Virus genome (UHGV): UHGV-1493261
DNA length: 64,000 nt
Source: a virus
Reading direction: 5' to 3' (one strand)
Shown piece after piece: positions 1 through 64,000 of the stretch. The notes beneath the pieces were generated by a model. That model searched no databases, was not told the origin of the DNA, and saw nothing but the letters and a program-made list of their open reading frames with translations. Positions within the stretch are counted from its first letter, which is position 1; each line of letters begins with the position of its first letter. A program made the translations under genes and the position numbers.

Positions 1-1
1 A

Positions 2-178
2 CGTCATGCTGCATACAATAACCATATCGGGGGGGATATTAGGATAGAAGATCCGTACGGGAATCCAAGTCAAACAGCTGAAAATGCAGCGTGGGGTAAC
101 AGGGTTACAGGGGAGATAGTTGTCAGCAATCAGATAACCGCTGACTCATTTGGTAATTACAGTGTCGCTGCGATTTAA
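2..178 (+). CDS. 3' end of an upstream gene (partial, frame 2), possibly another tail fibre/tailspike
   Basis: Open frame from window edge to TAA at 176-178 (..GNRVTGEIVVSNQITADSFGNYSVAAI*), followed by a terminator hairpin. Confidence 0.35.
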   Translation, partial: RHAAYNNHIGGDIRIEDPYGNPSQTAENAAWGNRVTGEIVVSNQITADSFGNYSVAAI

Positions 179-184
179 AATATA

Positions 185-209
185 AGCCCCTCAATCGAGG
201 GGCTTTTTC
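185..209 (+). terminator. Rho-independent terminator-like hairpin
   Basis: AGCCCCTC-AATC-GAGGGGCT stem-loop followed by a T-run. Confidence 0.5.
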
Positions 210-360
210 GTTTTGCAGTATTCCATCAGCTTTACCTTCAACACAAACACCTCCTGCTGCCGGGAGACATCGTGGTATTTCCCTGGTCTATGACGTCAAC
301 TACGACTACTGGTGTGTTGTTGGCATGTCTACATCTGACGAGTTGAGCGCTTGAGCACGA

Positions 361-389
361 AAAACCCCGCCGAAGCGGGGTTTTCTTTT
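361..389 (+). terminator. Rho-independent terminator-like hairpin
   Basis: CCCCGC-CGAA-GCGGGG stem-loop followed by TTTTCTTTT. Confidence 0.5.
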
Positions 390-432
390 ACATATTAGTA
401 GTATTTTTTATATAGAGTTTACGGTTTGCATT

Positions 433-458
433 ACCCTAACAGATACTGCTGTTAGGGT
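433..458. promoter_or_regulatory. Perfect 10-bp inverted repeat (candidate operator or RNA hairpin)
   Basis: ACCCTAACAG-atactg-CTGTTAGGGT; no T-run after it, so probably not a terminator. Confidence 0.3.
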
Positions 459-641
459 GATTACTTGCCCTGAGATATTAAGCATACCTAACTATGAAAG
501 GGTCCGTTGATCCAAGTGTGTAAGTAGCCAACGCATTATCTCTGTTAGCAATGTCCGTTTAACACTAGCGTCTCAACCTACTACTATAATTCCATTGGTT
601 CGTCTTGTTATACCTTTGTTCATAAATTTTATTAGTTCAGA

Positions 642-652
642 CTAAATACCCC
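642..652 (+). promoter_or_regulatory. Late-promoter-like motif CTAAATACCCC
   Basis: Analogue of the T4 late -10 element TATAAATA; the same motif recurs upstream of several structural genes in this window. Confidence 0.5.
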
Positions 653-684
653 ATATTGGCAAATCCTCTATGGGGTATCTTCAA

Positions 685-2967
685 ATGACCAGAAACGTCG
701 AGAGCATCTTTGGAGCGGTCGTAACAGCTCCGCACCAGATTCCATACACTTACACAGCAACGGGCGGAGAGAAGTTTATCTCCCTCCCTTTCTACCCTAT
801 CACTGGTATAGTCACAATCAACGGTGGTATGCAAGTTCCGTTAGACAACTTTGAAATCGATGGAAATACGTTGAATCTCGGGCGCGCATTATCCAAAGGT
901 GACGTTGTGTTCTGTCTGTTTGATAAGATTCTGTCTCCAGAAGATTATAAAACCGGGATTCGAATCTATAAGTTTCAGGCTATAGGAGGTGAAACCGAGT
1001 TCACTCCTGATTTCACATCTTATGGAGTCCAATCTCTTTATATCGGTGGTGAGTACAAAACACCCGAAATTGAATATTCCTATGACAGCACGACAGGGAA
1101 AGTGTCTTTACAAACTGCGCTGACTGCAGGCGTTTGGGTAGTCGCTGAAATGTCTGTTAAACAACCGAATATCAGTCCGTTGTTTGACCGAAGTATTCAG
1201 GAAATCGCCCGTTCAGCTAACGTAAAAGATTCTGAAGTGATTCTTAGTTCTGATACTACTCAGTCCCTTAATGGTAAGAAGATTATTTACTCTGTTAGTG
1301 AGCAGAAGACTTATGGTTTGCCAGCATTGCCGCCTAATGTGTACATCAGTTCTGTAACCAATGGACAATTAACCTATAACCCTGGTTCTGTTACAGTACC
1401 TTTAGTTGAAGTGCCTAATTCGGCTGCCAAGTTAAAAAGTGAACTTAATGCCAACACTGGTTCTAGCATGGTGCGTACTAGCTCAGGGATTACTGTTGAA
1501 GAATCCCTAGTTAAATTAAAGGATTCCTTCCAATTAGTAACACCTGAGCAGTTTTATGAGCAGTTCCCTGGTGAAACTGATTGGGCAGTGATGATTAATG
1601 CTGCATACGCTTATGCTCGTGGTCATAACAAAAGCGTATTACTTGCTAATGATTATCCAATCGAAAGTACTATTGTGCATATGGATGGACTTAATGTCAT
1701 ATGTACTGGACGTATTATTGCATCCCCAACTGGTACATATACGCATACCACCGCATCAGGTAATGAAGAGAAGGCTGCTTATGTAATTACTACAGAAAAC
1801 GGGGTGTTCAATAATGCTAAATCGTCTTCAATTATCGGCACTCTTACCTTGACTCACACCACTGACAGAGAGCCTACAGGCTATACAGATCCGCACATCA
1901 ATGCTACGGGTGTTGTTGTTACAGACATTGCCAACGTATACATTTCCAATATTCAAACTTTCGGATTCCTTGATGGTGGAATTGACGTCGGTGGTATCTC
2001 AGGCAACGGTTTTGAAATTGTAATCGACAAAAGTTTGTCATGGATTTACGCATGGGAGGATTCAGAGAAGATTGGTTTCCGTTGTAATGTAACCGATTCA
2101 ACGTTCAAAGACGTAGTAACCGTCGCTTACGGGATTGGAATTCACAACGTAAAAGGTGGTGGTAACGTTTATATCAACCCTCATCCGTGGGGGTACCCTC
2201 TGACTTCCACCAATTCATACCCTAATAGGCAGTGTAAAATTCACTTTGTTTTGACTGGTGGTGGTTCTACTTTTATCAGACCTTACGCGGACACTGTGAC
2301 AAAAATTGACAGTTCACTTAGCTCTAGTAGAGCAAACGGTGGTATAGGCTTTTATGTAGAAAACTGGCGTAATAAAATAATCGCAGGTGAGGCATTGCTT
2401 CATTCAGATGACGTAAACACAAACATGTCTCTGGTGTATCTTAAAGGCGATTCCGCCAGAAATGAGATTGAATTTGTAAATGTAACAAACCCGTCTAAGT
2501 TAATAGCGGAAAGAGTTTCGTATGATTCTGGATACCAAAACGCGTTATTTACTAACCTTGTTAGGGTTCCCGAATATATCGCTGGTAATTTAAGCAATCT
2601 TACAGGAAACATATCATTCAATGGTACAGGGGTTACTTCTTCTGGCACGTACAGTTTACGCAGAAGCGGTGAGTACATAGACATTGCTTTGATTATAAAT
2701 GTGACGTCAATCTCCAGTCCATCCGGTTCGTTATCCGTTACCTTGCCGCGGGGACTTGTTTGCCGTTTTGGTCCTACAGTTGAGCCAAGCCAGAATTCCT
2801 GCTTTGGAAATATCAACCAAAGCAACATTGGGGTGGTGGTGGTGTTGAACGGCAGTTCTATAGAGTTCTATTATAAAACGGCAAATGGCACACGAACTGC
2901 AATTAACGCAGCAGGTGTATCAACTGGTGCTCTTGAATTACATATACGTGGAAAGATTAGTAACTAA
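685..2967 (+). CDS. Tailspike protein (beta-helix, depolymerase-like)
   Basis: Long ORF (track start 670; ATG at 685 has a GGGG Shine-Dalgarno and typical spacing from the late motif). N-terminal anchor-like region and Gly/Asn/Thr-rich beta-helix-like repeats; preceded by the late motif. Confidence 0.8.
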   Translation: MTRNVESIFGAVVTAPHQIPYTYTATGGEKFISLPFYPITGIVTINGGMQVPLDNFEIDGNTLNLGRALSKGDVVFCLFDKILSPEDYKTGIRIYKFQAIGGETEFTPDFTSYGVQSLYIGGEYKTPEIEYSYDSTTGKVSLQTALTAGVWVVAEMSVKQPNISPLFDRSIQEIARSANVKDSEVILSSDTTQSLNGKKIIYSVSEQKTYGLPALPPNVYISSVTNGQLTYNPGSVTVPLVEVPNSAAKLKSELNANTGSSMVRTSSGITVEESLVKLKDSFQLVTPEQFYEQFPGETDWAVMINAAYAYARGHNKSVLLANDYPIESTIVHMDGLNVICTGRIIASPTGTYTHTTASGNEEKAAYVITTENGVFNNAKSSSIIGTLTLTHTTDREPTGYTDPHINATGVVVTDIANVYISNIQTFGFLDGGIDVGGISGNGFEIVIDKSLSWIYAWEDSEKIGFRCNVTDSTFKDVVTVAYGIGIHNVKGGGNVYINPHPWGYPLTSTNSYPNRQCKIHFVLTGGGSTFIRPYADTVTKIDSSLSSSRANGGIGFYVENWRNKIIAGEALLHSDDVNTNMSLVYLKGDSARNEIEFVNVTNPSKLIAERVSYDSGYQNALFTNLVRVPEYIAGNLSNLTGNISFNGTGVTSSGTYSLRRSGEYIDIALIINVTSISSPSGSLSVTLPRGLVCRFGPTVEPSQNSCFGNINQSNIGVVVVLNGSSIEFYYKTANGTRTAINAAGVSTGALELHIRGKISN

Positions 2968-2975
2968 AACATCCA

Positions 2976-2994
2976 CCCCTCTTCGGAGGGGTTT
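2976..2994 (+). terminator. Weak terminator/attenuator hairpin between the tailspike genes
   Basis: CCCCTC-TTCG-GAGGGG followed by a short TTT. Confidence 0.35.
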
Positions 2995-3017
2995 ACTAGA
3001 AAAACGAAGAGGTTGTT

Positions 3018-5126
3018 ATGAACGAAATGTTCTCACAAGGTGGTAAGGGTTCAACTGGAATCCTAACCAATAAACAAGCAGTGGCTCGACACTTTGGGGT
3101 TAAACAATCAGAGGTTGTTTACTTCTCAGCGGGTGCTCTGCTTACTGGTTACAAAGTCATCTATGACAAAGTGTCACAGCGTGCTTATTCCTTACCTGCT
3201 GGCATTGGTTCAGGGGTTACTGCTGTAAGCCTTAGTCCTGCTGGGGTATTAGTTCACTCTGCTGGTAATGTAGACTTAGGTGCACTAGCTGTTGCTCGCG
3301 AAGAATACGTAACCCTACCTGGTTCATTTGATACCGGTGTAACAGTTAATGCTAAGAATGAACTGGTTGTTTTTACTGACGGTAAGTACCGATGGGATGG
3401 TGCGCTTCCTAAAGTCGTTTCTGCTGGGTCTACTCCTATATCAACTGGTGGTATTAGTCTTGGCGCATGGGTTAGCGTTGGTGTTGCGTCATTACTAGCA
3501 AGGCTAAAAAGCAATAGCGCTGGTGAGGGCGCCTCCCTTATTACCTTTGAAAATGGCAATTCTGTTGAGAGTCTTTCCGACAGTGATGGTACTAAAAGCA
3601 TAGGTAGTGGTGAGAGAAGTTTGCAGGAACGTAATAATGATATTAAGCATTCTGGGGATTTCCTTACCTTACAAGCTGCGATAGATGCATCGTTACCGAA
3701 AAATGACTTACTTATTTCCCCTGGTGAATATACTGAAAAAGTTACTATTGGTAACGCACAGTTAAAAGGCGTTGGTGGGGCTGTAGTACTAAAAACACCA
3801 GCAGACTTTACAAACACTGTTCAGGTTAATTCATCTATACCCCATTGGCAATTCCGCCATAGTGGTGGTTTTGCTATAGATGGTTCCGGGACAACCGGGA
3901 GCGTAGGCATTAGTTTTGACCCGTCAGACCAATATTCCGGACGTCATAATTTTAGTGATTTATACATCCACAACATCAACAAGGCCATTCAGAAGCCTTC
4001 CGGGAACATCGGTAATACATGGAGAAATATTGGGATATCTACGTGTGATTGGGGTTACTGGGCGCAGTCTGCTTCTGAGATGCACTTAGGCACCGATACC
4101 CTTCAGAACATGCACTTTGATGGCATTAGTACTTACTGCGTTTATATGAACGCTACAGTAGGTGCAGTGCCGGGTACATTCGGAGGTGGTGTAGGCGGTT
4201 GGTGGATTAAGGATAGTGTCATGGAAGCCTCTGGCGGCGGCGGCATCTATCTCAAGAACAAAGCCGGAGACTGTCCTTCTGCTCCGTGCGGTGTATCCAA
4301 TGTATGGATGGAAGCTATCGCTACTACCCCAGCTGTTAATGTAGATGGTGTAGCTCAGAAGCCTCGTGTGCTTAAGCTCATTGACACTAGCATCTTCTTT
4401 GCAGAGTACACGTATCTGAACAACGTAGAGCTTCAGAACTCCAACCTTGTTGCTTATGGATGTCGTGTAGATAACTCAGATGGCCACATGGATATCTCTG
4501 TAGATGCCAGCAGCAGCTTTGTGGCTGAGCAATTGTACCTGAACGGTAGTTCTGGCAAGGATGTAATGGTGCGCTCTGTAGCGGCTCAGACGGGTATGAT
4601 TGGGCAGGGCTGGACACCTAATATGAGTATGCGTGGTTACCTGCCGGAAGGATACATCTATCGAGTATCGGGTAATAAACTCGTAGCTAAACCATTCGAC
4701 AGCGGTACTGCTGTGTTCGGCGGTACGGCAAGCAGTTCTGGCAGCTTGCAGCCACAAGGCCAGTTATCCCAGAACTGCATGTATTTTGAATTCCAAGGTG
4801 CTGCTGAGTTTGAACTTACTGATGCAGCATGGCAGGTAACCTCCGGTAATTGGTACGTATGGGGCATTAGCACTGAGCTGGTTCAGGGAACTCCTGCGAG
4901 CTTCCGTATTGGTGGGGATATCGGTGTGGGTGAAGTCTTTACTAAGCAGGGTCAGTGGGTGAGTACCTTCGGTGTAGCTCAGGCAAGTGCTTCGGGTGCA
5001 GTGAACCTCAGACTAAGTACTGCTGCAGGTGGTGTAGTAATGCGCTTAGCGGACTACTTCGTTGCTGAGTTCACTACTCAGGCAGAGGCTATGCGCTTCG
5101 TGAACAGTAGGCGTGCTCTGCGTTAA
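3018..5126 (+). CDS. Tailspike protein 2
   Basis: 702-aa ORF with an AAGAGG Shine-Dalgarno; N-terminus MNEMFSQGGKGSTGILTNKQAVARHFGVKQSEVVYF resembles the conserved N-terminal anchor of Vi1-like tailspikes (from memory); Gly-rich beta-helix-like body. Confidence 0.8.
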   Translation: MNEMFSQGGKGSTGILTNKQAVARHFGVKQSEVVYFSAGALLTGYKVIYDKVSQRAYSLPAGIGSGVTAVSLSPAGVLVHSAGNVDLGALAVAREEYVTLPGSFDTGVTVNAKNELVVFTDGKYRWDGALPKVVSAGSTPISTGGISLGAWVSVGVASLLARLKSNSAGEGASLITFENGNSVESLSDSDGTKSIGSGERSLQERNNDIKHSGDFLTLQAAIDASLPKNDLLISPGEYTEKVTIGNAQLKGVGGAVVLKTPADFTNTVQVNSSIPHWQFRHSGGFAIDGSGTTGSVGISFDPSDQYSGRHNFSDLYIHNINKAIQKPSGNIGNTWRNIGISTCDWGYWAQSASEMHLGTDTLQNMHFDGISTYCVYMNATVGAVPGTFGGGVGGWWIKDSVMEASGGGGIYLKNKAGDCPSAPCGVSNVWMEAIATTPAVNVDGVAQKPRVLKLIDTSIFFAEYTYLNNVELQNSNLVAYGCRVDNSDGHMDISVDASSSFVAEQLYLNGSSGKDVMVRSVAAQTGMIGQGWTPNMSMRGYLPEGYIYRVSGNKLVAKPFDSGTAVFGGTASSSGSLQPQGQLSQNCMYFEFQGAAEFELTDAAWQVTSGNWYVWGISTELVQGTPASFRIGGDIGVGEVFTKQGQWVSTFGVAQASASGAVNLRLSTAAGGVVMRLADYFVAEFTTQAEAMRFVNSRRALR

Positions 5127-5132
5127 GTGTAA

Positions 5133-5240
5133 TGGCATTACTATGGGTGGTTCAGGTGTGTGAGTAATTACTTTATCGCTGAGTTTACAACACAATCTCA
5201 GGCTTTGGCTTTCATTAACCCAGGGTTACCACTATCATGA
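5133..5240 (+). pseudogene. Vestigial in-frame duplicate of a tailspike 3' end
   Basis: Just after the TAA-GTG-TAA stops the same frame encodes ..SNYFIAEFTTQSQALAFINPGLPLS*, paralogous to the true C-terminus ..ADYFVAEFTTQAEAMRFVNSRRALR* (about 70% nt identity by eye). Confidence 0.45.
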
Positions 5241-5242
5241 AC

Positions 5243-5271
5243 AAAACCCCGCTTCGGCGGGGTTCTTTTTT
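5243..5271 (+). terminator. Rho-independent terminator
   Basis: CCCCGC-TTCG-GCGGGG hairpin followed by TTCTTTTTT. Confidence 0.6.
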
Positions 5272-5645
5272 ATGTACCTCAAACAAACCATTATGTAGAC
5301 TGTTTTAGTCAATTACGACTTAACTAACCTGAGAAAATCCCTATGGGAAATGAACCAGATAATGTAACTCTAGCCAGACTCGAAGAGAGACTCTGGTAGA
5401 ACTCCGAGATTCAAACAATGACATAGGCAATAGACTAAAGAACGTTGAGGCCAATATGCCAACTTGTGTGTTGTCTGGTAACATCCAGTTGGGCGGTGTA
5501 CGTCGATAGTACTCTGAAACTCTGATTTCTTCGGCGTCAGGCATTAACAGTGTCCGCGTGTACCTGGGAGACCTGAACGAGGGCAAATAATTGATGTTAG
5601 GACACGGCTTCTGCTGAGATCACCACAACCACAGAAAGATAATCA

Positions 5646-5666
5646 AAAGCCCCTTTGGGGTTTATT
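5646..5666 (+). terminator. Small terminator-like hairpin
   Basis: CCCC-TTT-GGGG followed by TTTATT. Confidence 0.35.
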
Positions 5667-5693
5667 CCTTTCTATTCCTCGGTTGGCTGTATA

Positions 5694-5700
5694 CTAAATA
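5694..5700 (+). promoter_or_regulatory. Late-promoter-like motif CTAAATA
   Basis: actaaatatc 35 nt upstream of the ATG at 5735. Confidence 0.4.
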
Positions 5701-5734
5701 TCTCTATAATGGCACCTATCGATGGAGCATCAAA

Positions 5735-8700
5735 ATGCAAGAAATGAACCTCAACCGCCGCCCATATTGGGATGACTGGAATCCAGAGAAGCGCTTTTCG
5801 CGCATCCTATTCCGTCCGGCACCTATCAAAGTTCAGACGCGTGAACTGAACCAGATGCAGACCATCTTCCAGGATCAACTGGAGAAACTTGGCAACCATC
5901 TGTTCAAAGACGGTTCAATGGTTATCCCCGGCGGCCTGACGATCACCAACACTGCAGTTTCCATGAAGTTCACTCTGGCTGGTGGTAGTGAGTTCACTGA
6001 TCTGGAAGGTATCTCCGAACTCTATGTTCTGGGTAAGGACAACAATGCGAAAGCACGCGTCCTGTCTCTGGAACGTTACCCAGCTGAACCGGATACAATG
6101 TATGCCATCTTAGAGATGACTGAGAGTGGTAGTTCAGACGGTTTCGAAGCTGGCGACAACCTATACTTCAACACCTATGACGTGAACGATAACTTCATCC
6201 GTGTCGGCTATGGTGTGGCCGATACTGTTGGCGGTTCGATTGTCGCTCGCATGACAAAGGGTGTTTATTTCGTTCGTGGTATGTTCCTGGATGTTGAACC
6301 AACCACTTTGATCGTAGACAACGCATCGAACTCTACATCTCACCGCATTGGTTTCAAAGTTACAGAAACAATCGTGACTGAAGCAGAAGATGAAAGTCTG
6401 TTCTCCAATGCTCAGGGTACTCCGAACTCTAAAGCCCCTGGTGCGCATCGCCTGCGCGTCGACCTCGTGTTGTCTCGCTACGATTATGATGAAGAAGTGG
6501 CCGACTTCGTTGAACTGGCGAAGGTGAAAGATGGTCGTATTCAGTCTATGGTCGCCCAGTCAACGTACAACATCCTCGAAGACGCGATGGCTCAGCGCAC
6601 CTATGAGACCAATGGTGACTACAATGTCTCTACTCACCAGATCGACCTGCGTGAACATCTGAAAGAGAACAACAACGGCGGCGTTTACGCTCCGGCTGAA
6701 GGTGGTGATGAAAGCAAATTCGTGGCGGTTATGAAGCCAGGGATATCCTACGTTCGTGGTCGTCGTATCGAAAACCTCGGCGAAGAGCTGGTCACAATTG
6801 ACAAAGCCCGTGACACTGATACCCTGAACAACAACCCTGTGGCTGTTTCGACTGGTAACTATCTGGTGTCCAAGAACTCCAAAGGGGTTCCGGTTGTCTC
6901 CCGTACAATCCGCTACAAGTTCCTGAACGCATCCAGCGATGTACAGGCCACCGCCCTGCTGATTTCGGCAGAGCGCTCCGGTACTGAATTCCGTCTGTAT
7001 ATGCGCGACCTCGTTGTCACCGGGGACATGGGCACGGTGACCAAAGTCGCTTATGAAGAAAGCGGTACAACGATGTTCTCTTGCGAACTGGAGTCCAATC
7101 AGTTCAGTCAGAGTTCGGCGATTGACCTGATCTTCCCTCTTCCTGTATTCGGCGTGAAGACCCTAGCACCTACTGGCACCATCGACATCAACTACACCGT
7201 CCTGCGTTCTAACAAAATCACATTGAACGCGGCAGGCACAGGCTCTATCTCTGCTCCTCTGGGATACAGCTTCAGTCCTGAGTTTTCTTTGTACTCAGCA
7301 GCGAAGGCAGACGGCACCACCGCTCAGTTCGATATCTCTTCGGGGCTGTCCCTGGCTGGTACTCCGGTTGGTTCAGCACTACAGATTTCCCTGGGTGCGG
7401 GGTACGCCAACCAGTCTATCAACCTGTTGGCATTGATGGTCCGCACCACAGCGACGATCAAGACCAAGACTGTTACCGAAGTCACCGAGACTGTGACGTT
7501 TACTGTGGCAGCCAGCGTACAACTTGGGAACCACGACGGATACAAGCTGGTCAGCGTGAAGAACGCAAATGGTGCTGACGTCACCTCGAACTTCACTCTG
7601 GACGGCGGTCAACGCGATGCGGCGTACTACCGTTCTAACCTCATATCGTCTACTGGAGCCATCTCAGGCGTGTTCACAGTGGTGTACCAGTACTTCGCTC
7701 ACAGCTCTGGTGATTTCTTCACAGCGGACTCCTATTCGTCCATCAACTACCCAGACATCCCGAACTATGTTTCATCCAGTTCTGGTACTGTGTATGGGTT
7801 GGCCGACAGTCTGGACTTCCGTCCCAAGATCACCAGCGGAGCGTCTGACACGGACATGGTTCGCCCGAACACCGCGATCATCCTAGATGCAGAGTACTAT
7901 CTGCCTCGTATTGATGCCGTGTATCTGGCAGACAACGGCGTGTTCAACGTTGCTCGCGGTGTGAGTTCCAACAACCTGGCTTCCCCTGCGATCCCAGACA
8001 ACGGCATGCGCCTGTATGAATTAATGATCCCACCATACACAGCCAACATTGACGACATCCAGATTCGCACTATCGACAACCGCCGCTACACGATGCGCGA
8101 TATCGGTAAACTGGAGACCCGTATCTCCAATGTCGAATATTACACCTCACTGTCTCAGCTGGAATCCTCGGCGATGGCGCAACAGGTGTTCGATCCAATT
8201 ACTGGCAACCCGCGCTTCAAGAACGGTATCGCAGCAGACCCGTTCAAAGACTTCCGTCTGATCGACGATTTGTCTGCAGACTGGGTGGGTTCAATCGACA
8301 CTGACAATGGTCGCCTGCGTCCGTTTGTTCAGCAGAACGCGATTGACCTGACGCCAGTCGGTTGGAACAACGTTCAGGATGGTATGGTTGTATGCAACTA
8401 CACCCGTGAGATCTCTGTCCGCCAGGACTATGCAACCACGACCATCAACGTGAACCCGTATGCGGTGTTCAACTGGGAAGGTTTCCTGAAACTGAACCCG
8501 ACTACTGATTACTGGTTTGAGAACTACTATGTTACTCCACGTGTGATCAACGAAACGATCAACACCCGTGGTGCGATCAAAGAAGGTTCTGTGTACGGCA
8601 CATGGCGTACTGTGTCCGTGTCTGAGCGTGTGTGGGAACCGCATGGTGCGGGTGGTGTATGGTGGGGCTACCGCTACCGCACGACTGTGTCCACCCGTGA

Positions 8701-10573
8701 CATTACCACGTACACGTACACCGACAGGACGACTACCACCATGACTGGTGAGCAGATCGTTGAAACGCAGGTAATCCCATACATGCGCAAAACGAACATC
8801 AACTTCGAAGCCACAGGCCTGCGTCCGTTCACTCGTGTGTATCCGTTCTTCTCCGGGCGTGATGTGAGCGCGTACTGTACCCCAAACGGTGGTGTACTGG
8901 GTGGTGCGTTGAACACTGATGCCAACGGTAACATCAAAGGTGTGTTTGCGGTTCCTCAGAACGAGACTATCAAGTTTAACACGGGTGACAACGTCTTCCG
9001 TCTGACTGACAGCCCTGTGGACAGCAAGTCTGCTGATGATACCCTGACCAATGCCGAGGCTGTTCATAAGTCCTTCGGCAAGAAACAGGGCATCCAGAAG
9101 ACTTATGTCAACACCCGCGTCCTGGGATACACTGCGACCAAGTCTACGGAAAACAAAACAGAGACGGTTGAAGTCGCGAAGTGGAAAGATCCTATCGCCC
9201 AGTCCTTCATGGTTGCCACCAATATCGGCGGCGAATATATCGAAGGCATCGAAGTGTTCTTCTCTACCAAGTCTCGCGATATTCCAATCACTTTGGAAAT
9301 CCGTGAGATGAGCAATGGTCTGCCAGCGACGACTGTCGTCACTCGTAAGACTCTGAATCCATCAGAAGTTTCCGTCTCCACAGACTCTTCTGTGCCGACG
9401 ATGTTCAAGTTTGATTATCCTGTGTATCTGCAGGCGCAAACCGAGTTCGCGATTGTTCTCTTGGCCAACACTCAGGACTACAACGCATACATCGCAGAGA
9501 TGGGCAAGAAGAACTTGCTGACCAACGAGTTCATTGCCAAACAGCCGTACACTGGCGTGTTCTTCACATCTTCAAATGGTACGACCTGGACTCCAAACCA
9601 GACTGCCGATATGAAGTTCCGTGTGTATCGCTGTAACTTCTCCGCTGGTTCAAACATCGTGACCTTCGATGCTAAAGTCGGTCCGAAGATCCGCCCTCTG
9701 GGTCTGAACACCGTGAAATGTGTCAACGGTTCTTCAACTGTTACTGTGTACGCTCCGGGGCATGGCCTGACTGCGGGTGAAAGTGTTACTCTGTCTGGGT
9801 TGACGGGTGGTTGCGGTTTCACTCCTGAGCAACTGAACGCTCAACACACTGTGACTGATGCGACGTTCACGACGTTCAAATTCGTTCTGAGTTCCAACGC
9901 CGACTCCGACGGTCAGATTGGTGGTGAAGCGGCTTCTTTCCTAGGCAACTACTTGGTAGACATGTTCTACGCAAGCGTCACCAATTCAGCCCTAGAAGGA
10001 TCTGTATTGAAACTGGAATACCGCTATCGCGATGCGACCTCCAACTCATTCTCTGATTGGGTTGAGTTCGAATCCGATACGGACGTGTCTCTACCGACGG
10101 AAGGTATCTATCGTCAGGTGGGCGACTTCCAGGTTCGTGCAACCATGACTCGCAACGAGAGTAATGTCTACACGGCTCCAATGATTGATGGGGATGATTT
10201 CACTATCATCTTCAACACATACGGTGTGGATCCGTTTGAAGACGTGTTCAGCTACGTGACCAAGGATATCGGATTCGATAACCCTTGCACCACTCTGAAA
10301 CAATACTTCGGCGCGATGCTACCTTCTCAGTCTTCAATGACTGTACAGGTTAAACTGCTGCGCGCAGGTCAGGAGATGGATGACGTGGAATGGGAAACTG
10401 TGACACCGACATCCCCTCTGGTCAATGACGGTTCTACATTCTTCGAATATGAGTATGACAAGACTGTAGCCAGTACCAATCCTTTCGTTGGCCTGAAGAT
10501 CCGCCTGCTGGTCAGAGGCAACCGCATAGCACCGCCGTCATTCAAAGATTTCCGTTTGATTGCTCTGGCATAA
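5735..10573 (+). CDS. Large virion structural protein (1612 aa; tail fibre/baseplate-associated candidate)
   Basis: Uninterrupted 4.8 kb ORF with a GGAG Shine-Dalgarno and an upstream late motif; beta-rich Thr/Ser/Gly composition typical of fibre or baseplate proteins. No family recognised. Confidence 0.75.
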   Translation: MQEMNLNRRPYWDDWNPEKRFSRILFRPAPIKVQTRELNQMQTIFQDQLEKLGNHLFKDGSMVIPGGLTITNTAVSMKFTLAGGSEFTDLEGISELYVLGKDNNAKARVLSLERYPAEPDTMYAILEMTESGSSDGFEAGDNLYFNTYDVNDNFIRVGYGVADTVGGSIVARMTKGVYFVRGMFLDVEPTTLIVDNASNSTSHRIGFKVTETIVTEAEDESLFSNAQGTPNSKAPGAHRLRVDLVLSRYDYDEEVADFVELAKVKDGRIQSMVAQSTYNILEDAMAQRTYETNGDYNVSTHQIDLREHLKENNNGGVYAPAEGGDESKFVAVMKPGISYVRGRRIENLGEELVTIDKARDTDTLNNNPVAVSTGNYLVSKNSKGVPVVSRTIRYKFLNASSDVQATALLISAERSGTEFRLYMRDLVVTGDMGTVTKVAYEESGTTMFSCELESNQFSQSSAIDLIFPLPVFGVKTLAPTGTIDINYTVLRSNKITLNAAGTGSISAPLGYSFSPEFSLYSAAKADGTTAQFDISSGLSLAGTPVGSALQISLGAGYANQSINLLALMVRTTATIKTKTVTEVTETVTFTVAASVQLGNHDGYKLVSVKNANGADVTSNFTLDGGQRDAAYYRSNLISSTGAISGVFTVVYQYFAHSSGDFFTADSYSSINYPDIPNYVSSSSGTVYGLADSLDFRPKITSGASDTDMVRPNTAIILDAEYYLPRIDAVYLADNGVFNVARGVSSNNLASPAIPDNGMRLYELMIPPYTANIDDIQIRTIDNRRYTMRDIGKLETRISNVEYYTSLSQLESSAMAQQVFDPITGNPRFKNGIAADPFKDFRLIDDLSADWVGSIDTDNGRLRPFVQQNAIDLTPVGWNNVQDGMVVCNYTREISVRQDYATTTINVNPYAVFNWEGFLKLNPTTDYWFENYYVTPRVINETINTRGAIKEGSVYGTWRTVSVSERVWEPHGAGGVWWGYRYRTTVSTRDITTYTYTDRTTTTMTGEQIVETQVIPYMRKTNINFEATGLRPFTRVYPFFSGRDVSAYCTPNGGVLGGALNTDANGNIKGVFAVPQNETIKFNTGDNVFRLTDSPVDSKSADDTLTNAEAVHKSFGKKQGIQKTYVNTRVLGYTATKSTENKTETVEVAKWKDPIAQSFMVATNIGGEYIEGIEVFFSTKSRDIPITLEIREMSNGLPATTVVTRKTLNPSEVSVSTDSSVPTMFKFDYPVYLQAQTEFAIVLLANTQDYNAYIAEMGKKNLLTNEFIAKQPYTGVFFTSSNGTTWTPNQTADMKFRVYRCNFSAGSNIVTFDAKVGPKIRPLGLNTVKCVNGSSTVTVYAPGHGLTAGESVTLSGLTGGCGFTPEQLNAQHTVTDATFTTFKFVLSSNADSDGQIGGEAASFLGNYLVDMFYASVTNSALEGSVLKLEYRYRDATSNSFSDWVEFESDTDVSLPTEGIYRQVGDFQVRATMTRNESNVYTAPMIDGDDFTIIFNTYGVDPFEDVFSYVTKDIGFDNPCTTLKQYFGAMLPSQSSMTVQVKLLRAGQEMDDVEWETVTPTSPLVNDGSTFFEYEYDKTVASTNPFVGLKIRLLVRGNRIAPPSFKDFRLIALA

Positions 10574-10586
10574 GTAGTATTAACAA

Positions 10587-10603
10587 GGCGGGGTTGCCCC
10601 GCC
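10587..10603 (+). promoter_or_regulatory. GC-rich stem-loop
   Basis: GGCGGGG-TTG-CCCCGCC without a T-run; member of the recurrent intergenic hairpin family. Confidence 0.4.
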
Positions 10604-10622
10604 ATTAACAGAGGATATTATC

Positions 10623-10871
10623 ATGCGTGGTGTAAAAGTACAAGGGCATGCATCGATGATGAGAAGTAGCTCTTGCCCTGGGGCTATCATCTGCACAGAC
10701 AATGCTGCCGGTTTGGCAGCACTGAACGCTCGTCGAAATCAGGAAGAAAAGGACAGAACTATTGCAGCGCAGGCAGCGCAAATAGATCAACTGACAGCGA
10801 TGGTACAACTCATGGCAGAACACCTCGGGATTGAACTCCCGTCAGGAGGCCAAGATGGCAACCCAAACTGA
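10623..10871 (+). CDS. Hypothetical small protein
   Basis: ATG with AGAGGA Shine-Dalgarno; 82 aa. Confidence 0.45.
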   Translation: MRGVKVQGHASMMRSSSCPGAIICTDNAAGLAALNARRNQEEKDRTIAAQAAQIDQLTAMVQLMAEHLGIELPSGGQDGNPN

Positions 10872-11193
10872 CACTGTGATCGATGTGAAAGCGATCCTCA
10901 CCGGGGTGCTGACGGCGACGATAGTCTCTGTTGGCTCGGTTGTTTGGATGATGGGTAAATTTGAGAATCGCCTTGATGTGGTTGAGCGTGACTCCAACAA
11001 GGTCGACCTAATCCTCACCAAGGTGAACGATATGAATGAGAAGATTGCTGTGTTAAACACAGACGTTAACTACGTCAAGCAGAACGTTGCTGAGTTGAAA
11101 CTCAATAGTAACAGTCTATCCGACGACGTTCGCACTTTACGTATCACCGTCGCTGATATCCAGAGCAACAAGGGGAATGGCAATGGCCGTTAA
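10855..11193 (+). CDS. Membrane-anchored coiled-coil protein
   Basis: ATG at 10855 (internal Met of track ORF 10831) with AGGAGG Shine-Dalgarno; N-terminal hydrophobic helix then heptad-like region. Confidence 0.5.
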   Translation: MATQTDTVIDVKAILTGVLTATIVSVGSVVWMMGKFENRLDVVERDSNKVDLILTKVNDMNEKIAVLNTDVNYVKQNVAELKLNSNSLSDDVRTLRITVADIQSNKGNGNGR

Positions 11194-11935
11194 TTCTATT
11201 GTTGATCGTAAAGGATTTATGAATTACATTCTCAAGAAATTGGGGGCACCTGTAATTCAGATCAACCTTGACCCAACGCAAGTTTCGGATGCTGTAGACG
11301 ATGCTCTACAGAAGTTTTGGGAGTATCATCGTGATGGCAGTCAGGACGCATTCTTTGTTCACCAGGTGACTGAAGAAACTATCACCAACGGTTACATCGA
11401 ATTCCCCAAAGACATCGATGACGTGGTTGAAGTCATCGTTGGCCCTCCGATTGAATCGATCGGTAACTGGGCAACCCCTCAATGGCAGATGGCCCAAGCC
11501 ATGTTGGTACCAAAGGCCGCCCTCGTTTCCATCCGCTTGGTCGACTATGTTTCAATGCAACAGCGTTTGTCTGACATCACCAGTGTGCTGAACGTGAAGC
11601 GCACCTTCGTTTACAAGAAATTCCAGCGCAAACTCTACCCACAATTCGCCCTGACAAAGGACGAGGTGTTGGCGTTCAAATGCTTCCAGAACATCGACCC
11701 AGAGGTTGAGGGTAATGAAGAAGCATGGAATGATATGTGGCTGAAGGCATATGCAACTGCGTTGGTCAAGCGCCGCTGGGCAGAAGTGCTCAAGAAGGCA
11801 AGAGGCATCCGTCTCCCTGGCGGTATCGAGCTGGATGGCGATAGTATGTTCAGTGAGGCTGAAGCGGAGATCGAGCGTTTAGAGGAAGAACTGCGCACTG
11901 GTCAGCAGTACCCTATCGACTTCTACATGGGATAA
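11183..11935 (+). CDS. Neck protein (T4 gp13/gp14-like by position)
   Basis: 250-aa ORF with AGGGGA Shine-Dalgarno; position in T4 order upstream of gp15/gp16/gp17. Confidence 0.55.
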   Translation: MAVNSIVDRKGFMNYILKKLGAPVIQINLDPTQVSDAVDDALQKFWEYHRDGSQDAFFVHQVTEETITNGYIEFPKDIDDVVEVIVGPPIESIGNWATPQWQMAQAMLVPKAALVSIRLVDYVSMQQRLSDITSVLNVKRTFVYKKFQRKLYPQFALTKDEVLAFKCFQNIDPEVEGNEEAWNDMWLKAYATALVKRRWAEVLKKARGIRLPGGIELDGDSMFSEAEAEIERLEEELRTGQQYPIDFYMG

Positions 11936-11940
11936 GGAAA

Positions 11941-11965
11941 GGCGGGATTACCCGCCCTTCTTTTA
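11941..11965. terminator. Terminator hairpin between convergent genes
   Basis: GGCGGG-ATTA-CCCGCC followed by CTTCTTTT. Confidence 0.5.
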
Positions 11966-12175
11966 GATTTTCAAATCCAGGTTTCCGTTGCCACTACCAC
12001 GCAGCAGACCGTCTTCTGTCTTGTCTTTGGAGTTCCACCACTCAATGAAGTCTGTGCCGTCTACTTCTTTCACCAGACCGACGATGTCGTAATCACCACC
12101 TCCAATCTTGGCGTCTACACAGATGATTCGGACGCGACGACCACTGCGAACTTCTTTGATGTCTTCCACTTGCAT
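11963..12175 (-). CDS. Small hypothetical protein (70 aa), only minus-strand ORF in the neck module
   Basis: ATG with GAGGAA Shine-Dalgarno; nested between two + strand morphogenesis genes. Confidence 0.35.
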   Translation of the reverse strand: MQVEDIKEVRSGRRVRIICVDAKIGGGDYDIVGLVKEVDGTDFIEWWNSKDKTEDGLLRGSGNGNLDLKI

Positions 12176-12204
12176 GAGCTATTCCTCAAAAGAATAAACT
12201 TCGA

Positions 12205-12213
12205 CTAAATACC
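12205..12213 (+). promoter_or_regulatory. Late-promoter-like motif CTAAATACC
   Basis: 22 nt upstream of the ATG at 12235. Confidence 0.4.
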
Positions 12214-12234
12214 TTCAAAATTGAGGGTATCGAT

Positions 12235-12885
12235 ATGGCCACTTCTAAATATTTCAACGCCACCAATCACCAAGGCACACAGAAGCTGATTGAAGATTTG
12301 GTACAGGAAATGATTGAGTTGCGCGGGATAGACATCAAGTATATACCCCGTTCCATCGTTGAAAAATTTCCTATCACCAACGATGCTAACCACAGGTTCG
12401 ACCAGGCGTTCGACATCGAAGCGTACATGCAGGATTATCAGGGCTTCAACACCCAGATGTGGGAGAAGTTTGGGGGTATCCAATTGCAAGACGAAGTGAC
12501 GTTCTCTATCTCGCGCCGCCGATTTGCCGAGGTGATAGGCAACGGTGTTGGGATTGAACAACAACCTCAGGAAGGTGACCTGATCTATCTACCACTGGCG
12601 AACAAGATCTTCAAGGTCAACAACCCGAACAACGATGAAGACTTCATGCAATTTGGCAAATGGTATACGTTCTCTCTGCCGTGCACGTTGTTCCAGTACG
12701 GCAACGAAAACTTCGATACGGGCGTTCCGGAGATCGACGATATCGACAAACGTCTGTCCATCTTGGACGAAGAGAACGAACCGGACGTGTACAAGGATTC
12801 TTCTCTACAGACCGACAATGCTTTAGCAGATGTTCTTGAGAAGGGGCTTGCAACAGACAAGATGAAGATCGACTTTGGAGAATAA
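12235..12885 (+). CDS. Neck protein (gp14-like by position)
   Basis: 216-aa ORF with GAGGG Shine-Dalgarno. Confidence 0.5.
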   Translation: MATSKYFNATNHQGTQKLIEDLVQEMIELRGIDIKYIPRSIVEKFPITNDANHRFDQAFDIEAYMQDYQGFNTQMWEKFGGIQLQDEVTFSISRRRFAEVIGNGVGIEQQPQEGDLIYLPLANKIFKVNNPNNDEDFMQFGKWYTFSLPCTLFQYGNENFDTGVPEIDDIDKRLSILDEENEPDVYKDSSLQTDNALADVLEKGLATDKMKIDFGE

Positions 12886-12887
12886 TC

Positions 12888-13583
12888 ATGGCCAGACCAT
12901 TTGAAAATTACTTCTACCATGATTCATTGATGAAATACATCAATCTGTTTGCCACCATTATGTCTGACCTGAAGGTGAACACAGAGCGTGGACTTATGGA
13001 AGTCCCATTACACATGGCCATCGGGAGACGCAATGACCTCAACAGGAACGTGCCGTCCAACATGCTTCCATTTGCGACCTTCTCTTTTGGTCAGTTTGAG
13101 ATCAACAAACAGGTGACGAAGACGTACCACAATCGACAATCGACACCAACAGCAGGGGCGAAGCAGCGAATCCCCCTGATTATCGATTTTGAGTACAATA
13201 TCCGAACCAAGAAATTGGTTGAGATGTTACAGGTGCTAGAGCAGGTTTATTCGGTATTCACTCCCTCTCTAGACTGTGGTATCAAGGACAACGATACACT
13301 ACAGCAAGACCAGAAGATCAAGATCCAACTGATCAGCCACCAGATGTCCGATAACTGGGAAGGGGATGCTTCTGATTCACCACACGTCGACTGCTCCTTC
13401 ATGTTCCAGCTGAGCGGCTTCATCTACGGGTATGACTATTGGGTGGACAACGGTGGAGGCGGGGATCCTAACGGGATCAAAGAGATAATTATCGAAATGT
13501 CTAATGATTTGAAAACACCGTGGACGGAACTGCCGGAGTGGTTCCGTGTTGACAAAGACGGTGTACATCATCCTGGAGATTGA
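12888..13583 (+). CDS. Tail completion/sheath stabiliser (gp15-like by position)
   Basis: 231-aa ORF with GGAGAA Shine-Dalgarno, directly upstream of the terminase genes. Confidence 0.5.
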   Translation: MARPFENYFYHDSLMKYINLFATIMSDLKVNTERGLMEVPLHMAIGRRNDLNRNVPSNMLPFATFSFGQFEINKQVTKTYHNRQSTPTAGAKQRIPLIIDFEYNIRTKKLVEMLQVLEQVYSVFTPSLDCGIKDNDTLQQDQKIKIQLISHQMSDNWEGDASDSPHVDCSFMFQLSGFIYGYDYWVDNGGGGDPNGIKEIIIEMSNDLKTPWTELPEWFRVDKDGVHHPGD

Positions 13584-13585
13584 TT

Positions 13586-14302
13586 ATGAGTGCTATGTCA
13601 GAACGCCTATTATCCACCCTCAGTGCTATCCAAGCGCGGGATGAGGTCGCTCAAGAAGTCATGGAGAAGACCTCGCCTATGGCCGGAAAAGATTACGATC
13701 CGGACACAGGCGAATGGTTGGGTGAAAAGCCTGCGGGGTATGAGTCTGCGGGGTATGAGCCTGTGGTGTTTCCTCCTTCATTGGACCCAGAAGAGCTGAA
13801 GCCCAAGGAGTCTAAGGTTCCAGACTTCGAAGACACTGATGCCACCACCGACTACAAACGTATCCGTGACACGACTTATGCCATGCAGGAAGCCACGATG
13901 TTCATGATGGGACAGGCAGCCAAACTTGCGACGACGACTGAAGCACCCCGTGCTTTCACAGTCTTCAAAGAGTTGGGTGAACTCATGCGCGGTCTGAACA
14001 AAGACCTGATGGAGAACCAGAAAACTATCAAGGCGGTCACGGGCGACAGAGAGCCACCTCCTGGAGACGAAACAACCGTCGAGGTCACCACGTCCCCTGA
14101 TGGCACAACCACGGTCAACGTCGGTAAACAGGCCAGGTCTTCTCGTGATCTACTGAAGACCATCGAAGACGCCCGTAAACGTGCTGAAGAACGTACTGCA
14201 GCGAAAGCTGCATCCAAAGGACCTGATCCCGAAGAAGATGTAATCGACGTTCAGGCAGAGCCGAAGGAAGAAGGTGAAGACGATGGCGTATCAGAAGCGT
14301 GA
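13586..14302 (+). CDS. gp16: Terminase small subunit (gp16-like)
   Basis: Segment DYKRIRDTTYAMQEATMFMMGQAAKLATTTEAPRAFTVFKELGELM aligns with remembered T4 gp16; acidic C-terminus; overlaps the large subunit start. Confidence 0.7.
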   Translation: MSAMSERLLSTLSAIQARDEVAQEVMEKTSPMAGKDYDPDTGEWLGEKPAGYESAGYEPVVFPPSLDPEELKPKESKVPDFEDTDATTDYKRIRDTTYAMQEATMFMMGQAAKLATTTEAPRAFTVFKELGELMRGLNKDLMENQKTIKAVTGDREPPPGDETTVEVTTSPDGTTTVNVGKQARSSRDLLKTIEDARKRAEERTAAKAASKGPDPEEDVIDVQAEPKEEGEDDGVSEA

Positions 14303-16493
14303 TGTAGAATATGCCCCGCTCAAGACGGGGTTTAAGACAGAAGACGTCAGACTGCGTATGGACCAAACGTTCATGCGCAAGCCGTCTGTGCGCGCTCCTC
14401 GCGTGGAGTTGATGCTAACAGATGAGCAGGAATCGGAGTTCGTCGAGTGCGCGATGGATGCCCATTACTTCGCCGCCAACTACTACAAGATCACGACCAT
14501 CGATAAAGGCTTCATCCTCTTTGACATGCACGATTACCAGAAGCAGTTGTTCCATGACTTCCAGGACTATCGATTCAATGCGGTCGTCCAGGCTCGTCAG
14601 TCTGGGAAATGTGTAAAAGGTGACACGCTTGTCACAGTTTACGATACTCTCAGCCAAGAGCAGTTGCTCCTGACCATAGGGGAGCTTCACAGCCGCTTCG
14701 AGGACGTCAACCACGCTGTGCCGCTGAATACCATTGGCAACCATGACAAGTTCGTGGACAGCCGCTTCGGCAAACGTTACTTTGTGCAATCCGATAGTGG
14801 CTGGGTTCCGGTTATCGCAGCGCATAAGACGAAGAAATATGCGGAATTCGTTATTGTGACTGTTACTGGGCGGCGAATTAACGTGGCCGACGAACATATA
14901 TTCTTCACTCCGGAAATGAAGGAGATATTTGCCAAAGACCTGAATGCTGGGTCATACATCATGACGTCAGAAGGTCCAGAAGAAATCCGTGAGATTTGGC
15001 AGACTGGTGAGACGCATCACATGTATGACCTACAGGTGAAATCTAGTGATCAGCGCTACTACACCAACGGCTTCCTCAGCCACAACACGACAGTCGTGGC
15101 AGCATTCCTTCTCTGGTATGCCATGTTCCACTCTGACAAAGAGATCGCAGTACTGGCGAACAAAGAGAAGCAGGCGATTGAAATCCTAGATCGTATTCGC
15201 AAAGCATATCAAGATTTGCCATTCTTCCTCCAACAGGGTTGTGAGAAGTTCGGTTCCACGCTGATCGAGTTCGAAAACGGATCAAAGATCTACGCCTATG
15301 CGACATCTTCCGACTCCATCCGTGGTCGATCTGTATCGCTCCTGTATGTGGACGAAGTGGCGTTCATTGAAAACGACTTTGAATTCTGGGAGTCTACATT
15401 CCCGGCGATTGCATCTGCAGAGACTTCACGTTGTATTCTGACCAGTACGCCGAAAGGTCAGCGCGGGTTGTTCTACGACATCGTCACCAAGGCGAACCCA
15501 GAACATCCACAATACAACGACTTCAAACTCACAGAGGTCCCATGGTATCGTGTTCCAACGTACACCAAAGATCCAGACTGGGAATCCAAACAGAGGGCGA
15601 AGCTGGGTGATGCACGTTTCGATCAAGAATTTGGCATTAAGTTCCGTGGTTCTGTGGGATCACTGATACCTGCCAAGTGTCTGGACAAGATGACCTCGAA
15701 GCTGTATCAGGAGCCGAACGAGTTCACCAAGATTTACCACGACTACGATCCGAAGCGCATTTATATGGGTATCGCAGATACAGGCAAGGGTGTCGAGGGG
15801 GATTATTCTGTGCTGACCATTATCGACATCACAGACTATCCTCACAAGATCGCAGCCAAGTATCGAAATAACACGATACCTCCAATGATGTATGCGTACA
15901 CAATCGCCGATATGGGCGAGAAGTATGGAACGTGCCCGATGCTAGTCGAGACTAACAACGACGTGGGTGGTCAGGTAATCACAATTCTATACCAGGAAAT
16001 TGAATATCCCGAGATCATCTTCACCACAACAGATACCAAGGGTACAGGCAAGAGAATCGGTGGTCGCCGCCCTGAACCTGGTATCAATACCAACAAGAAG
16101 GTGCGCACAAACGGCTGTGCCAACCTGAAAGCCCTGATTGAACGTGAAATGCTGGTGATAGATGACCAGGACACGATAGATGAACTCAGTACATTCGTAT
16201 GGACTGGGACAAGGTATGAAGCCGATGATGGTTGTCATGATGACTGTGTAATGCCTCTTGTGCTGTATGCATGGGCGGTGAAACAAGAATGGTTTAGTGA
16301 CCTCACCAACTCCAGTATCTCAGTCGACATGAGAGGACGGTTGTCTGCGATGGAAGAATCACAGATGCTACCATTTGGAGGTATGATGTCGGCGCCAGAT
16401 CCTCACTCTGTGGAGAACATCCCAGGGTTCGGTGGAATTCAGGTTTATGACGACCGCTCTGGTATGTCTATGGAAGAATGGCTGAGACGGTGA
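14283..16493 (+). CDS. gp17: Terminase large subunit (gp17-like), intein-containing
   Basis: Walker A QARQSGK|C..HN|T interrupted by a Hint domain; downstream ATPase/nuclease regions (LLYVDEVAF Walker B-like). ATG at 14283 (track GTG start 14274). Confidence 0.9.
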   Translation: MAYQKRDVEYAPLKTGFKTEDVRLRMDQTFMRKPSVRAPRVELMLTDEQESEFVECAMDAHYFAANYYKITTIDKGFILFDMHDYQKQLFHDFQDYRFNAVVQARQSGKCVKGDTLVTVYDTLSQEQLLLTIGELHSRFEDVNHAVPLNTIGNHDKFVDSRFGKRYFVQSDSGWVPVIAAHKTKKYAEFVIVTVTGRRINVADEHIFFTPEMKEIFAKDLNAGSYIMTSEGPEEIREIWQTGETHHMYDLQVKSSDQRYYTNGFLSHNTTVVAAFLLWYAMFHSDKEIAVLANKEKQAIEILDRIRKAYQDLPFFLQQGCEKFGSTLIEFENGSKIYAYATSSDSIRGRSVSLLYVDEVAFIENDFEFWESTFPAIASAETSRCILTSTPKGQRGLFYDIVTKANPEHPQYNDFKLTEVPWYRVPTYTKDPDWESKQRAKLGDARFDQEFGIKFRGSVGSLIPAKCLDKMTSKLYQEPNEFTKIYHDYDPKRIYMGIADTGKGVEGDYSVLTIIDITDYPHKIAAKYRNNTIPPMMYAYTIADMGEKYGTCPMLVETNNDVGGQVITILYQEIEYPEIIFTTTDTKGTGKRIGGRRPEPGINTNKKVRTNGCANLKALIEREMLVIDDQDTIDELSTFVWTGTRYEADDGCHDDCVMPLVLYAWAVKQEWFSDLTNSSISVDMRGRLSAMEESQMLPFGGMMSAPDPHSVENIPGFGGIQVYDDRSGMSMEEWLRR
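14610..15086 (+). mobile_element. Mini-intein (159 aa, no endonuclease domain) in the terminase P-loop
   Basis: Starts with Cys immediately after QSGK, ends ..MYDLQVKSSDQRYYTNGFLSHN followed by Thr (block F/G signature); removal restores QSGKT. Confidence 0.8.
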
Positions 16494-16496
16494 TCA

Positions 16497-16503
16497 CTAA
16501 ATA
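16497..16503 (+). promoter_or_regulatory. Late-promoter-like motif CTAAATA
   Basis: cactaaatatc upstream of the sheath gene. Confidence 0.4.
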
Positions 16504-16545
16504 TCTTTCAAATTGAGCGAAACTCTACAGAGAAGGAATAAGATT

Positions 16546-18441
16546 ATGGCAACTCAAAGCTTCAGCGTTGCGCCGTCCGTACAGTGGACTGAGCGTGATG
16601 CCACGCTTCAGACGTCTCCATCCGTTGTTGTTCAGGGTGCGACTGTCGGCAAATTCCAATGGGGTGAAGCAGAACTCCCTGTGTTGGTCACTGGTGGCGA
16701 AACTGGTCTGGTGAAGAAATTCTTCAAGCCAAACGATGCAACTGCCACCGACTTCTTGGTGATTGCTGACTTCCTGTCTTACAGCTCCGTTGCATGGGTG
16801 ACCCGTGTGGTCGGTCCGGCGGCACGCAACGCTGTAACCAAAGGTCAGACTGCAATCCTTATCCGCAACAAACTAGACTTCGAAACTGCGTCCCCATCTG
16901 CGTCTATTACCTGGACAGGTCGCTATGCTGGCTCTCTGGGTAACGACATTGCTGTGAACATCTGTGATGCTGCGCTGTTCCCGACCTGGGAATTCCGTAA
17001 CAACTTCGCATATGCTCCGCAGGCTGGCGAGTACCATATCGCCATCGTTGACAAAGTAGGTCGCATTACCGACTCTTCTGGCGCTGTTAGTCAGGTTGAT
17101 CGTATCTCTGTATCCGGTACTGCCTCCGCTTCTGGTTCCATCTCTGTTGCTGGTAAAGCCGTGGCGTACACTGACGCTGACACTCCGGCGACTCTGGCGA
17201 CAAAGATCGGAACCGCGCTGACGTCCCTGTCTGACGTGTATTCTTCTGTTGTCGTGAAGTCCAACACCGTCACCGTCACTCACAAAGCAATCGGTCCTCA
17301 GGCTGCGACTGCGATTGTTCCAGACGCGAATGGTCTGACTGCTACCGCTGCCGTCACCACTGTTGGTGCTTCCGGTACGATCATCGAGAAGTATGAACTG
17401 GTGCAGACCGCTCAGGGTTCTAAGAAATCTGATGGATCCAATGCGTACTTCAAAGACGTGATCAACGGCACCTCAAATTGGGTGTACACCTTCGCCACTA
17501 CCCTGGCTGCTGGTGTCATTGAACTCGAAGGTGGTGTAGACGATTACACTGGGAACCGTGTTGCGGCTATCCAGGCACTGAACAACGCCGAAGCGTATGA
17601 TGCCAAGCCAGTGTTCGGTTTCTGTGAAGAACTGATTGAGCAGCAGGCACTGATAGACCTGTCCACTGAGCGTAAAGACACAGTGTCCTTTGTGTCTCCT
17701 CTTCGCGATACGGTCGTCGGAAACCGTGGCCGTGAGATGGATGATGTTGTGGCCTGGCGTGAAAGCCTTGTTCGCGACTCCTCCTACTTCTTCATGGATG
17801 ACAACTGGGCGTATGTGTACGACAAGTACAACGACAAAATGCGTTGGATTCCGGCTTGTGGCGGCACCGCAGGTGTTTGGGCGCGAAGCATTGAAATCGC
17901 GGGTATCTACAAATCTCCGGCGTTCCACAACCGTGGTAAATACAACAACTATAATCGAATGGCTTGGTCTGCGTCTTCTGATGAGCGTGCTGTGCTGTAT
18001 CGCAACCAGATCAACAGCATTGTCACCTTCTCCAACGAAGGCATCGTGTTGTACGGCGACAAGACTGGCCTGACCCGCCCATCTGCGTTCGACCGCATCA
18101 ACGTTCGTGGTCTGTTCATTATGGCAGAACAGAACATCGCAGCCATCGCCAAATACTACCTTGGTGAGAACAACGATGCATTCACTCGTGGGTTGTTCAG
18201 CAACGCTGTCCGCCCATATATCCGCCAGTTGGCCAACATGGGCGCGATCTATGACGGGATGGTGAAGTGTGACGAGGACAACAACACCGCTGATGTTATC
18301 GCAGCCAACACCATGGTCGCGGGTATCTGGCTGAAACCAGAATACAGCATTAATTGGATTTATCTTGATTTTGCTTCCGTCCGTCCAGACATGGAATTCA
18401 GTGAGATCGAATCCGGCGGTGGTATCGTCGCTGCTTCCTGA
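16546..18441 (+). CDS. gp18: Tail sheath protein (gp18-like)
   Basis: 632-aa ORF, T4 gp18-like size and position after the terminase; ATG at 16546 with AGAAGGAA Shine-Dalgarno. Confidence 0.85.
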   Translation: MATQSFSVAPSVQWTERDATLQTSPSVVVQGATVGKFQWGEAELPVLVTGGETGLVKKFFKPNDATATDFLVIADFLSYSSVAWVTRVVGPAARNAVTKGQTAILIRNKLDFETASPSASITWTGRYAGSLGNDIAVNICDAALFPTWEFRNNFAYAPQAGEYHIAIVDKVGRITDSSGAVSQVDRISVSGTASASGSISVAGKAVAYTDADTPATLATKIGTALTSLSDVYSSVVVKSNTVTVTHKAIGPQAATAIVPDANGLTATAAVTTVGASGTIIEKYELVQTAQGSKKSDGSNAYFKDVINGTSNWVYTFATTLAAGVIELEGGVDDYTGNRVAAIQALNNAEAYDAKPVFGFCEELIEQQALIDLSTERKDTVSFVSPLRDTVVGNRGREMDDVVAWRESLVRDSSYFFMDDNWAYVYDKYNDKMRWIPACGGTAGVWARSIEIAGIYKSPAFHNRGKYNNYNRMAWSASSDERAVLYRNQINSIVTFSNEGIVLYGDKTGLTRPSAFDRINVRGLFIMAEQNIAAIAKYYLGENNDAFTRGLFSNAVRPYIRQLANMGAIYDGMVKCDEDNNTADVIAANTMVAGIWLKPEYSINWIYLDFASVRPDMEFSEIESGGGIVAAS

Positions 18442-18449
18442 TAAACAAA

Positions 18450-18478
18450 CCCCGCTTCGGCGGGGTTTTAAATTTTTT
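18450..18478 (+). terminator. Rho-independent terminator
   Basis: CCCCGC-TTCG-GCGGGG followed by a T-rich run. Confidence 0.6.
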
Positions 18479-18502
18479 CCCAGATTATTTTATTGAATTA
18501 CT

Positions 18503-18529
18503 TTACTTCTTCAATAACTCACGTATAAT
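18503..18529 (+). promoter_or_regulatory. Sigma70-like early promoter candidate
   Basis: TTTACT -35, 15-nt spacer, TATAAT -10; the -10 context TATAATTCTAAA recurs at 26705. Confidence 0.4.
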
Positions 18530-18577
18530 TCTAAACATAAGCAGTACGACACCAACTTGAAACGAAGGATCTATATC

Positions 18578-18934
18578 ATGACCAAGACCGAAATTAACGC
18601 TATCCTGAAAGAAATCGGCCTCTGTAACCTGAAACGCCGCATCAATCCTTACCAGCCTGCAAAGCCAGTACGCGACAGCCAGGGAAAGATGATAAAAGGG
18701 ATCTACTGTGCAGATGTTGGTCCAATGACGGTGACCAGTCCACACATTGACAGATTTAACGCTATCGTTGAGGAGTTTTGTGGTAAGGTTCTGGGTAAAC
18801 TATCTAATGATTTATGCTCCCCAGATACCAAAGTTGTAGCTTTCGGGAGCCACCTCGTCACCTTCCACCTCACCAGCTTCCGTGCCCACGGTGATTATCA
18901 TGTGTATTATGCTCAGGTTGGCATTCGCAAATAG
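18578..18934 (+). CDS. Hypothetical protein (119 aa)
   Basis: ATG with AAGGA Shine-Dalgarno inside a conserved leader (gaaggatctatatcATG) shared with the gene at 28953. Confidence 0.5.
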   Translation: MTKTEINAILKEIGLCNLKRRINPYQPAKPVRDSQGKMIKGIYCADVGPMTVTSPHIDRFNAIVEEFCGKVLGKLSNDLCSPDTKVVAFGSHLVTFHLTSFRAHGDYHVYYAQVGIRK

Positions 18935-18942
18935 TAGTTTAC

Positions 18943-18961
18943 CCCGCTGAGGCGGGGTTTT
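18943..18961. terminator. Bidirectional terminator hairpin between convergent genes
   Basis: CCCCGC-TGAG-GCGGGG followed by TTTTAGTTTT; overlaps the stop of the minus-strand gene. Confidence 0.5.
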
Positions 18962-20744
18962 AGTTTTCCAGTTCATACCGGATAAGACCACACCCCCAGA
19001 TACGCCCCAACCCGGCTTCTATCGCCAGCATATCTTCTGTTTTACCTTCTATATCGTATCCAAGTTTAAGGAATTTCTCTTTCCTGAAATTGAATTTGTG
19101 TATACGTAAGCTATAGTCTGGGGTCACATATTTGTAATCAGGGGGAAGGATTTCCTTTTCAACAAATCCGTTATTCAGGTAAACATTTTTCAGACGACTG
19201 ACAACACAACGATCACCAAAAGAATATACTGTCTCACCCCGATGTCGAGCGATATAATATTTCAGCAAGCGTGAGAATGCGCCATGGCAATTGTTAGAAG
19301 CAAATCTCACCAATTCAATACCATGCACTCGTTTGGTAAACAACATCACAGCCTGGATATTCCCAGTTTTGTCTACAAGGTGTATATAATCTGTCGCCAC
19401 CACACCACCTTGTATATGGAATCGGTCGAGAAAGTCCTTGGACGTCCTATAGGATCCTTCCAAAATGGTATGTTGGCGAGCGTATGACAATGGTTTCCCT
19501 ATCCCCAATTTTGCTTTAAGGAGTGATTTGACCACTTCCTGTTTCTCAACCCACTCATCTTCCCAGATATGGATTAATTGAATGCCCTGGGCTTCACAAT
19601 ACATGGTCTTTTCAAGATGGTAGTCTTTGTATCGATATTTCTCCGAATGCCAGTACAACCCATTAAATTCTATTGCCAACTTATGTTCTGGGCAGTATAT
19701 GTCTATCTGGCGTGTGGTCACCCTACCGTTGAACATTTTACCTCTGAGGACGGAGAAATTACCAGATTCATAAACGACACCCAATGAATCCAGGTATGAA
19801 CATATTTCTATTTCTGGCTGCGTTTGGTTTTGGCTGCTGGGGTACGTGAAAGAGTTCCTATATTCTTCAGAAGAGAAATAGTGAGATACGCCGTATTTTT
19901 CTTTTGAAATGATCCTGGTATTGACCTGGCTTCTATCCCATATAGCCTTTACCTTCAACGGATAATCAACCCCATATTTTAAGACGCATGTTTTCTTTCT
20001 CTTTTCTATAATGGAATTGAGGAACATTGGATGATCCACACCATAGATCTTCCTCCAAGTCTCAATCACCCTTTCCCTCACTTCTGGCATTTTCATGACG
20101 TGTGATACGCCATAGCGTTCCATGACGGAAGCAGCCACTCTGTCCTTTATAACATCAGACTTCATAGGGTGGTCGACCCCATATTTCTTAAGGACAGTTT
20201 CCCGTGACTTTTGTTTTACTTCTTCCAGCTGGAATGTGTTGGCTACGCCATATTTCTCTGATATGGCGTTTTCTAAGTTGGTCCGTTCTGAGCATCCCGC
20301 CTTCATTGATTTTCGTTGGCATTCTTCGGAACAAAACTTTTTGTATCTGGGTGGTTGGGCTTCCATTTCTAAGCCGACGTCAGCACCGCAAGTGACACAC
20401 TGCGACTTCGGAATATCGTACAGCCAAGCAGTTATCGCTTGTGGTTCTTCTAATAGGTCGTTGTGTGACACCACGTATCCAACAACATCAACCCCAGTAT
20501 GGGCTGTGAGTAGGGGATGAGAGATAAGTTTGTAGTTCAACGAACCATCTTTCTTCCTGAGTTTACTATCAACCCAAGAGCGGCATTCAGTTTCGGTCGT
20601 CGGGATGTTATCCAACAAACCCGGATTGCGTTTCATCGTTCCCAGCATGAATGATTTACATTCGTCACTACAATACAACGCAGCCTTCCTGGTTGGGGTG
20701 AACGGTTTGTGGCAGCATGAACAATTTTTATCGGGGAATGACAT
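18960..20744 (-). CDS. Freestanding homing-endonuclease-like protein: two zinc ribbons, tandem KYGV repeats, Vsr/DUF559-like PD-(D/E)xK nuclease domain
   Basis: 594 aa from ATG at 20744 (GAGGA Shine-Dalgarno). CxCC..CxxxC and CxxC..CxxxC motifs; about 33-aa repeats containing KYGV(x)HP; RQIDIYCPEHKLAIEFNGLYWH..IHIWEDEW nuclease core. Inserted on the opposite strand between sheath and tube genes. Confidence 0.8.
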   Translation of the reverse strand: MSFPDKNCSCCHKPFTPTRKAALYCSDECKSFMLGTMKRNPGLLDNIPTTETECRSWVDSKLRKKDGSLNYKLISHPLLTAHTGVDVVGYVVSHNDLLEEPQAITAWLYDIPKSQCVTCGADVGLEMEAQPPRYKKFCSEECQRKSMKAGCSERTNLENAISEKYGVANTFQLEEVKQKSRETVLKKYGVDHPMKSDVIKDRVAASVMERYGVSHVMKMPEVRERVIETWRKIYGVDHPMFLNSIIEKRKKTCVLKYGVDYPLKVKAIWDRSQVNTRIISKEKYGVSHYFSSEEYRNSFTYPSSQNQTQPEIEICSYLDSLGVVYESGNFSVLRGKMFNGRVTTRQIDIYCPEHKLAIEFNGLYWHSEKYRYKDYHLEKTMYCEAQGIQLIHIWEDEWVEKQEVVKSLLKAKLGIGKPLSYARQHTILEGSYRTSKDFLDRFHIQGGVVATDYIHLVDKTGNIQAVMLFTKRVHGIELVRFASNNCHGAFSRLLKYYIARHRGETVYSFGDRCVVSRLKNVYLNNGFVEKEILPPDYKYVTPDYSLRIHKFNFRKEKFLKLGYDIEGKTEDMLAIEAGLGRIWGCGLIRYELEN

Positions 20745-20792
20745 AATAAATATCCTCACTTTGGAGTATTTTAACCCCCATTTATTTCAAAA

Positions 20793-20799
20793 CTAAATA
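20793..20799 (+). promoter_or_regulatory. Late-promoter-like motif CTAAATA
   Basis: aactaaatattta upstream of the tail tube gene. Confidence 0.4.
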
Positions 20800-20825
20800 T
20801 TTACACTATTCAGAGGAGAACAACC

Positions 20826-21359
20826 ATGGCTACAGTTAATGAATTCAGAGCAGCTATGTCACGCGGGGGTGGCGTTCAGCGCCAACACCGTTGGCGTGTG
20901 ACTGTTAACTTCCCTTCCTTCGTGGCTGGAAGCGATACTATCCGTGATGTTTCGCTGTTGGCGGTGACCACAAACACCCCAACAGGCCAGCTCGGGGAAA
21001 TACTCGTCCCATGGGGTGGTCGTGAACTTCCATTCCCAGGCGACCGTCGTTTCGAAGCGCTGCCTGTAACGTTTATCAACGTTGTGGACAACGCCCCGTA
21101 CAACGCATTCGAAGTCTGGCAGCAGTATATCAACGGCAGCAACAACAACCGTGCGTCTGCTAACCCAGATGATTATTTCCGTGATGTAATCATGGAACTG
21201 CTGGATGCGAATGACAACGTCACCAAGACCTGGACCCTTCAGGGCACCTGGCCTCAGAACCTCGGTCAGCTGGAACTGGACATGTCTGCAATGGACTCTT
21301 ATACTCAGTTCACTGTTGACCTGCGTTACTTCCAGGCCATTTCAGACAAGTCTCTCTAA
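20826..21359 (+). CDS. gp19: Tail tube protein (gp19-like)
   Basis: C-terminal TWPQNLGQLELDMSAMDSYTQFTVDLRYF parallels remembered T4 gp19 LWPTNVGELQLDWDSNNEIQTFEVTLALDYW; AGAGGAGAA Shine-Dalgarno. Confidence 0.8.
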   Translation: MATVNEFRAAMSRGGGVQRQHRWRVTVNFPSFVAGSDTIRDVSLLAVTTNTPTGQLGEILVPWGGRELPFPGDRRFEALPVTFINVVDNAPYNAFEVWQQYINGSNNNRASANPDDYFRDVIMELLDANDNVTKTWTLQGTWPQNLGQLELDMSAMDSYTQFTVDLRYFQAISDKSL

Positions 21360-21425
21360 TGTCCTCAGTGCTGGGGGATCTTTATTCCCCCTCACTAATT
21401 ACAAGAAAATGTTGAGGACTTAATC

Positions 21426-23120
21426 ATGGCATTCGGTAATGGTGCATTCGGAAATGGGTTCTTCGGCCTGTTCGGTAGAGGCGGCAAAGTAGAAGCGCCG
21501 ATTGATACCGACAAGATGGTCACGAACCAAGAAGAGAAGTTGCTTTCAAAGGCGACTGTTGTTGCTCTGGACGATTCTCAGGATGGTTCCATCATCCTCC
21601 AGGGCGGCGCGAACACATTCAATTTCGTTGGTGTTGAGAATGAGTTGCTCAACGTCAAACAGCTGGTCGAAGAGTACCAGTCTATGGCTCAGCAGCCTGA
21701 GATTCGTAAGGCTGTGGATATCATTGTCAACGACATCGTCACCTGTGAAGAGGACGAGACTCCTGTAACTATCAACCTGGAAAAGGTAGATGGCATCACA
21801 AACGAAGTCAAAGAGAAGATCACCGACGCATTCAAAGAGATCATGCATCTCCTTGACTTTGACAACACAGCGTATCAGAAGATCCGCAAATGGTATATTG
21901 AAGGCCGTCAGGCATTCCACGTTGTAGTGGACCCGAAGAACAAGAAAGCGGGTATCGCCAAACTCATCATGATGGACTCACGCTGTATCCGTCCTGTATA
22001 CATCGTTCAAAAGGCGATGCGCGACGGTATCGAAGTCATCAATGACGTAAAACTTCAATACTACTACAACCCGAACTACAACCGCAACCAATTCACTGGA
22101 CAGTCCGGTACGTCTCAGAACTTCCAACCGTCACAGCAAGAGCTGGTGTTCGACGATGAGAGCATAGTGTATCTGGACAGTGGTGAAGAGCCTCTGGCGA
22201 ATGGGGTTGTACCCAGCCTGCTGAACCCAGCTATCCGTCCCCTGAACAACCTTGTTACAACTGAAGATGCAACGGTGATCTATGCGATCACACGTGCTCC
22301 TGAGAAGCGAGCGTTCTATCTCGACGTGGGTACGCTGGGTAAGAAGTCGGCCGAAGAATACATGCAAGCCATGATGGGCAAATTCAAGAACCGTCTGGCG
22401 TATGATCGCACCACTGGTAAGGTGGCTGGCAACACTCATTTGATGGGTATCGCTGAGGACTACTGGCTGCCACGTCGTGAAGGGCAGAACGCAACCGAGA
22501 TCTCCAACGTAGGCGGTGGCGATCAACTGGGTCAAATGGATCATGTGGTATACTTCCGCGAGAAGCTCTACGAGGCTCTGATGATCCCTAAGAGCCGCCT
22601 GCAAGAGGAAGGTTCTATCAACATCGGTGGTTCCAATCTTGCTGAAATCACACAGGAAGAACTGCGCTTCAACAAGTTCTGTGCGAGCCTGCGCCGTCGT
22701 TATTCTTCTGGTATCTTCCTGGAACTTCTGCGCCGTCAACTGATATTGAAAGGCATTACAGATCAGGCTGACTGGAATGAGAAGATCAAGCCGTTCGTCA
22801 AGTTCGAATTCACTTCTGACAGCTTCATCCGTGAACAACAAGAGAACGAAATCTTGTCACAGCGTATGGCGGCTCTCGGTCAGATCGAACCATATATCGG
22901 CACTCTCTTCTCTATCGATTTTGCTCAACGCAATTTGCTGCGTATGTCCGATGAAGACATCAAAGACCAGCAAGAGAAGATCGAGAAAGAGAAGAAAGAA
23001 GGCAAATACCCTGAAGTGCAGGCAGATGAGTCCGGCGGCTTCGGCAGCGGGGAAGTCAGTCCACTGAAATTCAGACCTAACGTCATCCCAGCGACTAACC
23101 CTCCTGGTGGTGAAGAATAA
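21426..23120 (+). CDS. gp20: Portal protein (gp20-like)
   Basis: 564-aa ORF directly upstream of the prohead core/protease/scaffold/capsid genes, as in T4; GAGGA Shine-Dalgarno. Confidence 0.85.
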   Translation: MAFGNGAFGNGFFGLFGRGGKVEAPIDTDKMVTNQEEKLLSKATVVALDDSQDGSIILQGGANTFNFVGVENELLNVKQLVEEYQSMAQQPEIRKAVDIIVNDIVTCEEDETPVTINLEKVDGITNEVKEKITDAFKEIMHLLDFDNTAYQKIRKWYIEGRQAFHVVVDPKNKKAGIAKLIMMDSRCIRPVYIVQKAMRDGIEVINDVKLQYYYNPNYNRNQFTGQSGTSQNFQPSQQELVFDDESIVYLDSGEEPLANGVVPSLLNPAIRPLNNLVTTEDATVIYAITRAPEKRAFYLDVGTLGKKSAEEYMQAMMGKFKNRLAYDRTTGKVAGNTHLMGIAEDYWLPRREGQNATEISNVGGGDQLGQMDHVVYFREKLYEALMIPKSRLQEEGSINIGGSNLAEITQEELRFNKFCASLRRRYSSGIFLELLRRQLILKGITDQADWNEKIKPFVKFEFTSDSFIREQQENEILSQRMAALGQIEPYIGTLFSIDFAQRNLLRMSDEDIKDQQEKIEKEKKEGKYPEVQADESGGFGSGEVSPLKFRPNVIPATNPPGGEE

Positions 23121-23157
23121 TTCGACTAAGTATAGAAAACATTTAGAGGATATGAAC

Positions 23158-23328
23158 ATGGCTGCTATCGATCTGGTAAAAGCAATCATCGCTGGTGATA
23201 CTGATGCCGCTGCTGCTGAATGCGAAATGGAGCTGTCCGCTCGCGCCCAAGAACTGGTCCAGCAGGGCACTGAATATGTCTTGAACTCCCTGAGCCAAGA
23301 CATGGGTCCTTTCGGCGACGACCAGTAA
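23158..23328 (+). CDS. Small prohead core protein (gp67-like by position)
   Basis: 56-aa acidic protein between portal and protease; preceded by the degenerate late motif CTAAGTA. Confidence 0.4.
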   Translation: MAAIDLVKAIIAGDTDAAAAECEMELSARAQELVQQGTEYVLNSLSQDMGPFGDDQ

Positions 23329-23340
23329 GAGGAATGTATC

Positions 23341-23646
23341 ATGGAAATCGAAGAAGTTGCAACGTTCGCTGATTTCCTGGCTTCCCGCATGGATGAGCAG
23401 AAAGTCATTGACAAGGTGAACGCAAGAGGCAAACGCCGTCGCCGTCTGCAGTGTGCTCCTGGTTTCAAACTGTCTGCGGATGGTTCCCGTTGTGAGGTGA
23501 TGGTCGCCAGTGAGCGCCGTACTCGCAAGCTGGGCAACCGCAAGGCGATCCGAGCCAAGAAACGCATGGGTATGGGATACCAGCGCAAAATCGAGCGTCG
23601 TAAGAAAAAAGCAATGAAGTTCCGTCGCATGATGGGGCTGAGTTAA
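23341..23646 (+). CDS. Prohead core protein (gp68-like by position)
   Basis: 101 aa with a very basic C-terminus; AGAGGAA Shine-Dalgarno. Confidence 0.45.
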   Translation: MEIEEVATFADFLASRMDEQKVIDKVNARGKRRRRLQCAPGFKLSADGSRCEVMVASERRTRKLGNRKAIRAKKRMGMGYQRKIERRKKKAMKFRRMMGLS

Positions 23647-23653
23647 GGAGCGA

Positions 23654-24322
23654 ATGATGAAACTGTTGCGTGAGATCACTGCGATAGGGAAAGACCTTCA
23701 GATTGGTGAAGCGGCCACGGCTACTGGCGGCAAAGCCATGTACATCGAAGGTCCATTCGTGATGTGTAACCAGGTGAACCGTAATGGTCGCAACTACGAT
23801 CTCCAAAAGGTGGGTATCCCTGCTGTCGAAGCATACGACAAAGAGTATATCCAGGATCGTCGTGCAATCGGTGAACTCAAGCATCCGGATTATCCTTTCC
23901 CCGATATCGAACACGCTGCACTCAAAACCGAATCTTTGCGCTGGGAAGGCACCAACGCTATCGGTCGAGCGCGGATCCTGAATACACCGAAAGGTCAGAT
24001 CATTCGTGCTCTGGCTGAAGCAGACTTCAACCTGGCCGTGTCTACACGTGGCCTTGGTGAGACCAAGTCAGTGAACGGCTATGATGACGTTCAACCCGGC
24101 TTTATGCTCACTGCTGTTGATGCAGTCGACCGTCCTTCTGGACAAGTTTGTTATGTAAAGGCTGTGAGCGAATCTGTGGAATGGCAGCTTGATGAATCTT
24201 CAGGAATTTGGGTTCCTAAGGACATTAAGGGGCATGTGGTCGATTCATTGGTGAAAACCAATATTCAGTTAGAAGACGACTTCCTGCGCCGCCTCGATAT
24301 CGCATTGAAACATCTGGGCTGA
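23654..24322 (+). CDS. gp21: Prohead core protease (gp21-like)
   Basis: 222 aa; GKAMYIEGPFVMCNQVNRNGRNY resembles remembered T4 gp21 around the catalytic region; position upstream of scaffold and capsid genes. Confidence 0.8.
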   Translation: MMKLLREITAIGKDLQIGEAATATGGKAMYIEGPFVMCNQVNRNGRNYDLQKVGIPAVEAYDKEYIQDRRAIGELKHPDYPFPDIEHAALKTESLRWEGTNAIGRARILNTPKGQIIRALAEADFNLAVSTRGLGETKSVNGYDDVQPGFMLTAVDAVDRPSGQVCYVKAVSESVEWQLDESSGIWVPKDIKGHVVDSLVKTNIQLEDDFLRRLDIALKHLG

Positions 24323-24333
24323 ATTCAGCCTCA

Positions 24334-24340
24334 CTAAATA
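24334..24340 (+). promoter_or_regulatory. Late-promoter-like motif CTAAATA
   Basis: cactaaatact upstream of the scaffold gene. Confidence 0.35.
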
Positions 24341-24367
24341 CTGAAAATCGTTCAGAAGGAAACAATC

Positions 24368-25216
24368 ATGAAACCTGAATTGCAAAAACTATTTGAGGGC
24401 GTTAACGGCCTCAGCACCGACTTCCTGGATAAAGTGTCTGGTCTGCTGGAATCTAAAGTAGAAGCCGCTCGCCTGACCGCTATTCAAGAAACCGAAAACG
24501 CTGCCAACGTTGAGCGCCTACGTCTGGTTGAAGCTCATCAGGCTGAGATTGCTCAGCTGAAAGAGTCTCACTTGATGGAAATCGCGACCAAAGTCGATGG
24601 CTTCCTGAACGCGGTTGTAGAAGAGTGGGCTAACAAGAACGCTCCTGCAATCGATGCTCAGATCAAACGTGAAGCGGCTGAAAATCTGCTGACTGGCCTG
24701 ACTGGTGTTCTGAAAGAAGCTGGTATCAACTTTGCCACCGACGAAAACGGCCAGATCGCTGCGCTGACCGCCCGCCTGACCGAAGCAGAACGACGTGCTG
24801 CGATTGCCGAAAACGAAAACCGTCAAATCAAAGAAGCCGCGAATGCGACTCTGCGTGACTCTGTGATCGCCCGTGTCTGTGAAGGTATGGTCGACACCAA
24901 GAAAGCAACGGTTGTCAATCTGCTGGAAGCTGTGCAGTTCACCACCGAAAGCGAATTCGCTTCCCGCGTACACACCTTCCGCAACCTGGTAGAAGGTAAG
25001 TCCGTGAAGAAAGAAGACGATGACGATGACTTCCAGGACAAAGTCGGCGGAAAAGACGGTGATGACGACAACAAAGATGTTAAAGTCGAAGAAGGCAAAA
25101 AGCCTAAGAAAGAAGGCGATGAAGACGACGATGAAGATGAAACAGACAAAGAGCTGAAAGAATCTATCAAGCGTCAGTTGGCCGACTATAATCGTCGCTT
25201 CGGCATCAACGGCTAA
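24368..25216 (+). CDS. gp22: Prohead scaffolding core protein (gp22-like)
   Basis: 282 aa, highly charged/acidic helical protein with a KEDDDDDF..DEDDDEDE tail, immediately upstream of the major capsid gene. Confidence 0.7.
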   Translation: MKPELQKLFEGVNGLSTDFLDKVSGLLESKVEAARLTAIQETENAANVERLRLVEAHQAEIAQLKESHLMEIATKVDGFLNAVVEEWANKNAPAIDAQIKREAAENLLTGLTGVLKEAGINFATDENGQIAALTARLTEAERRAAIAENENRQIKEAANATLRDSVIARVCEGMVDTKKATVVNLLEAVQFTTESEFASRVHTFRNLVEGKSVKKEDDDDDFQDKVGGKDGDDDNKDVKVEEGKKPKKEGDEDDDEDETDKELKESIKRQLADYNRRFGING

Positions 25217-25229
25217 TTTTAGCAGCCAC

Positions 25230-25255
25230 AGCCCTCGAAAGGGGGCTTGATTTTG
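25230..25255 (+). terminator. Terminator-like hairpin
   Basis: AGCCCTC-GAAA-GGGGGCT followed by TGATTTT. Confidence 0.45.
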
Positions 25256-25307
25256 AACTACTAAGTAATTTCAACTTAACTGAATATCAATGTAAGGAAT
25301 GACCATC

Positions 25308-26633
25308 ATGGCTAAGAAACTTGTTACCGAACAAATGCGCGAGCAGTGGCTGCCAGTTCTTCAGAAAGAATCTGAAAGCATCCAGCCGCTTTCTGCCGAA
25401 AACGTTGCCGTCCGTCTGCTGCAAAACCAGGCTGAGTGGAACGCCAAAAACCTGGGCGAATCTGACGCTCCTGGCTCCGTGAACGCCTCTGTTGGCAAAT
25501 GGCAGCCAGTCCTGATCGACATGGCCAAACGTCTGGCTCCGGTCAACATCGCGATGGACTTCTTCGGCGTTCAGCCGCTGTCTGGTCCTGACGGTCAGAT
25601 CTTTGCTCTGCGTGCTCGCCAGGGCATTTCAGACGGTGGATCCAACACCCAACATTCCCGTAAAGAACTGTTCATGCAGGAAGCTGATTCTGGCTACTCT
25701 GGTGACGACACTGCTCAGGCTGGCGACCCATCTGGCTTTACCCAGACTGAGATCGAAGGTTCCGGCGCTGCCACCACCACCATTGGTAAAGGCATGCCAA
25801 CCAAGGACGCTGAACTTCTGGGCACCACCACCAACCCATGGGCACGTGTTGGTATCACCGTTCAGAAAGCAACCGTGACTGCGAAGTCTCGCGGCCTGTA
25901 CGCTGACTACAGCCATGAACTGCGCCAGGACATGATGGCGATCCACGGCGAAGACGTTGACAGCATCCTGTCCGACGTGATGGTAACTGAAATTCAGGCA
26001 GAGATGAACCGTGAGTTTATCCGCACCATGAACTTCAGCGCAGTACGCTTCAAAAAATTCGGCAAGAACGGCATTGTGGACATCTCCACTGACATCTCCG
26101 GTCGTTGGGCGCTGGAAAAATGGAAGTACATGACTTTCATGCTGGAAGTTGAAGCGAACGGCATCGGTGTTGACACCCGTCGTGGTAAAGGCAACCGTGT
26201 TCTGTGCTCCCCGAACGTAGCATCCGCTCTGGCGATGTCTGGCATGCTGGATTATGCTCCGGCGCTGCAGGAAAACACCAAGCTGGCGATTGATCCGACT
26301 GGCCAAACCTTCGCTGGTGTGCTGTCTAACGGTATGCGTGTCTACATCGACCCGTATGCAGTAGCAGAATACATCACCCTGGCATACAAAGGCGCAACCG
26401 CACTGGATGCTGGTATCTTCTTCGCGCCATACGTGCCGCTGGAAATGTACCGCACCCAGGGTGAAACCACCTTCGCACCACGCATGGCGTTTAAAACCCG
26501 CTACGGTATCTGTGCTAACCCATTCGTTCAGATCCCAGCGAACCAGGATCCACAGGTCTATGTGACTGCGGACGGTATCGCCCAGGACAGCAACGTGTAC
26601 TTCCGTAAAGGGCTGATCAAAGGCCTGTTCTAA
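25308..26633 (+). CDS. gp23: Major capsid protein (gp23-like)
   Basis: DFFGVQPLSGPDGQIFALRA, FKTRYGICANPF and C-terminal YFRKGLIKGLF align with remembered T4 gp23 motifs (DICGVQPMNSPTGQVFALRA, FKTRYGIGINPF, YFRRVYVKGI). ATG at 25308 chosen for Shine-Dalgarno spacing (alternative 25299). Confidence 0.9.
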   Translation: MAKKLVTEQMREQWLPVLQKESESIQPLSAENVAVRLLQNQAEWNAKNLGESDAPGSVNASVGKWQPVLIDMAKRLAPVNIAMDFFGVQPLSGPDGQIFALRARQGISDGGSNTQHSRKELFMQEADSGYSGDDTAQAGDPSGFTQTEIEGSGAATTTIGKGMPTKDAELLGTTTNPWARVGITVQKATVTAKSRGLYADYSHELRQDMMAIHGEDVDSILSDVMVTEIQAEMNREFIRTMNFSAVRFKKFGKNGIVDISTDISGRWALEKWKYMTFMLEVEANGIGVDTRRGKGNRVLCSPNVASALAMSGMLDYAPALQENTKLAIDPTGQTFAGVLSNGMRVYIDPYAVAEYITLAYKGATALDAGIFFAPYVPLEMYRTQGETTFAPRMAFKTRYGICANPFVQIPANQDPQVYVTADGIAQDSNVYFRKGLIKGLF

Positions 26634-26661
26634 TCGAACAGTTGTCCTTAACCCTGACAAA

Positions 26662-26688
26662 CCCCGCCAACGTGCGGGGTTTTCTTTT
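26662..26688 (+). terminator. Rho-independent terminator
   Basis: CCCCGC-CAACGT-GCGGGG followed by TTTTCTTTT. Confidence 0.6.
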
Positions 26689-26737
26689 GAAACAAACCAG
26701 CATATAATTCTAAAATAATAACAGGTAGGATTAGATC

Positions 26738-27796
26738 ATGATTCACATATGCCGGACATGCAAAACCTCATTCGTCAATGCCCAGTCAAAGGCAGTCTAC
26801 TGTAGTGTTGATTGCAGAACCTTTTACCAAACAGTTGGCATCAAATTCTCCCCAGAGTTAATGTCGGACGCCAAATTTATTCAAACGGAAGATGACTACA
26901 AAGACTTCATCCGTGAATATTTCTATATGAAGAATGGCAACCTGAATTACCAACTACTGTCTTCACCCCTGTTGGCATCTTACCTTGGCGTAGACCCCCT
27001 CAAATATGCCAACCAGCACAACTCTGAAGAATCCGTGAACGCCCGTGTATTGGTCTGGTTACACGACGTCAAACCAACACCTTGTATCACCTGCGGTGCT
27101 AGAACTTCTGTCGAGATTAAGAAGTCTATCCCATCCTACCGGAAATATTGTTCGGAGGAATGCTATGCCCAATCAATGAAGTTGGGTGGTGAAGCCCGTA
27201 AAGTCTTGGACAAGACAATCCTTGACAAATATGGTGTATCCAACGTATTCCAGAATGAATCTGTAAAGGGCAGGGCAAGGGCTACCTTACTTCGGCGTTT
27301 CGGTGCGGAACATGTTATGCAATCAGAACATGGGCGACAGCTGTTCAAAGATTCCGTGATGGAGAAGTATGGAGTTGAGCATCCGATGCAGGTGGAAGAG
27401 GTCAAACAACGCGCCTGGGAAACCCTCGGTGCTCGGTCTTGGTATGCTACCCCAGAAGGTAAAGCGGCACGAGAGAAGGCATTCGGGGAGTATGAGGGCG
27501 GTCATCCTATGCGTGATGCTGCAGTCTTAAACAAATTGATCAAGACCAATTTAGAAAGATATGGAAAGGAATGGACGGGACAAGTACAAGAAATTCGAGA
27601 TAAGATAGGAAAAACTGTATTCGATCGTTACGGGGTTAAATGCTCTCTAAACACAGAAGTTTGCTTAGAAAATGCCAGGATAAAAAATATTGAGTTATAT
27701 GGCGTTCCGTATGCTATGCAAAACAAATCCGTTTGGGAATACGTTATTTCTTTCCGTAAATTCCAGTCCAAACCAGAAATAGAAATATCCGAGTAG
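26738..27796 (+). CDS. Homing-endonuclease-like paralog, N-terminal part (zinc ribbons + KYGV repeats), ends at an in-frame amber codon
   Basis: Paralogous to the N-terminal half of the minus-strand gene 18960-20744; TAG at 27794-27796 aligns with a Tyr codon of the intact copy. Confidence 0.6.
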   Translation: MIHICRTCKTSFVNAQSKAVYCSVDCRTFYQTVGIKFSPELMSDAKFIQTEDDYKDFIREYFYMKNGNLNYQLLSSPLLASYLGVDPLKYANQHNSEESVNARVLVWLHDVKPTPCITCGARTSVEIKKSIPSYRKYCSEECYAQSMKLGGEARKVLDKTILDKYGVSNVFQNESVKGRARATLLRRFGAEHVMQSEHGRQLFKDSVMEKYGVEHPMQVEEVKQRAWETLGARSWYATPEGKAAREKAFGEYEGGHPMRDAAVLNKLIKTNLERYGKEWTGQVQEIRDKIGKTVFDRYGVKCSLNTEVCLENARIKNIELYGVPYAMQNKSVWEYVISFRKFQSKPEIEISE

Positions 27797-27805
27797 CTCG
27801 CCTCA

Positions 27806-28648
27806 ATGGGTGTTGTACACAAGTGCTCAGACTTCACCCTCCTAAACAATATGAATTGCCAGGACGGTGGAACTCGGCGCCAGATCGACATCTACTGTCC
27901 AGACCACAAACTGGCAATTGAATTTAACGGCCTGTACTGGCATAGTGAGATACACAAATATCGCCGTTATCATCTCGAAAAGACAGAGGCATGTGAAGCA
28001 CAAGGCGTTCAGCTGATACACATCTGGGAAGATGAGTGGCATAACAACCCAGAGATCGTGAAAGGGTTGCTGGCTGCCAAACTCGGGATCAAGAAGCCAT
28101 CCGGGTACGCCCGTCAGTGTTATGTAGAGGAAGGTAAGAAGTCGGACATTCTAGAACTCCTGGCCTCTCAACACATACAGGGCACCATTCATTCGGCCAC
28201 GCATTACCTTCTCCTCAGAGATAAGAGAGACAACCGGGTTCGGGCTGTCATGACCTTTATCAAACGTGTGGTGAAGGGGGAACAGTGTATGGAACTTACG
28301 AGGTTTGCCTCCGACGGCATTCACGGGGCGTTCTCTAAACTGCTGGCGTACTACAAGGAACATCTCTGGGATGGCGTGAAGACTTTCTCCTTTGGCGATA
28401 GGTGTGTTGTTAGTCGGTTGTCCAACATTTATCTTTCTCACGGGTTCGCCGAGGAAGAAATACAAGACCCGGATTACAAATATCACAAACCAGGGACTCT
28501 CATGCGGGAGCACAAGTTTGGATTCAGAAAGACAGACTTTGCTCAGATGGGCTATGACGTAGAAGGTAAGACAGAAGATCAGTTAGCAACCGAAGCCGGG
28601 CTGGTCAGGATTTGGAATTGTGGACTGATCAAATATGTCTTGAACTAA
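27806..28648 (+). CDS. Homing-endonuclease-like paralog, C-terminal part (Vsr/DUF559-like nuclease domain)
   Basis: In frame with 26738-27796 (27806-26738 is divisible by 3); RQIDIYCPDHKLAIEFNGLYWH..IHIWEDEW matches the intact paralog. Confidence 0.6.
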   Translation: MGVVHKCSDFTLLNNMNCQDGGTRRQIDIYCPDHKLAIEFNGLYWHSEIHKYRRYHLEKTEACEAQGVQLIHIWEDEWHNNPEIVKGLLAAKLGIKKPSGYARQCYVEEGKKSDILELLASQHIQGTIHSATHYLLLRDKRDNRVRAVMTFIKRVVKGEQCMELTRFASDGIHGAFSKLLAYYKEHLWDGVKTFSFGDRCVVSRLSNIYLSHGFAEEEIQDPDYKYHKPGTLMREHKFGFRKTDFAQMGYDVEGKTEDQLATEAGLVRIWNCGLIKYVLN

Positions 28649-28710
28649 AAGAACATTTCAATAACGGGGTGAGAGGTATTATTGCCCCGTCTACTACCGA
28701 GGGCTGTGCC

Positions 28711-28935
28711 ATGTATCTGAAAAAGACTGTGAAGAATCCGAAAGGTGAGGTGATTGAAGTGCACCTGGTCGAGGCTTATGTTGACTCGTGGAATAGTGAG
28801 CAGCGTTACTTCATGGTCAATACGATGGTGTATGTGCCAGCCTCTCACCTGAACCGCGATTTCATCACAACCGAGAACATCGTCCGCTGGGAGATTGCAA
28901 CGCAGTCCGATATCGACGAACACAACATTCTTTGA
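28711..28935 (+). CDS. Hypothetical small protein (74 aa)
   Basis: Internal ATG of track ORF 28612 with GAGGG Shine-Dalgarno, just after the endonuclease stop. Confidence 0.35.
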   Translation: MYLKKTVKNPKGEVIEVHLVEAYVDSWNSEQRYFMVNTMVYVPASHLNRDFITTENIVRWEIATQSDIDEHNIL

Positions 28936-28952
28936 AAGGAAGGATCTATATC

Positions 28953-29396
28953 ATGTGTGACAAGAATTTCATTTTCATTAGTCCCGCCAAGAAACAGTTC
29001 TTCCGTAGTTCCGTTGGGGACAAGGTGAAAGGTTTCCGTAAATTCAAAGATTATCGCCTGGCATGCGGTGATGTTGATTTTCAGAGTTTCGACAATGATC
29101 GCCAGGATTTGAACGATGAGGGTTGGACAGAAGTTCCATCCCCACAGTTTATCGACGTCAAGCTGTACTACATGAAGGACAGTGGGAAGTATTATTCAGA
29201 GGGTGTGATCAAAATCAACCGTGGGGAGGCCGAGGCCGAACCTGCTAAGTCCTGGATGGAGACTATGGATAAAATCCGCTATCTGCTTGACTCAGGCAAT
29301 TTGCCTGGTTTGGTTAAAGGTGCCCAGTACGAGGTCTTCGTGACCGGAGAAGGGCATCCAGGTGGGTATCCGGCGGCATTCCGCGTTAACAACTGA
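28953..29396 (+). CDS. Hypothetical protein (147 aa)
   Basis: ATG in the conserved leader gaaggatctatatcATG (same as 18578). Confidence 0.5.
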   Translation: MCDKNFIFISPAKKQFFRSSVGDKVKGFRKFKDYRLACGDVDFQSFDNDRQDLNDEGWTEVPSPQFIDVKLYYMKDSGKYYSEGVIKINRGEAEAEPAKSWMETMDKIRYLLDSGNLPGLVKGAQYEVFVTGEGHPGGYPAAFRVNN

Positions 29397-29404
29397 GGTC
29401 AAAC

Positions 29405-29641
29405 ATGATTATCAAAAAGATCGGCACAAGTCCTCTCACTGGTACTATATTCCAGGGCAGGTTGAACACCAAAACCAGCATGTGGGTTGGTGGGAAGACC
29501 GACGTGACAGATGACTGCGTAGCAGCTGTAGCTGAACACTTGCGTCACATCAAGAAAGACTATTGCTTCCCAACGACGGATGGTAAGTTTCTGGTGCTGA
29601 GCGCCGAGGTTCACGACACCCTTCCTGATCGCTTCAAATAA
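29405..29641 (+). CDS. Hypothetical protein (78 aa)
   Basis: ATG with GAGG Shine-Dalgarno. Confidence 0.45.
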   Translation: MIIKKIGTSPLTGTIFQGRLNTKTSMWVGGKTDVTDDCVAAVAEHLRHIKKDYCFPTTDGKFLVLSAEVHDTLPDRFK

Positions 29642-29661
29642 ATTTTAAATTTATTCAATAA

Positions 29662-29690
29662 ACGGGGTTTAATTCTTCAATAAACCCCGT
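29662..29690 (+). promoter_or_regulatory. 10-bp-stem hairpin overlapping a -10-like TATACT
   Basis: ACGGGGTTTA-attcttcaa-TAAACCCCGT, then TATACT. Confidence 0.4.
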
Positions 29691-29842
29691 ATACTTCATT
29701 CCATAAGCAGCACAACACTGACTTGAAATGAAGGAACTATCACCACTCTCGTTACAAAGTAACATTGCAGCAATTTGTTCTAAACCTTTGAACAGGGTAT
29801 GTTAACCGCATACCCTATCCCCTACAAATAGAGGACTTTATC

Positions 29843-30163
29843 ATGGCTAATAGCATCCCGATTTTAGAAGCGGTCGTAAAAGAGAACCCTCGTGCACGCA
29901 AATCACGTCGCCGCCTGACCACCAAACTGGATATTCTGAAGCAGAAGTTCGGCGACCACAGCGTGTTCACTCGCATTCGCAATGCAATAAAGGAAGGGCG
30001 AACTGAGCTGGAGCTATATCGACCGAACGGTTCGACACGCGCGTATCAGACCACTGACGGCTTACTGGAACTGATCCGCCTGAGCGGGATGACGATCGAA
30101 CCTCGTTCGTCAGGCACTCCTCTGTGCTCCCTGTACGTAATCGGCAATCTTGGGGCGCTGTGA
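29843..30163 (+). CDS. Hypothetical protein (106 aa)
   Basis: ATG with AGAGGA Shine-Dalgarno; basic N-terminus. Confidence 0.5.
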   Translation: MANSIPILEAVVKENPRARKSRRRLTTKLDILKQKFGDHSVFTRIRNAIKEGRTELELYRPNGSTRAYQTTDGLLELIRLSGMTIEPRSSGTPLCSLYVIGNLGAL

Positions 30164-30167
30164 TTCT

Positions 30168-30590
30168 ATGAAGAAGTATATCGTTCTCATTACGGGTTCC
30201 CGCTCAATCACCGAGCGGGATAAGGTATTCGCCAAGCTGGACGAACTCCTCGATCCTCATGAAGTCTATACGTTGATCGAGGGTGAGGCCACGGGTGTCG
30301 ACACGATTTGCCGTGATTGGGCTGAAATCAATTATGTTCATATCACTCCCATGCCGATCCCTCCGAGCTATTATGAAAAGTATGGGAACGGGATGGGCAA
30401 CAAACGCAATCAGGACATGTTAGACAAGGCATTGGATCTCGTCAGGCAGACCAAGCTGGAAGTGTATCCGATTGCGATGTGGGATGGTTCGTCCACTGGC
30501 ACCCTGGACATGATCAACCGTTGCAAGAAAGCTGACCTCCCTGTGGATATCACTCTAATGGGTAAGCCGAAGACCAAGCGTCTTTTGTAA
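30168..30590 (+). CDS. SLOG-superfamily (DUF2493/YspA-like) nucleotide-binding protein
   Basis: IVLITGSRS near the N-terminus, EGEATGVDT, and C-terminal GNKRNQDML match the DUF2493/SLOG pattern (GSR .. G.A.G.D .. RN..M). Confidence 0.55.
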   Translation: MKKYIVLITGSRSITERDKVFAKLDELLDPHEVYTLIEGEATGVDTICRDWAEINYVHITPMPIPPSYYEKYGNGMGNKRNQDMLDKALDLVRQTKLEVYPIAMWDGSSTGTLDMINRCKKADLPVDITLMGKPKTKRLL

Positions 30591-30631
30591 CATATCATAA
30601 ATAATTTGAGTACACACAGCGGAGATACATC

Positions 30632-30802
30632 ATGTTTGTCGTCATCAATCTGTTCTGCTATATCTTCACGGCATACTTCTTGGGCGCGGTAGGGATCGAG
30701 ACCTACAATGACCTGAAGGATGGGGAATACGCCAACCGAATGGTTTATGTCAAGAAGTTTGTTCGTAAGTTCTGGTCCAACTTCGTATACAAACTACCAT
30801 GA
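30632..30802 (+). CDS. Small membrane protein (56 aa)
   Basis: ATG with GGAGAT Shine-Dalgarno; MFVVINLFCYIFTAYFLGAVGI hydrophobic helix; not in the ORF track (under 60 aa). Confidence 0.4.
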   Translation: MFVVINLFCYIFTAYFLGAVGIETYNDLKDGEYANRMVYVKKFVRKFWSNFVYKLP

Positions 30803-30805
30803 TCC

Positions 30806-30816
30806 CTAAATACCCC
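30806..30816 (+). promoter_or_regulatory. Late-promoter-like motif CTAAATACCCC
   Basis: Exact match to the motif at 642 and 34003; 24 nt upstream of the ATG at 30841. Confidence 0.5.
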
Positions 30817-30840
30817 CATCATCCATGGGGGTATTTTCTT

Positions 30841-31569
30841 ATGAACGCACAGATCTATGACGCCCTATCGCAGGGCAACGCCTTTACCAATCCTCTCCCG
30901 TCCCTCAGCAGCGCCTCACAGGGGTTAATCACCAGTGGTAAGGCGACTACAGCGTCACTGGCTAACACCGGAAATACGCAGATTCAGGAAGCGCTGGCGG
31001 CAGGTGGGTTGACTACATCCAAACTCAACGAATCTACAGCAATGTTCAACTCAGCCAACGACAGCATCACTACTTTGAACAACTATGGCTACCAGTCAGT
31101 GAACGAGGCATATTCCCGCATCGGTACATCTGTGTCGTATAAGTCCGCCCTGAAGTCTATAGGTCGAGAACCGAACAACTGTGATCTGATCAATAATGCA
31201 TTTGGGGTTATTCAGAACCTCGGCAAACAGTGGATCAACACAATGCAAAGTGTTCTCACAACTATCACAAACAAGATGAATGAGCTGGCTGAGTTGGTAG
31301 CTCAGGGTGTCAGTGCTGGTCTTGATGCTATTCAGGCACTGGCCGCTGAAGTTACTCAGGCCATCGACACTGCTGTCGCATCAGTAGCCTCTATTGCTCA
31401 GGACATCACGAACGGTATTGCAGCAGAGTTAGCCCATATCCAAGACATGGTTGGTAAGTGTCTTAACTTCTCTTTCGCCAACGTGATCTCAGAGTGGGCG
31501 AAAGATATCTGCGCCGGAGGTGTCATTAACAGCATCGGTTCCGATAATCTGAAGAACGCGCTGAAGTAA
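30841..31569 (+). CDS. Putative late (virion-associated) protein, Ala/Ser/Thr/Asn-rich
   Basis: Internal ATG of track ORF 30799 chosen because the late motif sits just upstream; 242 aa. Confidence 0.5.
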   Translation: MNAQIYDALSQGNAFTNPLPSLSSASQGLITSGKATTASLANTGNTQIQEALAAGGLTTSKLNESTAMFNSANDSITTLNNYGYQSVNEAYSRIGTSVSYKSALKSIGREPNNCDLINNAFGVIQNLGKQWINTMQSVLTTITNKMNELAELVAQGVSAGLDAIQALAAEVTQAIDTAVASVASIAQDITNGIAAELAHIQDMVGKCLNFSFANVISEWAKDICAGGVINSIGSDNLKNALK

Positions 31570-32049
31570 TCAGTGCTCCCGCGCCGGAAGAACTCCCACT
31601 GGTTCGATGCCATCCAACAGCAGGGAGTTCACACCCACATTACTCAGTCTGATTAAGATCGTTCCCCCTGGGTTAACTTCAAAAATACTCATCCCATTTC
31701 CAACCGCGTCGTTGTTAACGAACACACCCTGAGTTGCGATTCGTACTGGTTTATCTGAGTCATTCATGATCTTGAACGTCACGATTATATCTGATGTTGT
31801 ATCCAGTCGCCCAACCATGTGTTGCTTCAGCTTGGCATGGAATGATGGATTAAAGGTGATAATGATGCTGTTGTTCTGAGAGTAATAAATACTTGCTGAT
31901 AGGTACGGAATCTTCCCTTCATCGCCACGCCGCAGGAGAGGAATTGTGGTCTTCCAGTATGGCTTGAGGGTGCTCGTGTTCTCATCAAAGCAACCTAAAG
32001 GTACGAGCTTCTGGAAGGGCTGGAACTCTTGCACGATGATGTCCAGCAT
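31570..32049 (-). CDS. Hypothetical protein (159 aa; possible baseplate component); start uncertain
   Basis: Track ORF extends to 32385 (271 aa) but the N-terminal 112 codons are Arg/Ser/Leu/Cys-rich like antisense shadow and would overlap the divergent gene at 32249; beta-rich C-terminal part looks protein-like. Confidence 0.4.
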   Translation of the reverse strand: MLDIIVQEFQPFQKLVPLGCFDENTSTLKPYWKTTIPLLRRGDEGKIPYLSASIYYSQNNSIIITFNPSFHAKLKQHMVGRLDTTSDIIVTFKIMNDSDKPVRIATQGVFVNNDAVGNGMSIFEVNPGGTILIRLSNVGVNSLLLDGIEPVGVLPAREH

Positions 32050-32248
32050 ACCCTTGTTACAAGTGGGAACGCTGGCCGACAACGTCACAGGTACAGTGCG
32101 CACTTCTGGGTTCCAGAGTTCGGAAACAGAAATTATTGGCGTGACAAAGATGCGACAGCTCGTAAACAAGAGCATCGAGCATGCCAACAACAATCTACTG
32201 ATCCCGCGCATCAGGGTCACAAAATATCTCCACAGTAAAGGTGCTATT

Positions 32249-32761
32249 ATGTCCAACGTACAATTTAAGAACGAAAACCCTAATTTCGCGGCGTCCGATA
32301 AGTGGCGTCTGACTATCGGAGACCTTGTACTCCTAACCCGTAACATCCATGACTTCAGTATACCAGGGGTGTACTCCGAAGGCATCGATGGTCCGTCTCC
32401 TGGCGACGTGTTGGTTTCTATCCCATCAGAGCGTTTAACCTATGATCCCGTCGTATTTACTTTCGTTATCGATGAGGAGTGGAAATCATGGTTACAGATC
32501 CACCAATGGATCACCAGCAACGTCGGCAAGGATTTGCCTGTCAGCAAGGACATTACCATTGAATTGCTGGATAACCTCAATCGACCGATTGGCCTCACTC
32601 TCGTGCTGGAGGAAGCCCGCCCGACTGCTTTGGACAACGTACTGGTGGACGTAGACGCGGCTGTACCTCAGCTGGTGACGACAGTGACCTTCAAGTTCCA
32701 ACAGCTGGTTCCACTATCTGGTGGGAAGGCGATTGATTCTAATCCACGAAATGCGGTATAA
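32249..32761 (+). CDS. Tail-tube-like paralog (gp19 fold; baseplate tube/initiator candidate)
   Basis: 170 aa; DPVVFTFVIDEEWKSWLQIHQWITSNVG resembles ALPVTFINVVDNAPYNAFEVWQQYING of the tube protein at 20826; track ORF starts earlier at 31946. Confidence 0.5.
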   Translation: MSNVQFKNENPNFAASDKWRLTIGDLVLLTRNIHDFSIPGVYSEGIDGPSPGDVLVSIPSERLTYDPVVFTFVIDEEWKSWLQIHQWITSNVGKDLPVSKDITIELLDNLNRPIGLTLVLEEARPTALDNVLVDVDAAVPQLVTTVTFKFQQLVPLSGGKAIDSNPRNAV

Positions 32762-32791
32762 TTCTATGACATTGACAAGCTGGGATATTTT

Positions 32792-33244
32792 ATGAAAGAA
32801 CAACTACAGACAATGGCTACCGAGGACATCATGAACGAACTGGAGCCGCTGATCACAGTGGACCCAGAAGACATGAACCTTGACCAGATCTCGCTGAAAA
32901 TCGGGCGCTCTTGGATGGCTGTACAGCGGCATTATCTGCGCGAGGGGCGTTATCTTGAATTTCTCAACGGGCGCTTCCGCCAGATCGATCTCTATCTGCG
33001 CCGCTACTATGCAGGGGAGTTGCCCCCTAACATCTACGCAGAGCGCCCCCTGAAGGTTCGCCCCCTGAAGTCTGACCTGGATACATGGGTCAAAGCAGAC
33101 GATGACTATGTGGAGTTGTCTGTTCTGTTACAAGAACAAAAAGCAAAAGTCAAGTTCATAGAGACTTGTTTGGATCGCCTGAACAAACTGGGATACGAAG
33201 TGAAAAATGCTATTGAGTGGAGAAAATATATTGATGGTGTATAA
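32792..33244 (+). CDS. uvsY: Recombination mediator UvsY-like
   Basis: RRYYAGELP and KSDLDTWVKADDDYVELSVLLQEQKAKVKFIETCLDRLNKLGYEVKNAIEWRKY align with remembered T4 UvsY (DYYSGRG .. KSEMKTVLSADKDVLKVDTSLQYWGILLDFCSGALDAIKSRGFAIKHIQDMRAF). Confidence 0.7.
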   Translation: MKEQLQTMATEDIMNELEPLITVDPEDMNLDQISLKIGRSWMAVQRHYLREGRYLEFLNGRFRQIDLYLRRYYAGELPPNIYAERPLKVRPLKSDLDTWVKADDDYVELSVLLQEQKAKVKFIETCLDRLNKLGYEVKNAIEWRKYIDGV

Positions 33245-33259
33245 CGAGGATCACACATA

Positions 33260-34006
33260 ATGGCATCTCTCCAGGATCTACGCAAGCTGAATGACTTCGA
33301 AAACCGTCATTACACATTCCAGCAATACGAACTTCCTCATAAGGAACTGGAGTGTGTTACGACGGAGAACGGTCGTCATTACGTTTCACCGTCTGGTGTT
33401 AAACTGACATCCGTCACGACTATGCTGGGACGCACTGGAGATCATGAATGGCTTGAGTCTTGGAGGAAGAAGCTGGGCGCAGAGGCCGCTGACCTTGAGA
33501 CTATGCGCTGTGCTGACCGAGGGGAGAAGCTGCACCTTGCGTGTGAACTGTATCTAAAGAACCGCCCAATGAAAGAAGTGTTGGAAGCGGCTGGCGAATA
33601 CATGTTCATGTTCAAGCAGCTGTTCCCTTACCTGAACAAGATGACAAAGATCTATGCTCAGGAGATCCCATTATATAGCGAGGTGCTTGGTCTTGCAGGT
33701 CGTGTAGACCTTATCGGGGTTTATGAGGGTAAACCTGCTGTCATCGACTTCAAGACATCGAACACCATGAAGACGCGGGGCATGATCGAGGATTACAGTA
33801 TCCAGCTGTGCTTATATTCGGTCATGTTCCAGCAGATGTTCGGCGTCAAGATCACCCGCCTCATCAACGTGATTGCCAACGAGTCTTCCCCTCTACCAAC
33901 CGTCATTGAGTTCAACCGTGATGACATTCTGACTAAGATGTTTGAGCGTGTTCGTCTGTATCATCGCATGGATAAAGAACAAAACGGAGTCTGGCCGGAT
34001 CACTAA
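33260..34006 (+). CDS. PD-(D/E)xK nuclease (RecB/Cas4-like fold)
   Basis: GRVDLIGVYEGKPAVIDFKTSNT and QLCLYSVMF give a D .. (E/D)xK .. QxxxY pattern. Confidence 0.6.
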   Translation: MASLQDLRKLNDFENRHYTFQQYELPHKELECVTTENGRHYVSPSGVKLTSVTTMLGRTGDHEWLESWRKKLGAEAADLETMRCADRGEKLHLACELYLKNRPMKEVLEAAGEYMFMFKQLFPYLNKMTKIYAQEIPLYSEVLGLAGRVDLIGVYEGKPAVIDFKTSNTMKTRGMIEDYSIQLCLYSVMFQQMFGVKITRLINVIANESSPLPTVIEFNRDDILTKMFERVRLYHRMDKEQNGVWPDH

Positions 34007-34013
34007 ATACCCC
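34003..34013 (+). promoter_or_regulatory. Late-promoter-like motif CTAAATACCCC
   Basis: Embedded in the last codons of the upstream gene, 22 nt before the uvsW ATG. Confidence 0.5.
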
Positions 34014-34034
34014 ATAATCCTTGGGAGATTTTGT

Positions 34035-35543
34035 ATGGCAGACATTCAGATTGTTAAGGTTAACGAAGTCCGCATGCGTTGCATCGCAGATCTTTCTATC
34101 AGGGAAGAACTTAATGACTACTTCAAATTCGAAGACCCGAACTTCGTTCCCAACCCCTTCTCTAAATGGGACGGGGTTGTCCGCCTATTTACCAAGTCAT
34201 CTGGTCTAATCGATATCGGTCTGCTGTTTGAGGTATTTAAGTTCTGTAAGAACAACGGATACACCATTGAACTGGATCCGGCACTGAAGTACATTCAGGA
34301 CATCCCAGATGAAGAAATCCGTGACTTCATCGACAGTCTGCATCCAAAGATCCGCACCGAAAATCACGAATATATCGATGCCGAGACTCGTGACTACCAG
34401 TACGACACCATTGCCAAGGCTATGCGTCAAACCAGATGCGTCTGTGAACTGGCTACGAGTGCCGGTAAGTCCTTTATTCTGTATGTCATGGCGCGGTACT
34501 ACAGGCGGCGCAGAGAAGCTCTCGAAAGTCCTCTGAAGACGCTTATCGTGGTGCCGTCAATCCACCTAGTCACTCAGCTGTACGACAACTTCGAAGAGTA
34601 TGCGCATGGCAGTGATTGGAAGCCCGTTGTTAACACCCAGCTGATTTTTGAGGGCGCGACAAAGGATATCAGCAAACCAATCGTCATCAGTACATGGCAA
34701 GGCATTCAAGACCAGCCGAAGGAATGGTTCCACCAGTTCGGTGATATCGTGGTGGACGAAGTGCACACCTCCAAGTCTGAGAAACTGTCTTACATCCTAA
34801 ACAACTGCATCTATGCCGACCAGCGCCTGGGGGTTACAGGTACGCTGGCGAACACCAAAGTTGCCGGGCTTCAGGTGGTGGCTCACTTCGGGGCGTACCA
34901 TAAGATCATCACGGCTCGCGACCTTATCAATCTCGGGTACGCCACTGACATCAAAGTGAAGATGATTCAGCTGAAGCACACTCCGGCGGATGCCGTTGGT
35001 CTGGACGGGGATTATTCCAAGGAAATAGAATACCTTATTACACACCAGTCCCGCAACGAACTGATCGCAAAGATGGCGCTGAATCTGAAAGGAAACGTGG
35101 CCATCATGTTCGAGCGTATTGATGGCCACATGATGGTCGTGTATGATATGCTGAGCGCAGTCAAGCCCAACGTGTTTGTCATCAACGGGGAAGTGAAGAT
35201 CGAAGACCGCCGCCACATACAGAAAGCGATGGAGGACGGAGAGGACATCACCCTGTTAGCATCATACGGAACAATGCAGCAGGGTGTGTCAATCAATAAG
35301 CTGCACCACCTTGTACTGGCACACCCGAGCAAGTCATATATCCGCGTCATACAGACATTGGGTCGTCTGATGCGTCAGCACTCCTCTAAGGACGTTGCGT
35401 GGATATGGGACTTAGTTGATGATGCATCGTATAACGCCAGCACGAACCACGCTCTTAGGCACTCTCATGAGCGTTACAAGTTTTACCTGGCAGAGCGCCA
35501 CCCTGTGGAGTTCATGAAGGTGGCGCTGGGTAATCACGATTAA
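34035..35543 (+). CDS. uvsW: UvsW-like SF2 DNA helicase
   Basis: 502 aa; TSAGKSF Walker A, VVDEVH box, LHHLVLAH, QTLGRLMRQH and WDLVDDA align closely with remembered T4 UvsW. Confidence 0.9.
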   Translation: MADIQIVKVNEVRMRCIADLSIREELNDYFKFEDPNFVPNPFSKWDGVVRLFTKSSGLIDIGLLFEVFKFCKNNGYTIELDPALKYIQDIPDEEIRDFIDSLHPKIRTENHEYIDAETRDYQYDTIAKAMRQTRCVCELATSAGKSFILYVMARYYRRRREALESPLKTLIVVPSIHLVTQLYDNFEEYAHGSDWKPVVNTQLIFEGATKDISKPIVISTWQGIQDQPKEWFHQFGDIVVDEVHTSKSEKLSYILNNCIYADQRLGVTGTLANTKVAGLQVVAHFGAYHKIITARDLINLGYATDIKVKMIQLKHTPADAVGLDGDYSKEIEYLITHQSRNELIAKMALNLKGNVAIMFERIDGHMMVVYDMLSAVKPNVFVINGEVKIEDRRHIQKAMEDGEDITLLASYGTMQQGVSINKLHHLVLAHPSKSYIRVIQTLGRLMRQHSSKDVAWIWDLVDDASYNASTNHALRHSHERYKFYLAERHPVEFMKVALGNHD

Positions 35544-35911
35544 TCTTGATTCACATAGGCGGGGGTGGCCTCGCCTTCATCAGATACTACGCCGAACAAT
35601 TTGTCCAGAGAAGCCAGACATTGTGAGTTCAGGTGTTCACTGATCGTATCCTTCAGCATTTGTTCACTACCCAATTTGAATGGCAGAACCTTCGCTTCGA
35701 TGCCGTTTTCAAACGTCACAACGCCGACATACAGACCAACTTTCAGGCCTGTCATCAAGCCAAGGGGGACAAATCGCGGTTCCGATGGTAAGTTCTTGTC
35801 TGACGCCAGCTGTGTCAGATAAACTGGGGTGCTTGTGACAAATTGCCCTGCGGTGAGGATGGCGTCTGGCTTACTGCATCCGACCGCATATAATCCTACG
35901 AACTGTTTCAT
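35540..35911 (-). CDS. Hypothetical protein (123 aa), possible lipoprotein
   Basis: ATG with GAGAG Shine-Dalgarno; N-terminus MKQFVGLYAVGC is lipobox-like; convergent 4-bp overlap with uvsW. Confidence 0.5.
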   Translation of the reverse strand: MKQFVGLYAVGCSKPDAILTAGQFVTSTPVYLTQLASDKNLPSEPRFVPLGLMTGLKVGLYVGVVTFENGIEAKVLPFKLGSEQMLKDTISEHLNSQCLASLDKLFGVVSDEGEATPAYVNQD

Positions 35912-36006
35912 ATATTACTCTCGTGTGTTGGTTAACATGACATACATATTATTTCGCGTGCATGTTTAGACCAAATAAATTAATTTTGCTGTTGAATAAA
36001 AACTGC

Positions 36007-36036
36007 TTTCTTGTTGAACAATGGCGTGGTATTATA
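36007..36036 (+). promoter_or_regulatory. Extended -10 promoter candidate (TGgTATTAT)
   Basis: TG at 36027-36028 then TATTAT at 36030-36035 in an AT-rich divergent intergenic region. Confidence 0.3.
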
Positions 36037-36102
36037 CGAGTTGTGAGCGTTAGCGAACAACGAGTATTTGTTTTATGAGCGAAGCGAATAGGATTAATAA
36101 AG

Positions 36103-36140
36103 ATTATTATCTTTAATAAAGGTTATTATCTTTAATAAAG
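36103..36140. repeat. Two tandem 19-bp direct repeats (iteron-like)
   Basis: ATTATTATCTTTAATAAAG / GTTATTATCTTTAATAAAG; each unit contains the inverted half-sites TTATTA..TAATAA. Confidence 0.6.
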
Positions 36141-36143
36141 TCC

Positions 36144-36164
36144 ATAAATGCCGAAGGCATTTAT
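36144..36164. promoter_or_regulatory. Perfect palindrome ATAAATGCC-GAA-GGCATTTAT
   Basis: 9-bp arms, directly after the iteron-like repeats, upstream of the replication cluster. Confidence 0.5.
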
Positions 36165-36272
36165 TATAACGCGTAGCGCAATTTGCCACTTGTTCTATAA
36201 GCAAAACACAGCGATACTAGATTGCGTCAAACATGACTTGAATCCCCCACTATATTTTGAGGATACATACAA

Positions 36273-36941
36273 ATGCAAGAGATCACTCTCTCCGAACGTA
36301 CACTTCAGTTGCTGGCCAACTTTGAGACCATCAACCCATCTATCGTTCTGACACCGGGCAAGATGCTGCGCAGTATTAATGATTCTTCTACTGTGATCGC
36401 CGTGGCGCAGATCGAAGAAGACTTCCCGTTTGAGTTCCCGATTCTGGACCTGACCAAACTTCTGGCCATCCAGCGCCTACCTTCCTTCAAAGGTGCCAAA
36501 GCCGAATTTCATCAGGACTACATCCTGTTGAAAGGTGAAAGCTCTCAACTGCAGTTCTGGCGCTCCGCCAAAGAACTGACTGTGGTCCCGGCCGACACCA
36601 TCGAACTGCCTTCCGTCGACTTTGAAGCGATCATCACTCCAGAGAAGATGAAAGAACTGACCCGCGCCTGTTCTACCCTCGGACACAAGACTGTGCGCCT
36701 GGTTGCTCAGGGTGGCAAAACACGCCTGGTTGCAACCACCACTACCCTAGACAACTCCAACAACTACACTGTTGAGCTGGGCGAAACCGCACTGCCGGAC
36801 TTCGTAATGCCGCTGGATGTTGCCAACCTGAAAATGATCGAAGGCAACTACACTCTGCGTGCATGTGCTGATCTACAGATGGTGAACTTCCAATCATCCG
36901 ACGCGACGATCAATTACTTCGTCGGCGCACAGATTGAGTAA
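36273..36941 (+). CDS. gp45: Sliding clamp (gp45-like)
   Basis: 222 aa; N-terminus LSERTLQLLANFETINPSIVL parallels remembered T4 gp45 LSKDTTALLKNFATINSGIML; followed by the clamp loader genes. Confidence 0.85.
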   Translation: MQEITLSERTLQLLANFETINPSIVLTPGKMLRSINDSSTVIAVAQIEEDFPFEFPILDLTKLLAIQRLPSFKGAKAEFHQDYILLKGESSQLQFWRSAKELTVVPADTIELPSVDFEAIITPEKMKELTRACSTLGHKTVRLVAQGGKTRLVATTTTLDNSNNYTVELGETALPDFVMPLDVANLKMIEGNYTLRACADLQMVNFQSSDATINYFVGAQIE

Positions 36942-36960
36942 TCAATCTCCAGCCTGATGC

Positions 36961-36998
36961 TATAATGTGTGGGCGGGGCGTTCCCCGCCTATTTGAAA
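36961..36998 (+). promoter_or_regulatory. Cassette: TATAAT, GC hairpin (GGGCGGGGCG-TT-CCCCGCC), ATTTGAAA
   Basis: One of five similar cassettes placed 15-30 nt upstream of start codons. Confidence 0.4.
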
Positions 36999-37021
36999 TG
37001 ATTCTTCTACACGAGGCTGAA

Positions 37022-38011
37022 ATGTCTAATATCACTATCGTTTCCGACCAGTACGCATGGGAAAACAAGTACCGCCCTGACAACCTGGACGAGATTATCA
37101 TCCCTCAAGACGTCCGCGCTAAAATCCATGGCTACATCACCAGCGGCAACGGCAACATCCCGTCTATGCTGTTCTACTCCCCTCAGCCTGGTACTGGCAA
37201 GACTACCTCTGCTCTGGCCGTGTGTAATGAAATCGGCTGTAAGCAACCACTGATGATCAACGCATCCCTGGACAACAGCATCGACGTTATCCGTGACCGC
37301 GTGATTCAGTACTCTACTGGTGTGAGTGTATTCGGTGGCCGCAAAGTCGTTATTCTCGACGAAGTAGAGCGTCTGTCTATGGCGGCACAGGAGTCGCTGA
37401 AGGGTATTGTGGAGAAAGTCTCCAAGAACTGTTCATTCATCCTGACCACCAACGCCAAGCAACGCGTGAACGAACCTCTGCGCTCTCGTTGCCGTGAAAT
37501 CGACTTTATCTGGAACGAGCAGGAAGCACTGGAAGTTCAGAACAAGTTCTGTTTGCGTTGCGTTGAAATCCTCCGCGCCGAAGGTGTTGAGTTCGTTCCC
37601 CAGGTTCTGGCTGCTATCGTTAAGCGCCATTTCCCCGATAATCGCCGCATTATGGGCACCCTGCAGGATAACGTCACCACCTATGGCAAGATTGACGAAC
37701 GCGCCCTGGCTGTGCTGAAAGCAGGCGATATGGGCACGCTGGTCGGTATGCTGAAGACTGAAGATTGGGCTGGTATGAAGCAATGGGTGACTGACAACCA
37801 GAACTACATCACAGAAGACTTCTATTCTCGCTTCTTCCAATTCTGTGTACCACAGGATAAAGAGAAGCCGACGATGGTTAAGAACGAGTCTATCCCAGAT
37901 CTGGTCTGTGTCTGTGGTCAGTCACAAATCGAACATCGTCAGGTGGGTGATGTGTGGCTTCACGCCGTTTATTTCCTGACCAACGTCATGCTCAACATTA
38001 AGTGGAAGTGA
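37022..38011 (+). CDS. gp44: Clamp loader large subunit (gp44-like AAA+ ATPase)
   Basis: PQPGTGKTT Walker A, VVILDEVE Walker B, SRC motif (PLRSRC); ATG at 37022 is Met20 of track ORF 36965. Confidence 0.9.
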   Translation: MSNITIVSDQYAWENKYRPDNLDEIIIPQDVRAKIHGYITSGNGNIPSMLFYSPQPGTGKTTSALAVCNEIGCKQPLMINASLDNSIDVIRDRVIQYSTGVSVFGGRKVVILDEVERLSMAAQESLKGIVEKVSKNCSFILTTNAKQRVNEPLRSRCREIDFIWNEQEALEVQNKFCLRCVEILRAEGVEFVPQVLAAIVKRHFPDNRRIMGTLQDNVTTYGKIDERALAVLKAGDMGTLVGMLKTEDWAGMKQWVTDNQNYITEDFYSRFFQFCVPQDKEKPTMVKNESIPDLVCVCGQSQIEHRQVGDVWLHAVYFLTNVMLNIKWK

Positions 38012-38015
38012 TACG

Positions 38016-38438
38016 ATGGCCGCTCCTGCACTGTTCGATTTCCGCAACGCGCTCATGGAAACGAAGGAAGATATCCTCCGCACGACTGACCCAGAAGTGT
38101 TGAAGGCATTTGACCCGTTCATGATCCGGCGCTGTTTTGCTCAGAGTAAGGACACACTGGTAACGGCAGAGCAGTTGAATAAACTGCACGCCATCACGCC
38201 ATGGATGCAATGGTCATATGCCTTTTACACCATTCCGGCTCGGAAACGCTACGACAAATGGTCTAAGAAAGGTCCGATTGATCCTGACGTGAAGTTACTC
38301 TCAGAGTACTTCTACATCAGCATGGAGAAGGCATCGGAGTACGTCCGTTTCTTGCCGAAGGAAGTTCTGGCCGAGATACGCGAGAAGATGGGACGTACTG
38401 AGCTGAACGCCAAAGCGAAACCGCGCAAGGCTAAGTAG
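38016..38438 (+). CDS. gp62: Clamp loader small subunit (gp62-like)
   Basis: Position between gp44 and regA as in T4; RKRYDKWSKK resembles T4 gp62 RGKRYGKWAKL. Confidence 0.6.
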   Translation: MAAPALFDFRNALMETKEDILRTTDPEVLKAFDPFMIRRCFAQSKDTLVTAEQLNKLHAITPWMQWSYAFYTIPARKRYDKWSKKGPIDPDVKLLSEYFYISMEKASEYVRFLPKEVLAEIREKMGRTELNAKAKPRKAK

Positions 38439-38467
38439 TTCAAACTATTGTAAAAGGGGAATGAGTC

Positions 38468-38932
38468 ATGGCGCGTAATACGCTAGACATATTGAATATT
38501 TCAGCAGTCAACGATGAGGCCAGCATCGTTGATTGTATGGTTGAAGTTCAATTGAACCAAGATCGGCCAGGTATATTCCTGGGGATCAAGGAAACACTGA
38601 GCCGGATTGGGGTAAACACGCGCCAAGAGCCGAATACTCTGTATCAGACTTGCCATATTCTTCATAAGTGTGGTAAGTATTATATCGTCCACTTTAAGCA
38701 TCTATTTATGCTGGACGGGCATTACAACGGATTTAACCGCGAAGATGTCCTGAGGATGAACCGAATCATCAAGCTGCTGGAGCAGTGGAACATGGTGAAG
38801 GTCATTCATCCCGAGCAGGTCACCGAAGCCGCCGATATGTCACGCATTAAAGTGGTTAAACACGATCAGGTTCCTGAATGGAAGCTGGTCCCAAAATACA
38901 TTATCCGGCCCACAAAGGCCAAAAGCGAATAA
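38468..38932 (+). CDS. regA: Translational repressor RegA-like
   Basis: LYQTCHILHKCGKYYIVHFKHLF and EWKLVPKYIIRP match remembered T4 RegA LYQSCHILQKKGLYYIVHFKEM .. EWKLVPKYTIGN. Confidence 0.8.
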   Translation: MARNTLDILNISAVNDEASIVDCMVEVQLNQDRPGIFLGIKETLSRIGVNTRQEPNTLYQTCHILHKCGKYYIVHFKHLFMLDGHYNGFNREDVLRMNRIIKLLEQWNMVKVIHPEQVTEAADMSRIKVVKHDQVPEWKLVPKYIIRPTKAKSE

Positions 38933-38948
38933 CTGGAGTCTCTAAATC

Positions 38949-39821
38949 ATGACAACTACATTTTCTAAGAACGTGAATCTGAATCTGGCTTTCGGTAATG
39001 CAAAGGGCGACGTCACATCGCCTGACTTTGGTAAGATCCGCAATCAGGCGAAACTGGTGCTGGAAGAGACCCGCGAACTGCTGGAAGCGGCGTTCTTTGA
39101 CCATGATGTGAAGGTGGAATTCACTGCAACTCCACGAGTCCTGAAAGAACCTGTTGTTGTCGACATCAAAGGCATTATGCGCCAGATCATGGATGCCCAT
39201 GGCGACATCACAACAGTCAACGACGGTGTGGCTCATATTGCTGGTTTCGACGGTGACGAATGCCTACAGCGCGTGTATGCCTCTAACATGAGCAAGTTCG
39301 TCCGCAATGAAGGTGAAGTTGTTCCAGCGCTGGAGTATTACTACAACAAAGGCTTCCCACGCGAAAGTCTACGCATCGAAGGGGAATTCCCTCAGGCATG
39401 CATCAAAGTGGTGGACACCATCACCGTCGACGGCAAAGAATACCCGGCTGGCAAGTTCCTGAAGAACATGGCAACCTTCAAAGAGCCTGACTTCTCTGAT
39501 ATGTTGACCACCGAGCCTAAGCGCCAGATCACCGAAATCATTCTGACGGGCACGGCTACCCCAGGTCGACTCAGTTCTAACGAACATGCTGGTGTTGCCT
39601 ACGCGCCGTTCGATTTTATTGACGAGATCGTAGGATACACCAAGATGGGCTTCCAGGCGTTCTCTGGTGAAACAATCGAGAGTTATATTCCTGTGTTTGT
39701 TTTCAATGAAGACAACTTCCCAACTCTGCCGTTGATCTGGGGTGAATGGAAAGCCAACGTTCGTATCTATGTGTCCAGCCCAGTACAATCATCTATCACC
39801 CAACTGACCCGTATCGATTAA
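38949..39821 (+). CDS. Protein with N-terminal MazG-like (all-alpha NTP pyrophosphohydrolase) signature; candidate dNTPase
   Basis: LVLEETRELLEAAF carries the EExxE motif; sits where T4 has the DNA polymerase gene after regA. Remaining about 170 aa unassigned. Confidence 0.4.
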   Translation: MTTTFSKNVNLNLAFGNAKGDVTSPDFGKIRNQAKLVLEETRELLEAAFFDHDVKVEFTATPRVLKEPVVVDIKGIMRQIMDAHGDITTVNDGVAHIAGFDGDECLQRVYASNMSKFVRNEGEVVPALEYYYNKGFPRESLRIEGEFPQACIKVVDTITVDGKEYPAGKFLKNMATFKEPDFSDMLTTEPKRQITEIILTGTATPGRLSSNEHAGVAYAPFDFIDEIVGYTKMGFQAFSGETIESYIPVFVFNEDNFPTLPLIWGEWKANVRIYVSSPVQSSITQLTRID

Positions 39822-39843
39822 GATATACAGTTATTCACTAAAC

Positions 39844-39875
39844 AACAGAGGCTATAATGGCCTCTGTTTTCTTAT
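39844..39875 (+). terminator. Rho-independent terminator
   Basis: AACAGAGGC-TATAATG-GCCTCTGTT followed by TTTTCTT; the track ATG at 39857 lies in the loop. Confidence 0.6.
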
Positions 39876-39889
39876 TCTGTGAGGATACC

Positions 39890-41086
39890 ATGAAAGACAA
39901 AGCCCTGGACGTCCCGTACTGCGGTGTCCGCGAAGAAAAGATAAAGTCGGCCAAACCGGTTCTCAGTCCGACCCATACCCGCCTGTCTTACGAATGGATG
40001 CGCGATCGTTATCAGATCCACGTCAAGAAGGACGTCCAGCGCCTTCCTGCTCCTTGGACTGATAATCCCATATTACGCCAGGTTAAATTCTGTAACGTCC
40101 GGAGAGAGCACGACAGGCAGTCTCTCAACCTGATCAATAACATTGTCAAGAACGATGCTCTGGGCATGGCAGACAAGATGTTCAACTGCGTGTTGTTCCG
40201 CATGTTCAACCTCTGGGATCCGATCCAGGCTATCGGCGGCGCGATGACGATCAAAGAATTCGCCAAGATCAACCTCGATGCAACCCGCGAACGACTTCAG
40301 AAGTTCGAGGCCGACGGCGGTAAAGTATTCACCAATGCCTTCAACACGGGCGGTCTGAAGCAATGCCTGGCTTTCCCTGAGATGGTTGTCAACCACAAGG
40401 AGCAGCGCTTCGGTGGGATGATGGTGAATCTGATCTGTAAAGACGGTTCAACCCAGAACATGGATTATAAAGAAGCCAAGGCGATAGCCGAAGCAGAGCC
40501 GGACTTCTACACCATCGAAGGTTGGGAACCGTACATGCCAATGCGTGTCATCCGCTCCCTGAAGGCATTCGTCAACAAGTATCCAAATTATTTCCATGAC
40601 CTGCTGCGCCTTGATACGCCTTTGGAAGTATACCAGCGCATGTACGACGACATCGAAGGGCTTGGTCCATTCCTGGCCTATCAGATCTGGGTTGATTTCA
40701 CGTACATTCCTGGATATCCTTTCAGTGAGAACCACTTCACGGTTGCTGGACCAGGCTGTCGCGCAGGGATTGATCTTCTGTTCCTGAACAAAGACGGTAT
40801 GACCCACGAAGAATGCATCTTCTGGTTGCGGGACAATCAGGACGCAGTTTATGGTCCTCTTGGGTATAACAGGGAAGAATTTTGGTCTGAGGAAGAGCCT
40901 TGGGATCGCCATTTAAATATAATGGCAGGAGAAAATATGTTTTGTGAACTTCAGAAATATACCCGTTGTGTAGAGGCCATACAGCAAGGTAAAAAACCGC
41001 GCGGGAAGGTTGGATACGATGGGGAAGGACGACCTAAAGCGACGACATCTGGTTCTAAAAACCTACTAAATTTATTTAAAAAGTAA
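39890..41086 (+). CDS. Hypothetical protein (398 aa), enzyme-like
   Basis: ATG with GAGGA Shine-Dalgarno after the terminator; no family recognised. Confidence 0.6.
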   Translation: MKDKALDVPYCGVREEKIKSAKPVLSPTHTRLSYEWMRDRYQIHVKKDVQRLPAPWTDNPILRQVKFCNVRREHDRQSLNLINNIVKNDALGMADKMFNCVLFRMFNLWDPIQAIGGAMTIKEFAKINLDATRERLQKFEADGGKVFTNAFNTGGLKQCLAFPEMVVNHKEQRFGGMMVNLICKDGSTQNMDYKEAKAIAEAEPDFYTIEGWEPYMPMRVIRSLKAFVNKYPNYFHDLLRLDTPLEVYQRMYDDIEGLGPFLAYQIWVDFTYIPGYPFSENHFTVAGPGCRAGIDLLFLNKDGMTHEECIFWLRDNQDAVYGPLGYNREEFWSEEEPWDRHLNIMAGENMFCELQKYTRCVEAIQQGKKPRGKVGYDGEGRPKATTSGSKNLLNLFKK

Positions 41087-41145
41087 CTTACTTTGTGAGT
41101 TAATAAAGTATATTATAACAGGAACTTTCATTTGGAGTTCCTGTT

Positions 41146-42075
41146 ATGTTTTACGAATTATTGATTTCTAAAGGCGGTAAACCGCATTTTATCAAGAAGT
41201 ATTTGAGGATGATTCAATCTTTCAAATATTCTGATGGTGACTACACTGAATTACACCACATCCTTCCCAAGAGCATGTTCCCTGAATATTCTAAAGATAA
41301 GATCAATTTGGCAAGACTTACTGGCAGGCAACATTATCTTGCCCATGTGTGTTTGGCCTTGGCTTTCCCGAATTCTGATATGGTATATGCTGTTATTTTG
41401 ATGAGCCGTGGGGGTAGGTATACACCAACGGGTATAAAATTTAATTCTCACCTTTACGAAAAGTTAAGGAAAGAATTTGGACAAAGAATATCCAAACTCA
41501 CAAAGGGTGTCTCTAAATGCGTCGGGGCAAACAACCCAATGTATGGGAGAAGAGGAAAGAATAATCCCCAATATAGATATAAGAGAACTCCAGAGCAAGT
41601 CAAGAAAATTACCAAAGGATTGATGAAAATCCATGAAAGGATGGCTTCTGATCCTGAATATAAAAGGCGGGTTTTAGAGAAACGCCGCGCCAACATGGAT
41701 TTAGAACAATTTTCTGAACGTGCCAGGAAAGCTAAACTTGGGGAACTTAATCCAAATCATGGCAAAGATATTACCAACACGTTTACCCCTGAACAACGAC
41801 AGAAACAAATAGAAGGTATTAGAAAAGCCCATTTATCAAAAATGCCCTGGGAGAAACCGCGTTGGTCTGATGAAAAGGACATGTATTGGGCGAAAGCTGA
41901 TAAATTCCTTGAAGCAATGAAAACAATGAAAAGAGCGGAAGCCCTCATGCATGTGTACGGAACAAAGGATTTGAAGGCTTTTAATGCGACAAACAGCATT
42001 ATCGAACGTTTCAATAGAGGGTGGGAACCTTTGAAATGTCCTAAATGGACAGAACGATACGGTTCTTCTGAATAA
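41146..42075 (+). CDS. HNH homing endonuclease with NUMOD3-like motifs
   Basis: TELHHILPKSMFPEY .. NLARLTGRQHYLAHV HNH core; NPMYGRRGKNNP and GELNPNHGKD NUMOD3-like; AT-rich coding sequence; hairpin CAGGAACT..AGTTCCTG immediately upstream. Confidence 0.8.
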   Translation: MFYELLISKGGKPHFIKKYLRMIQSFKYSDGDYTELHHILPKSMFPEYSKDKINLARLTGRQHYLAHVCLALAFPNSDMVYAVILMSRGGRYTPTGIKFNSHLYEKLRKEFGQRISKLTKGVSKCVGANNPMYGRRGKNNPQYRYKRTPEQVKKITKGLMKIHERMASDPEYKRRVLEKRRANMDLEQFSERARKAKLGELNPNHGKDITNTFTPEQRQKQIEGIRKAHLSKMPWEKPRWSDEKDMYWAKADKFLEAMKTMKRAEALMHVYGTKDLKAFNATNSIIERFNRGWEPLKCPKWTERYGSSE

Positions 42076-42115
42076 AGATTCCCTTTACTTCGTTCTTCAA
42101 TAACTCAATCCAGCG

Positions 42116-42169
42116 TATATTGACCTCACTTAAACGAAGCGCCCTGGCAAACGGGGCGCACATTTGAAC
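42116..42169 (+). promoter_or_regulatory. Cassette: TATATT, GC hairpin (GCGCCC..GGGCGC), CATTTGAAC
   Basis: Same architecture as the cassette at 36961. Confidence 0.35.
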
Positions 42170-42189
42170 TGAAACAGGAAGATTACATC

Positions 42190-44208
42190 ATGTCAGATTT
42201 TAAGTCCTTCGCAGTAGCTGTCAACAATAACGTGCTGGCCATGTCAGCAACTGGTCTGTTCATGACCAACATCGATAAAGATGCTCTGTGGGATCTGTAT
42301 CTGTCTTCTTTCCCTGCTGGCACTAACCCGCTTTATCGTGAGCGTACCGAGCACGACTGCACCTGCTGTAAACAATTCATCCGTAACATTGGCGGTGTGG
42401 TCACCATCGACTCCGACCTGAACGTGATCTCTATCTGGGATAACATTCAGCTGGGTAACGAATACGACGTTGTCTCTGCGGCGCTGTCAGCGTATGTTAA
42501 GCAGCACGCAATCGTCGACGTGTACTTCAACGACACCAAGAAAGTTGGTGTTGAGTCGAATCACGAAATGAAAGACGGTATTGTCCGCACCTACAACCAC
42601 TTCCACACCGACCTGCTGGGTAGCTATGTTCTGCGGGCAGATACCATCGCTTCTAAGAAGGGTGAAATCCGCCAGGCGATTGAAGTGTTTGAGCGCGGCC
42701 TGCGCGAACTGTCTCTGGAATCGGCTGAAATCGTCCTGGAACTGATCGATCAGAATTCTCTGTATCGCGGTGAAGAGCACAAAGCGGCAGTGCAGGCGTT
42801 CGTGGTGAACAAGACCATGTACGAACAAACTGCAGAAGAGAAACGCGCTCTGTGGGCTTGGCGCACTGGCTACCGTGCAAACGGTCATACCCCTCACGGC
42901 ATTCGTAATACCGTGATTGGCTCTCTGCTGGTAGACCTCAATGAAGGCCGGGATCTGGAAACCGCCGTGAAGTCCTTTGAAGCCAAAGTCGCTCCGACGA
43001 ACTACAAGCGCCCGACTGCGCTGGTGACAAAGTCGATGATCGAAAACGCGCAGAAAGAAGTCGAAGCGCTGGGTCTGACTGATTCGCTGGGTCGCCGTTA
43101 TGCCGTGTATGACGATCTGACCATCAACAACGTTCTGTTCGCCGATCTGGCAGCGCAGAAGAAGATGGACCCGTTTGCTCAACTGGCGTCTGAAGTGAAG
43201 ACTCCGACCAAGTCCCTGGATAAGGTTGAAGAGATCACCATCGACGACTTCCTGGCCAACGTGTTGCCAAAGGCGCATTCCATGGAAGTGCTGGTTGAGA
43301 ACTCTCACATTGGCAACCTGATGTCTCTGATCGCTCCGGCGAACCCAGATGCACCTAACCTGTTCAAGTGGAACAACGGCTTCAGCTGGTCATACAACGG
43401 TGAAGTGGCAGACTCCATCAAAGAGCGCGTGAAGACCGCTGGTGGCAACGTTGACAGCTTCCTCCGTGTGTCACTGGCTTGGCATAACAACGACGACCTG
43501 GATCTGAGCCTGAACGATCCTCTTCACAACCACGTGTACTTCCGCAACCGTCGTTCGTCAACAGGTGCAACCCTGGACATCGATATGAACGGTATGGATG
43601 GCATTGACCCAAATCGCCGTCCGGTGGAGAACATCTTCTTCAGCGATGAACGCAAGCTACGTGACGGGAATTATGAGTTCTATGTCACCAACTACAACAA
43701 GCGTGAAACCTGTGACGTTGGCTTCGAAATCGAAGTCGAATACAAAGGCCAGACCAAGCGCTTCTCACATCCTGGTCTGGGTAACAAAGATCGCACGTTG
43801 GCTGTTGTGGTTCAGGTTCGCGCTGGTCAGGTAGTAGACATCCGTTCCACCCTGAAAGACGACGAACGCTCTCAGGAAATCTGGGGTATCAAGACTGCTA
43901 CCTTCCAGAAAGTACAGCTGGTCCTGAATTCACCAAACCATTGGGACGGCGAGCAGACGGGCAACAAGCACGTGTTCTTCATCCTGGAAGGTTGCGCCAA
44001 CCCTGTGGGCACCCGTGGCTTCTACAACGAATATCTGAAGCCGGAACTGGATAAACACCGCAAGGTTTTTGAAATGTTAGGTGGTAAGATTAAAGTACAG
44101 CCAAGCACTGAGCAGCTGTCCGGTCTGGGCTTCTCTACCACCCAACGCAACCACGTGTTCGTGAAGGTGAGCGGCTCGTTCAACCGCACTGTGAAAGTTG
44201 TGTTCTAA
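42190..44208 (+). CDS. Hypothetical protein (672 aa)
   Basis: Uninterrupted ORF with AGGAAG Shine-Dalgarno; contains HDCTCC and EMKDG motifs but no family recognised. Confidence 0.7.
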   Translation: MSDFKSFAVAVNNNVLAMSATGLFMTNIDKDALWDLYLSSFPAGTNPLYRERTEHDCTCCKQFIRNIGGVVTIDSDLNVISIWDNIQLGNEYDVVSAALSAYVKQHAIVDVYFNDTKKVGVESNHEMKDGIVRTYNHFHTDLLGSYVLRADTIASKKGEIRQAIEVFERGLRELSLESAEIVLELIDQNSLYRGEEHKAAVQAFVVNKTMYEQTAEEKRALWAWRTGYRANGHTPHGIRNTVIGSLLVDLNEGRDLETAVKSFEAKVAPTNYKRPTALVTKSMIENAQKEVEALGLTDSLGRRYAVYDDLTINNVLFADLAAQKKMDPFAQLASEVKTPTKSLDKVEEITIDDFLANVLPKAHSMEVLVENSHIGNLMSLIAPANPDAPNLFKWNNGFSWSYNGEVADSIKERVKTAGGNVDSFLRVSLAWHNNDDLDLSLNDPLHNHVYFRNRRSSTGATLDIDMNGMDGIDPNRRPVENIFFSDERKLRDGNYEFYVTNYNKRETCDVGFEIEVEYKGQTKRFSHPGLGNKDRTLAVVVQVRAGQVVDIRSTLKDDERSQEIWGIKTATFQKVQLVLNSPNHWDGEQTGNKHVFFILEGCANPVGTRGFYNEYLKPELDKHRKVFEMLGGKIKVQPSTEQLSGLGFSTTQRNHVFVKVSGSFNRTVKVVF

Positions 44209-44252
44209 ACCTGATTTGAAATTGTGTCCCATTCATCATTGAGGATAGTAAA

Positions 44253-44624
44253 ATGTTTGATAAAGTAACCCGTCTGAAACTGCGCTTCGAGTCTAACAAA
44301 GGTCTGCTGTCTGTTGAGCAGGTCTGGGACCTGAGCCTGACCGCTCTGAACGAAATGGCGAAAAGCCTGAGCCGTCAGGTGAAGGCAGCGGAAACCGATG
44401 AAGAAGATTTCATTGGCACCAAAAGCAACGTTGACTCCGAACTGCAGCTGCGCTTCGACGTTGTCAAGCACATCATCGGCGTTAAGCTGAAAGAACGTGA
44501 CGACAGCAGAGACGCGGCAGAGCGTAAGGCGAACAACCAGGTTATCCTGGAGCTGATCCAGCGTAAGAAACAGCAAGAGCTGGAAAGCAAATCTGTTGAA
44601 GAACTGGAAGCGCTGCTGAAATAA
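44253..44624 (+). CDS. Hypothetical protein (123 aa), charged helical
   Basis: ATG with GAGGATAG Shine-Dalgarno. Confidence 0.55.
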   Translation: MFDKVTRLKLRFESNKGLLSVEQVWDLSLTALNEMAKSLSRQVKAAETDEEDFIGTKSNVDSELQLRFDVVKHIIGVKLKERDDSRDAAERKANNQVILELIQRKKQQELESKSVEELEALLK

Positions 44625-44645
44625 CCCTGTTGGCCTCGGCCTGAG

Positions 44646-44673
44646 CAACCCCGCCATGTGCGGGGTTTCTTTT
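44646..44673 (+). terminator. Rho-independent terminator
   Basis: CCCCGC-CATGT-GCGGGG followed by TTTCTTTT. Confidence 0.6.
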
Positions 44674-44684
44674 GGACAAAGAAT

Positions 44685-45059
44685 ATGAAACCTGTTATAT
44701 GTGATTACTGTGGCCTCCCAGCCGAATTCGTCGGTGGTGATGTTCTCTACCCTCATCGCCCTGACCTCCGTAATCTGAAGTTCTGGGTTTGCACCCCGTG
44801 TGATGCCCGTGTCGGTTGCCATGCCCATGGCGGCGGCAGACAACCTTTGGGAAGGATGGCGAATGCCGCTCTCCGTGCCGAGAAGCAAAATGCCCATAGA
44901 TCGTTTGACCCATTGTGGAAAAGCGGAGAGAGGAGCAGGAGCGACGCTTACAGTTGGCTGGCGCATAAGCTGGGGATAAAGAAGCGTGAGTGTCATATTG
45001 GTTTGTTCGATATCGACATGTGCCGTAAAGTAGTGGAGGTCTGTAAACAAATATCATAG
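44685..45059 (+). CDS. Zinc-ribbon protein (124 aa)
   Basis: CDYCG .. CTPCD cysteine pairs; internal ATG of track ORF 44658, whose GTG start lies in the terminator. Confidence 0.5.
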   Translation: MKPVICDYCGLPAEFVGGDVLYPHRPDLRNLKFWVCTPCDARVGCHAHGGGRQPLGRMANAALRAEKQNAHRSFDPLWKSGERSRSDAYSWLAHKLGIKKRECHIGLFDIDMCRKVVEVCKQIS

Positions 45060-45067
45060 GATAACAC

Positions 45068-45940
45068 ATGACAAATCGTACTGGCATAAAACTCACTCCT
45101 GAAGTCCTGAAGTCACATATCGCTGAGGTGATTTACGAAGACCGCGAAGTCGGCGGTCACCGGGCTATCACTTGTCATTTCAAGATGGATAACGGCTTCG
45201 TCGTTCACGGCACCAAGCCCAGCACATCCATAGACCCGGCCAACTTCGATGAAGCCCTGGGCAAAGAGATTTCCTACAATAACACCTTCGACCAGCTGTG
45301 GCAGCTGGAGGCGTACCGGGCGCTTGTTGAACAAGATCTGTTGGCCAAAGCCACGGAAACGGCAGAGATACAGATCGATCAATACGCTGTTGAACGTAGC
45401 GCCCTCTGTCCGGCCTATCACCTCGGCTTCAATGTGATGGTTCAGGAAGTGATGTTCAAAGCGGAAAATGGTGAGCGCTTCTTGGCATCTTTCGTTTGTG
45501 GGCCGGATGACATGGAACTTGTTGTTGAATCTCACAACGCCAAATCTCGTAAGGCTGTTAGTGATTTCCTGCGCGCCAACTCCAAACTCGATCTCACTTA
45601 TTCGCCATTGGTTCTGCGCATCGCCAAGATTTGTCATGAAGCCAACCGCGCATACTGCAAGTCTATTGGTGACGACTCTCAACTGCCTTGGGAACAATCT
45701 CCGGCCTGGCAGCGTGAGAGCGCTTGCAAAGGTGTTATCTTCCATCTCACTGGTGATCGTAAGCCCAGCGAATCGCATGAGAGATGGATGGCGGAGAAGG
45801 AGTCTGAGGGATGGGTGTATGGCCCAGTCAAAGACCCTCAGACCAAGCAACACCCTTGCATGGTTCCGTATGGAGAACTCCCGGTACAACAACGCTCCAA
45901 AGATTATATTTTCAAATCCATTGTAGACTCCTTTAAATAA
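45068..45940 (+). CDS. RyR-domain-containing protein
   Basis: C-terminal ESHERWMAEKESEGWVYGPVKDPQTKQHPCMVPYGELPVQQRSKD matches the RyR repeat pattern (W..GW.YG .. K.HP.LVPY.EL). Confidence 0.6.
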   Translation: MTNRTGIKLTPEVLKSHIAEVIYEDREVGGHRAITCHFKMDNGFVVHGTKPSTSIDPANFDEALGKEISYNNTFDQLWQLEAYRALVEQDLLAKATETAEIQIDQYAVERSALCPAYHLGFNVMVQEVMFKAENGERFLASFVCGPDDMELVVESHNAKSRKAVSDFLRANSKLDLTYSPLVLRIAKICHEANRAYCKSIGDDSQLPWEQSPAWQRESACKGVIFHLTGDRKPSESHERWMAEKESEGWVYGPVKDPQTKQHPCMVPYGELPVQQRSKDYIFKSIVDSFK

Positions 45941-45974
45941 GCTCTGAATAATATTTCAACCTGTCAATAATATA

Positions 45975-46006
45975 ATGCCCGGTTATATTCAATCGGGCAT
46001 TTTTAT
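45975..46006 (+). terminator. Rho-independent terminator
   Basis: ATGCCCG-gttatattcaat-CGGGCAT followed by TTTTT. Confidence 0.55.
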
Positions 46007-46014
46007 TATATTAA

Positions 46015-46045
46015 TTGGCATCAATACCGCCTGTCGTAATATAAT
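46015..46045 (+). promoter_or_regulatory. Sigma70-like promoter candidate
   Basis: TTGGCA -35, 16-19 nt spacer, TAATAT/TATAAT -10. Confidence 0.4.
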
Positions 46046-46090
46046 AGTCCCATGTTGAAATAGTTGGGAAATATAACTCACGAGAGCCTG

Positions 46091-46267
46091 ATGACCGACA
46101 ACAAATTAAAACGCGCCGGACTTGATTGTCTTGACAATTCATTCCGCCCCAGTGATGTTCTGGTCGCCCAAATGGAAAACAACCGGGATTTCATTGAAAC
46201 TATGCTGGAGAACGCCGACGCGAACTCCAAACACTCCAAAGCCCAAAAAGGTCAAAACGATGATTGA
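46091..46267 (+). CDS. Small hypothetical protein (58 aa)
   Basis: ATG overlapping the vWA gene start. Confidence 0.35.
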   Translation: MTDNKLKRAGLDCLDNSFRPSDVLVAQMENNRDFIETMLENADANSKHSKAQKGQNDD

Positions 46268-48461
46268 GTCATTAACATTTAAGAATGCGGTTGCGACCGT
46301 CGCGCCGTCTAACCATGTAATCGTTGTGGATATCTCCGGTTCCATGTATCGTTCACTTCCAGAAGTCCGTAAGCATCTGAAGGAGAACCTGCCTTCCCTG
46401 GTGAAACCCGAAGATACTGTGAGCATCCTTTACTTTTCATCTCGCGGTGATTTCGGAACGGTATTTGCCGGACGTCAGATCGGTGTCGCATCTGACCTGA
46501 GCGAGCTGAATAAGCTGATCGACCGTTTCCTGCAACCATCCGGCTGTACTGGTTTTGTTGAGCCATTGAAACTGGCGATGGATACTGCGCGCGGCCTGAA
46601 GAAACCCGGCTACGTCAACAACCTGGCATTCATGACCGATGGTTATGACAACTGCTGGCGCTCCAATGAAATCCTGGATACCGCCGAAAAACTTCCTTCC
46701 GCGTTCGACAACGTTACATTCATCGAATACGGCTGGCACTGTAACCGTGAACTGCTGGCGCAGATGGCCGAACGCTCTGGTGCAACCCACGTTTTCGCCG
46801 AAGGTCAGACTGAATATCAGACCGAGCTGGAAAACGTGCTGAAGTCATCAGTGCCGAAGGTGAAAGTTGATGTCCCAGTCATCTACACCCATGCCATCTA
46901 CGTCGAAAACGGTGTGGCAACAGTACTGGCGGTGCAGGACGATGACGCTCACCCGGTCGGTTATGTGAGCATCCCTGAGAGCGTCACCAAGCTGTGGGTT
47001 GTAAACCCTAACATGATCGACCAGATGGATAGCCTGACGGACATCCAGGCGGCATACGTGCTGGCGTTCTACGGCGTACACACTATGGACGCAGATCTGG
47101 TTTGGGCTGCGCTGAAGAAGACGGGCGACGTTCGCTTCATCAAACAGTACAGCAACTGCTTCACCAAGCAGGACTACTCCAACATCAAGAACGATCTGAC
47201 CCAGGCCATCGTTGATGACCAGCTGCGCGGCGTTGACGGTATTGACTATGACCTGGTTCCAGCTGAAGATGCGACCACCGTCGTTGATGTGCTGACGTAC
47301 CTGGCTGAAGCTGGTGTGCCTGTTGCTACCAAGCATCCGATGTTCTCCTATAAGAGTATCGGGCGCGGTACGGTTCAGAAAACCGACGACACCGAAGACA
47401 AGCTGGCAGAACAGATCGCGAATGCTCAGTCCAAAGAAGAGCGTAAAGCCCTGGCTCTCAAGCTGGCAGAACACGAAGAGTGGAACCCGACGTTCGAACC
47501 TACCAACGACCTGGGTGTTGTGCCAATCAGCGATTTGGTCTATAATTCCGAACGCCCGAACATCAGTGTGCGTACAATTCAACACGGTACTGTGGCTGTG
47601 CCTGAATTCGCACAGAAGAAGTTTGGCCTGCCTGAAGAACTGGATACTTTCCAGTGGCGCAACTACACCATCGTCAAAGATGGTATCATCAACGTGAAGA
47701 CCCTGCCGTTCAAGGCTGATATCGAAGTTGTACAGAAGCTGATCGAAATGGGCGTCCACGTGTTTGGTGGTCCGGAAGTGTTCATCTTGAACCTGGAAAG
47801 CGTACCGCTGGTCAACCGCGCCATGGTCAAGAACATCAGTGCTGCTCAGTTCTTTGCGGATAATGTCCGTCTGGAAGCCCTGAAAGGCAAGCAGAAGGTG
47901 CTGAAGTTCTATCGAGACGCCCTGGTTGGTAAGGGTAACGCCAAAGGCCTGGCAGTACAGTACGGCGCTGAGGCGGCCGAGTTCCTGTCCTCCTATGGCA
48001 TCCGCGATTACGGCTTCTCACCGAAGACTGAGACCAAAGAGTCTACCGACTTCTACATGAGCCGTGAGCTGAACGTGAAGATCGCTGGCGCTTCTTCTCT
48101 ACCGTCTATCGCAGCGGTACAGAAGAAGATAGCCGAGAACAAGAAACTCAATGCTGGTGACTTGTTCATCGCCAATGCGCTGAAGGAGTACGAAGCATTC
48201 GTGAAGTCTCCTATGATCACTGCCGTGCCTGAAGCCTTACAGAAACATCTGATCGAAAACTGGATCGACGCTGCTGCCAAGGCGGCCATCACCGAAGTCC
48301 GTGCTCTGAACAAGACGCTGTCTAAAGTGGTGTATGGTATCGTTGCTGGTCATGGCTGGTTCACCGACCTCGACCTGGAAGAGTCCACCATGGAAGTTGA
48401 AGTGGATGGGGTGAAGTACAAGGTCACTGCCGAACTGGCAGAGAAAGAAATCAAAATCTAA
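46260..48461 (+). CDS. von Willebrand factor A (vWA) domain protein (733 aa)
   Basis: MIDAS motif VIVVDISGSM (DxSxS) near the N-terminus; AAAGG Shine-Dalgarno; long C-terminal region of unknown fold. Confidence 0.7.
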   Translation: MIESLTFKNAVATVAPSNHVIVVDISGSMYRSLPEVRKHLKENLPSLVKPEDTVSILYFSSRGDFGTVFAGRQIGVASDLSELNKLIDRFLQPSGCTGFVEPLKLAMDTARGLKKPGYVNNLAFMTDGYDNCWRSNEILDTAEKLPSAFDNVTFIEYGWHCNRELLAQMAERSGATHVFAEGQTEYQTELENVLKSSVPKVKVDVPVIYTHAIYVENGVATVLAVQDDDAHPVGYVSIPESVTKLWVVNPNMIDQMDSLTDIQAAYVLAFYGVHTMDADLVWAALKKTGDVRFIKQYSNCFTKQDYSNIKNDLTQAIVDDQLRGVDGIDYDLVPAEDATTVVDVLTYLAEAGVPVATKHPMFSYKSIGRGTVQKTDDTEDKLAEQIANAQSKEERKALALKLAEHEEWNPTFEPTNDLGVVPISDLVYNSERPNISVRTIQHGTVAVPEFAQKKFGLPEELDTFQWRNYTIVKDGIINVKTLPFKADIEVVQKLIEMGVHVFGGPEVFILNLESVPLVNRAMVKNISAAQFFADNVRLEALKGKQKVLKFYRDALVGKGNAKGLAVQYGAEAAEFLSSYGIRDYGFSPKTETKESTDFYMSRELNVKIAGASSLPSIAAVQKKIAENKKLNAGDLFIANALKEYEAFVKSPMITAVPEALQKHLIENWIDAAAKAAITEVRALNKTLSKVVYGIVAGHGWFTDLDLEESTMEVEVDGVKYKVTAELAEKEIKI

Positions 48462-48468
48462 TCCAACG

Positions 48469-48490
48469 GGCGGGTTGCCCCGCCTTTCTT
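48469..48490 (+). terminator. Terminator hairpin
   Basis: GGCGGG-TTG-CCCCGCC followed by TTTCTTT. Confidence 0.5.
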
Positions 48491-48503
48491 TGGGAGAAGT
48501 AGC

Positions 48504-48830
48504 ATGAGCAGTAAACCAACATATGTTGAAGTCATGCGTCATCTGGCTCAGTACGCCACTGACAATTTGAACTTAGATGCAGATGAGGTGAAATACCCAG
48601 ACGTCAAGAAAATGATTGACGGCGAAGTTGTCATAGACGATGCGTTGGACAAGTTTGCAGGCCTCCGCACCAAGAAAGATCTGGGTGGTGACGAACTCGA
48701 TACCATCGAAATCGTGATGGACCTGGAAGAAGAGTTCAACGTCGAAATCGACGACGGTTGGCTAGGTAGTAAAGGCGATGACCCGACCATGGGTGAACTC
48801 GCTGAACTCGTGGTTGCCCTGCGCAAATAA
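48504..48830 (+). CDS. Acyl carrier protein-like protein lacking the phosphopantetheine-attachment serine
   Basis: DLGGDELDTIEIVMDLEEEFNVEIDD versus E. coli ACP [26 protein letters not shown]: 19 of 26 identical, with the conserved Ser replaced by Glu (GAA at 48693-48695). GGGAGAAG Shine-Dalgarno. Confidence 0.7.
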   Translation: MSSKPTYVEVMRHLAQYATDNLNLDADEVKYPDVKKMIDGEVVIDDALDKFAGLRTKKDLGGDELDTIEIVMDLEEEFNVEIDDGWLGSKGDDPTMGELAELVVALRK

Positions 48831-48836
48831 CAGAAG

Positions 48837-48862
48837 TCCCCAACAAACGTTGGGGATTTTTA
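48837..48862 (+). terminator. Rho-independent terminator
   Basis: TCCCCAAC-aaac-GTTGGGGA followed by TTTTT. Confidence 0.6.
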
Positions 48863-48872
48863 CTTTTAGGGG

Positions 48873-48902
48873 GTTTACTTCCTCTAAGGAATGTCCTATT
48901 AT
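48873..48902 (+). promoter_or_regulatory. Sigma70-like early promoter candidate
   Basis: GTTTAC -35 (T4 early-like), 18-nt spacer, TATTAT -10. Confidence 0.45.
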
Positions 48903-48953
48903 TCAATAACTGGCGAACGATGGGTTCACCGGGTTGAAAGGTAAGATTATATC

Positions 48954-49193
48954 ATGAAGAACAAAATGGTCGAAACTTCAGTAGAGATTGATCGCAATTG
49001 GGGATTGCTCCGCGCTAAAGGGTTCCGTCGTGTGTATGCGACCAAAGAAGTCTACGCACAGCGCCGTGACGTTATCATCAGCAAGAAAGGCAAAGAGTGG
49101 GTTGCTGAAGAAGTTGATGTCGAGACAGGCATCGTAGGAAAGGTAAAGGCCAAGGCCGTGATCCTCTTCGCTCTTCTGAAGCACATCAGTTAA
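48954..49193 (+). CDS. Hypothetical protein (79 aa)
   Basis: ATG with AAGGTAAGA Shine-Dalgarno. Confidence 0.5.
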   Translation: MKNKMVETSVEIDRNWGLLRAKGFRRVYATKEVYAQRRDVIISKKGKEWVAEEVDVETGIVGKVKAKAVILFALLKHIS

Positions 49194-49196
49194 TTC

Positions 49197-49238
49197 TATA
49201 ACTTTGGGCGGGGTATGATTACCCCGTCTATTTGAAAT
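49197..49238 (+). promoter_or_regulatory. Cassette: TATAAC, hairpin CGGGGTATGATTACCCCG, TATTTGAAAT
   Basis: Hairpin core identical to the copy at 49765-49786. Confidence 0.45.
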
Positions 49239-49252
49239 GCAGGAACTATACC

Positions 49253-49759
49253 ATGACCGATCAACAAATTCAAGATTTATTTTACCTCGTCCATGATAAG
49301 TCCCACATCATGCGCCCCGGTACTGTTTCCCCTGCCGTCCGTGATCTGGTGCAAGAATTGCGCGAACCACAGACGACCACACTTTATCGCGGGTTGCCTA
49401 AAGAGGACGTTGCGCGTTTAGAGATGATGTTTGAACGAGGCGACATGTTCCAGACATGGGATTCTTGCCTTAGCTTCAGTGAACTGAAGCATGTGGCCAA
49501 AAAATTTTCTAAATCGTACGGAACCCAAGCTGTTGCCCGCATTTGTTACAAACATCGAAACAGACTCCCGGAGGGGCTTAATGTCTATGGTTCTCTAGAA
49601 AAATTTGTGAACAAAGGCGATGAATCAGAAATGGATATGCTGGACTTGGCGTCCATGGAGAAAGAATGGATATTCTGCCAGCCTCGCGTCATACCAGTTT
49701 CAAGAAAAATGGCAACAGACGGGACGATGGTTTTTACCGTATCACTTGTTACTCTATAA
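49253..49759 (+). CDS. Hypothetical protein (168 aa), candidate mono-ADP-ribosyltransferase
   Basis: Possible R-S-E triad: YRG, SxS in WDSCLSFSE, ExE in MEKEWIF. Assignment is speculative. Confidence 0.5.
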   Translation: MTDQQIQDLFYLVHDKSHIMRPGTVSPAVRDLVQELREPQTTTLYRGLPKEDVARLEMMFERGDMFQTWDSCLSFSELKHVAKKFSKSYGTQAVARICYKHRNRLPEGLNVYGSLEKFVNKGDESEMDMLDLASMEKEWIFCQPRVIPVSRKMATDGTMVFTVSLVTL

Positions 49760-49796
49760 CCCACGGCGGGGTATGATTACCCCGCCCATTTGAAAC
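49755..49796 (+). promoter_or_regulatory. Cassette: TATAAC, hairpin GGCGGGGTATGATTACCCCGCC, CATTTGAAAC
   Basis: Near-identical repeat of the cassette at 49197. Confidence 0.45.
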
Positions 49797-49810
49797 CAAG
49801 AGACTATATC

Positions 49811-50185
49811 ATGAAAAAGTTAATCCTCGCTGTTGCCCTGCTGGGCGCTTCCTTTGCTGCTGTTTCCGCTCCTCCTGTCATTACCGGGGTGTCTACCAAC
49901 GGTGTTTATGCTTTCAAGGCGTATGGTCAAGACCTCGTTCTGTATAAGAACGGGAAGATGATTGAGCGCTGCGTATCAGAAGACGTGAATCGTGGGATCG
50001 ACAATCAGGGTAGCCCATACGTCCTGGACATCTATGCCTGCTCCAACGGGACGAAGTCCTTTGGTGTCAAGACCTTTGGCAACGTCGCCGTCGGCGGCTG
50101 GGGCTTCATGATCGAAACCCGCAACCACCAACCGGTCAAGACCATGCAAGAAGAGTTCTTGATCTCTGTCGGGGGTACGTTATGA
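49811..50185 (+). CDS. Secreted small protein (Sec signal peptide)
   Basis: MKKLILAVALLGASFAAVSA then a mature domain with two Cys. Confidence 0.6.
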   Translation: MKKLILAVALLGASFAAVSAPPVITGVSTNGVYAFKAYGQDLVLYKNGKMIERCVSEDVNRGIDNQGSPYVLDIYACSNGTKSFGVKTFGNVAVGGWGFMIETRNHQPVKTMQEEFLISVGGTL

Positions 50186-50469
50186 CACCATCAGAGAGAA
50201 GTTCTATCAAGGAGATGATCAGAGACAAGGCGTGTGTTGGCCATACTCAGTCAGAGAACATCTTGCGCCTGATGGTAATAAAGAACGATATCGATAACAG
50301 CCGATTCCAAACAGCGTTGTATGGCATGCTGGAGTTTATATCGCGGTCATCTGATCTTGGCACGGTCCGATATCTTGATGATCTAACCAAGCTGTTGAAC
50401 ACGGGCGGGGAAACTTTCGACACCGCTCGTATCCTGATTGACGGTGGACCTGAAGAAGACGAGGTATAA
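50182..50469 (+). CDS. Hypothetical protein (95 aa)
   Basis: ATGA overlap with the upstream gene. Confidence 0.5.
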   Translation: MTPSERSSIKEMIRDKACVGHTQSENILRLMVIKNDIDNSRFQTALYGMLEFISRSSDLGTVRYLDDLTKLLNTGGETFDTARILIDGGPEEDEV

Positions 50470-50470
50470 T

Positions 50471-50629
50471 TTGGATAAAGAATTGGTTTGGGAAATTGTG
50501 AAGGGTGTCCTAGTGATAATTGCGGTGGTTTTCATCTTGGGTGGGAACTTCTTCTATTGGTTATTCCGATCCGACCAGAAACGTCGCGAACGCAAGGAGA
50601 AAGAGAGAAAGGATCGATGGATGCGCTAA
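50471..50629 (+). CDS. Tiny single-pass membrane protein (TTG start), tentative
   Basis: GAGGT Shine-Dalgarno 5 nt before TTG; VKGVLVIIAVVFILGGNFFYWLF helix then a basic tail. No ATG available. Confidence 0.25.
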   Translation: MDKELVWEIVKGVLVIIAVVFILGGNFFYWLFRSDQKRRERKEKERKDRWMR

Positions 50630-50661
50630 CTAAGGGATAACCCTATATCCCGAGGTGTGTC

Positions 50662-51111
50662 ATGTTCCTTACATCCTTTATTGACTGGTTGAACATCATT
50701 AACGGCCTGAGGATCCCTGTTGGGAACCTCGGGCTTTCTCGTTCTTCTATGCCGCAAATCGATGCCGACAAACAAGAAGATTTTCACAAATATCTTGAAG
50801 ACAACGGCGTGTCCATAGATGCTGCGCAAGTGCCCATCAAAATGCTTCGTCTTACCCAGAACGAAATCAACAAGATGAAGGTCTGGAAGATTATGAAGCA
50901 GATCAGAAATAAGAAACCTATGGGTCGAGTTTGGGTGTCTTCTGACAATTACGTTGTTGACGGTTCTCACCGATTTGTCGCTGCGTTGAACATGGACGGC
51001 AAACAGCGCATGAAGGTCTACAAAGTTGATTTACCAGCGATGGAATTTGTTAAACTCGCTAAACAGTTTCAGGGTGTGCGATACAGAACGGTCAGCGATA
51101 CCCGTTTCTGA
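50662..51111 (+). CDS. ParB/Srx-fold (ParB-like nuclease domain) protein
   Basis: VVDGSHRFVAAL matches the ParB N-terminal DGxHR motif; GAGGTG Shine-Dalgarno. Confidence 0.55.
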   Translation: MFLTSFIDWLNIINGLRIPVGNLGLSRSSMPQIDADKQEDFHKYLEDNGVSIDAAQVPIKMLRLTQNEINKMKVWKIMKQIRNKKPMGRVWVSSDNYVVDGSHRFVAALNMDGKQRMKVYKVDLPAMEFVKLAKQFQGVRYRTVSDTRF

Positions 51112-51190
51112 ATACGATAGTTTATTGAATCCCTTTACTCATCATGGTGAGCCGCCTATCATTTCATCCAATGAAATAAGGAGAATCACC

Positions 51191-51877
51191 ATGAAACGTT
51201 TAATCCTCGGGGTTGTGCTGGCTGGTCTGGCATTACCCGCCGCTGCCAAGCTGAACTCCACAGGTGATAAACTGTGGTCCGACCTTTCCTATTGTGCTGG
51301 GTTCTCCCAGGCGGTTGCTATCGACAAGTCTGGTTCCATAGAGAACTTCGCTGAACTCTGGAACACAGGCAACGTCTCCACCGCTGTCATCAATGCCGGA
51401 ATTGAGTTCAACCGTTACAAACAGGGAGCCTATAACCTCAAGGGCTACCTCAATGACGACGAATTTAACCGTGGAGGCATGGAGGCTGGCGATTTGATCA
51501 TGACTGGGCGTATGGGCACCCAAGGCCGAATGACCGTAAGACAGTGCCGTTCGCTCCCTTCTCCGGCATTACAGAAGGGTGTGCAGATAGGCCGCCGTCA
51601 CCTGAACCTCATCAACGATGGCAACCAGTGCATCAAAGTATTCGAATACAGCGCTACGCAGACCTCTGATCGCGTCCTGAAGAAGGAATGGCGCACTCGC
51701 GCTCTCGGTCTCAGAGCCTGGCTGGTTGAGAACGATTATTACTTTGAAGACAGGGTTCAGAACGGTCTGAAAGACCTGGCCACGAATCTGAGCGTGAACC
51801 TTGATGATCCTCGCATGTCGCGCGAACTCCAGCAGACTCGTGTTGACTGCGACAATATGATGAAGGAGAACGAGTGA
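51191..51877 (+). CDS. Secreted protein (228 aa, Sec signal peptide)
   Basis: MKRLILGVVLAGLALPAAA; AGGAG Shine-Dalgarno; internal ATG of track ORF 51026. Confidence 0.6.
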   Translation: MKRLILGVVLAGLALPAAAKLNSTGDKLWSDLSYCAGFSQAVAIDKSGSIENFAELWNTGNVSTAVINAGIEFNRYKQGAYNLKGYLNDDEFNRGGMEAGDLIMTGRMGTQGRMTVRQCRSLPSPALQKGVQIGRRHLNLINDGNQCIKVFEYSATQTSDRVLKKEWRTRALGLRAWLVENDYYFEDRVQNGLKDLATNLSVNLDDPRMSRELQQTRVDCDNMMKENE

Positions 51878-52203
51878 TGAAATGTAAAATCCTGCTCTTG
51901 TTGGTACTGATAGCCGGGTGTGTAAACGCCGCGCCACCGTCCAAACTGAACACATGTGTGGCATGGATGGAGACGTATCAGCAGTTCCACCCAGATGACA
52001 AAGATACATCTATCCTCTTGTCTGACTTCGAGGGAGAGCTGAAGCGCCTTGATCTGTTCAGTGTTGATCAGATAGAGAATGCGCTGGATCTTCCCATGAT
52101 GCTGACTGCGGCTGACAACAGTTCACAAACGAAGAAAGACCTGATGTATTGCCGGGGGATTGCCCAGGACTTTGTCGGATTTCAAAATAAAGTTTCGGGT
52201 TAA
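51877..52203 (+). CDS. Lipoprotein (108 aa)
   Basis: MKCKILLLLVLIAGC with lipobox LIAGC; GAAGGAGAA Shine-Dalgarno; several mature-domain Cys. Confidence 0.6.
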   Translation: MKCKILLLLVLIAGCVNAAPPSKLNTCVAWMETYQQFHPDDKDTSILLSDFEGELKRLDLFSVDQIENALDLPMMLTAADNSSQTKKDLMYCRGIAQDFVGFQNKVSG

Positions 52204-52243
52204 AATTTTAGCTCTACATTGTGAACTGAAGGAATACACTGTG

Positions 52244-53110
52244 ATGCTCCTGACCAAAACAATCGCTGCAGCGATTATCGAAAAGAATAAGGCTTTTGCC
52301 CCCAACGCAGCCAAAGTTATGTTGGTACACGAAGACGCTCGCGTGATCTTCGCCGAGAAGTTCGAGATGGGCGCGAAGTTCTGGTATGCCGACAACTTAC
52401 GTGAGAGCAAACTTCAGGGTATCATCCACAAACTGACTCTGGTCGCCAAGCGTAATGACCAGGGTGACTGGGTCGGCGTTTCTGACTTCAGTACGAAGAT
52501 CACCCCAAAGGCTCCACTTTCTCGTCAAGAGCGCATTCTGGAAGCCCAGGAAAAGCTGCGTGCGGCTCGGAGTACCCCAAAGGCGAAACCAGATGCAAGC
52601 CCTGTCATCAAGCCAGCGGTTGTTCCTAAGTCCAAATACCTCCCGCCCGTGAGTCAAAAGGCTGTGGAGCAATTGGTTGAGAAGCGCAAGGGTGACGTTG
52701 TGATGAAGTCTGACTCTTCAGTGGAGCCGTTCAAGCCGGATCCAGCAGAAGTACAGGCGCTGGCAGAAAAGGTAAAGAATTCACAATTCATTTCCCTGCG
52801 TGAACTTGAACCGCCTACTCGCCGTCGTATCGCCAACGAGCTGTTTGTGTCGTTCAGGTCGGATGGCAAGATCGTCCTGTGCAAAGCCCTGCGCGATGCA
52901 ATCCCTTGGACAACTCTGAACATGATGGTCACTCGCGACTTCAAGCGTTTTGGTATCATGCAAGGCAAGGACTACAACGTGAACCAGAGTGGGACTTATG
53001 TTAATCGCGCCATGTGTGACAAACTGACCTTCCCAGAAGATACTGGAACGATCCGTGTCGTTCTGAATTGGGACGACAAGCTGAACATGTATGTTGGCGA
53101 TTTCCAATAA
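52244..53110 (+). CDS. Hypothetical protein (288 aa) with a basic Pro/Lys-rich linker
   Basis: ATG with GAAGGAA Shine-Dalgarno (track ORF 52160). Confidence 0.55.
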   Translation: MLLTKTIAAAIIEKNKAFAPNAAKVMLVHEDARVIFAEKFEMGAKFWYADNLRESKLQGIIHKLTLVAKRNDQGDWVGVSDFSTKITPKAPLSRQERILEAQEKLRAARSTPKAKPDASPVIKPAVVPKSKYLPPVSQKAVEQLVEKRKGDVVMKSDSSVEPFKPDPAEVQALAEKVKNSQFISLRELEPPTRRRIANELFVSFRSDGKIVLCKALRDAIPWTTLNMMVTRDFKRFGIMQGKDYNVNQSGTYVNRAMCDKLTFPEDTGTIRVVLNWDDKLNMYVGDFQ

Positions 53111-53121
53111 TCAATAACCTC

Positions 53122-53157
53122 GGGCGGCTTATCATAAAGCTGCCCTTTCATTTGAGT
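53122..53157 (+). promoter_or_regulatory. Cassette: GC hairpin (GGGCGGCTT..AAGCTGCCC), CATTTGAG
   Basis: Same architecture as the cassettes at 36961, 42116, 49197 and 49755. Confidence 0.3.
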
Positions 53158-53166
53158 GACTATATC

Positions 53167-53829
53167 ATGGAAAAACTTTATTCTATTATCGTCGGTCCTG
53201 ATCCTGACGGATTATTCTTCGCCCCGTTGTCTTATATTGCCCACGCCCGTATCGGCAGCCATTACGCATATTGCACACGTGGCCACGACGGTTCCAATAT
53301 CCTCCATTATAGCCGCCTGAACGATTTCCTGGCACTTCAACCAGAAGATGTTGTGCTGGCGCGTCGCGTGTTCATCGACTTCAACGCTATGCACAACAAC
53401 GAAATTGACGCTCGCTATCATGCCATGCGTTCTATGGAAGGGGGAGACTGCATTTATCGTATCGACCATTTTAGTGAGTTTACCCAATCTATTGATTGGT
53501 TCGTTTCAGAAAAGACGTTGGGTGAAAGAATCGTCACAACTCCGTGGGCACATGCGGAACAACTTCGTGTGTCTACCGATGCGTACAAAGAAGTCGACAA
53601 TCTGTGCAACAAGTTCCGCATCTCTGTGACCTGTAATCAAGACCCGGGCGAAGAGATACAATGGACAGCCGAGTCTCCTCATTTCAGTGGCCTGGTGATG
53701 ACGGCCGAAACCCGTTCCCGTGCTGTTGTCCAGTTAGTACTCTGGGCGTTCTACCAGCGCACCCCGTTCTCATACATGGGACAGAAAGAGATTGATGAAC
53801 TCCTGAAGTCTCACGCGGTGGAGGTGTGA
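53167..53829 (+). CDS. Hypothetical protein (220 aa)
   Basis: ATG in a ctatatcATG leader. Confidence 0.55.
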   Translation: MEKLYSIIVGPDPDGLFFAPLSYIAHARIGSHYAYCTRGHDGSNILHYSRLNDFLALQPEDVVLARRVFIDFNAMHNNEIDARYHAMRSMEGGDCIYRIDHFSEFTQSIDWFVSEKTLGERIVTTPWAHAEQLRVSTDAYKEVDNLCNKFRISVTCNQDPGEEIQWTAESPHFSGLVMTAETRSRAVVQLVLWAFYQRTPFSYMGQKEIDELLKSHAVEV

Positions 53830-53830
53830 T

Positions 53831-54268
53831 ATGGCTGGCGTATGGTGTGATGTCTTGCTGGTTCGTTACAGCGTAAATGGGAGCACGCAAGTGTGTTCTG
53901 CTTTCTATCCGGTCCCGTTCTCTTCCGGTGGCCTGACGGTTCAGCGAGTTCTTGATATTGAGGCAGATCTGAACACGAAGCCATATATCGGTGATACACA
54001 AGTGTTGGGATACGATCTTCTGAACGAAATGTTGATCGATGAAGATCGTGTAGAAACCATTGTTAGCCGTCAAGAAATGGAGGTCTTGATGAAACCGGAA
54101 GGCACCGAAAAGACTGAAGTTCAAACGATGTCTGTGCCTGTCGCGCCAACACAGGAACGCCTTGATGCCATTGCTGGATTATTCACGTATGGATTTTGTG
54201 ATGATCGCATGGCTCGTGGTATCTATGCCGCCGCACTGGGCGTTGAGAAACAAACGGAGCAAATATGA
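53831..54268 (+). CDS. Hypothetical protein (145 aa)
   Basis: Tightly packed after the upstream stop. Confidence 0.5.
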   Translation: MAGVWCDVLLVRYSVNGSTQVCSAFYPVPFSSGGLTVQRVLDIEADLNTKPYIGDTQVLGYDLLNEMLIDEDRVETIVSRQEMEVLMKPEGTEKTEVQTMSVPVAPTQERLDAIAGLFTYGFCDDRMARGIYAAALGVEKQTEQI

Positions 54269-54534
54269 GCACAAAGACTGTAATCGTGTGGGGAGTCGGT
54301 ATGGGGCGTTGTTGTCCTCACAAGACGATCACATTCACACAGGATGACCGTGTAGAAATCTCTCGCATCGAGACAGCCGAAGCACCTGTTGGGGATTCAA
54401 TGATCAGAACTCCGGTGTCCCGTGTGCAGGTATTGCGCCCAGTAGTTGAGGTCATTTGCGAAGATTGCGGACAGCGCGGCACCATGATGTTGGAAGAGAA
54501 TTCTGATGAAGAAATCGTGGTGAAAGGCTATTAA
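54265..54534 (+). CDS. Small Cys-containing protein (89 aa)
   Basis: RCCPH .. CEDC; ATGA overlap with the upstream gene. Confidence 0.4.
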   Translation: MSTKTVIVWGVGMGRCCPHKTITFTQDDRVEISRIETAEAPVGDSMIRTPVSRVQVLRPVVEVICEDCGQRGTMMLEENSDEEIVVKGY

Positions 54535-54624
54535 TTCCGCTTTATTCAATATGTTTTGTTAGTTAAACTGTAGTCCTCTTGTAGTGAACATGAAAGTAAA
54601 CATTAACCCAACGGAGAAATCCAG

Positions 54625-54903
54625 ATGAATCGTACTGAATTTGTTGCCCACATTGCTTCGACCCAGAATATCACCAAAGGCGAAGCGGAGAAAGTGGTGG
54701 CATCCTTTATCGACGGTGTTAAAACTGCAGTTGCTGCAGGCGCATCTGTACAGCTGGTCGGCTTCGGTGCGTTCGAAGTGAAACACCAAGAAGCGCGTGA
54801 AGGTCGCAACCCTCTGAACGGCCAGACCATTCAGATCGCGGCGAAAAACGTTGTGAAATTCAAAGTGGGCGAAGGTCTGAAGAACGCTGCCAACGGCAAG
54901 TAA
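54625..54903 (+). CDS. HU/IHF-family DNA-binding protein
   Basis: GFGAFEVKHQEAREGRNPLNGQTIQIAAKNVVKFKVGEGLK matches the HU beta-arm signature. Confidence 0.85.
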   Translation: MNRTEFVAHIASTQNITKGEAEKVVASFIDGVKTAVAAGASVQLVGFGAFEVKHQEAREGRNPLNGQTIQIAAKNVVKFKVGEGLKNAANGK

Positions 54904-54954
54904 TTCTATCTGACGCGCGGCCAGGCTCTGCAATCAGGGCATGGCAAAAGAGAA

Positions 54955-54983
54955 AGCCGGAGTACAATGCTCCGGCTTTTTCG
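54955..54983 (+). terminator. Rho-independent terminator
   Basis: AGCCGGAG-tacaatg-CTCCGGCT followed by TTTTT. Confidence 0.65.
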
Positions 54984-55031
54984 TTCTTGGGGATCGGGTA
55001 AACTATAGGCAAATCCCATAGGAGGAAGAAA

Positions 55032-56750
55032 GTGACAGCATTCAACCAATATACCAAGGCGCTTGACGGCGTCGGACCAGTCAGCATAGACCGCATCAAG
55101 TCTCTTGCCACTGAGTTCTTCCCGTATGACACCGCCAACCCCGGCCAGATGGAATGCATCGTTGAAGCCATTGATGCCCTTGTGAATAAGAAATTCAAAC
55201 ACGTGATCATCGAGGCTCCGACTGGTGTAGGTAAATCCCTCATCGGCACTACCATCCATAACGTGCTTCGCCATTTGGTTCTTGAGCACAACCCGTATGG
55301 TCAGTTCCGCACGTCTATCACGACGCCGACCAAAGGTTTACAGGATCAGTATGCAGCAGAGAAAGCCGTGGCGATAGACATCCTGAAGGGCAAGAAGAAC
55401 TACCGTTGCCACATCAGTCCCGACCTATACTACAACGCCATTCAGTGCCGTATGGCATGCCGTGATGGCCACTGTAGTAAGAATCGTTGCCCATATGTTC
55501 AGGCGCGTCGACAGTGGACCGACGTCTCCTCCTTGCGCTGCACCAACGCCGCCATGATGGTGGAGATGTGCACGACGATCTGTATGAAGCCGGAAAACCG
55601 CGCCGATATGCTGATCCTTGACGAGTGTCATAAGATGCCCTCTACGCTCCTAGAGCATACTATCATGGAATACAACACAAAGGCTGTGGAAGGGCTGCTT
55701 ACGATCCCCGAGGGAGTGCCTATCGTGGAGACCATCAAGGATATCATCATCCGCACAGAGAACTATGAATTGGGCAAGCTGTATTCCCTGTCTGGTGAGA
55801 TGCATGCGATATTTGATGAACTGCACGGCAAGGTTGAAGCCCTGTTGGAAACTCTTGAGGAACTGGTAGAGGACGAGCGCCTGACTGAAGCCCAGGTGAT
55901 GAAGCTGTCTGATATTATTGATACTCTTCACAACCTCAGCGACTACTGTGGTATCATGGGGCAGACCAACGCCAGCACTTTCATCGTACAGGAGAAGGAC
56001 AAGGGTATGATTCAGTTCAAGCCTGTCATCGCCTCTGATGTATCCCAGTTCGGTCTGTTCCGCAAGGGTGACTACCACGTCCACATGTCGGCGACCATTT
56101 GTGGGATTGACTCGTACGCCCGGTCACTGGGTATCCGTGAGGGTGAGTACCACAAGATACAGATCGGCAACCCTATCCCGATTGAGAACCGGAAAGTCAA
56201 CTACATGCCCATCATGAAGATGACGGCGAACATGGGTGACTACGAGATGAAGAAGCTGGCTGAATACGTGGATGAGATTATCGCGTTCCACCCTGGACAG
56301 TCTGGCATCATTCACACAGTCAGTTATGACCGCGCCCTGGCTCTACAGAAGTTCAGTAAGTACCGGAATATGATTCACGTTCCTCGTACTCGTAAGGCTC
56401 TGATGGACATCATGGAACACGCGTTCAGGACGAAGACGCCTTGTGTCATCGCCAGTCCGGCCATGGAAGAGGGGTATGACTTCAAAGGCGATTATAGTCG
56501 ATTTCAGATCTTGATCAAGGTGCCATACGATTACCTTGGTGATCCTCTGGTGGCCCACGTCAACAGTGTGGACCCATCGGCGTACTTCAGGATGGCGGTA
56601 CTGCGTATCGTTCAGATGTGTGGGCGTTCTGTCAGGGGCGTGAATGACTGGGCTGCGACATACATCCTTGATTCTTCTTTTGAATCACTGATGATGCGCA
56701 ACCCAGAGTTCTTCCCCGCTTGGTTCACTGATGCCGTGTTTGAGGTTTAG
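55032..56750 (+). CDS. DinG/XPD-family (Rad3-like) Fe-S helicase
   Basis: GTG start with GGAGGAAG Shine-Dalgarno; APTGVGKS Walker A, LILDECHK DEAH-like box, four-Cys cluster CHISPDLYYNAIQCRMACRDGHCSKNRC. Confidence 0.8.
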   Translation: MTAFNQYTKALDGVGPVSIDRIKSLATEFFPYDTANPGQMECIVEAIDALVNKKFKHVIIEAPTGVGKSLIGTTIHNVLRHLVLEHNPYGQFRTSITTPTKGLQDQYAAEKAVAIDILKGKKNYRCHISPDLYYNAIQCRMACRDGHCSKNRCPYVQARRQWTDVSSLRCTNAAMMVEMCTTICMKPENRADMLILDECHKMPSTLLEHTIMEYNTKAVEGLLTIPEGVPIVETIKDIIIRTENYELGKLYSLSGEMHAIFDELHGKVEALLETLEELVEDERLTEAQVMKLSDIIDTLHNLSDYCGIMGQTNASTFIVQEKDKGMIQFKPVIASDVSQFGLFRKGDYHVHMSATICGIDSYARSLGIREGEYHKIQIGNPIPIENRKVNYMPIMKMTANMGDYEMKKLAEYVDEIIAFHPGQSGIIHTVSYDRALALQKFSKYRNMIHVPRTRKALMDIMEHAFRTKTPCVIASPAMEEGYDFKGDYSRFQILIKVPYDYLGDPLVAHVNSVDPSAYFRMAVLRIVQMCGRSVRGVNDWAATYILDSSFESLMMRNPEFFPAWFTDAVFEV

Positions 56751-57514
56751 TAACCCGCAACGAAGGACAGATGGCACTTGACATTCGGTTCCAACGACGT
56801 CACAGAAACCGTCATATTGTCCGTATCTTGGCTGAAGTCAATGGTGGCGAGAGGTTTGGTCTGAATATGGTTATAGACACTGTAGATCAGATCCTCGCCA
56901 CGATACCCTACCTTCCCATCGGTGTCTTGCCAATGACCCAGTGTCTCATCGTAGACATGCACTCTGAACTCGATCATATGGAAGAGTGCCTTGGGGATGT
57001 CCTTGAGTACGCTGGTGCCAACCACGGGAATCTCTATACTGGAATCATTGGAGTTCCCTTCATAGACCGAAGCCCATGCAAAGGTAGGATCACCCCCAGC
57101 AACAGGGGTTCGCTTCCAGTATTGGAATTCTGGGTTGCCCGAAGCGTTCTTCTGAAGTAGAATGACCTCACCACCTTTGAAGTTCGAGGTATCGATGTCG
57201 CCTCGCTGAAGTTCATCTGCTGGAGATCCAATAAATTTCCAACCTTCGCGATCCAGTAAAGACTTATAATAGTCGGTGAACACGTTGCTGTCTTCTGCAT
57301 CGTTGATGGCATCTTTGAGACCTTGGCCTGTCACCATCTCGTTGAGCTTCAACCACATGTTCTTGACAGCAGACGCTGCTGCGACTTGTCCAGCAGTCCC
57401 ACCTGCAGCATAATCATAGATGATATCTTCTGACTTGATAGCATCATAGATAGAGAGGAGCAATTGCTCAATCTGCGGGGCGGTGAGACTGAAACGATAT
57501 GCGCGGGGTGCCAT
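56747..57514 (-). CDS. Hypothetical protein (255 aa); start uncertain
   Basis: ATG at 57514 with AGAGGAA Shine-Dalgarno; track ORF extends to 57673 but would overlap the divergent RNase H gene. Confidence 0.5.
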   Translation of the reverse strand: MAPRAYRFSLTAPQIEQLLLSIYDAIKSEDIIYDYAAGGTAGQVAAASAVKNMWLKLNEMVTGQGLKDAINDAEDSNVFTDYYKSLLDREGWKFIGSPADELQRGDIDTSNFKGGEVILLQKNASGNPEFQYWKRTPVAGGDPTFAWASVYEGNSNDSSIEIPVVGTSVLKDIPKALFHMIEFRVHVYDETLGHWQDTDGKVGYRGEDLIYSVYNHIQTKPLATIDFSQDTDNMTVSVTSLEPNVKCHLSFVAGY

Positions 57515-57559
57515 AGTTTCATTCCTCTTTCTATAAAACCAGTTTGGGATATTTATATC

Positions 57560-58087
57560 ATGATAGAAATTTATTCTGACGGGGGTTCTAACCCGAAGAC
57601 CAACCAGGCCGCAGGCTGGGCATTTGTCATCAGGCCAATAACGGGTATGCAATGGAAGGTGTTCTTCGGCCATCTACCTCCCCCGTCCACCAACAATATC
57701 GCCGAGTTGTTGGGCGTGACCAACGCATTGAAGCTACTGTGGGCATTCTCAGGAAAGGGTGAGCGCAGAATACCAAAGGCAACAATTTGGTCTGACAGCC
57801 AATACACCATCAAGAGTGTCACCGAATGGCGAACGAAGTGGGAGTATCAGGGGTTCCCAGAAAAGAACGTTGAACTCATCAAAGATCTGTTCAGAATCTA
57901 TGATCTCGTTTGTTCAATCTGTGAAGTTGAACTAAAATGGGTTAAGGGTCATGCGGGGCACGAAGGCAACGAACTTGCCGATGACTGGGCCACAGCAGCC
58001 AAAAACGACAGCAACTTCCTGATTGAGAATGACAATATCTCGGTGAAGAAGGTTGTTGGATCTTTTGATGAATTTATCGGTATCTGA
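57560..58087 (+). CDS. rnhA: Ribonuclease HI (bacterial-type RNase H)
   Basis: IYSDGGSNPKTNQAAGWAFVI, NNIAELLGVTNALK, IWSDSQYTI and KGHAGHEGNELADDWA match the RNase HI DEDD fold. Confidence 0.85.
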   Translation: MIEIYSDGGSNPKTNQAAGWAFVIRPITGMQWKVFFGHLPPPSTNNIAELLGVTNALKLLWAFSGKGERRIPKATIWSDSQYTIKSVTEWRTKWEYQGFPEKNVELIKDLFRIYDLVCSICEVELKWVKGHAGHEGNELADDWATAAKNDSNFLIENDNISVKKVVGSFDEFIGI

Positions 58088-58098
58088 GGGCTATCATA

Positions 58099-58890
58099 AT
58101 GGGAATGAACTTCGTGGACAGAGGGGAGAATGTCGTCAAATATTTCACAGACGAAGATAACGAGCGTGTCATCAGCATCCTGCGTGATTGGATCCCTGCT
58201 CGTAAGAAGGCTCTGGCTGAAGGCACCAGGCTTCCAAAGATCCCCAACTATGTTGCTCTACAGGTCCAGCGCATCATCACCAAGATGAGCACCCGCTACA
58301 ACTATCGCGACTATCCCTTCCGTGAAGACATGGTCTCTGAAGCAATAGTCAACATATTGCGCTACCTCCACACATTTGACGTCGAACACATTGGAAAGAA
58401 AGGGAAGATCAACTTCTTCTCTTGGGTGACCATGTGTGCTGATCGATCATTTGCTCGTAAACTGAACATCGAAGAAGAGCACACGTACATTAAATTGCGC
58501 TCATTTGAAGAGGCGGGTGGGTTCGCAGGCCTGGCAGACGACCCCGACTTCCAACAAGAGATCTTTGTTGACGCGACAGGGATTGGTATGGACTTCCGTG
58601 AGCGTATCGGCAACTTTGAGAACAAAAAGGACGCTCAAAGACAGAAGGAGCGAGAGAAGGTGGAGGCAGCTCGTCTCGCAGAATCGAATAAAAAGATTGC
58701 GAAAGGCATACTTCAATACATGGCGCAGGCTAAGAATACGGTAACAGCGCAGGCCGAAGACAATTCAGATCAGGACTTTGGCAAAACCCAATTCAATCTG
58801 GAAGATGATATCTGTGCGATGGAACCAGATTGGGAAGCCCTCAAACAAAGATTAGAAGAACGGGAGAAAAAGAATAATGGCGATTGCTAA
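58099..58890 (+). CDS. Late-transcription sigma factor (gp55-like), tentative
   Basis: Directly upstream of gp47/gp46 as in T4; FFSWVTMCADRSFARKLNIEEE resembles T4 gp55 ITQACFNAFVQRIKKERKE. Longer than T4 gp55 (263 vs 185 aa). Confidence 0.5.
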   Translation: MGMNFVDRGENVVKYFTDEDNERVISILRDWIPARKKALAEGTRLPKIPNYVALQVQRIITKMSTRYNYRDYPFREDMVSEAIVNILRYLHTFDVEHIGKKGKINFFSWVTMCADRSFARKLNIEEEHTYIKLRSFEEAGGFAGLADDPDFQQEIFVDATGIGMDFRERIGNFENKKDAQRQKEREKVEAARLAESNKKIAKGILQYMAQAKNTVTAQAEDNSDQDFGKTQFNLEDDICAMEPDWEALKQRLEEREKKNNGDC

Positions 58891-59992
58891 AATCGGCGAT
58901 CTGCATATCGGGAGCCGTAATGGTTCCCGTTACGTTCGCGACTTCATCAAGAACTACCTCATCAATTATTTCATCCCTGAACTTGCCGACTCTGATATCA
59001 AAGAGGTCTGGCAGTTCGGTGATACGTTTGATGTCCGCAAATTCATGTACGGTCGTGACAAAGACTGGCTGAAGGATGAACTCACCCCTGCGTTGAAAGC
59101 GGCTGGTATCAAGTGGAATGGCATCGTGGGCAACCATGACATCACCCTGGAAGAGTCCAACCGCATCAACTGGCCATCCTACCTGAACGAACTCGACCCG
59201 GATGTGTACTGCTATTACAGCGAACCGACCGAAGTGATGATCGAGGGTGTCAAGACTCTGCTGCTGCCTTGGATCAACAAGGAGAACTATGATGCGTCTA
59301 TTAAAGCGATACAGGATACAGACGCCGAGTACTGTTTTGCGCATCTGGAGCTGGCGGGGTTCAAAATGTACCAGTCTTCTACTTGTGATCACGGTCAGAT
59401 CGACGTTGCGCTGCTTTCCAAGTTTACCAGGGTCGACACGGGGCATTTCCATACCCGTTCGATGGAAGGTAACATTCAATATATTGGGACTCCGTATCAC
59501 CTGAACTGGGAAGACTACAAAGACGGGACCAATCGTGGCTTCTATGTAGACGACATGCGTGGTGGTGAGATCTTTATCCCGAACGCCGAGCACCAGACGC
59601 TGTTCCGCTATGTGGAATATGATTACACCAAGTTGTCCTCTGATGAAGAAGGTAATTGGATCGACCCGGAATGGTTGAACACAGGCTTGGGTATTGAAGG
59701 GCAAATCGTTAAGGTTATTGTACAGAACCGTGACAATGCTAAGCATTATGAAAAGTTCTGTGATGCCATGAAGCGATGCAAGTGTATTGACTACAACTTC
59801 ATCGACCGGACGATTACTGTTGCTGCCGAGAAGGTTGAGGTCACCGAAGAGATGGTGGCGACCGATGCGGTGGAAGTCCTGAAGAAGGATATCCGCGCCG
59901 GGAACAACATTCAGCGCCCCGACAACGTCTGTAAACTGGCAGAGCACTTCTATAATGCTGCCCAACAACGCCTGAACAAACTGGATGCATAA
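58877..59992 (+). CDS. gp47: Mre11/SbcD-like recombination nuclease subunit (gp47-like)
   Basis: GDLHIG and GNHD calcineurin-like phosphoesterase motifs; GGGAGAA Shine-Dalgarno. Confidence 0.85.
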   Translation: MAIAKIGDLHIGSRNGSRYVRDFIKNYLINYFIPELADSDIKEVWQFGDTFDVRKFMYGRDKDWLKDELTPALKAAGIKWNGIVGNHDITLEESNRINWPSYLNELDPDVYCYYSEPTEVMIEGVKTLLLPWINKENYDASIKAIQDTDAEYCFAHLELAGFKMYQSSTCDHGQIDVALLSKFTRVDTGHFHTRSMEGNIQYIGTPYHLNWEDYKDGTNRGFYVDDMRGGEIFIPNAEHQTLFRYVEYDYTKLSSDEEGNWIDPEWLNTGLGIEGQIVKVIVQNRDNAKHYEKFCDAMKRCKCIDYNFIDRTITVAAEKVEVTEEMVATDAVEVLKKDIRAGNNIQRPDNVCKLAEHFYNAAQQRLNKLDA

Positions 59993-59993
59993 C

Positions 59994-62330
59994 ATGACTC
60001 AGAGCACAGATATCTTGACCAAATTTGGTAATCTTTTGAAGGAAGCCGACGCCCCGGTCGAGGTTGAAGTCCCATTTGAAGTGCGTAACGTTGTTACACA
60101 CAAACTGACCTTCCGCAAAGGCCGCGCCAAGAACTTCCGCTCCATCGGCAATCAGTTCATGGAGATTGATTATCAGCGCAACCCGGCCACCCTTGTCACT
60201 TCTGATGACAACGGCGCGGGTAAATCCACTATGCTGGTATGGCTGCTGTTTTTCGTACTGTACAACGACACGTACAGTAAGAAGGAGAAGAAGGCAGGCC
60301 TGGTTAACTCACAAAGCCGCAAGGAATGTGTGGGTGAGGTGGAGTTTGCCTGCCGTGGTAGCGAATGGAAGGTTCGCCGTGGCATTAAACCTGACTTTGT
60401 TGAAGTCTACCAGATGGTGGACGGCAAGTGGTTGAAGATCGATAACGAAGCAGCCAAGGCCGACATGAACAAGTACATCGTGAACCTCATCGGTGTAGAC
60501 CAGAAGATGTTTGAGAACTCTCTGGTGCTGGGTAAAGAGAAGTTCATTCCGTTTACGGAGATGTACACTGCCGACCGTCGCGCCATGGTGGAGACAATTT
60601 GGGACTTGGGCTTCTTCAGCCTGATGAACGAAGATGTCAAGGCCGCCATCAAAAAGGCAAATGCAACGCTGGACTCCATATCTAACGAATGCGCACTGAA
60701 GGTTATTGACCACACCAACAAGAAGACGCAGCTTCAGCAGATCGAGCAATCCAACGCCCTGATCCAACAGCAGTCGGCCGATATCCTTGTACAGCAACAG
60801 GAAGCCCTGAATTCCCTGGATGCTGACATCGCTTCCCAGAACGAAGAGCGCACCCGCCTCACTGCGGTTGAGTTAGAAGCCACCCAGGAAATGAAGACGG
60901 TAGAAAACCGCCTGCATGATGAATCCATGGTGGAGATCGAGGCTGTCAAGAAAGACTTTGATACCAAGATCCAGGCGGTGAAGGACGCCGCGCAGGACAA
61001 GGCTGACGATTATGAGCGCATCGAAGTGTCTACTGCGGAGCATGATCTTCAGGTCTTGCGTGACCGCGCCTTTACAGTGGCCGAACGCAAGAACACCCTG
61101 CTGACCGAGCGCAACACAAACCTGGACGCTCTGAACGCTGCTATTCAGCGCCGCCAGCAGGGTGAGAACTTCCGCATCAAGTTCCAGACCGAAATGGATG
61201 GCCACCAGTCGGCCATCAAGCGCTTCCACGACATGGGGACTTGCCCAACATGTACCCAACTGGTGTCTGATGACACCAAGGCGCGGATTGAGAGTGAGTA
61301 CAATCCTCAGATCCAGGAACTACAGTCGAAGTTAGATCAACTGGACAAAGTTACCGCCGATATCAATGTCCTGATCGATGACCACAAAGCCCAGGACGAC
61401 AAGTTGGTTGCTGACATTGCTGTGTTGGATGCTGAACTGGATGCAATGCGCAAGCAGGCCGACGAAATCGTTGACAACATCAAGCAGCTGCGCCGTGATA
61501 TTCAAGGTTTTCATGATGCCGCCACGATTGAGTGTAATTCGCTGAACCGTGAATGCCAACAGAAGATCCTTGACATCCGTAAGGCACTGAACGTTCGTTT
61601 TGAAGACATCACTGCGTCACTACAACAAACGCGAGAGAATGCCGTCAGCGGGATTAAAGCCGTCGATGATAAGATCGCCGAGCTGAAAGCCCGTCGTGCT
61701 CCTCTCGTGGCGTCTATTGCCGATCTGGAGCGTAAACTGGCTGTACAGCCAACACCTACCACCGACCTAGAGAACTCTATCGCTGCGTTGGAGGGTGAAC
61801 TGGAGGATCTATACCAGCGCCGCGAGGATGCCGACCAGGAACTCCAGGACTTACAGCACCTGCTGTTCTTCTTGAAAGATGACCAGACCAAGGCGCGTAT
61901 CATCGCCCTGTATCTGCCATTCCTCAATAGCAAGATCAACGAGTATCTTGAAGCCCTCAACATGTTCTTGGACATCGTTGTTGACGATACCTTTGAGATC
62001 ACCATGAGCGCAGCAGGCCGCAAAGGACAGAGTATCTTCTCCCTGTCTACTGGTCAGCGCAGTCGTCTGAACCTGGCTGTGACATTAGCCCTGCGCGATG
62101 TGGCTAACCTCAAGGCGTCTGTACAATGTAACCTGTTCGTGCTGGACGAGATCCTTGAGAACATGAGCGAGCGCGGGGTGCAGGAATCGGTTGAGATGTT
62201 GAAGCATAAGTTCGGCGGGAACAACCTGTTTGTCATCAGCCAGCGTGAGCAGGAGTTCCAGGAATACTTCCAACACAATATTCGCTATGGCCTGCGCAAC
62301 GGCCTGACCGAAGTTATCAAGAAGGATTGA
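59994..62330 (+). CDS. gp46: Rad50/SbcC-like recombination ATPase (gp46-like)
   Basis: DDNGAGKST Walker A, long coiled coil with CPTC zinc hook, LSTGQRSRLNLA signature, LFVLDEIL Walker B. ATG at 59994 (track 59985). Confidence 0.85.
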   Translation: MTQSTDILTKFGNLLKEADAPVEVEVPFEVRNVVTHKLTFRKGRAKNFRSIGNQFMEIDYQRNPATLVTSDDNGAGKSTMLVWLLFFVLYNDTYSKKEKKAGLVNSQSRKECVGEVEFACRGSEWKVRRGIKPDFVEVYQMVDGKWLKIDNEAAKADMNKYIVNLIGVDQKMFENSLVLGKEKFIPFTEMYTADRRAMVETIWDLGFFSLMNEDVKAAIKKANATLDSISNECALKVIDHTNKKTQLQQIEQSNALIQQQSADILVQQQEALNSLDADIASQNEERTRLTAVELEATQEMKTVENRLHDESMVEIEAVKKDFDTKIQAVKDAAQDKADDYERIEVSTAEHDLQVLRDRAFTVAERKNTLLTERNTNLDALNAAIQRRQQGENFRIKFQTEMDGHQSAIKRFHDMGTCPTCTQLVSDDTKARIESEYNPQIQELQSKLDQLDKVTADINVLIDDHKAQDDKLVADIAVLDAELDAMRKQADEIVDNIKQLRRDIQGFHDAATIECNSLNRECQQKILDIRKALNVRFEDITASLQQTRENAVSGIKAVDDKIAELKARRAPLVASIADLERKLAVQPTPTTDLENSIAALEGELEDLYQRREDADQELQDLQHLLFFLKDDQTKARIIALYLPFLNSKINEYLEALNMFLDIVVDDTFEITMSAAGRKGQSIFSLSTGQRSRLNLAVTLALRDVANLKASVQCNLFVLDEILENMSERGVQESVEMLKHKFGGNNLFVISQREQEFQEYFQHNIRYGLRNGLTEVIKKD

Positions 62331-62332
62331 TC

Positions 62333-62497
62333 ATGAACTACGAACAAATTAAACTCGCAATCCTGGTCTTTGCATGCATCATTGACATCGTTGCGTTTTC
62401 TCGTGAAGTCGAAAGGAAAAACTACCTGAAAGCACTGGGGTATCTCGGGTTCTCTGTCTGGTTCTGTTATCTACTTGCAGGTCAAATCCTGAAATGA
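62333..62497 (+). CDS. Small membrane protein (54 aa)
   Basis: GAAGGA Shine-Dalgarno; hydrophobic helices; stop overlaps the next start; not in the ORF track. Confidence 0.4.
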   Translation: MNYEQIKLAILVFACIIDIVAFSREVERKNYLKALGYLGFSVWFCYLLAGQILK

Positions 62498-62823
62498 AAG
62501 TCGTCCACTTCAAGAAGGAGCCATATGACGTCTACATTGGTCGGCCTGGTAAATGGGGGAACCCGTTTGAGGTCAAAGACCATGGACGAGGCGTCTGTAT
62601 CGAACTGTTTGAGGACGACCTGTATGTGCGCCTGATTGAAGGGGATATCACTGAGGATGAACTCCTTGATCTTGACGGGAAGGTATTGGGGTGCTGGTGT
62701 AAGCCGCGCCCCTGTCACGGAGATGTTTACGTCAAAGTCATTGGTCGTATTAAACTATTCCGCAAGCTGGGTAAATCCTTTACCGAACACCTGAGACAAA
62801 CGTATGTCAGAAAACAAAGATGA
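62494..62823 (+). CDS. DUF4326-family protein
   Basis: GCWCKPRPCHGDV matches the DUF4326 signature. Confidence 0.6.
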   Translation: MKVVHFKKEPYDVYIGRPGKWGNPFEVKDHGRGVCIELFEDDLYVRLIEGDITEDELLDLDGKVLGCWCKPRPCHGDVYVKVIGRIKLFRKLGKSFTEHLRQTYVRKQR

Positions 62824-63088
62824 AATTCAGGAATCCTGTGACATTGCTGTGGAGATATGGAATCGCAGGAATCCTCATTACCAAGTGACCGTCACTCTGA
62901 ATCGTTATCTTGAGCAGGGCGGCCTGATTGTGGTTGATGCTGTACTCGCTTTCAACAAGTACCAAGATATGCAGATCCTGGACGGCAACTTTACCGTCGC
63001 GACCAAGACGGCATGGGATGACCCTCTACAGTTCGTCTATGGCTGGCTGGAGTGTATCGAGGAATCCTACCACCTCATCTACGAATGA
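62804..63088 (+). CDS. Hypothetical protein (94 aa)
   Basis: Overlapping start. Confidence 0.5.
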   Translation: MSENKDEIQESCDIAVEIWNRRNPHYQVTVTLNRYLEQGGLIVVDAVLAFNKYQDMQILDGNFTVATKTAWDDPLQFVYGWLECIEESYHLIYE

Positions 63089-63094
63089 GGCTGA

Positions 63095-63127
63095 AGGGCA
63101 CTAAATATCACGTGCCCTTTATCTTTT
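63095..63127 (+). terminator. Terminator hairpin whose loop carries CTAAATAT
   Basis: AGGGCAC-taaatatcac-GTGCCCT followed by TTATCTTTT. Confidence 0.5.
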
Positions 63128-63184
63128 AACCCCTGTCAGGAGGCTCAATCGAGCTGCAAGTCGACAAACATAAGGAACGCCATC

Positions 63185-63799
63185 ATGACGATGACAACGT
63201 TGAAGGCCATGGCCTTGTCCGTGACCTTTACCATTGCCAGCGGGAATGTGCACGCTTCCCAAAATACAAGTCAATGTGGTTATAATTTCTCCGAGCAACA
63301 ACTTAATACGATGGCAACCGCCTATCACGTAGGCAAGACACAAGATCTTGGCTACACTCTGGCCGCCATATCTTGGCGAGAGAGCCGCGCTGGTGAAGAT
63401 GTAGTGTCAATGCGATACGGCCTCAAGGCGGCCAACATGGGAGCCTTTCAGAACAAGGTGAAGACAGTTGGTGATCGCGAAGGTTGTAAGAATCGCAAGT
63501 GCTATGCCAATGTCGCCATAAAGTTGCTGACCGACCAAGAATATGCCGCGCAAGCCGCCCTCGATGAGATGCAGTTCTGGCTGACCTATCACAATCAGAA
63601 TATCCGCAAATCCCTCTCCTCTTACAATGCTGGCTTCGCCCGTAATCCTGCATCGAACGCTTATGCTGCCGACGTCGTGAAGAAAGCTAAATATCTTCAG
63701 AAATGTGTGTCTTTCGAAGGCCGGACCATCTCCGAGGTAGATCCTCAGGTGATCGCCATGAACAAGCACACAATAGAGAAACTGAAGAGGACAAGATAA
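63185..63799 (+). CDS. Secreted lytic transglycosylase (SLT domain)
   Basis: Signal-peptide-like N-terminus; ISWRESRAG (catalytic ES), GAFQ and YNAGF match SLT-domain motifs. Confidence 0.7.
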   Translation: MTMTTLKAMALSVTFTIASGNVHASQNTSQCGYNFSEQQLNTMATAYHVGKTQDLGYTLAAISWRESRAGEDVVSMRYGLKAANMGAFQNKVKTVGDREGCKNRKCYANVAIKLLTDQEYAAQAALDEMQFWLTYHNQNIRKSLSSYNAGFARNPASNAYAADVVKKAKYLQKCVSFEGRTISEVDPQVIAMNKHTIEKLKRTR

Positions 63800-64000
63800 T
63801 GAACATCACTCCATCTCAGGCCGGATATGAACATATCTTGGTCTTCATTGCTCTACAGGGTGCGAAGGAAGGCATCATCGTATCCGAGTACTCAGGCACG
63901 GTTCGCCTTGCTGATTATGTCGCACCGGAGGCATTTATCAAGAAGTGTATTGACGCATGGTGCCTCTATGCCCTCAGCACATACCCTGCTCCTCCTGATG
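63799..64000 (+). CDS. Hypothetical protein, 5' partial at window end
   Basis: TAATG stop/start overlap with the transglycosylase gene; open to the window edge. Confidence 0.4.
   Translation, partial: MNITPSQAGYEHILVFIALQGAKEGIIVSEYSGTVRLADYVAPEAFIKKCIDAWCLYALSTYPAPPD

Follow-up and report, generated by a model that had tools for sequence, protein, structure and literature searches.

The motif CTAAATAcCcc of Vi1-like phages reportedly originates with the 2012 paper of Adriaenssens et al. in Arch Virol. A 2020 paper on the family quotes it as one of two regulatory motifs called unique (PMC7283392), and in the record of Dickeya phage LIMEstone1 (NC_019925) the counterparts of 8/8 of the exact upstream sites described below, uvsW included, are each annotated 'putative late promoter', as predicted in the LIMEstone1 paper as well. 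These Viunalikevirus (Ackermannviridae) promoters were predicted on an in-silico basis, as were ours, and no transcript mapping or expression timing for any Ackermannviridae phage was found in the literature.

Late promoters of phage T4 likewise consist of a single AT-rich box at −10, without a −35 element. The T4 box, TATAAATA, has its first base at −13 and occupies −13 to −6, with an AT-rich stretch just 3′ of it (PMC2988020), and such boxes lie before virion genes and before uvsW, whose transcription in T4 starts at a late promoter (PMC3016281). In the T4 genes e, soc, 49 and I-TevI, a hairpin masks the ribosome-binding site, and the DNA of the late promoter encodes the 5′ strand of this hairpin (PMC3014915). 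Outside the family, the nearest recognisable gp55 homologues are those of T4-like cyanophages (about 30% identity), whose late box is itself a T4-box variant according to a passage quoted in PMC3184105; cyanophages differ in the box variant and in the host RNA polymerase.

The window analysed here, a 64-kb stretch of DNA, belongs to an Aglimvirinae phage (Ackermannviridae, Vi1-like) that is 96–97% identical to Escherichia phage A221. It carries the same motif sequence as LIMEstone1, at orthologous positions shared for the tail spike, VriC-like gene, gp14, gp18, gp19 region, gp22, ORF130, ORF129 and UvsW, and nothing essential differs beyond the window being another member of the group, near A221. 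An earlier note on this DNA, made from the sequence alone, had described the motif as reported for Vi1-like phages, and the 2020 paper and the LIMEstone1 record bear this out. The late-promoter interpretation is supported in each part open to a check, but it has already been predicted and published for the family and is not new: the motif finding re-derives published in-silico annotation in one more genome and adds no new biology. The statistics given here are stronger than motif-matching alone. What looks like the one new addition concerns the cCcc tail, which the published motif includes and which we read as one arm of a hairpin, not as promoter sequence.

Occurrence and position of the CTAAATA core

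The window contains CTAAATA in 11 exact copies, 11 on the + strand and 0 on the − strand, against 3.98 expected by chance on both strands together; 0/100 shuffles reached 11 copies. Eight of the 11 begin 25–55 nt 5′ of a curated + strand start codon (binomial P = 1.5e-10), a zone (−55 to −25) that makes up 3.1% of window positions, and in an unbiased scan CTAAATA was the most enriched 7-mer of this zone (8/11 copies, hypergeometric 5.9e-13). This confirms the observation of the earlier note. The note had listed CTAAATAcCcc at eight coordinates; the exact core stands on the + strand at each of them, while the full 11-mer CTAAATACCCC is restricted to 642, 30806 and 34003 in the window, and the CCCC tail is present at 3/8 exact upstream sites. 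Its estimate of 20–40 nt to the start codon was about right, with 23–42 nt separating motif end from ATG. Measured from the motif start, the distances are 43, 41, 30, 49, 33, 34, 35 and 32 nt for tail spike, VriC-like, gp14, gp18, gp19, gp22, DUF7217 structural and uvsW genes, respectively. The degenerate copies that it saw before the portal, gp67-like and capsid genes were also recovered (Table 1). Judging from sequence, 685 and not 670 is the most likely start of the first tail spike gene: the ATG at 670 lies within a hairpin arm, LIMEstone1 matches the downstream ATG in alignment, and PHROG tail-spike profiles match the 685 product from its first residue.

Table 1. Late-promoter-like elements, hairpins and transcription genes of the window
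Feature	Position	Strand	Context
CTAAATACCCC, late-promoter-like element	642–652	+	before tail spike gene (685–2967); orthologue 'putative late promoter' in LIMEstone1
Hairpin AUACCCCAUA...UAUGGGGUAU	646–678	+	RNAfold −16.3 kcal/mol, z = −4.0
CTAAATA	5694–5700	+	before VriC-like large structural protein gene (5735–10573); kept in A221, bering, LIMEstone1
CTAAATA	12205–12211	+	before gp14-like neck protein gene (12235–12885)
Hairpin AUACCUUCA...UGAGGGUAU	12209–12230	+	RNAfold −10.2 kcal/mol, z = −3.0; predicted to sequester Shine-Dalgarno GAGGG
CTAAATA	16497–16503	+	before gp18 tail sheath gene (16546–18441)
CTAAATA	20793–20799	+	before gp19 tail tube gene (20826–21359)
CTAATTA variant	21395–21401	+	before gp20 portal gene (21426–23120)
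CTAAGTA variant	23126–23132	+	before 56-aa ORF 23158–23328 (gp67-like)
CTAAATA	24334–24340	+	before gp22 scaffold gene (24368–25216)
CTAAGTA variant	25261–25267	+	before gp23 major capsid gene (25308–26633); right after terminator-like hairpin 25230–25247
ATAAATA variant	30597–30603	+	before small ORF 30632–30802; 'putative late promoter' in LIMEstone1
CTAAATACCCC	30806–30816	+	before DUF7217 structural protein gene (30841–31569)
Hairpin AAAUACCCCCAU...AUGGGGGUAUUU, then UCUU	30808–30836	+	RNAfold −17.2 kcal/mol, z = −3.4; terminator-like, predicted to sequester Shine-Dalgarno
CTAAATACCCC	34003–34013	+	overlaps stop of upstream exonuclease gene; before uvsW-like helicase gene (34035–35543)
gp45-like sliding clamp gene	36273–36941	+	weak Pfam gp45-slide_C match, E = 0.002; annotated in A221, bering, LIMEstone1
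CTAAGTA, possible weaker site	38431–38437	+	before regA-like gene (38468–38932); conserved in 4 genera
TATAAATA (T4 consensus)	57550–57557	−	43 nt before − strand gene 56747–57514 (PHROG 3833)
gp55-like late sigma factor gene	58099–58890	+	PHROG 234 'late sigma transcription factor', E = 3e-52
Terminator-like hairpin with CTAAATA in loop	63089–63124	+	RNAfold −15.6 kcal/mol; promoter status uncertain

The same unbiased scan in Kuttervirus bering placed CTAAATA as the top 7-mer, with 8/8 copies in the zone (4.9e-14), and in Aeromonas phage TSW001, whose tail tube protein is ~51% identical, it placed TAAATA at the top, with 8/10 in the zone (1.8e-12). In a stretch of Vibrio D533 CTAAATA is weaker (3/9, 1e-3), and the top 7-mer is the sigma-70-type GTATAAT. 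The copy before gp18 is kept in both the Aeromonas and the Vibrio phage despite diverged leaders. In other genera the orthologous sites have ATAAATA, TATAAATA or TTAAATA: the VriC-like gene of TSW001 is preceded by TTAAATA plus a hairpin, and the 30806 site appears as TATAAATA in bering and as TTAAATA in a Klebsiella phage. Variants in the window also have exact counterparts elsewhere, with CTAAATA at the position of the 23126 element in bering and the Klebsiella phage and at the regA position in A221. A position table of 13 sites contains no conserved upstream column and no −35-like element; only A at −1 is favoured, and the four bases 3′ of the box are pyrimidine-rich, also at hairpin-free sites.

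Predicted late promoters and the gp55-like sigma factor

On these grounds the motif is almost certainly a T4-style late promoter, as its likening to the T4 late −10 element in the earlier note implied: TAAATA is shared with the T4 box, and (a)CTAAATA agrees with it at 6/8 positions. The first two box positions are aC here versus TA in T4, and the bases 3′ of the box are pyrimidine- or C-rich here versus AT-rich in T4, where this is a tendency and not a strict requirement. As in T4, the elements come with gp55-, gp33- and gp45-like genes. The gp55-like sigma factor that had been placed at 58099 is borne out by its PHROG match, and tblastn matches it to cyanophage proteins annotated gp55; it had no Pfam match and no PDB sequence match. 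At 263 aa and with a long C-terminal extension, this putative sigma has diverged very far from the T4 protein, too far for its specificity to be read from sequence. The gp33 gene lies outside the window and is annotated in A221 at 85411–85656.

The elements are thus very probably the late promoters of this Ackermannviridae phage, with the cCcc tail probably a hairpin arm at a subset of sites. As predicted, these promoters would be −10-only, with a core (a)CTAAATA in which just TAAATA is invariant, and would be read by the host core RNA polymerase with the phage gp55-like sigma. As in the T4 model, help would come from gp33 and from the gp45 sliding clamp, the activator of T4 late transcription, on replicating DNA, and initiation would fall ~6 nt 3′ of the last A of the box. 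The sequence shows motif position, strand bias, enrichment and conservation; initiation at these sites, its spacing from the box and its late timing are inferred from it.

Together with intrinsic-terminator-like hairpins, the elements would cut the structural module into short units: the tail spikes; VriC to gp13; gp14 to terL; gp18; gp19; gp20; a small ORF with the gp68-like gene and the 23654 gene; gp22; gp23; small ORF 30632; the DUF7217 structural protein; and uvsW. The 12205 site likely heads gp14-gp15-terS-terL. The 56-aa ORF is followed by the gp68-like gene and then by the 23654–24322 gene, which is annotated as head maturation protease in bering and LIMEstone1. The earlier note had assigned two of these genes to the late class. 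One, then unannotated, begins at 30841, and its LIMEstone1 orthologue ORF129 is a 'confirmed structural protein', consistent with a late gene. The other is the uvsW-like gene (Pfam UvsW_N, ResIII and Helicase_C), for which T4 uvsW and the annotated late promoter at the orthologous LIMEstone1 site point the same way. Ackermannviridae are in use as reporter and biocontrol phages, which gives practical value for engineering both to a precise promoter core and to the recognition that the C-rich tail may gate translation instead of belonging to the promoter.

The C-rich tail as a candidate hairpin arm

At 642, 12205, 30806 and weakly 34003, the box ATA and the C-rich tail would form the 5′ arm of a hairpin, with the Shine-Dalgarno sequence and then UAU as the 3′ arm. 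At 646–678 the 5′ arm runs from the motif's ATA and the Shine-Dalgarno GGGG lies in the 3′ arm; in A221, bering and LIMEstone1 the arms are conserved and the loop is variable. Both arms of the 30808–30836 hairpin are likewise kept around a variable loop in 9 IMG/VR relatives and 4 genera. The 34003 site has weak pairing only (CCCA/UGGG, −7.2 kcal/mol, z = −0.5). Across the whole A221 genome, an 8-bp hairpin begins exactly at the ATA of 8/54 TAAATA sites (base rate 0.29%, P = 4.5e-12), an association that is limited to offsets +2 to +5, replicates outside the window (5/28, P = 1.9e-8) and ranks TAAATA top among all NNNATA hexamers. A strong hairpin accompanies just ~15% of TAAATA sites.

Arm sequences vary between sites while complementarity is kept. 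The tails CCTTCA, TCCTCGC, GCCCAT and CCCCTA each meet their own complement, including UAU pairing with the box ATA, in arm-pairing counts taken from sites selected for pairing. This matching argues against a promoter made of the whole 11-mer CTAAATAcCcc, in which the gp55-like holoenzyme would contact the C-rich tail like a discriminator and Shine-Dalgarno complementarity would be incidental, a C-run pairing with a G-rich ribosome-binding site. Such a promoter would account for the quotation of the 11-mer as the family motif, for its presence at five places in A221 and for pyrimidine richness just 3′ of the box even without a hairpin. It fits poorly with the scarcity of CCCC at the exact upstream sites of the window, with Aeromonas and Vibrio sites that have no C-run, bar one with a hairpin, and with the AT preference 3′ of T4 late boxes, and we regard it as unlikely. 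The 3′ tail is probably not part of promoter recognition.

If the tail is instead a hairpin arm, RNA arriving from upstream would fold the hairpin and mask the ribosome-binding site, and at 30806 the hairpin may also terminate the upstream transcript; a transcript from the late promoter, without the 5′ arm, would be translated. The arm starts at the box ATA, and with T4 spacing assumed (box −13 to −6) the late start would fall inside the hairpin. Read-through into the 642 and 12205 genes may be small because of good terminators upstream (184–205 and 361–384 for the former, 11941–11956 for the latter), and the 30806 site is directly 3′ of several clustered small ORFs that are non-structural. 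Even the late RNA predicted for 30806 could cover its ribosome-binding site with a structure, though a weaker one (−5.7 kcal/mol).

At seven start-codon-proximal sites the 3′ arm ends 4–9 nt before the start codon, which is annotated in every case except A221 153142, where the gene runs off the record end. We see about an even chance that cCcc is no promoter sequence at all but the anti-Shine-Dalgarno strand in a 'late promoter plus stem-loop' cassette that Ackermannviridae reuse before ~seven genes per genome, genes that would be translated only from late-promoter transcripts. Its layout would be xTAAATA, anti-SD, loop, SD-UAU, 4–9 nt and AUG, and its genes would include those for the tail spike, neck, DUF7217 structural protein, a peptidoglycan-binding protein and a small membrane protein. 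One A221 copy has an exact TATAAATA before a membrane protein gene. The cassette appears mobile between genes: it is found before the VriC-like gene in the Aeromonas phage and not in the enterobacterial ones.

The geometry is that of T4 e, soc, 49 and I-TevI: the 5′ arm has the box at its base, the 3′ arm contains the Shine-Dalgarno sequence, and late initiation would take place within the hairpin. Unlike in T4, the hairpins here precede tail spike, neck and other structural genes, with ~seven start-proximal copies in A221, and some are also terminator-like; read-through and repression here are putative. If the cassette reading is true, the T4 way of restricting translation to the transcript that starts late would be widespread and modular outside Tevenvirinae, in a far more systematic use of a trick known from four T4 genes.

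RNA-level and sigma-70 readings of the motif

The motif is strand-specific and located in leaders, and the whole gp18, gp22 and gp23 leaders are conserved across genera, as would also be expected if it acted in RNA, either as an AU-rich, RNase E-type processing site in the 5′-UTR or as a stabiliser maturing polycistronic late mRNA. Even in T4, primer-extension ends are not always separable from processing sites (PMC2988020). A role in RNA is nevertheless hard to reconcile with the 6/8 match to the T4 late box and the drift of orthologous sites to exact TATAAATA, and the encoded gp55-like sigma needs some promoter. At 34003 the motif overlaps the upstream gene's stop codon, and elsewhere it sits 3′ of terminator-like hairpins at 5647 and 25230, so that little upstream RNA is expected there. 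We consider this explanation very improbable.

A weak −10 box for host sigma-70, active early or in the middle of infection with no phage sigma factor, is a barely credible reading of the motif: TAAATA matches TATAAT at 4/6 positions and a sigma-70-like TTGGCT-N16-TATAAT overlaps the motif at 5694, but no −35 is conserved at the right spacing, the 5694 overlap is missing in LIMEstone1 with CTAAATA retained, TATAAT words form a separate k-mer signal (TATAATTC, enriched upstream with copies before 18578 and uvsY, and the GTATAAT of Vibrio D533), and the genes downstream encode virion components.

Three exact copies that the earlier note did not list fall outside the upstream zone. Those at 12245 and 63687 lie within coding sequence and are probably due to chance. 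The copy at 63101–63107 lies in the loop of a terminator-like hairpin, and A221 has a similar arrangement at 70607.

The CTAAATA box and its distribution

By megablast, the window belongs to subfamily Aglimvirinae of the Ackermannviridae (Vi1-like myoviruses), with 96–97% identity to Escherichia phages A221, PC3, and PH4 and ~87% identity to Dickeya Limestone-like phages. Gene annotation was transferred from A221, Salmonella phage bering, and Dickeya phage LIMEstone1. Nearly all genes lie on the + strand, beginning with the tail spikes, a VriC-like large structural protein, gp13, gp14, and gp15, followed by terminase, gp18, gp19, and gp20, and then by the head genes gp68-like, the 23654 gene (annotated as a head maturation protease in bering and LIMEstone1), gp22, and gp23. 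After gp23, a run of small ORFs leads to the gene for a DUF7217 structural protein, then gp3, uvsY, an exonuclease gene, and uvsW; gp45, gp44, gp62, and regA follow, with a gp55-like sigma factor and then gp47 and gp46 farther 3′.

The earlier note had proposed CTAAATAcCcc as a T4-like late-promoter motif preceding structural genes and uvsW. Its observation of CTAAATA is confirmed and statistically strong: the window holds 11 exact copies, all on the + strand, where 3.98 are expected over both strands, and 0 of 100 shuffles reached 11 copies. All eight positions that it named carry the exact heptamer, each before a start codon (see table). When positions were compared with a curated list of 65 + strand starts, 8/11 copies began in the zone 25–55 nt ahead of a start codon, which makes up 3.1% of positions (binomial 1.5e-10), and in an unbiased scan of all 7-mers in this zone CTAAATA ranked first (8/11, 5.9e-13), ACTAAAT second, and CTAAGTA sixth. 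The degenerate CTAATTA and CTAAGTA forms were likewise found, each before its gene: the portal gene, a small ORF, and the capsid gene. The longer motif stood only in part, as the CTAAATA core is present at 8/8 sites and the full 11-mer CTAAATACCCC only at 642, 30806, and 34003.

Among 13 compiled window sites, A occupies position −1 in 10 and pyrimidines directly follow the box, with no −35-like column. The sole exact copy of the T4 late-box consensus TATAAATA in the window lies on the − strand (57550–57557), and is likely an extra late promoter outside the range of the earlier note. Copies of CTAAATA within coding sequence at 12245 and 63687 are probably due to chance.

Box-bearing sites in the window, with the predicted transcription units, predicted terminators, and hairpins assigned to them
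Position	Box	Strand	Downstream gene or status	Predicted unit and terminators	Hairpin arms	RNAfold (kcal/mol; z)
642	CTAAATA	+	tail spike, start 685	tail spikes; terminators 184, 361 before and 5245, 5647 after	AUACCCCAUA with UAUGGGGUAU	−16.3; −4.0
5694	CTAAATA	+	VriC-like protein, start 5735	VriC to gp13; terminator 11941 after
12205	CTAAATA	+	gp14, start 12235	gp14 to terL	AUACCUUCA with UGAGGGUAU	−10.2; −3.0
16497	CTAAATA	+	gp18, start 16546	gp18; terminator 18447 after
20793	CTAAATA	+	gp19, start 20826	gp19
21395	CTAATTA		portal gene (degenerate copy)	gp20
23126	CTAAGTA		56-aa ORF that precedes gp68-like gene (degenerate copy)	small ORF, gp68-like gene, 23654 gene
24334	CTAAATA	+	gp22, start 24368	gp22; terminator 25230 after
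25261	CTAAGTA		capsid gene (degenerate copy)	gp23; terminator 26659 after
30597	ATAAATA		further candidate	further unit
30806	CTAAATA	+	DUF7217 protein, start 30841	further unit	AAAUACCCCCAU with AUGGGGGUAUUU	−17.2; −3.4
34003	CTAAATA	+	uvsW, start 34035	further unit
38431	CTAAGTA		regA (further candidate; A221 has exact CTAAATA there)
57550–57557	TATAAATA	−	43 nt before gene 56747–57514 (PHROG 3833, function not assigned)

The 80 nt upstream of orthologous genes were aligned across A221, bering (a Kuttervirus), LIMEstone1, a Klebsiella phage, Aeromonas phage TSW001, and Vibrio phage D533, and the motif is retained at the same genes. In TSW001 and D533, whose tail tube proteins are 51–57% identical, the leaders have diverged apart from the motif: gp18 and gp3 are still preceded by CTAAATA, and gp22 by CTAATTA or CTAAGTA. 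Applied to annotated starts, the same unbiased k-mer scan returned CTAAATA as the top 7-mer in bering (8/8 copies in the zone, 4.9e-14), TAAATA (8/10, 1.8e-12) and CTAAATA (5/6, 2.5e-8) on top in TSW001, and a weaker CTAAATA signal in D533 (3/9, ~1e-3), where the sigma-70-type GTATAAT was on top. The orthologue of the 30806 site is the exact T4 box in bering and TTAAATA in the Klebsiella phage, so that only TAAATA is invariant.

The gp18, gp22, and gp23 leaders (16480–16545, 24320–24367, and 25228–25307) are near-identical over 50–80 nt across Kuttervirus, Limestonevirus, and Klebsiella-phage genomes, although their proteins share only 77–100% identity over the first 120 residues. The constraint on the three leaders exceeds what a 7-nt box would account for.

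Predicted late promoters, transcription units, and machinery

Every available sequence-level test supports the late-promoter reading, as does the literature on the family. A 2011 paper described the ViI-family late promoter as unidentified (PMC3184105), and in 2012 the LIMEstone paper predicted 33 late promoters in silico from similarity to T4 (PMC3296691). A 2020 paper on another family member gives “CTAAATAcCcc” as one of two regulatory motifs called unique (PMC7283392), in line with the statement in the earlier note that the motif had been reported for Vi1-like phages. The GenBank record of LIMEstone1 carries a “putative late promoter” at the orthologues of 642, 5694, 12205, 16497, 20793, 24334, 30597, 30806, and 34003, and the sequence beneath each such feature was checked. 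The motif reportedly goes back to the 2012 paper in which the genus was proposed. Literature searches (the motif with late promoter; Ackermannviridae transcriptomics) returned no experimental transcript mapping for any family member.

Two genes had been assigned to the late class from the motif. The gene at 30841 encodes a DUF7217 protein whose LIMEstone1 orthologue is annotated “confirmed structural protein”, and uvsW has the LIMEstone1 promoter feature and a T4 counterpart that is expressed from a late promoter (PMC3016281). The late-promoter reading, with uvsW placed in the late class, thus correctly re-derives a prediction that had already been published.

The proposed gp55-like sigma factor was also borne out. 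The ORF at 58099–58890 matches almost the entire PHROG 234 profile (“late sigma transcription factor”, E = 3e-52) and shares ~30% identity with cyanophage proteins annotated as gp55 in tblastn; its gp55 membership is based on these two results, as Pfam and PDB sequence searches gave no match. The window also encodes gp45 (36273–36941), and gp33 is annotated in A221 beyond the stretch homologous to the window. Homologues of gp55, gp33, and gp45 had been noted in earlier family papers.

A late transcription map drawn from the boxes and terminator-like hairpins is plausible (table). A separate sigma-70-like signal, TATAATTC, is over-represented upstream of genes, among them the 18578 ORF and uvsY; matches in a sigma-70 consensus scan end at 18529 and 32762. 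At 5683–5710, a near-consensus sigma-70-type promoter (TTGGCT-N16-TATAAT, 10/12) overlaps the CTAAATA that precedes the VriC-like gene (5694), and is kept in A221 and bering and missing in LIMEstone1. The sequence CTAAATATTTAC at 20793–20804 is nearly palindromic and presents GTAAATA on the − strand, facing a homing endonuclease gene 60 nt away (18960–20744, − strand, PHROG 3339); at its counterpart, the LIMEstone1 record has late promoters annotated for each strand. A terminator-like hairpin (63089–63124) has the CTAAATA at 63101 in its loop, with a similar arrangement in A221 (~70601–70625). If these copies are functional, a late start within hairpins of this type would lie in the 3′ arm, and the transcript would escape termination.

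A predicted hairpin at the motif tail

At 642, 12205, and 30806, the final three box bases and the C-rich bases after them are the complement of the Shine-Dalgarno sequence and the TAT that follows it (table; z-scores against dinucleotide shuffles). Structure is weak or absent at the remaining window sites, with a weak CCCA/UGGG helix at uvsW. To test this without selecting sites by hand, the complete A221 genome was scored at every position for an 8-bp hairpin whose 5′ arm starts there (loop 3–22 nt, ≤1 G-U), which gave a base rate of 0.29%. The 5′ arm begins exactly at the ATA of TAAATA at 8/54 sites (P = 4.5e-12), and the signal is limited to offsets +2 to +5. Among the 64 NNNATA hexamers, TAAATA is the top one for hairpin starts (14.8% vs ≤3.1%), and the association replicates in the part of A221 that is non-homologous to the window (5/28, P = 1.9e-8).

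Further A221 hairpin sites precede a peptidoglycan-binding protein gene (TTAAATA ... GGAGGTATTTTCTTATG), a small membrane protein gene (box identical to the T4 consensus), a tail spike gene, and the gene at 84285, whose palindrome, scored again on the other strand, is the eighth site; in TSW001, a hairpin site precedes a VriC-like gene. The 3′ arm ends 4–9 nt before the start codon at seven gene-facing sites, and that codon is annotated at all of them except the 153142 case, which runs past the end of the record. Arm sequences vary from site to site and complementarity is kept, which speaks for a nucleic-acid structure and against a shared DNA-binding protein; a repressor reading the inverted repeats was rejected because of this variation. 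Pairing counts on eight paralogous hairpins are illustrative only, since the sites were chosen for pairing, and the unbiased test is the A221 enrichment. Among nine loci encoding relatives of the DUF7217 protein, the arms of the stem hardly vary (one C is missing in LIMEstone1), so these orthologues speak neither for nor against covariation. Among the matches listed for the pattern TAAATACCCC...GGGGTAT in IMG/VR, contigs of Ackermannviridae size (150–160 kb) are mixed with many unrelated ones; the scan had no control and is uninformative.

T4 late boxes span −13 to −6 (PMC2988020). If this spacing applies, the late transcript would begin within or past the 5′ arm and would be unable to fold into the hairpin, which RNA arriving from upstream could form. 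Such an arrangement has been described for T4 genes e, soc, 49, and I-TevI (PMC3014915). The link between hairpin and motif tail is a modest new point that resembles an arrangement already known. The 30806 hairpin is followed by a U-rich run and directly preceded by a block of small non-structural ORFs, and so may both terminate and mask.

The published “cCcc” probably reflects the hairpin subset of promoters and not promoter recognition. A CCCC tail occurs at only 3/8 window sites, the distant phages TSW001 and D533 show no C-run except at the hairpin site, and T4 prefers AT after the box. Our confidence is only moderate, as good terminators upstream of 642 and 12205 put the need for gating at these two sites in question and the start sites are predicted. 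A placement of hairpin promoters at early-to-late junctions that have no upstream terminator was rejected, since 30806 alone fits it cleanly and 642 and 12205 have terminators upstream.

A possible reused cassette and gene map corrections

The translation initiation region GGTATTTTCTTATG recurs in the window (30827–30843), in A221 (73360–73376), and in TSW001 (L006, 7950–7966), before the unrelated genes for the DUF7217 protein, the peptidoglycan-binding protein, and the Aeromonas VriC-like protein, respectively, which suggests a reused cassette of promoter and stem-loop. In LIMEstone1, the gp14 promoter, hairpin, and first codons are present a second time (9568–9610) beside the inserted − strand ORF152, and the functional gp14 has a different leader without the hairpin; the second copy looks like a target-site remnant of mobile-gene insertion.

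The tail spike most likely starts at 685, correcting the ATG at 670 in the gene map, because the latter falls within the arm of a hairpin, the LIMEstone1 sequence aligns with the second of the two ATGs, and tail-spike profiles match from residue 1 of the 685 product onward. Just 3′ of the capsid gene, the adjacent ORFs 26738–27796 and 27806–28648 match the N- and C-terminal halves of one homing endonuclease family (PHROG 3339), and their A221 counterpart is a single 662-aa ORF; the pair looks like a split or frameshifted homing endonuclease gene. Finally, a strong terminator-like hairpin (39844–39868, 11 pairs and a T-run) overlaps the first ATG of the long ORF 39857–41086, the true start of which is doubtful; the LIMEstone1 record annotates a terminator just within the orthologous CDS.

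Follow-up and report, generated by a model that had tools for sequence, protein, structure and literature searches.

A decayed tailspike gene end as a probable scar of receptor-binding module replacement in an Agtrevirus-like phage

Receptor-binding module exchange at tailspike loci

It is established that the tsp genes of Ackermannviridae exchange receptor-binding modules at their conserved 5′ region, also with unrelated lytic phages (Sorensen et al. 2021, PMC8432352; PMC10791037; engineering of S117, PMC11414711). The tailspike gene presented here lies in a stretch of virus DNA of 64,000 nucleotides (the window; UHGV virus genome UHGV-1493261) and resembles these exchanges in that it joins a conserved anchor to a foreign distal module that is common to distantly related lytic phages. 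Its left breakpoint, at residue 158, agrees with the end of the structural N-terminus of TSP1 of phage AV101, an anchor that comprises amino acids 1-157 (AV101 study, PMC10791037). Unlike the loci in the three studies mentioned, in which the conserved 5′ region is discussed as the crossover site, the locus in the window also preserves the right-hand breakpoint, together with a piece of what appears to be the displaced allele. In a word search, the words "intergenic" and "remnant" were absent from PMC10791037 and PMC11414711, and "scar" was absent from PMC11414711. The usual evidence for module swapping in Ackermannviridae comes from the conserved 5′ region alone, while at this locus the right breakpoint has been kept within a few bases.

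A second group of relatives consists of the LM33_P1/Golestan/ES17 family. The working gene carries the C-terminal motif of this family, and the remnant downstream of the gene, referred to below as the fossil, corresponds to the gene ends of the LM33_P1/Golestan group over their last 25 residues, stop codon included. The phages of this family are podoviruses or siphoviruses, whereas the host phage of the window is a 150-kb myovirus. Likeness was also found to the gp63.1 locus of phage G7C. An upstream hairpin and the N-terminal region (2976-3319, 89.5 % DNA identity to the 5′ region of gp63.1) are common to both loci, as are the terminator, the intergenic DNA, and the start of gp63 (5256-5392, 92 %). 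Both flanks of the cassette are, thus, common to the G7C and Agtrevirus phage families. Unlike in G7C, the gp63 piece in Agtrevirus is a pseudogene, with a frameshift in AV101 and an additional deletion in the window, and the receptor-binding modules that the flanks enclose are not related to each other.

Podophages of the K1E, K5, K1-5, and SP6 type reportedly carry short leftovers of displaced tail enzymes beside the functional gene, which are said to have been read as the outcome of cassette replacement. These remnants concern another phage family and other enzymes, and they were reportedly interpreted as lost second tail proteins and not as an overwritten allele of the same family. What is new at the present locus is the preserved right-hand breakpoint with its piece of the displaced allele, and evidence that a cassette takes its 3′ flank along when it passes from one phage family to another. 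The locus is a new example of the known swapping of tailspike modules; no new mechanism or function is revealed by it. The coordinates of the features are collected in Table 1.

Table 1 Features of the tailspike locus in the window
Feature	Position	Strand	Basis
Intact tailspike gene, 702 aa, Ackermannviridae TSP1 orthologue, last tsp gene before VriC	3018..5126	+	ORF list, translation, homology
N-terminal anchor module, aa 1-158, probable resident Agtrevirus TSP1-type backbone	3018..3491	+	DNA identity to AV101 and G7C
Receptor-binding block of the ES17 type (tail fibre of Kuravirus), spanning aa 159-702, the stop, and 18 bases of putative donor 3′ flank	3492..5144	+	blastn
Untranslated 3′ bases, GTGTAATGGCATTACTAT, that putatively came along with the ES17-type gene and hold the second in-frame TAA	5127..5144	+	ES17 comparison
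Fossil: last ~35 codons and stop of a LM33_P1/Golestan-type tailspike gene, probably untranslated and decaying	5145..5240	+	tblastn, blastn, gapped Golestan alignment, homologous stop
Net 10-base deletion inside the fossil	5158..5171	+	Codon-by-codon comparison with LM33_P1 and Golestan
Predicted intrinsic (Rho-independent) terminator, AAAACCCCGCTTCGGCGGGGTT and T-run	5243..5272	+	Terminator scan
G7C-type (Gamaleyavirus, N4-like) flank: intergenic DNA and gp63 codons 1-17 (ATG 5344; MGNEPDNVTLARLEERL)	5267..5392	+	DNA and aa identity
Further gp63-like remnant, TLVELRDSNNDIGNRLKNVE, ~gp63 residues 37-56, in another frame	5387..5446	+	G7C gp63 tblastn vs AV101, frame translations

The working tailspike gene

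Judged by its conserved parts, which are 93-97 % identical to AV101, A221, LHE287, and PC3, the window comes from an Aglimvirinae (Agtrevirus-like) phage. Residues 1-217 of the tailspike match TSP1 of CBA120 (4oj5, E 1e-79) and residues 1-155 match gp63.1 of G7C (4qnl, E 1.5e-68), while the Pfam domain Tail_spike_N (PF18668) is found at residues 91-155 (E 3e-22). The gene is the VriC-proximal member of the tsp cluster and adjoins a homologue of VriC (5735..10573; DUF4815; annotation of AV101 and A221). Its N-terminal homology and its position beside VriC indicate that it is the TSP1 orthologue in the nomenclature of the field, and the name "tailspike 2" given to it in a preliminary description of this DNA is best abandoned.

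The region 2901-3491 is 87 % identical to AV101 at the DNA level. From there on, blastn against ES17 gives a single continuous alignment (window 3492-5144, L001 1593-3248) with an identity of 85.1 %. The switch from AV101/LM33-like to ES17-like sequence, therefore, falls at 3491|3492, in the residues "ASL|LARLK". The C-terminal 249 amino acids of the tailspike are 89 % identical to ES17, with a tblastn coverage of 100 %, and the gene stops at a position homologous to the stop of the ES17 gene. At the protein level, the working gene is 72 % identical to the ES17 tail fibre, 60 % to gp17 of LM33_P1, and 62 % to the Golestan tailspike; all four have one C-terminal motif and many invariant columns and constitute one receptor-binding family. 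This family was found in no other Ackermannviridae record. The working tailspike gene is a three-part mosaic with a foreign ES17-type distal block. The exchange of receptor-binding modules that had been proposed for this locus is borne out by this mosaic structure and by the imported debris in the downstream flank. The true donor of the ES17-type block would be an unsampled phage, ES17 as the nearest one being only 85 % identical.

The identity to AV101, which is 84-96 % over 2960-3409, goes down to 64-69 % over 3410-3491. This last stretch encodes a linker that is ~80 % identical to the linkers of hundreds of phage tailspikes, those of LM33_P1, IMEP24, ST4, and Kuttervirus TSP1 among them, and it may mark an older left breakpoint. 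Over 3440-3491, 43 of the 52 bases are identical in LM33_P1 versus 36 of 52 in AV101. The idea that LM33-type DNA is present on both sides of the ES17-type block was considered and rejected: with ~80 % identity to hundreds of tailspikes, the stretch is not assignable to the displaced gene. Within the ES17-type block, 354 bases (4400-4753) are 87.9 % identical to a 24.9-kb record of the Mycolicibacterium phage J1 (MZ417522.1), a record that is probably contaminated or chimeric.

A second tailspike end downstream of the stop codon

The tailspike has the C-terminus ..ADYFVAEFTTQAEAMRFVNSRRALR, which is followed by the stop codon TAA at 5124-5126. A single GTG codon separates this stop from a second in-frame TAA (5130-5132), after which the same frame stays open for 35 codons (5133-5237), reading WHYYGWFRCVSNYFIAEFTTQSQALAFINPGLPLS, up to a TGA at 5238-5240. 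The coordinates and translations of the preliminary description, in which the two TAA codons and the 35 further codons had been pointed out, are correct. When aligned with the whole tailspike, the 35-residue peptide reaches a BLOSUM62 local score of 72, and the best alignment lies exactly on the C-terminus of the tailspike. The scores of shuffled peptides were much lower (mean 26.1, sd 3.8, maximum 47), and none of 2000 shuffles reached 72. The same was true of random 35-codon windows from the same 64 kb (up to 20000 draws, those within 3000-5300 being skipped), for which the maximum was 41. The resemblance of the peptide to the tailspike C-terminus is far above chance, as had been supposed.

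The fact that all 35 codons are open is partly fortuitous, as a 10-base deletion puts the first part of the fossil in frame +1. The ancestral frame has been kept in the last 26 codons only (5163-5240); the bases 5145-5162 are part of the fossil but are in frame +1.

A tblastn search of 50,697 phage records (2.3 Gb) with the 35-residue peptide resulted in matches to 33 records in all at an E limit of 10. The top 25 matches (64-68 % identity, E 2e-3 to 6e-3) all cover the last 25 amino acids, up to the stop codon, of intact tailspike or tail-fibre genes of the LM33_P1 group (Kayfunavirus) and the Golestan group (Kagunavirus). Using blastn, the region 5163-5223 was found to be 81-88 % identical to tailspike 3′ ends (E 3e-5), and these tailspike matches end at or near the 3′ ends of the genes. 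All significant matches of the fossil among the 50,697 records lie at the 3′ termini of intact LM33_P1- and Golestan-group tailspike genes, and the TGA at 5238-5240 is at the position homologous to the stops of these genes. Over its last 26 codons, the fossil is 73 % identical to LM33_P1 at the nucleotide level (17/25 amino acids) and 68 % to Golestan (16/25), versus 55 % to the last 78 bases of the adjacent gene itself (12/25). As it is nearer to the LM33_P1 and Golestan 3′ ends than to the adjacent gene, the fossil most likely stems from the 3′ end, now decayed, of another allele from the family of the adjacent gene, rather than being a copy of the resident end. It had been described as a divergent duplicate of the real C-terminus; the notion of a non-functional tailspike 3′ end holds, all significant matches being at the 3′ ends of intact genes of the same family, while that of a duplicate is contradicted by the identities above.

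Tandem duplication of the 3′ end of the gene, followed by divergence, would account for two C-terminal motifs that share orientation and frame at a distance of ~110 bases, and yet it is highly improbable. Not only is the fossil closer to LM33_P1 and Golestan (68-73 %, and 81-88 % in the core) than to the gene next to it (55 %), it also has their states FIAEF, QALAF, and LS directly before the stop. No DNA repeat between the gene end and the fossil was detected in a direct-repeat scan, which argues against a recent duplication, and the 18 bases in between appear to be 3′ flank of the donor and not duplicated sequence.

The parent of the fossil was not LM33_P1 or Golestan itself. The fossil combines a Y that is found in the ES17 type with the FIAEF, QALAF, and LS-stop states of the LM33 type, which points to a third, unsampled parental lineage (SNYF..INPGLPLS), and its core is at best 88 % identical to any sampled gene. 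A short similarity of the start of the fossil core (5164-5186, SNYFIAEF) to the 3′ end of the upstream tailspike gene that is partly included in the window (153-175, ..GNYSVAAI followed by the stop; 78 % over 23 bases) is probably due to chance.

A function of the stretch, be it as a small ORF, as an addition to the tailspike reached by readthrough or frameshifting, or as a structured RNA, could be suspected from the frame that is open for 35 codons and from a mechanically predicted ORF of 26 amino acids (GTG 5160..5240) in it. We consider this hardly conceivable, given the two in-frame TAA stops that separate the stretch from the tailspike gene. The nearest Shine-Dalgarno-like sequence, AGGT, is only 2 bases upstream of the GTG and is, thus, poorly spaced, residues conserved in the family have been lost, and the small ORF is kept as a separate ORF in none of the matches from phages, viral contigs, metagenomes, or genomes. 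For a conserved functional small ORF, which had been named as the finding that would speak against a fossil, no separate homologue exists in the collections searched. Programmed readthrough or frameshifting would go with a single leaky stop or a slippery site and a conserved extension; there are two TAA codons here, and ES17-type relatives have no extension. As to a structured RNA, no Rfam family comes near its gathering score, the weak matches are all on the terminator hairpin, and the fold energy is unremarkable (z = -1.42). The stretch has the characteristics of a gene remnant, as it is in register with intact gene ends, carries lesions, lacks translation signals and conservation as an ORF, and has a definable breakpoint. 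The fossil has no function of its own and is a record of module replacement.

Boundaries and decay of the fossil

In ES17, the stop codon is followed by GAGTAATGACATTACTAT and then directly by the terminator, while the window instead has 96 extra bases, the length of the fossil. The ES17-type alignment ends at 5144. The gapped alignment with Golestan starts at 5145 with GGGTGGTTCAGGTG versus GGGAGGTTCAGGTG (the "GGSG" codons) and runs to the stop, which places the breakpoint at 5144|5145. At most the 4 bases TACT (5139-5142) at this junction are common to both parental types, so the right-hand join would be illegitimate and not homologous. TACT is weak evidence for a microhomology-mediated join, as 4 bases could be a coincidence. 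Previously, a crossover within a conserved C-terminal linker had been envisaged; the junction actually connects the 18-base 3′ flank to the old gene ~35 codons ahead of its stop. Of the two things that an alignment of related tailspike loci was expected to yield, the breakpoint was found at 5144|5145 and the donor was not, ES17 (85 %) being the closest. The 3′ join of a tailspike swap can, thus, be illegitimate, and the locus may be of use in the engineering of tailspikes, as it indicates the places at which a natural junction does no harm.

The stretch from "GGSG" to "F(I)AEF" measures 14 bases in the window versus 24 in Golestan, as a consequence of which the "GGSG" codons have been pushed into frame +1. 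Further downstream, single-base changes have turned NSR into NPG, by which two otherwise conserved residues were altered. All four full-length family members in the alignment have N, S, and R at these positions, and the two metagenomic relatives with a recorded C-terminus have NTR (P0001) and NSR (P0002), N and R being kept in both. The lesions in the fossil, a frameshifting deletion and the change of NSR to NPG, fit relaxed constraint.

The terminator and the imported right flank

The predicted terminator downstream of the fossil has an 8-bp stem with six GC pairs, a loop of 4 bases, and a T-run, and its hairpin is present in the minimum-energy fold. It is 96 % identical to that of AV101, and the same hairpin, with small differences, is located 3′ of the tail-fibre genes of AV101, G7C, and ES17. 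The loop in the window is TTCG; loop and flank match AV101 and G7C, versus a TTAG loop in ES17. The 16-base core of the terminator, CCCCGCTTCGGCGGGG, occurs three times in exactly the same form in the window, at 365-380 (-), 5247-5262 (+), and 18450-18465 (+), with 0.02 occurrences expected by chance, and might serve as a short, portable stretch of homology when cassettes are shuffled.

The right flank is 92-93 % identical both to the DNA downstream of gp63.1 in G7C and to AV101 at the same locus, and other Gamaleyaviruses match it at the same relative place. The codons 1-17 of gp63 in this flank specify a sequence with 100 % amino acid identity to residues 1-17 of G7C gp63. A 55-base deletion relative to AV101, located between the short direct repeats GAAGAGAGACT and GGAAGAGACT, precedes the second gp63 piece; the gp63 copy of AV101 is longer than that in the window and frameshifted. 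The region 5344-5446 constitutes a second, independent fossil, namely, a pseudogene of an N4-like gp63, which shows that cassettes arrive at the locus together with flanking DNA. On the opposite strand of the gp63 remnants, a mechanically predicted TTG ORF of 81 amino acids (5341-5586, -) has no homology support and is most likely spurious.

The tailspike gene of LM33_P1 is followed by ~40 bases of G7C-type flank (score 44 versus 15.9 ± 2.2 for shuffled sequences). As the fossil runs into a terminator and flank that are AV101-like (92-96 %) and the LM33_P1 gene has part of the same flank, the fossil and the G7C-type flank plausibly made up one ancestral unit in the parent. Phage KKP 3715 was examined as a parent of the fossil and dismissed: its flank matches from the terminator onward, but its tail-fibre gene is unrelated.

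Order of events

The bases 5145-5240 are, with good probability, a recombination scar, the dead remnant of a second tailspike allele of the LM33_P1/Golestan type. As to the order of events, the somewhat favored one is that an LM33-type allele was resident at tsp1 and was replaced by an ES17-type module. The tsp1 gene of the Agtrevirus would then have carried an LM33-type distal module, with an intact C-terminus of the form ..(S)(N/D)YFIAEFTTQSQALAF.N(S)(R)..LS followed by the stop, and directly behind it the terminator and the flank derived from a G7C-like phage. During co-infection, DNA of a phage with an ES17-type module would have recombined into this gene, with the left crossover at the end of the N-terminal anchor (~3491/3492). 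On the right, an illegitimate join would have put 18 bases of the incoming 3′ flank onto a point ~35 codons before the resident stop. As the incoming module brought its own stop codon, 96 bases would have been left stranded in the 3′ untranslated region, ahead of the old terminator, and would later have drifted. Selection for the new receptor-binding module would explain why the product was fixed. We infer the resident allele, the co-infection setting, and the mechanism by microhomology from the homologies, breakpoints, and lesions in the DNA.

A reversed polarity, in which a 96-base piece of the LM33 type was inserted between the 3′ flank of a resident ES17-type gene and the terminator, or a gene that was imported ready-made with its fossil from a donor, is improbable, albeit less so than duplication or function. 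Essentially the same terminator hairpin is present in ES17, G7C, AV101, and the window and could have served as a short right-hand crossover site; the reversed variant would then be an abortive exchange with its right crossover in the shared terminator, and no relative settles the order of events. However, the insertion of 96 useless bases has no selective driver, whereas the replacement of a receptor-binding module has one. Of the only sampled ES17-type genes, those of ES17, myPSH2311, and myPSH1131, none has the fossil. The terminator loop and flank in the window, furthermore, resemble AV101 and G7C and not ES17, and these two observations favor the replacement of a resident LM33-type allele.

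Searches for intermediates bear on the replacement of a resident LM33-type allele as well. Neither an exact search of viral contigs for the same junction nor a search of these contigs with a degenerate fossil pattern gave any match. The patterns FIAEFTTQ and F[IVM]AEFTTQ, used on viral, metagenome, and genome contigs, retrieved only genes of Golestan-like siphophages and chance matches, with no parent of the fossil or ES17-type donor among them. No loci related to the distal module were found. Large protein searches yielded only three distant or partial relatives (P0001-P0003), none of which is nearer to the fossil. There was no match in E. coli genomes and, hence, no prophage source in them. 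As no sampled phage has an intact fossil parent, the same junction, or an LM33-type tsp1 in an Ackermannviridae background, the proposed order is only deduced from the present arrangement.

Receptors of the two alleles

Strains of ST131 are the reported targets of both ES17 and LM33_P1, and an O25b-positive host was used for the isolation of the Golestan-like phage 22664BS2. The receptors named for these relatives are O25b-type O-antigen and, for ES17, heparan-like glycans. As relatives of both alleles target ST131 or come from O25b-positive hosts, the exchanged modules may have had related specificities. The swapping of host-range modules that was proposed at the outset is, in consequence, upheld as a swap of modules, and a change in host range may have gone with it. 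The locus could also help to follow how genes move among the phages of ST131/O25b E. coli.

Further possible imported flanks around the tailspike genes

The intergenic block between tsp1 and VriC of A221 (L007 5217-5580), PC3, and LHE287 recurs in a decayed form (78 %) at 404-609 of the window. The block in these three phages is 87-91 % identical to genes annotated as "hypothetical protein" in the Gamaleyavirus phages Bp4, PD38, pSb-1, and UE-S5a. In Bp4, the matched gene is located ~2 kb from this phage's own member of the tailspike family to which the working gene belongs. The intergenic block of the A221/PC3/LHE287 type points to another imported flank. Tailspike cassettes have, thus, entered Agtrevirus-type myoviruses from N4-like podophages repeatedly, dragging flanking DNA along. 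The locus provides a concrete and datable record of at least two successive imports, flanking DNA from N4-like podophages included.

It is a tentative and rather doubtful extension of these observations that the pair of flanks brackets tailspike modules as landing pads for the swapping of receptor-binding proteins across phage families during co-infection, with remnants adding homology for the next swap. The left pad would consist of the upstream hairpin and the N-terminal anchor, and the right one of the CCCCGCTTCGGCGGGG terminator, the intergenic DNA, and the start of gp63. The families concerned would be Schitoviridae (G7C), Autographiviridae (LM33_P1, right flank only), and Ackermannviridae (AV101 and the window).

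Upstream of the decayed block, a first terminator is located at ~185-205 and is followed by ~150 bases up to a bidirectional hairpin at 361-384; this region (178-360) may be further debris.

Follow-up and report, generated by a model that had tools for sequence, protein, structure and literature searches.

Gene remnants at the boundaries of phage genome mosaics are well known from lambdoid phages and mycobacteriophages, where they arise by illegitimate recombination at short similarities and subsequent decay. Among the exchanged genes are those for tailspikes. Their swapping sets which bacteria can be infected and is copied in engineered therapeutic and diagnostic phages. Exchange of tailspike modules has been described across genera of lytic phages, including Gamaleyavirus and Kuttervirus, with conserved motifs flanking the exchanged modules (Pas et al. 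2023, Virol J 20:174, PMC10408124). Cross-genus tailspike exchange together with a conserved downstream terminator has been published in that paper, by Sørensen et al. 2021 (PMC8432352) and in the paper on phage AV101 (PMC10791037). These three papers report similarity of coding modules and a 20-nt downstream motif; the literature text that was searched mentions no Agtrevirus spacers with fragments of Gamaleyavirus flanking genes or with 3' ends of displaced tailspike genes. Similarity of coding modules alone does not show the giver, the receiver or the sites of cutting and joining. Recombination scars do, and those described here add the direction of transfer and junctions at the nucleotide level. 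They lie in a gap between two genes of the virus genome UHGV-1493261, of which a stretch of 64,000 nucleotides (hereafter, the window) was analysed. In our assessment, the gap is very probably a stack of recombination scars without a function of its own, that is, a mosaic of dead gene ends.

Genomic setting of the gap

The window belongs to an Agtrevirus-like myovirus (Ackermannviridae, Aglimvirinae). Its core genes (30000-42000) are 94-96% identical to those of the E. coli and Salmonella phages RPN242, PC3, CECAV_050, LHE287 and AV101, and the tailspike cluster of these Agtrevirus-like phages aligns with the first 12 kb of the window. An upstream gene for a 765-aa protein (670-2967) is followed by the current tailspike gene, a plus-strand ORF of 702 aa (3018-5126). 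On the other side of the gap lies a gene for a 1612-aa protein with DUF4815 (5735-10573), annotated in relatives as 'virulence-associated VriC protein' and referred to here as VriC-like. The 702-aa tailspike contains the Pfam domain Tail_spike_N (PF18668) at residues 91-155 (E 3e-22), and the DNA from 3492 to 5144 shares 85% identity with the gene for the tail fibre of Kuravirus ES17. The protein combines an N-terminal anchor of the Ackermannviridae type with a receptor-binding body that came from an ES17/LM33_P1-like phage.

The original prediction singled out positions 5273-5693 as an ORF-less spacer of about 400 bp with broken reading frames. The analysis confirms this and shows the stretch to be the core of a larger gap: the true distance between the 702-aa and 1612-aa genes is 608 bp (5127-5734), and the gap contains no conserved ORF. 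Elsewhere in the window, the spacing of plus-strand genes is mostly 10-300 bp. The remark that the spacer is not AT-rich was borne out as well, with a GC content of 0.42-0.455 (0.42-0.46 when rounded) in the gap versus 0.43-0.53 in the flanking genes. When the gap was compared by blastn with 50,697 phage records, no single record spanned more than 77% of it; separate parts match separate phages.

A displaced tailspike end and a shared terminator

The first 18 nt of the gap (5127-5144, plus strand) are DNA of the ES17 module 3' of the stop codon, as found by local blastn. Window positions 5000-5144 align with positions 3009-3156 of the ES17 record (L009), and in ES17 the terminator comes directly after. 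The window has an additional segment at this place, which we call relic 1 (5145-5240, plus strand) and in which tblastn recognises ~30 codons from the very end of a tailspike gene, an LM33_P1-type allele of the neighbouring one; no equivalent is present in ES17 between the tail fibre stop codon and the terminator. The 3'-end fossil that had been noted next to the spacer is thus real. Positions 5160-5240 read VSNYFIAEFTTQSQALAFINPGLPLS followed by a stop codon and thereby repeat, in diverged form, the C-terminal end of the 702-aa protein (...DYFVAEFTTQAEAMRFVNSRRALR, also followed by a stop). The duplication is also revealed by direct repeats at 5063/5177 and 5077/5197. In tblastn, relic 1 shares 65-68% identity over 32 aa with the tail-fibre C-termini of LM33_P1 and its Kayfunavirus relatives (E 8e-6); for the ES17-type C-terminus the value is 54%. 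A recent tandem duplication was considered as the source of relic 1 and rejected, because the relic is closer to the LM33_P1-type sequence than to the ES17-type end of the adjacent gene; the many synonymous and conservative positions that differ also contradict it. Relic 1 thus stems from the end of an allele that was displaced, and not from a fresh duplication.

Relic 1 is followed by a GC-rich intrinsic terminator (5243-5271, plus strand), whose stem of 8 pairs (5245-5264) precedes CTTTTTT, as anticipated for the left boundary of the spacer. The terminator core, CCCCGCTTCGGCGGGG, also occurs at window positions 365, 2976 (with 2 mismatches) and 18450 (6 hits versus 0.02 expected), and the copies at 365 and 2976 follow other tailspike genes. 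The same hairpin, 90-100% identical, is found 3' of tailspike genes in ES17, G7C, PC3, AV101, A221 and LHE287. It spans genera, since ES17 is a Kuravirus and G7C a Gamaleyavirus, and the remaining four phages belong to Ackermannviridae. By position, function and taxa, as described by Pas et al. 2023 (PMC10408124), the terminator fits their 'motif three', a conserved terminator 3' of the tailspike gene that they proposed as a crossover site.

A truncated gp63 gene of Gamaleyavirus origin

To the right of the terminator, the gap consists of Gamaleyavirus DNA. Window positions 5256-5392 are 92% identical to G7C (L002, 4001-4136), from downstream of the tailspike gene gp63.1 into the gene gp63. 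The segment includes the gp63.1-gp63 spacer (5272-5342, plus strand; assigned by homology to G7C), and this spacer block is 88-90% identical to those of F22, PhAPEC7 and PC3. It is followed by codons 1-17 of a G7C-type gp63 (relic 2a; 5343-5392, plus strand; MGNEPDNVTLARLEERL), assigned by protein identity: the translation is identical to the gp63 N-terminus of G7C, PhAPEC7 and F22, and gp63 begins with the ATG at 5343. The stop-interrupted peptide quoted in the original prediction as an example of a broken frame, MGNEPDNVTLARLEERLW with its stop codon, was located at 5343-5399. These 18 residues are the gp63 N-terminus, with the native start context kept.

The reading frame is broken by a deletion of 62 nt, of which one remaining copy of the direct repeat AGAGACT (5386-5392, plus strand) marks the scar. 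The 62 nt are retained in AV101 and in all Gamaleyaviruses, between GAAGAGAGACT and GGAAGAGACT. Their loss takes out gp63 codons 17-36, shifts the frame and makes the TAG at 5397-5399. An exact-pattern scan of IMG/VR for the deletion junction returned zero hits. The gp63 fragment of AV101 is also dead, through a 1-nt insertion of its own. Beyond the scar lies relic 2b (5393-5449, plus strand; LVELRDSNNDIGNRLKNVE), which corresponds to codons 38-56 of gp63 of the St11Ph5 type. The gene of St11Ph5 reads …EETLVELRDSINDIGNRLKNVE…, and its DNA is nearly identical to that of the window throughout this interval. In tblastn, relic 2b shows 65-69% identity over residues 18-62 to the group of St11Ph5, ECBP1 and Bp4.

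The 56-aa gp63 fragment reconstructed from both parts matches PHROG 5211, the N4 gp63 family (E 3.5e-13), and tblastn retrieves gp63 in 80+ records of Gamaleyavirus and N4-like phages. The gene is intact, with 110 aa, in G7C, F22, PhAPEC7, St11Ph5, Bp4 and N4. In N4 and every Gamaleyavirus examined it is syntenic with the genes for the holin gp62, the lysozyme gp61, the spanin and the portal gp59. In the window, the gp63 ORF stops after 18 codons and the homology ends at codon 56, leaving no frame of ~110 codons; after the fragment come a tailspike relic and then the VriC-like gene, and no holin, lysozyme or portal genes lie beside it. It is a pseudogene fragment. Given that gp63 is full-length and syntenic in Gamaleyavirus, and is found only as fragments in Ackermannviridae, the transfer went from Gamaleyavirus to Agtrevirus. 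A truncated N4-like core gene in an Ackermannviridae genome thus fixes the direction at the family level, from Schitoviridae to Ackermannviridae. The reverse transfer, from Ackermannviridae to Gamaleyavirus, was rejected on account of the full-length, syntenic gp63 across N4-like phages, N4 itself included. No gp63 that is G7C-like at codons 1-36 and St11Ph5-like at codons 37-56 was present among the sampled Gamaleyaviruses, so that the relic either came from an unsampled donor or is itself a recombinant.

The older resident tailspike and the right edge of the gap

The right part of the gap is occupied by relic 3 (5435-5642, plus strand), which preserves in decayed form the final 79 codons of a tailspike gene that resided here earlier, together with the original stop codon TAA of that gene at 5640-5642. 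Relic 3 is 83% identical at the DNA level to the 3' end of the gene for the 666-aa tail protein of vB_CECAV_050 (XIF73300.1; L003, 1740-3740), which is intact and ends in …LKNVEVNANLRVASGNIQLDVYVDSTLKTLSSPASSINSVRVYLGDLNEGQIIDVRGTASAATTTNGGGLEFMTITAER before its stop; the C-terminus of this protein matches phrog_12242 (tail protein). The tail protein gene of vB_CECAV_050 and related Agtrevirus tailspike genes occupy the same position and are directly followed by the hairpin and the VriC-like gene's promoter. By comparison, the window retains the 3' end alone, with four indels (+1, -1, -1 and -30 nt) and two premature stops (5507-5509 and 5588-5590). The TAA of CECAV_050 is kept in front of the same hairpin, and no complete tailspike ORF, with N-terminal anchor and beta-helix body, remains. 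The tailspike relic of LHE287 has the +1 indel and one -1 indel in common with the window and AV101, so that the three relics descend from one truncation. The earlier suggestion of a decayed gene left by module exchange was therefore correct as to decay and exchange, and the donors and junctions can now be named. As to number it needs revision: the spacer holds two fragments, one from the 5' half of gp63 and one from the 3' end of the older tailspike, and a third adjoins it.

On the right, the spacer had been described as bounded by a hairpin and a late motif, and both were found. The conserved hairpin (5647-5663, plus strand) comes directly after the stop codon in CECAV_050 and is the terminator of the ancestral tailspike. 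Its stem varies in a paired way: the window has CCCC/GGGG where CECAV_050 has CCCTC/GAGGG. The promoter and leader of the VriC-like gene are predicted at 5683-5734 (plus strand). The promoter is sigma-70-like, with a -35 element TTGGCT at 5683, the motif ACTAAATA at 5693-5700 and a -10 element TATAAT at 5705-5710, and the leader contains GGAG at 5724-5727 ahead of the ATG at 5735. The motif ACTAAATA occurs in 8 copies in the window, all on the plus strand, against 1.2 expected by chance. The whole block 5647-5734 is shared, at ~93% identity, by more than 200 Ackermannviridae records. Working elements are probably confined to the edges of the gap, namely, the terminator at 5243-5271 on the left and the hairpin, promoter and ribosome-binding site within 5647-5734 on the right.

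The recombination junction and alternative flanks in relatives

The gp63 fragment and the tailspike relic meet in a patch where gp63 and the resident sequence are alike (GCAATAG…AAGAAYGTKGAGG; 5428-5450, plus strand). Homology to St11Ph5 gp63 stops at 5450, and homology to the CECAV_050 tailspike starts at 5435. Where the two homologies overlap, the parental sequences are CTAAAGAATGTGGAGG and CTGAAGAACGTGGAGG. This 14/16 match is one of only two such matches between both genes. A match of this quality between gp63 and the whole 2-kb tailspike arises in 7% of shuffles; the patch is unremarkable alone, and it is the coincidence of the junction with one of the two best matches that counts. St11Ph5 gp63 and the junction region of the LHE287-type resident match at 21/26 positions. 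The same gp63/tailspike junction is present in AV101, an independent isolate and genome, which in addition has the 62 nt lost in the window. An assembly artefact is ruled out by this identical junction in an independently sequenced phage. The junction was found solely in AV101 and the window, and exact-pattern scans of IMG/VR and of JGI metagenomes yielded zero hits. The identity between the relics of the window and AV101 (91-93%) is near that of the core genome (94%), which is compatible with neutrality but no proof of it.

Other relatives carry a different Gamaleyavirus flank. In LHE287 and SKML-39, a 3' end of the Bp4-orf14 type is joined at the same tailspike site. Bp4 orf14 is a convergent gene of 218 aa, located between gp63.1 and gp63 in Bp4-type Gamaleyaviruses. 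The orf14-type scar is seen in SKML-39, fGh-Ecl02, RPN242, A221, PC3/PH4 and LHE287, and a decayed orf14 relic is also found in the window's own upstream spacer (411-608). In PC3 and A221, gp63 codons 1-26 are fused to the terminator in another tailspike spacer.

Two different left partners at one tailspike site, within a few nucleotides of each other, are unusual. The 21/26 similarity patch would explain this coincidence; a site-preferring mechanism is also conceivable.

A block of 121 nt of Gamaleyavirus DNA occurs in at least five Agtrevirus-like phages, in two spacers and after different tailspikes. The nearest sequence to each Ackermannviridae copy is that of a Gamaleyavirus, a different one in every case, and not that of another Ackermannviridae phage: the block differs at 7 positions between the window and G7C, at 6 between PC3 and PhAPEC7 and at 7 between A221 and F22, versus 11 between the window and PC3 and 12 between PC3 and A221. 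The window and AV101 share the right junction, whereas their left terminators differ (one hairpin versus the two of G7C). Conserved flanking motifs have been proposed as recombination hotspots by Pas et al. (PMC10408124). All this would suit a different and rather doubtful reading, in which the relics are cross-family homology arms ('landing pads') for the repeated capture of Gamaleyavirus receptor-binding modules in co-infection. Each arm would measure ~120-180 bp, would be 88-93% identical to Gamaleyavirus DNA downstream of gp63.1 and would be paired with the upstream anchor-domain motif. We regard as equally tentative the associated proposal that Agtrevirus spacers retain 120-250 bp of Gamaleyavirus flank (from the 5' end of gp63 or the 3' end of orf14) and that exchange proceeds by homologous, not illegitimate, recombination. 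Were the relics to act in this way, both families would share one tailspike gene pool. However, the block has only 22 variable sites in its 121 nt, and a few independent captures could suffice without any ongoing role. Moreover, use as a homology arm would be a by-product of the scar and not evidence of selection. Read from these 22 sites, the pattern of the block hints at repeated exchange. Our preferred reading is that of scars with no function of their own.

Structured RNA and small genes

As an alternative to a decayed gene, the original prediction proposed a structured non-coding RNA. Such an RNA, or a small regulatory RNA, might be expected in a long gap that lacks coding sequence, has an ordinary GC content and is flanked by a terminator and a promoter, and weak Rfam matches (15-20 bits) are located at 5159-5342. 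However, these matches are well under the gathering scores (37-57 bits) and are centred on the terminator hairpin; an Rfam scan of 4900-6000 at a permissive E-value produced sub-threshold matches only, the best with 19.7 bits versus a threshold of 45. The minimum free energy is no better than that of dinucleotide shuffles on either strand: for 5273-5645, z = +0.66 on the plus strand and +0.99 on the minus strand, with no excess stability. There is no promoter-like site ahead of the gap stretch, and a scan for tRNA and tmRNA found none. The relatives differ by indels of 62, 30, 6-7 and 1 nt. Three relatives alone share the region, and with large indels between them the set is too small for covariation analysis. 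Furthermore, every part has a homologue in other phages, in either a coding sequence or an intergenic region, that accounts for it. The proposal of an RNA is therefore unsupported, and we consider it very unlikely.

A real small gene in the gap is just as improbable. There are three candidates, namely, the 18-codon ORF at 5343-5399, an 81-codon ORF on the minus strand (5341-5586) and a counterpart of a 41-aa 'hypothetical protein' CDS, which the AV101 record annotates in its spacer. The first of them retains the native gp63 start context, but it exists solely through the 62-nt deletion, and the same start in AV101 leads to a different product of 26 codons via the 1-nt insertion. Translation of this ORF, like transcription reading through from the left, is nevertheless conceivable. 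The second is the sole ORF of more than 30 aa in the gap. It has a TTG start, is interrupted by stops in AV101 and LHE287 and lacks a family match, with nothing found in Pfam or PHROG. The CDS of AV101 is one of the frames of the tailspike relic; in the window, this frame is disrupted by the loss of 1 nt. A search for a conserved intact small gene in the gap was accordingly negative. Annotation pipelines should call no genes in this gap, and the 41-aa 'hypothetical protein' of AV101 is a dead tailspike frame. Homologies, junction positions and disrupted reading frames were observed directly, whereas we infer that the interior of the gap has no function.

A model for the origin of the gap

The three nested relics imply that the same slot was refilled several times. 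In the model that we propose, the phage changes its host specificity by exchanging the receptor-binding part of the tailspike with other phages, and each swap would require a crossover downstream of the incoming module. A crossover located past the stop codon of the donor gene, and before that of the resident gene, would leave behind downstream DNA of the donor and the 3' end of the resident. Read from right to left, the spacer would then record the events from the oldest to the youngest. Originally, the tailspike gene would have ended at 5642, with the hairpin and the VriC-like gene's promoter right behind it, an arrangement that persists in vB_CECAV_050. This tailspike would have given way to a module of an N4-type podovirus similar to G7C (Gamaleyavirus, Schitoviridae). 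The module would have carried along the terminator of the donor, the DNA between gp63.1 and gp63 and the 5' half of gp63, with the crossover in the short patch of chance similarity at 5428-5450.

This second step probably overwrote an earlier flank of the Bp4-orf14 type, which is still present in LHE287 and SKML-39. The orf14-type scar is placed first because it is the commoner state. A later module of the G7C/St11Ph5 type would have crossed over in the 21/26 patch, giving rise to the state seen in AV101 and the window. The shorter relic of SKML-39 may be due to a further deletion between GGAGGTC repeats. In a third step, the receptor-binding body would have been replaced again, by an LM33_P1-type and then by an ES17-type sequence, leaving the relic at 5145-5240. 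Finally, decay would account for the 62-nt deletion between AGAGACT repeats, the 30-nt deletion and several 1-nt indels. We infer the order of these events, including which of the two flanks (orf14 or gp63) came first, from parsimony and from the breadth of distribution in the sequences compared.

Comparison with known systems

The gp63 family of N4 (PHROG 5211) comprises proteins of 110 aa and of unknown function, encoded beside the holin gene in N4-like phages. The window is homologous to codons 1-17 and 38-56 of this family. It differs from the family in that its copy lacks the C-terminal hydrophobic half and has suffered a 62-nt internal deletion and a frameshift. With respect to tailspike exchange, the locus resembles the published cases. 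The left boundary of the acquired module is located right after the N-terminal anchor, at window position 3492, and a terminator hairpin conserved across genera lies downstream. The partners, too, are similar, including Gamaleyavirus, Kayfunavirus and Ackermannviridae. The mapped junctions mark sites that tolerate insertions and could be used in the design of chimeric phages; they also show that crossovers took place at similarity patches of 5-26 nt. The remnants of mosaic boundaries in other phages share these features, namely, junctions at short similarities (14/16, 21/26 and CCTGA in the present case), truncated genes and deletions between direct repeats. There is no difference in principle from such remnants. 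The present locus is unusually legible, with three nested scars and donors from another family. The mechanism is ordinary, and the value of the locus lies in a clear record of the direction and the junctions of a cross-family tailspike transfer.

Relic-bearing spacers in related phages

The spacer between the 702-aa tailspike gene and the VriC-like gene has counterparts in other phages. LHE287 (comparison locus L004, 3194-3839) and SKML-39 (L012, 1178-1604) have a relic-bearing spacer at the equivalent position, 5' of the VriC-like gene, in which the 3' relic of Bp4 orf14, a convergent Gamaleyavirus gene, is fused to the old tailspike relic at the junction CCTGA|AGAA. This junction lies a few nucleotides at most from that of the fragment of gp63, an N4-like/Gamaleyavirus gene, in the window. 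The SKML-39 spacer has undergone a further loss of about 210 nt between GGAGGTC repeats. The Gamaleyavirus intergenic block, together with gp63 codons 1-26, is also present in PC3 (L006, 4001-4194) and A221 (L007, 3514-3687), where it resides in a different tailspike spacer and is fused to a terminator at a short similarity, AAAACC(A)AAACCC.

A second patchwork spacer of about 490 bp (179-669) is located in the window upstream of the 765-aa tailspike gene. It opens with a hairpin (186-207), 3' of the end of a tailspike that extends beyond the left window edge, followed by a segment (247-350) that is 87-89% identical to tailspike genes in phages hz69 and GZMU_E2010 when these are read on the minus strand, and by the conserved terminator motif (360-385). 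The minus strand at 411-608 carries the final ~75 codons of a decayed gene of the Bp4 orf14 type from Gamaleyavirus, interrupted by stops and a deletion. Within the 702-aa tailspike gene, the ES17/LM33_P1-like module, which forms the receptor-binding body, has its left edge at 3492, immediately 3' of the Tail_spike_N anchor domain (residues 91-155).

Gene annotation in relatives

The GenBank record of AV101 lists a 41-aa 'hypothetical protein', WJJ54141.1 (L001, 3262-3387). It corresponds to a frame within the dead tailspike 3' end, terminating in VYVDSTLKILISSASGINGVRVYLGDLNDGK and a stop codon, and is probably not a gene. In several Gamaleyavirus records (e.g. F22, L005 3700-3933, and Bp4, L011 2256-2585), homologues of gp63 are named 'tail length tape-measure protein' or 'tail needle protein'. 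Such names are apparently mistaken, since gp63 is 110 aa long, has a hydrophobic C-terminus, is encoded beside the holin gene and is a member of PHROG 5211, for which the function is listed as unknown. The annotated F22 gp63 CDS starts 99 nt 3' of the conserved ATG.

A candidate late-promoter element

The octamer ACTAAATA occurs eight times in the window versus 1.2 expected, with all copies on the plus strand (641, 5693, 12204, 16496, 20792, 24333, 34002 and 63100). The two copies examined, at 641 and 5693, lie a short distance 5' of the gene starts at 670 and 5735, respectively. The octamer looks like a late-promoter element of phage type, akin to TATAAATA, the -10 box of T4 late promoters.
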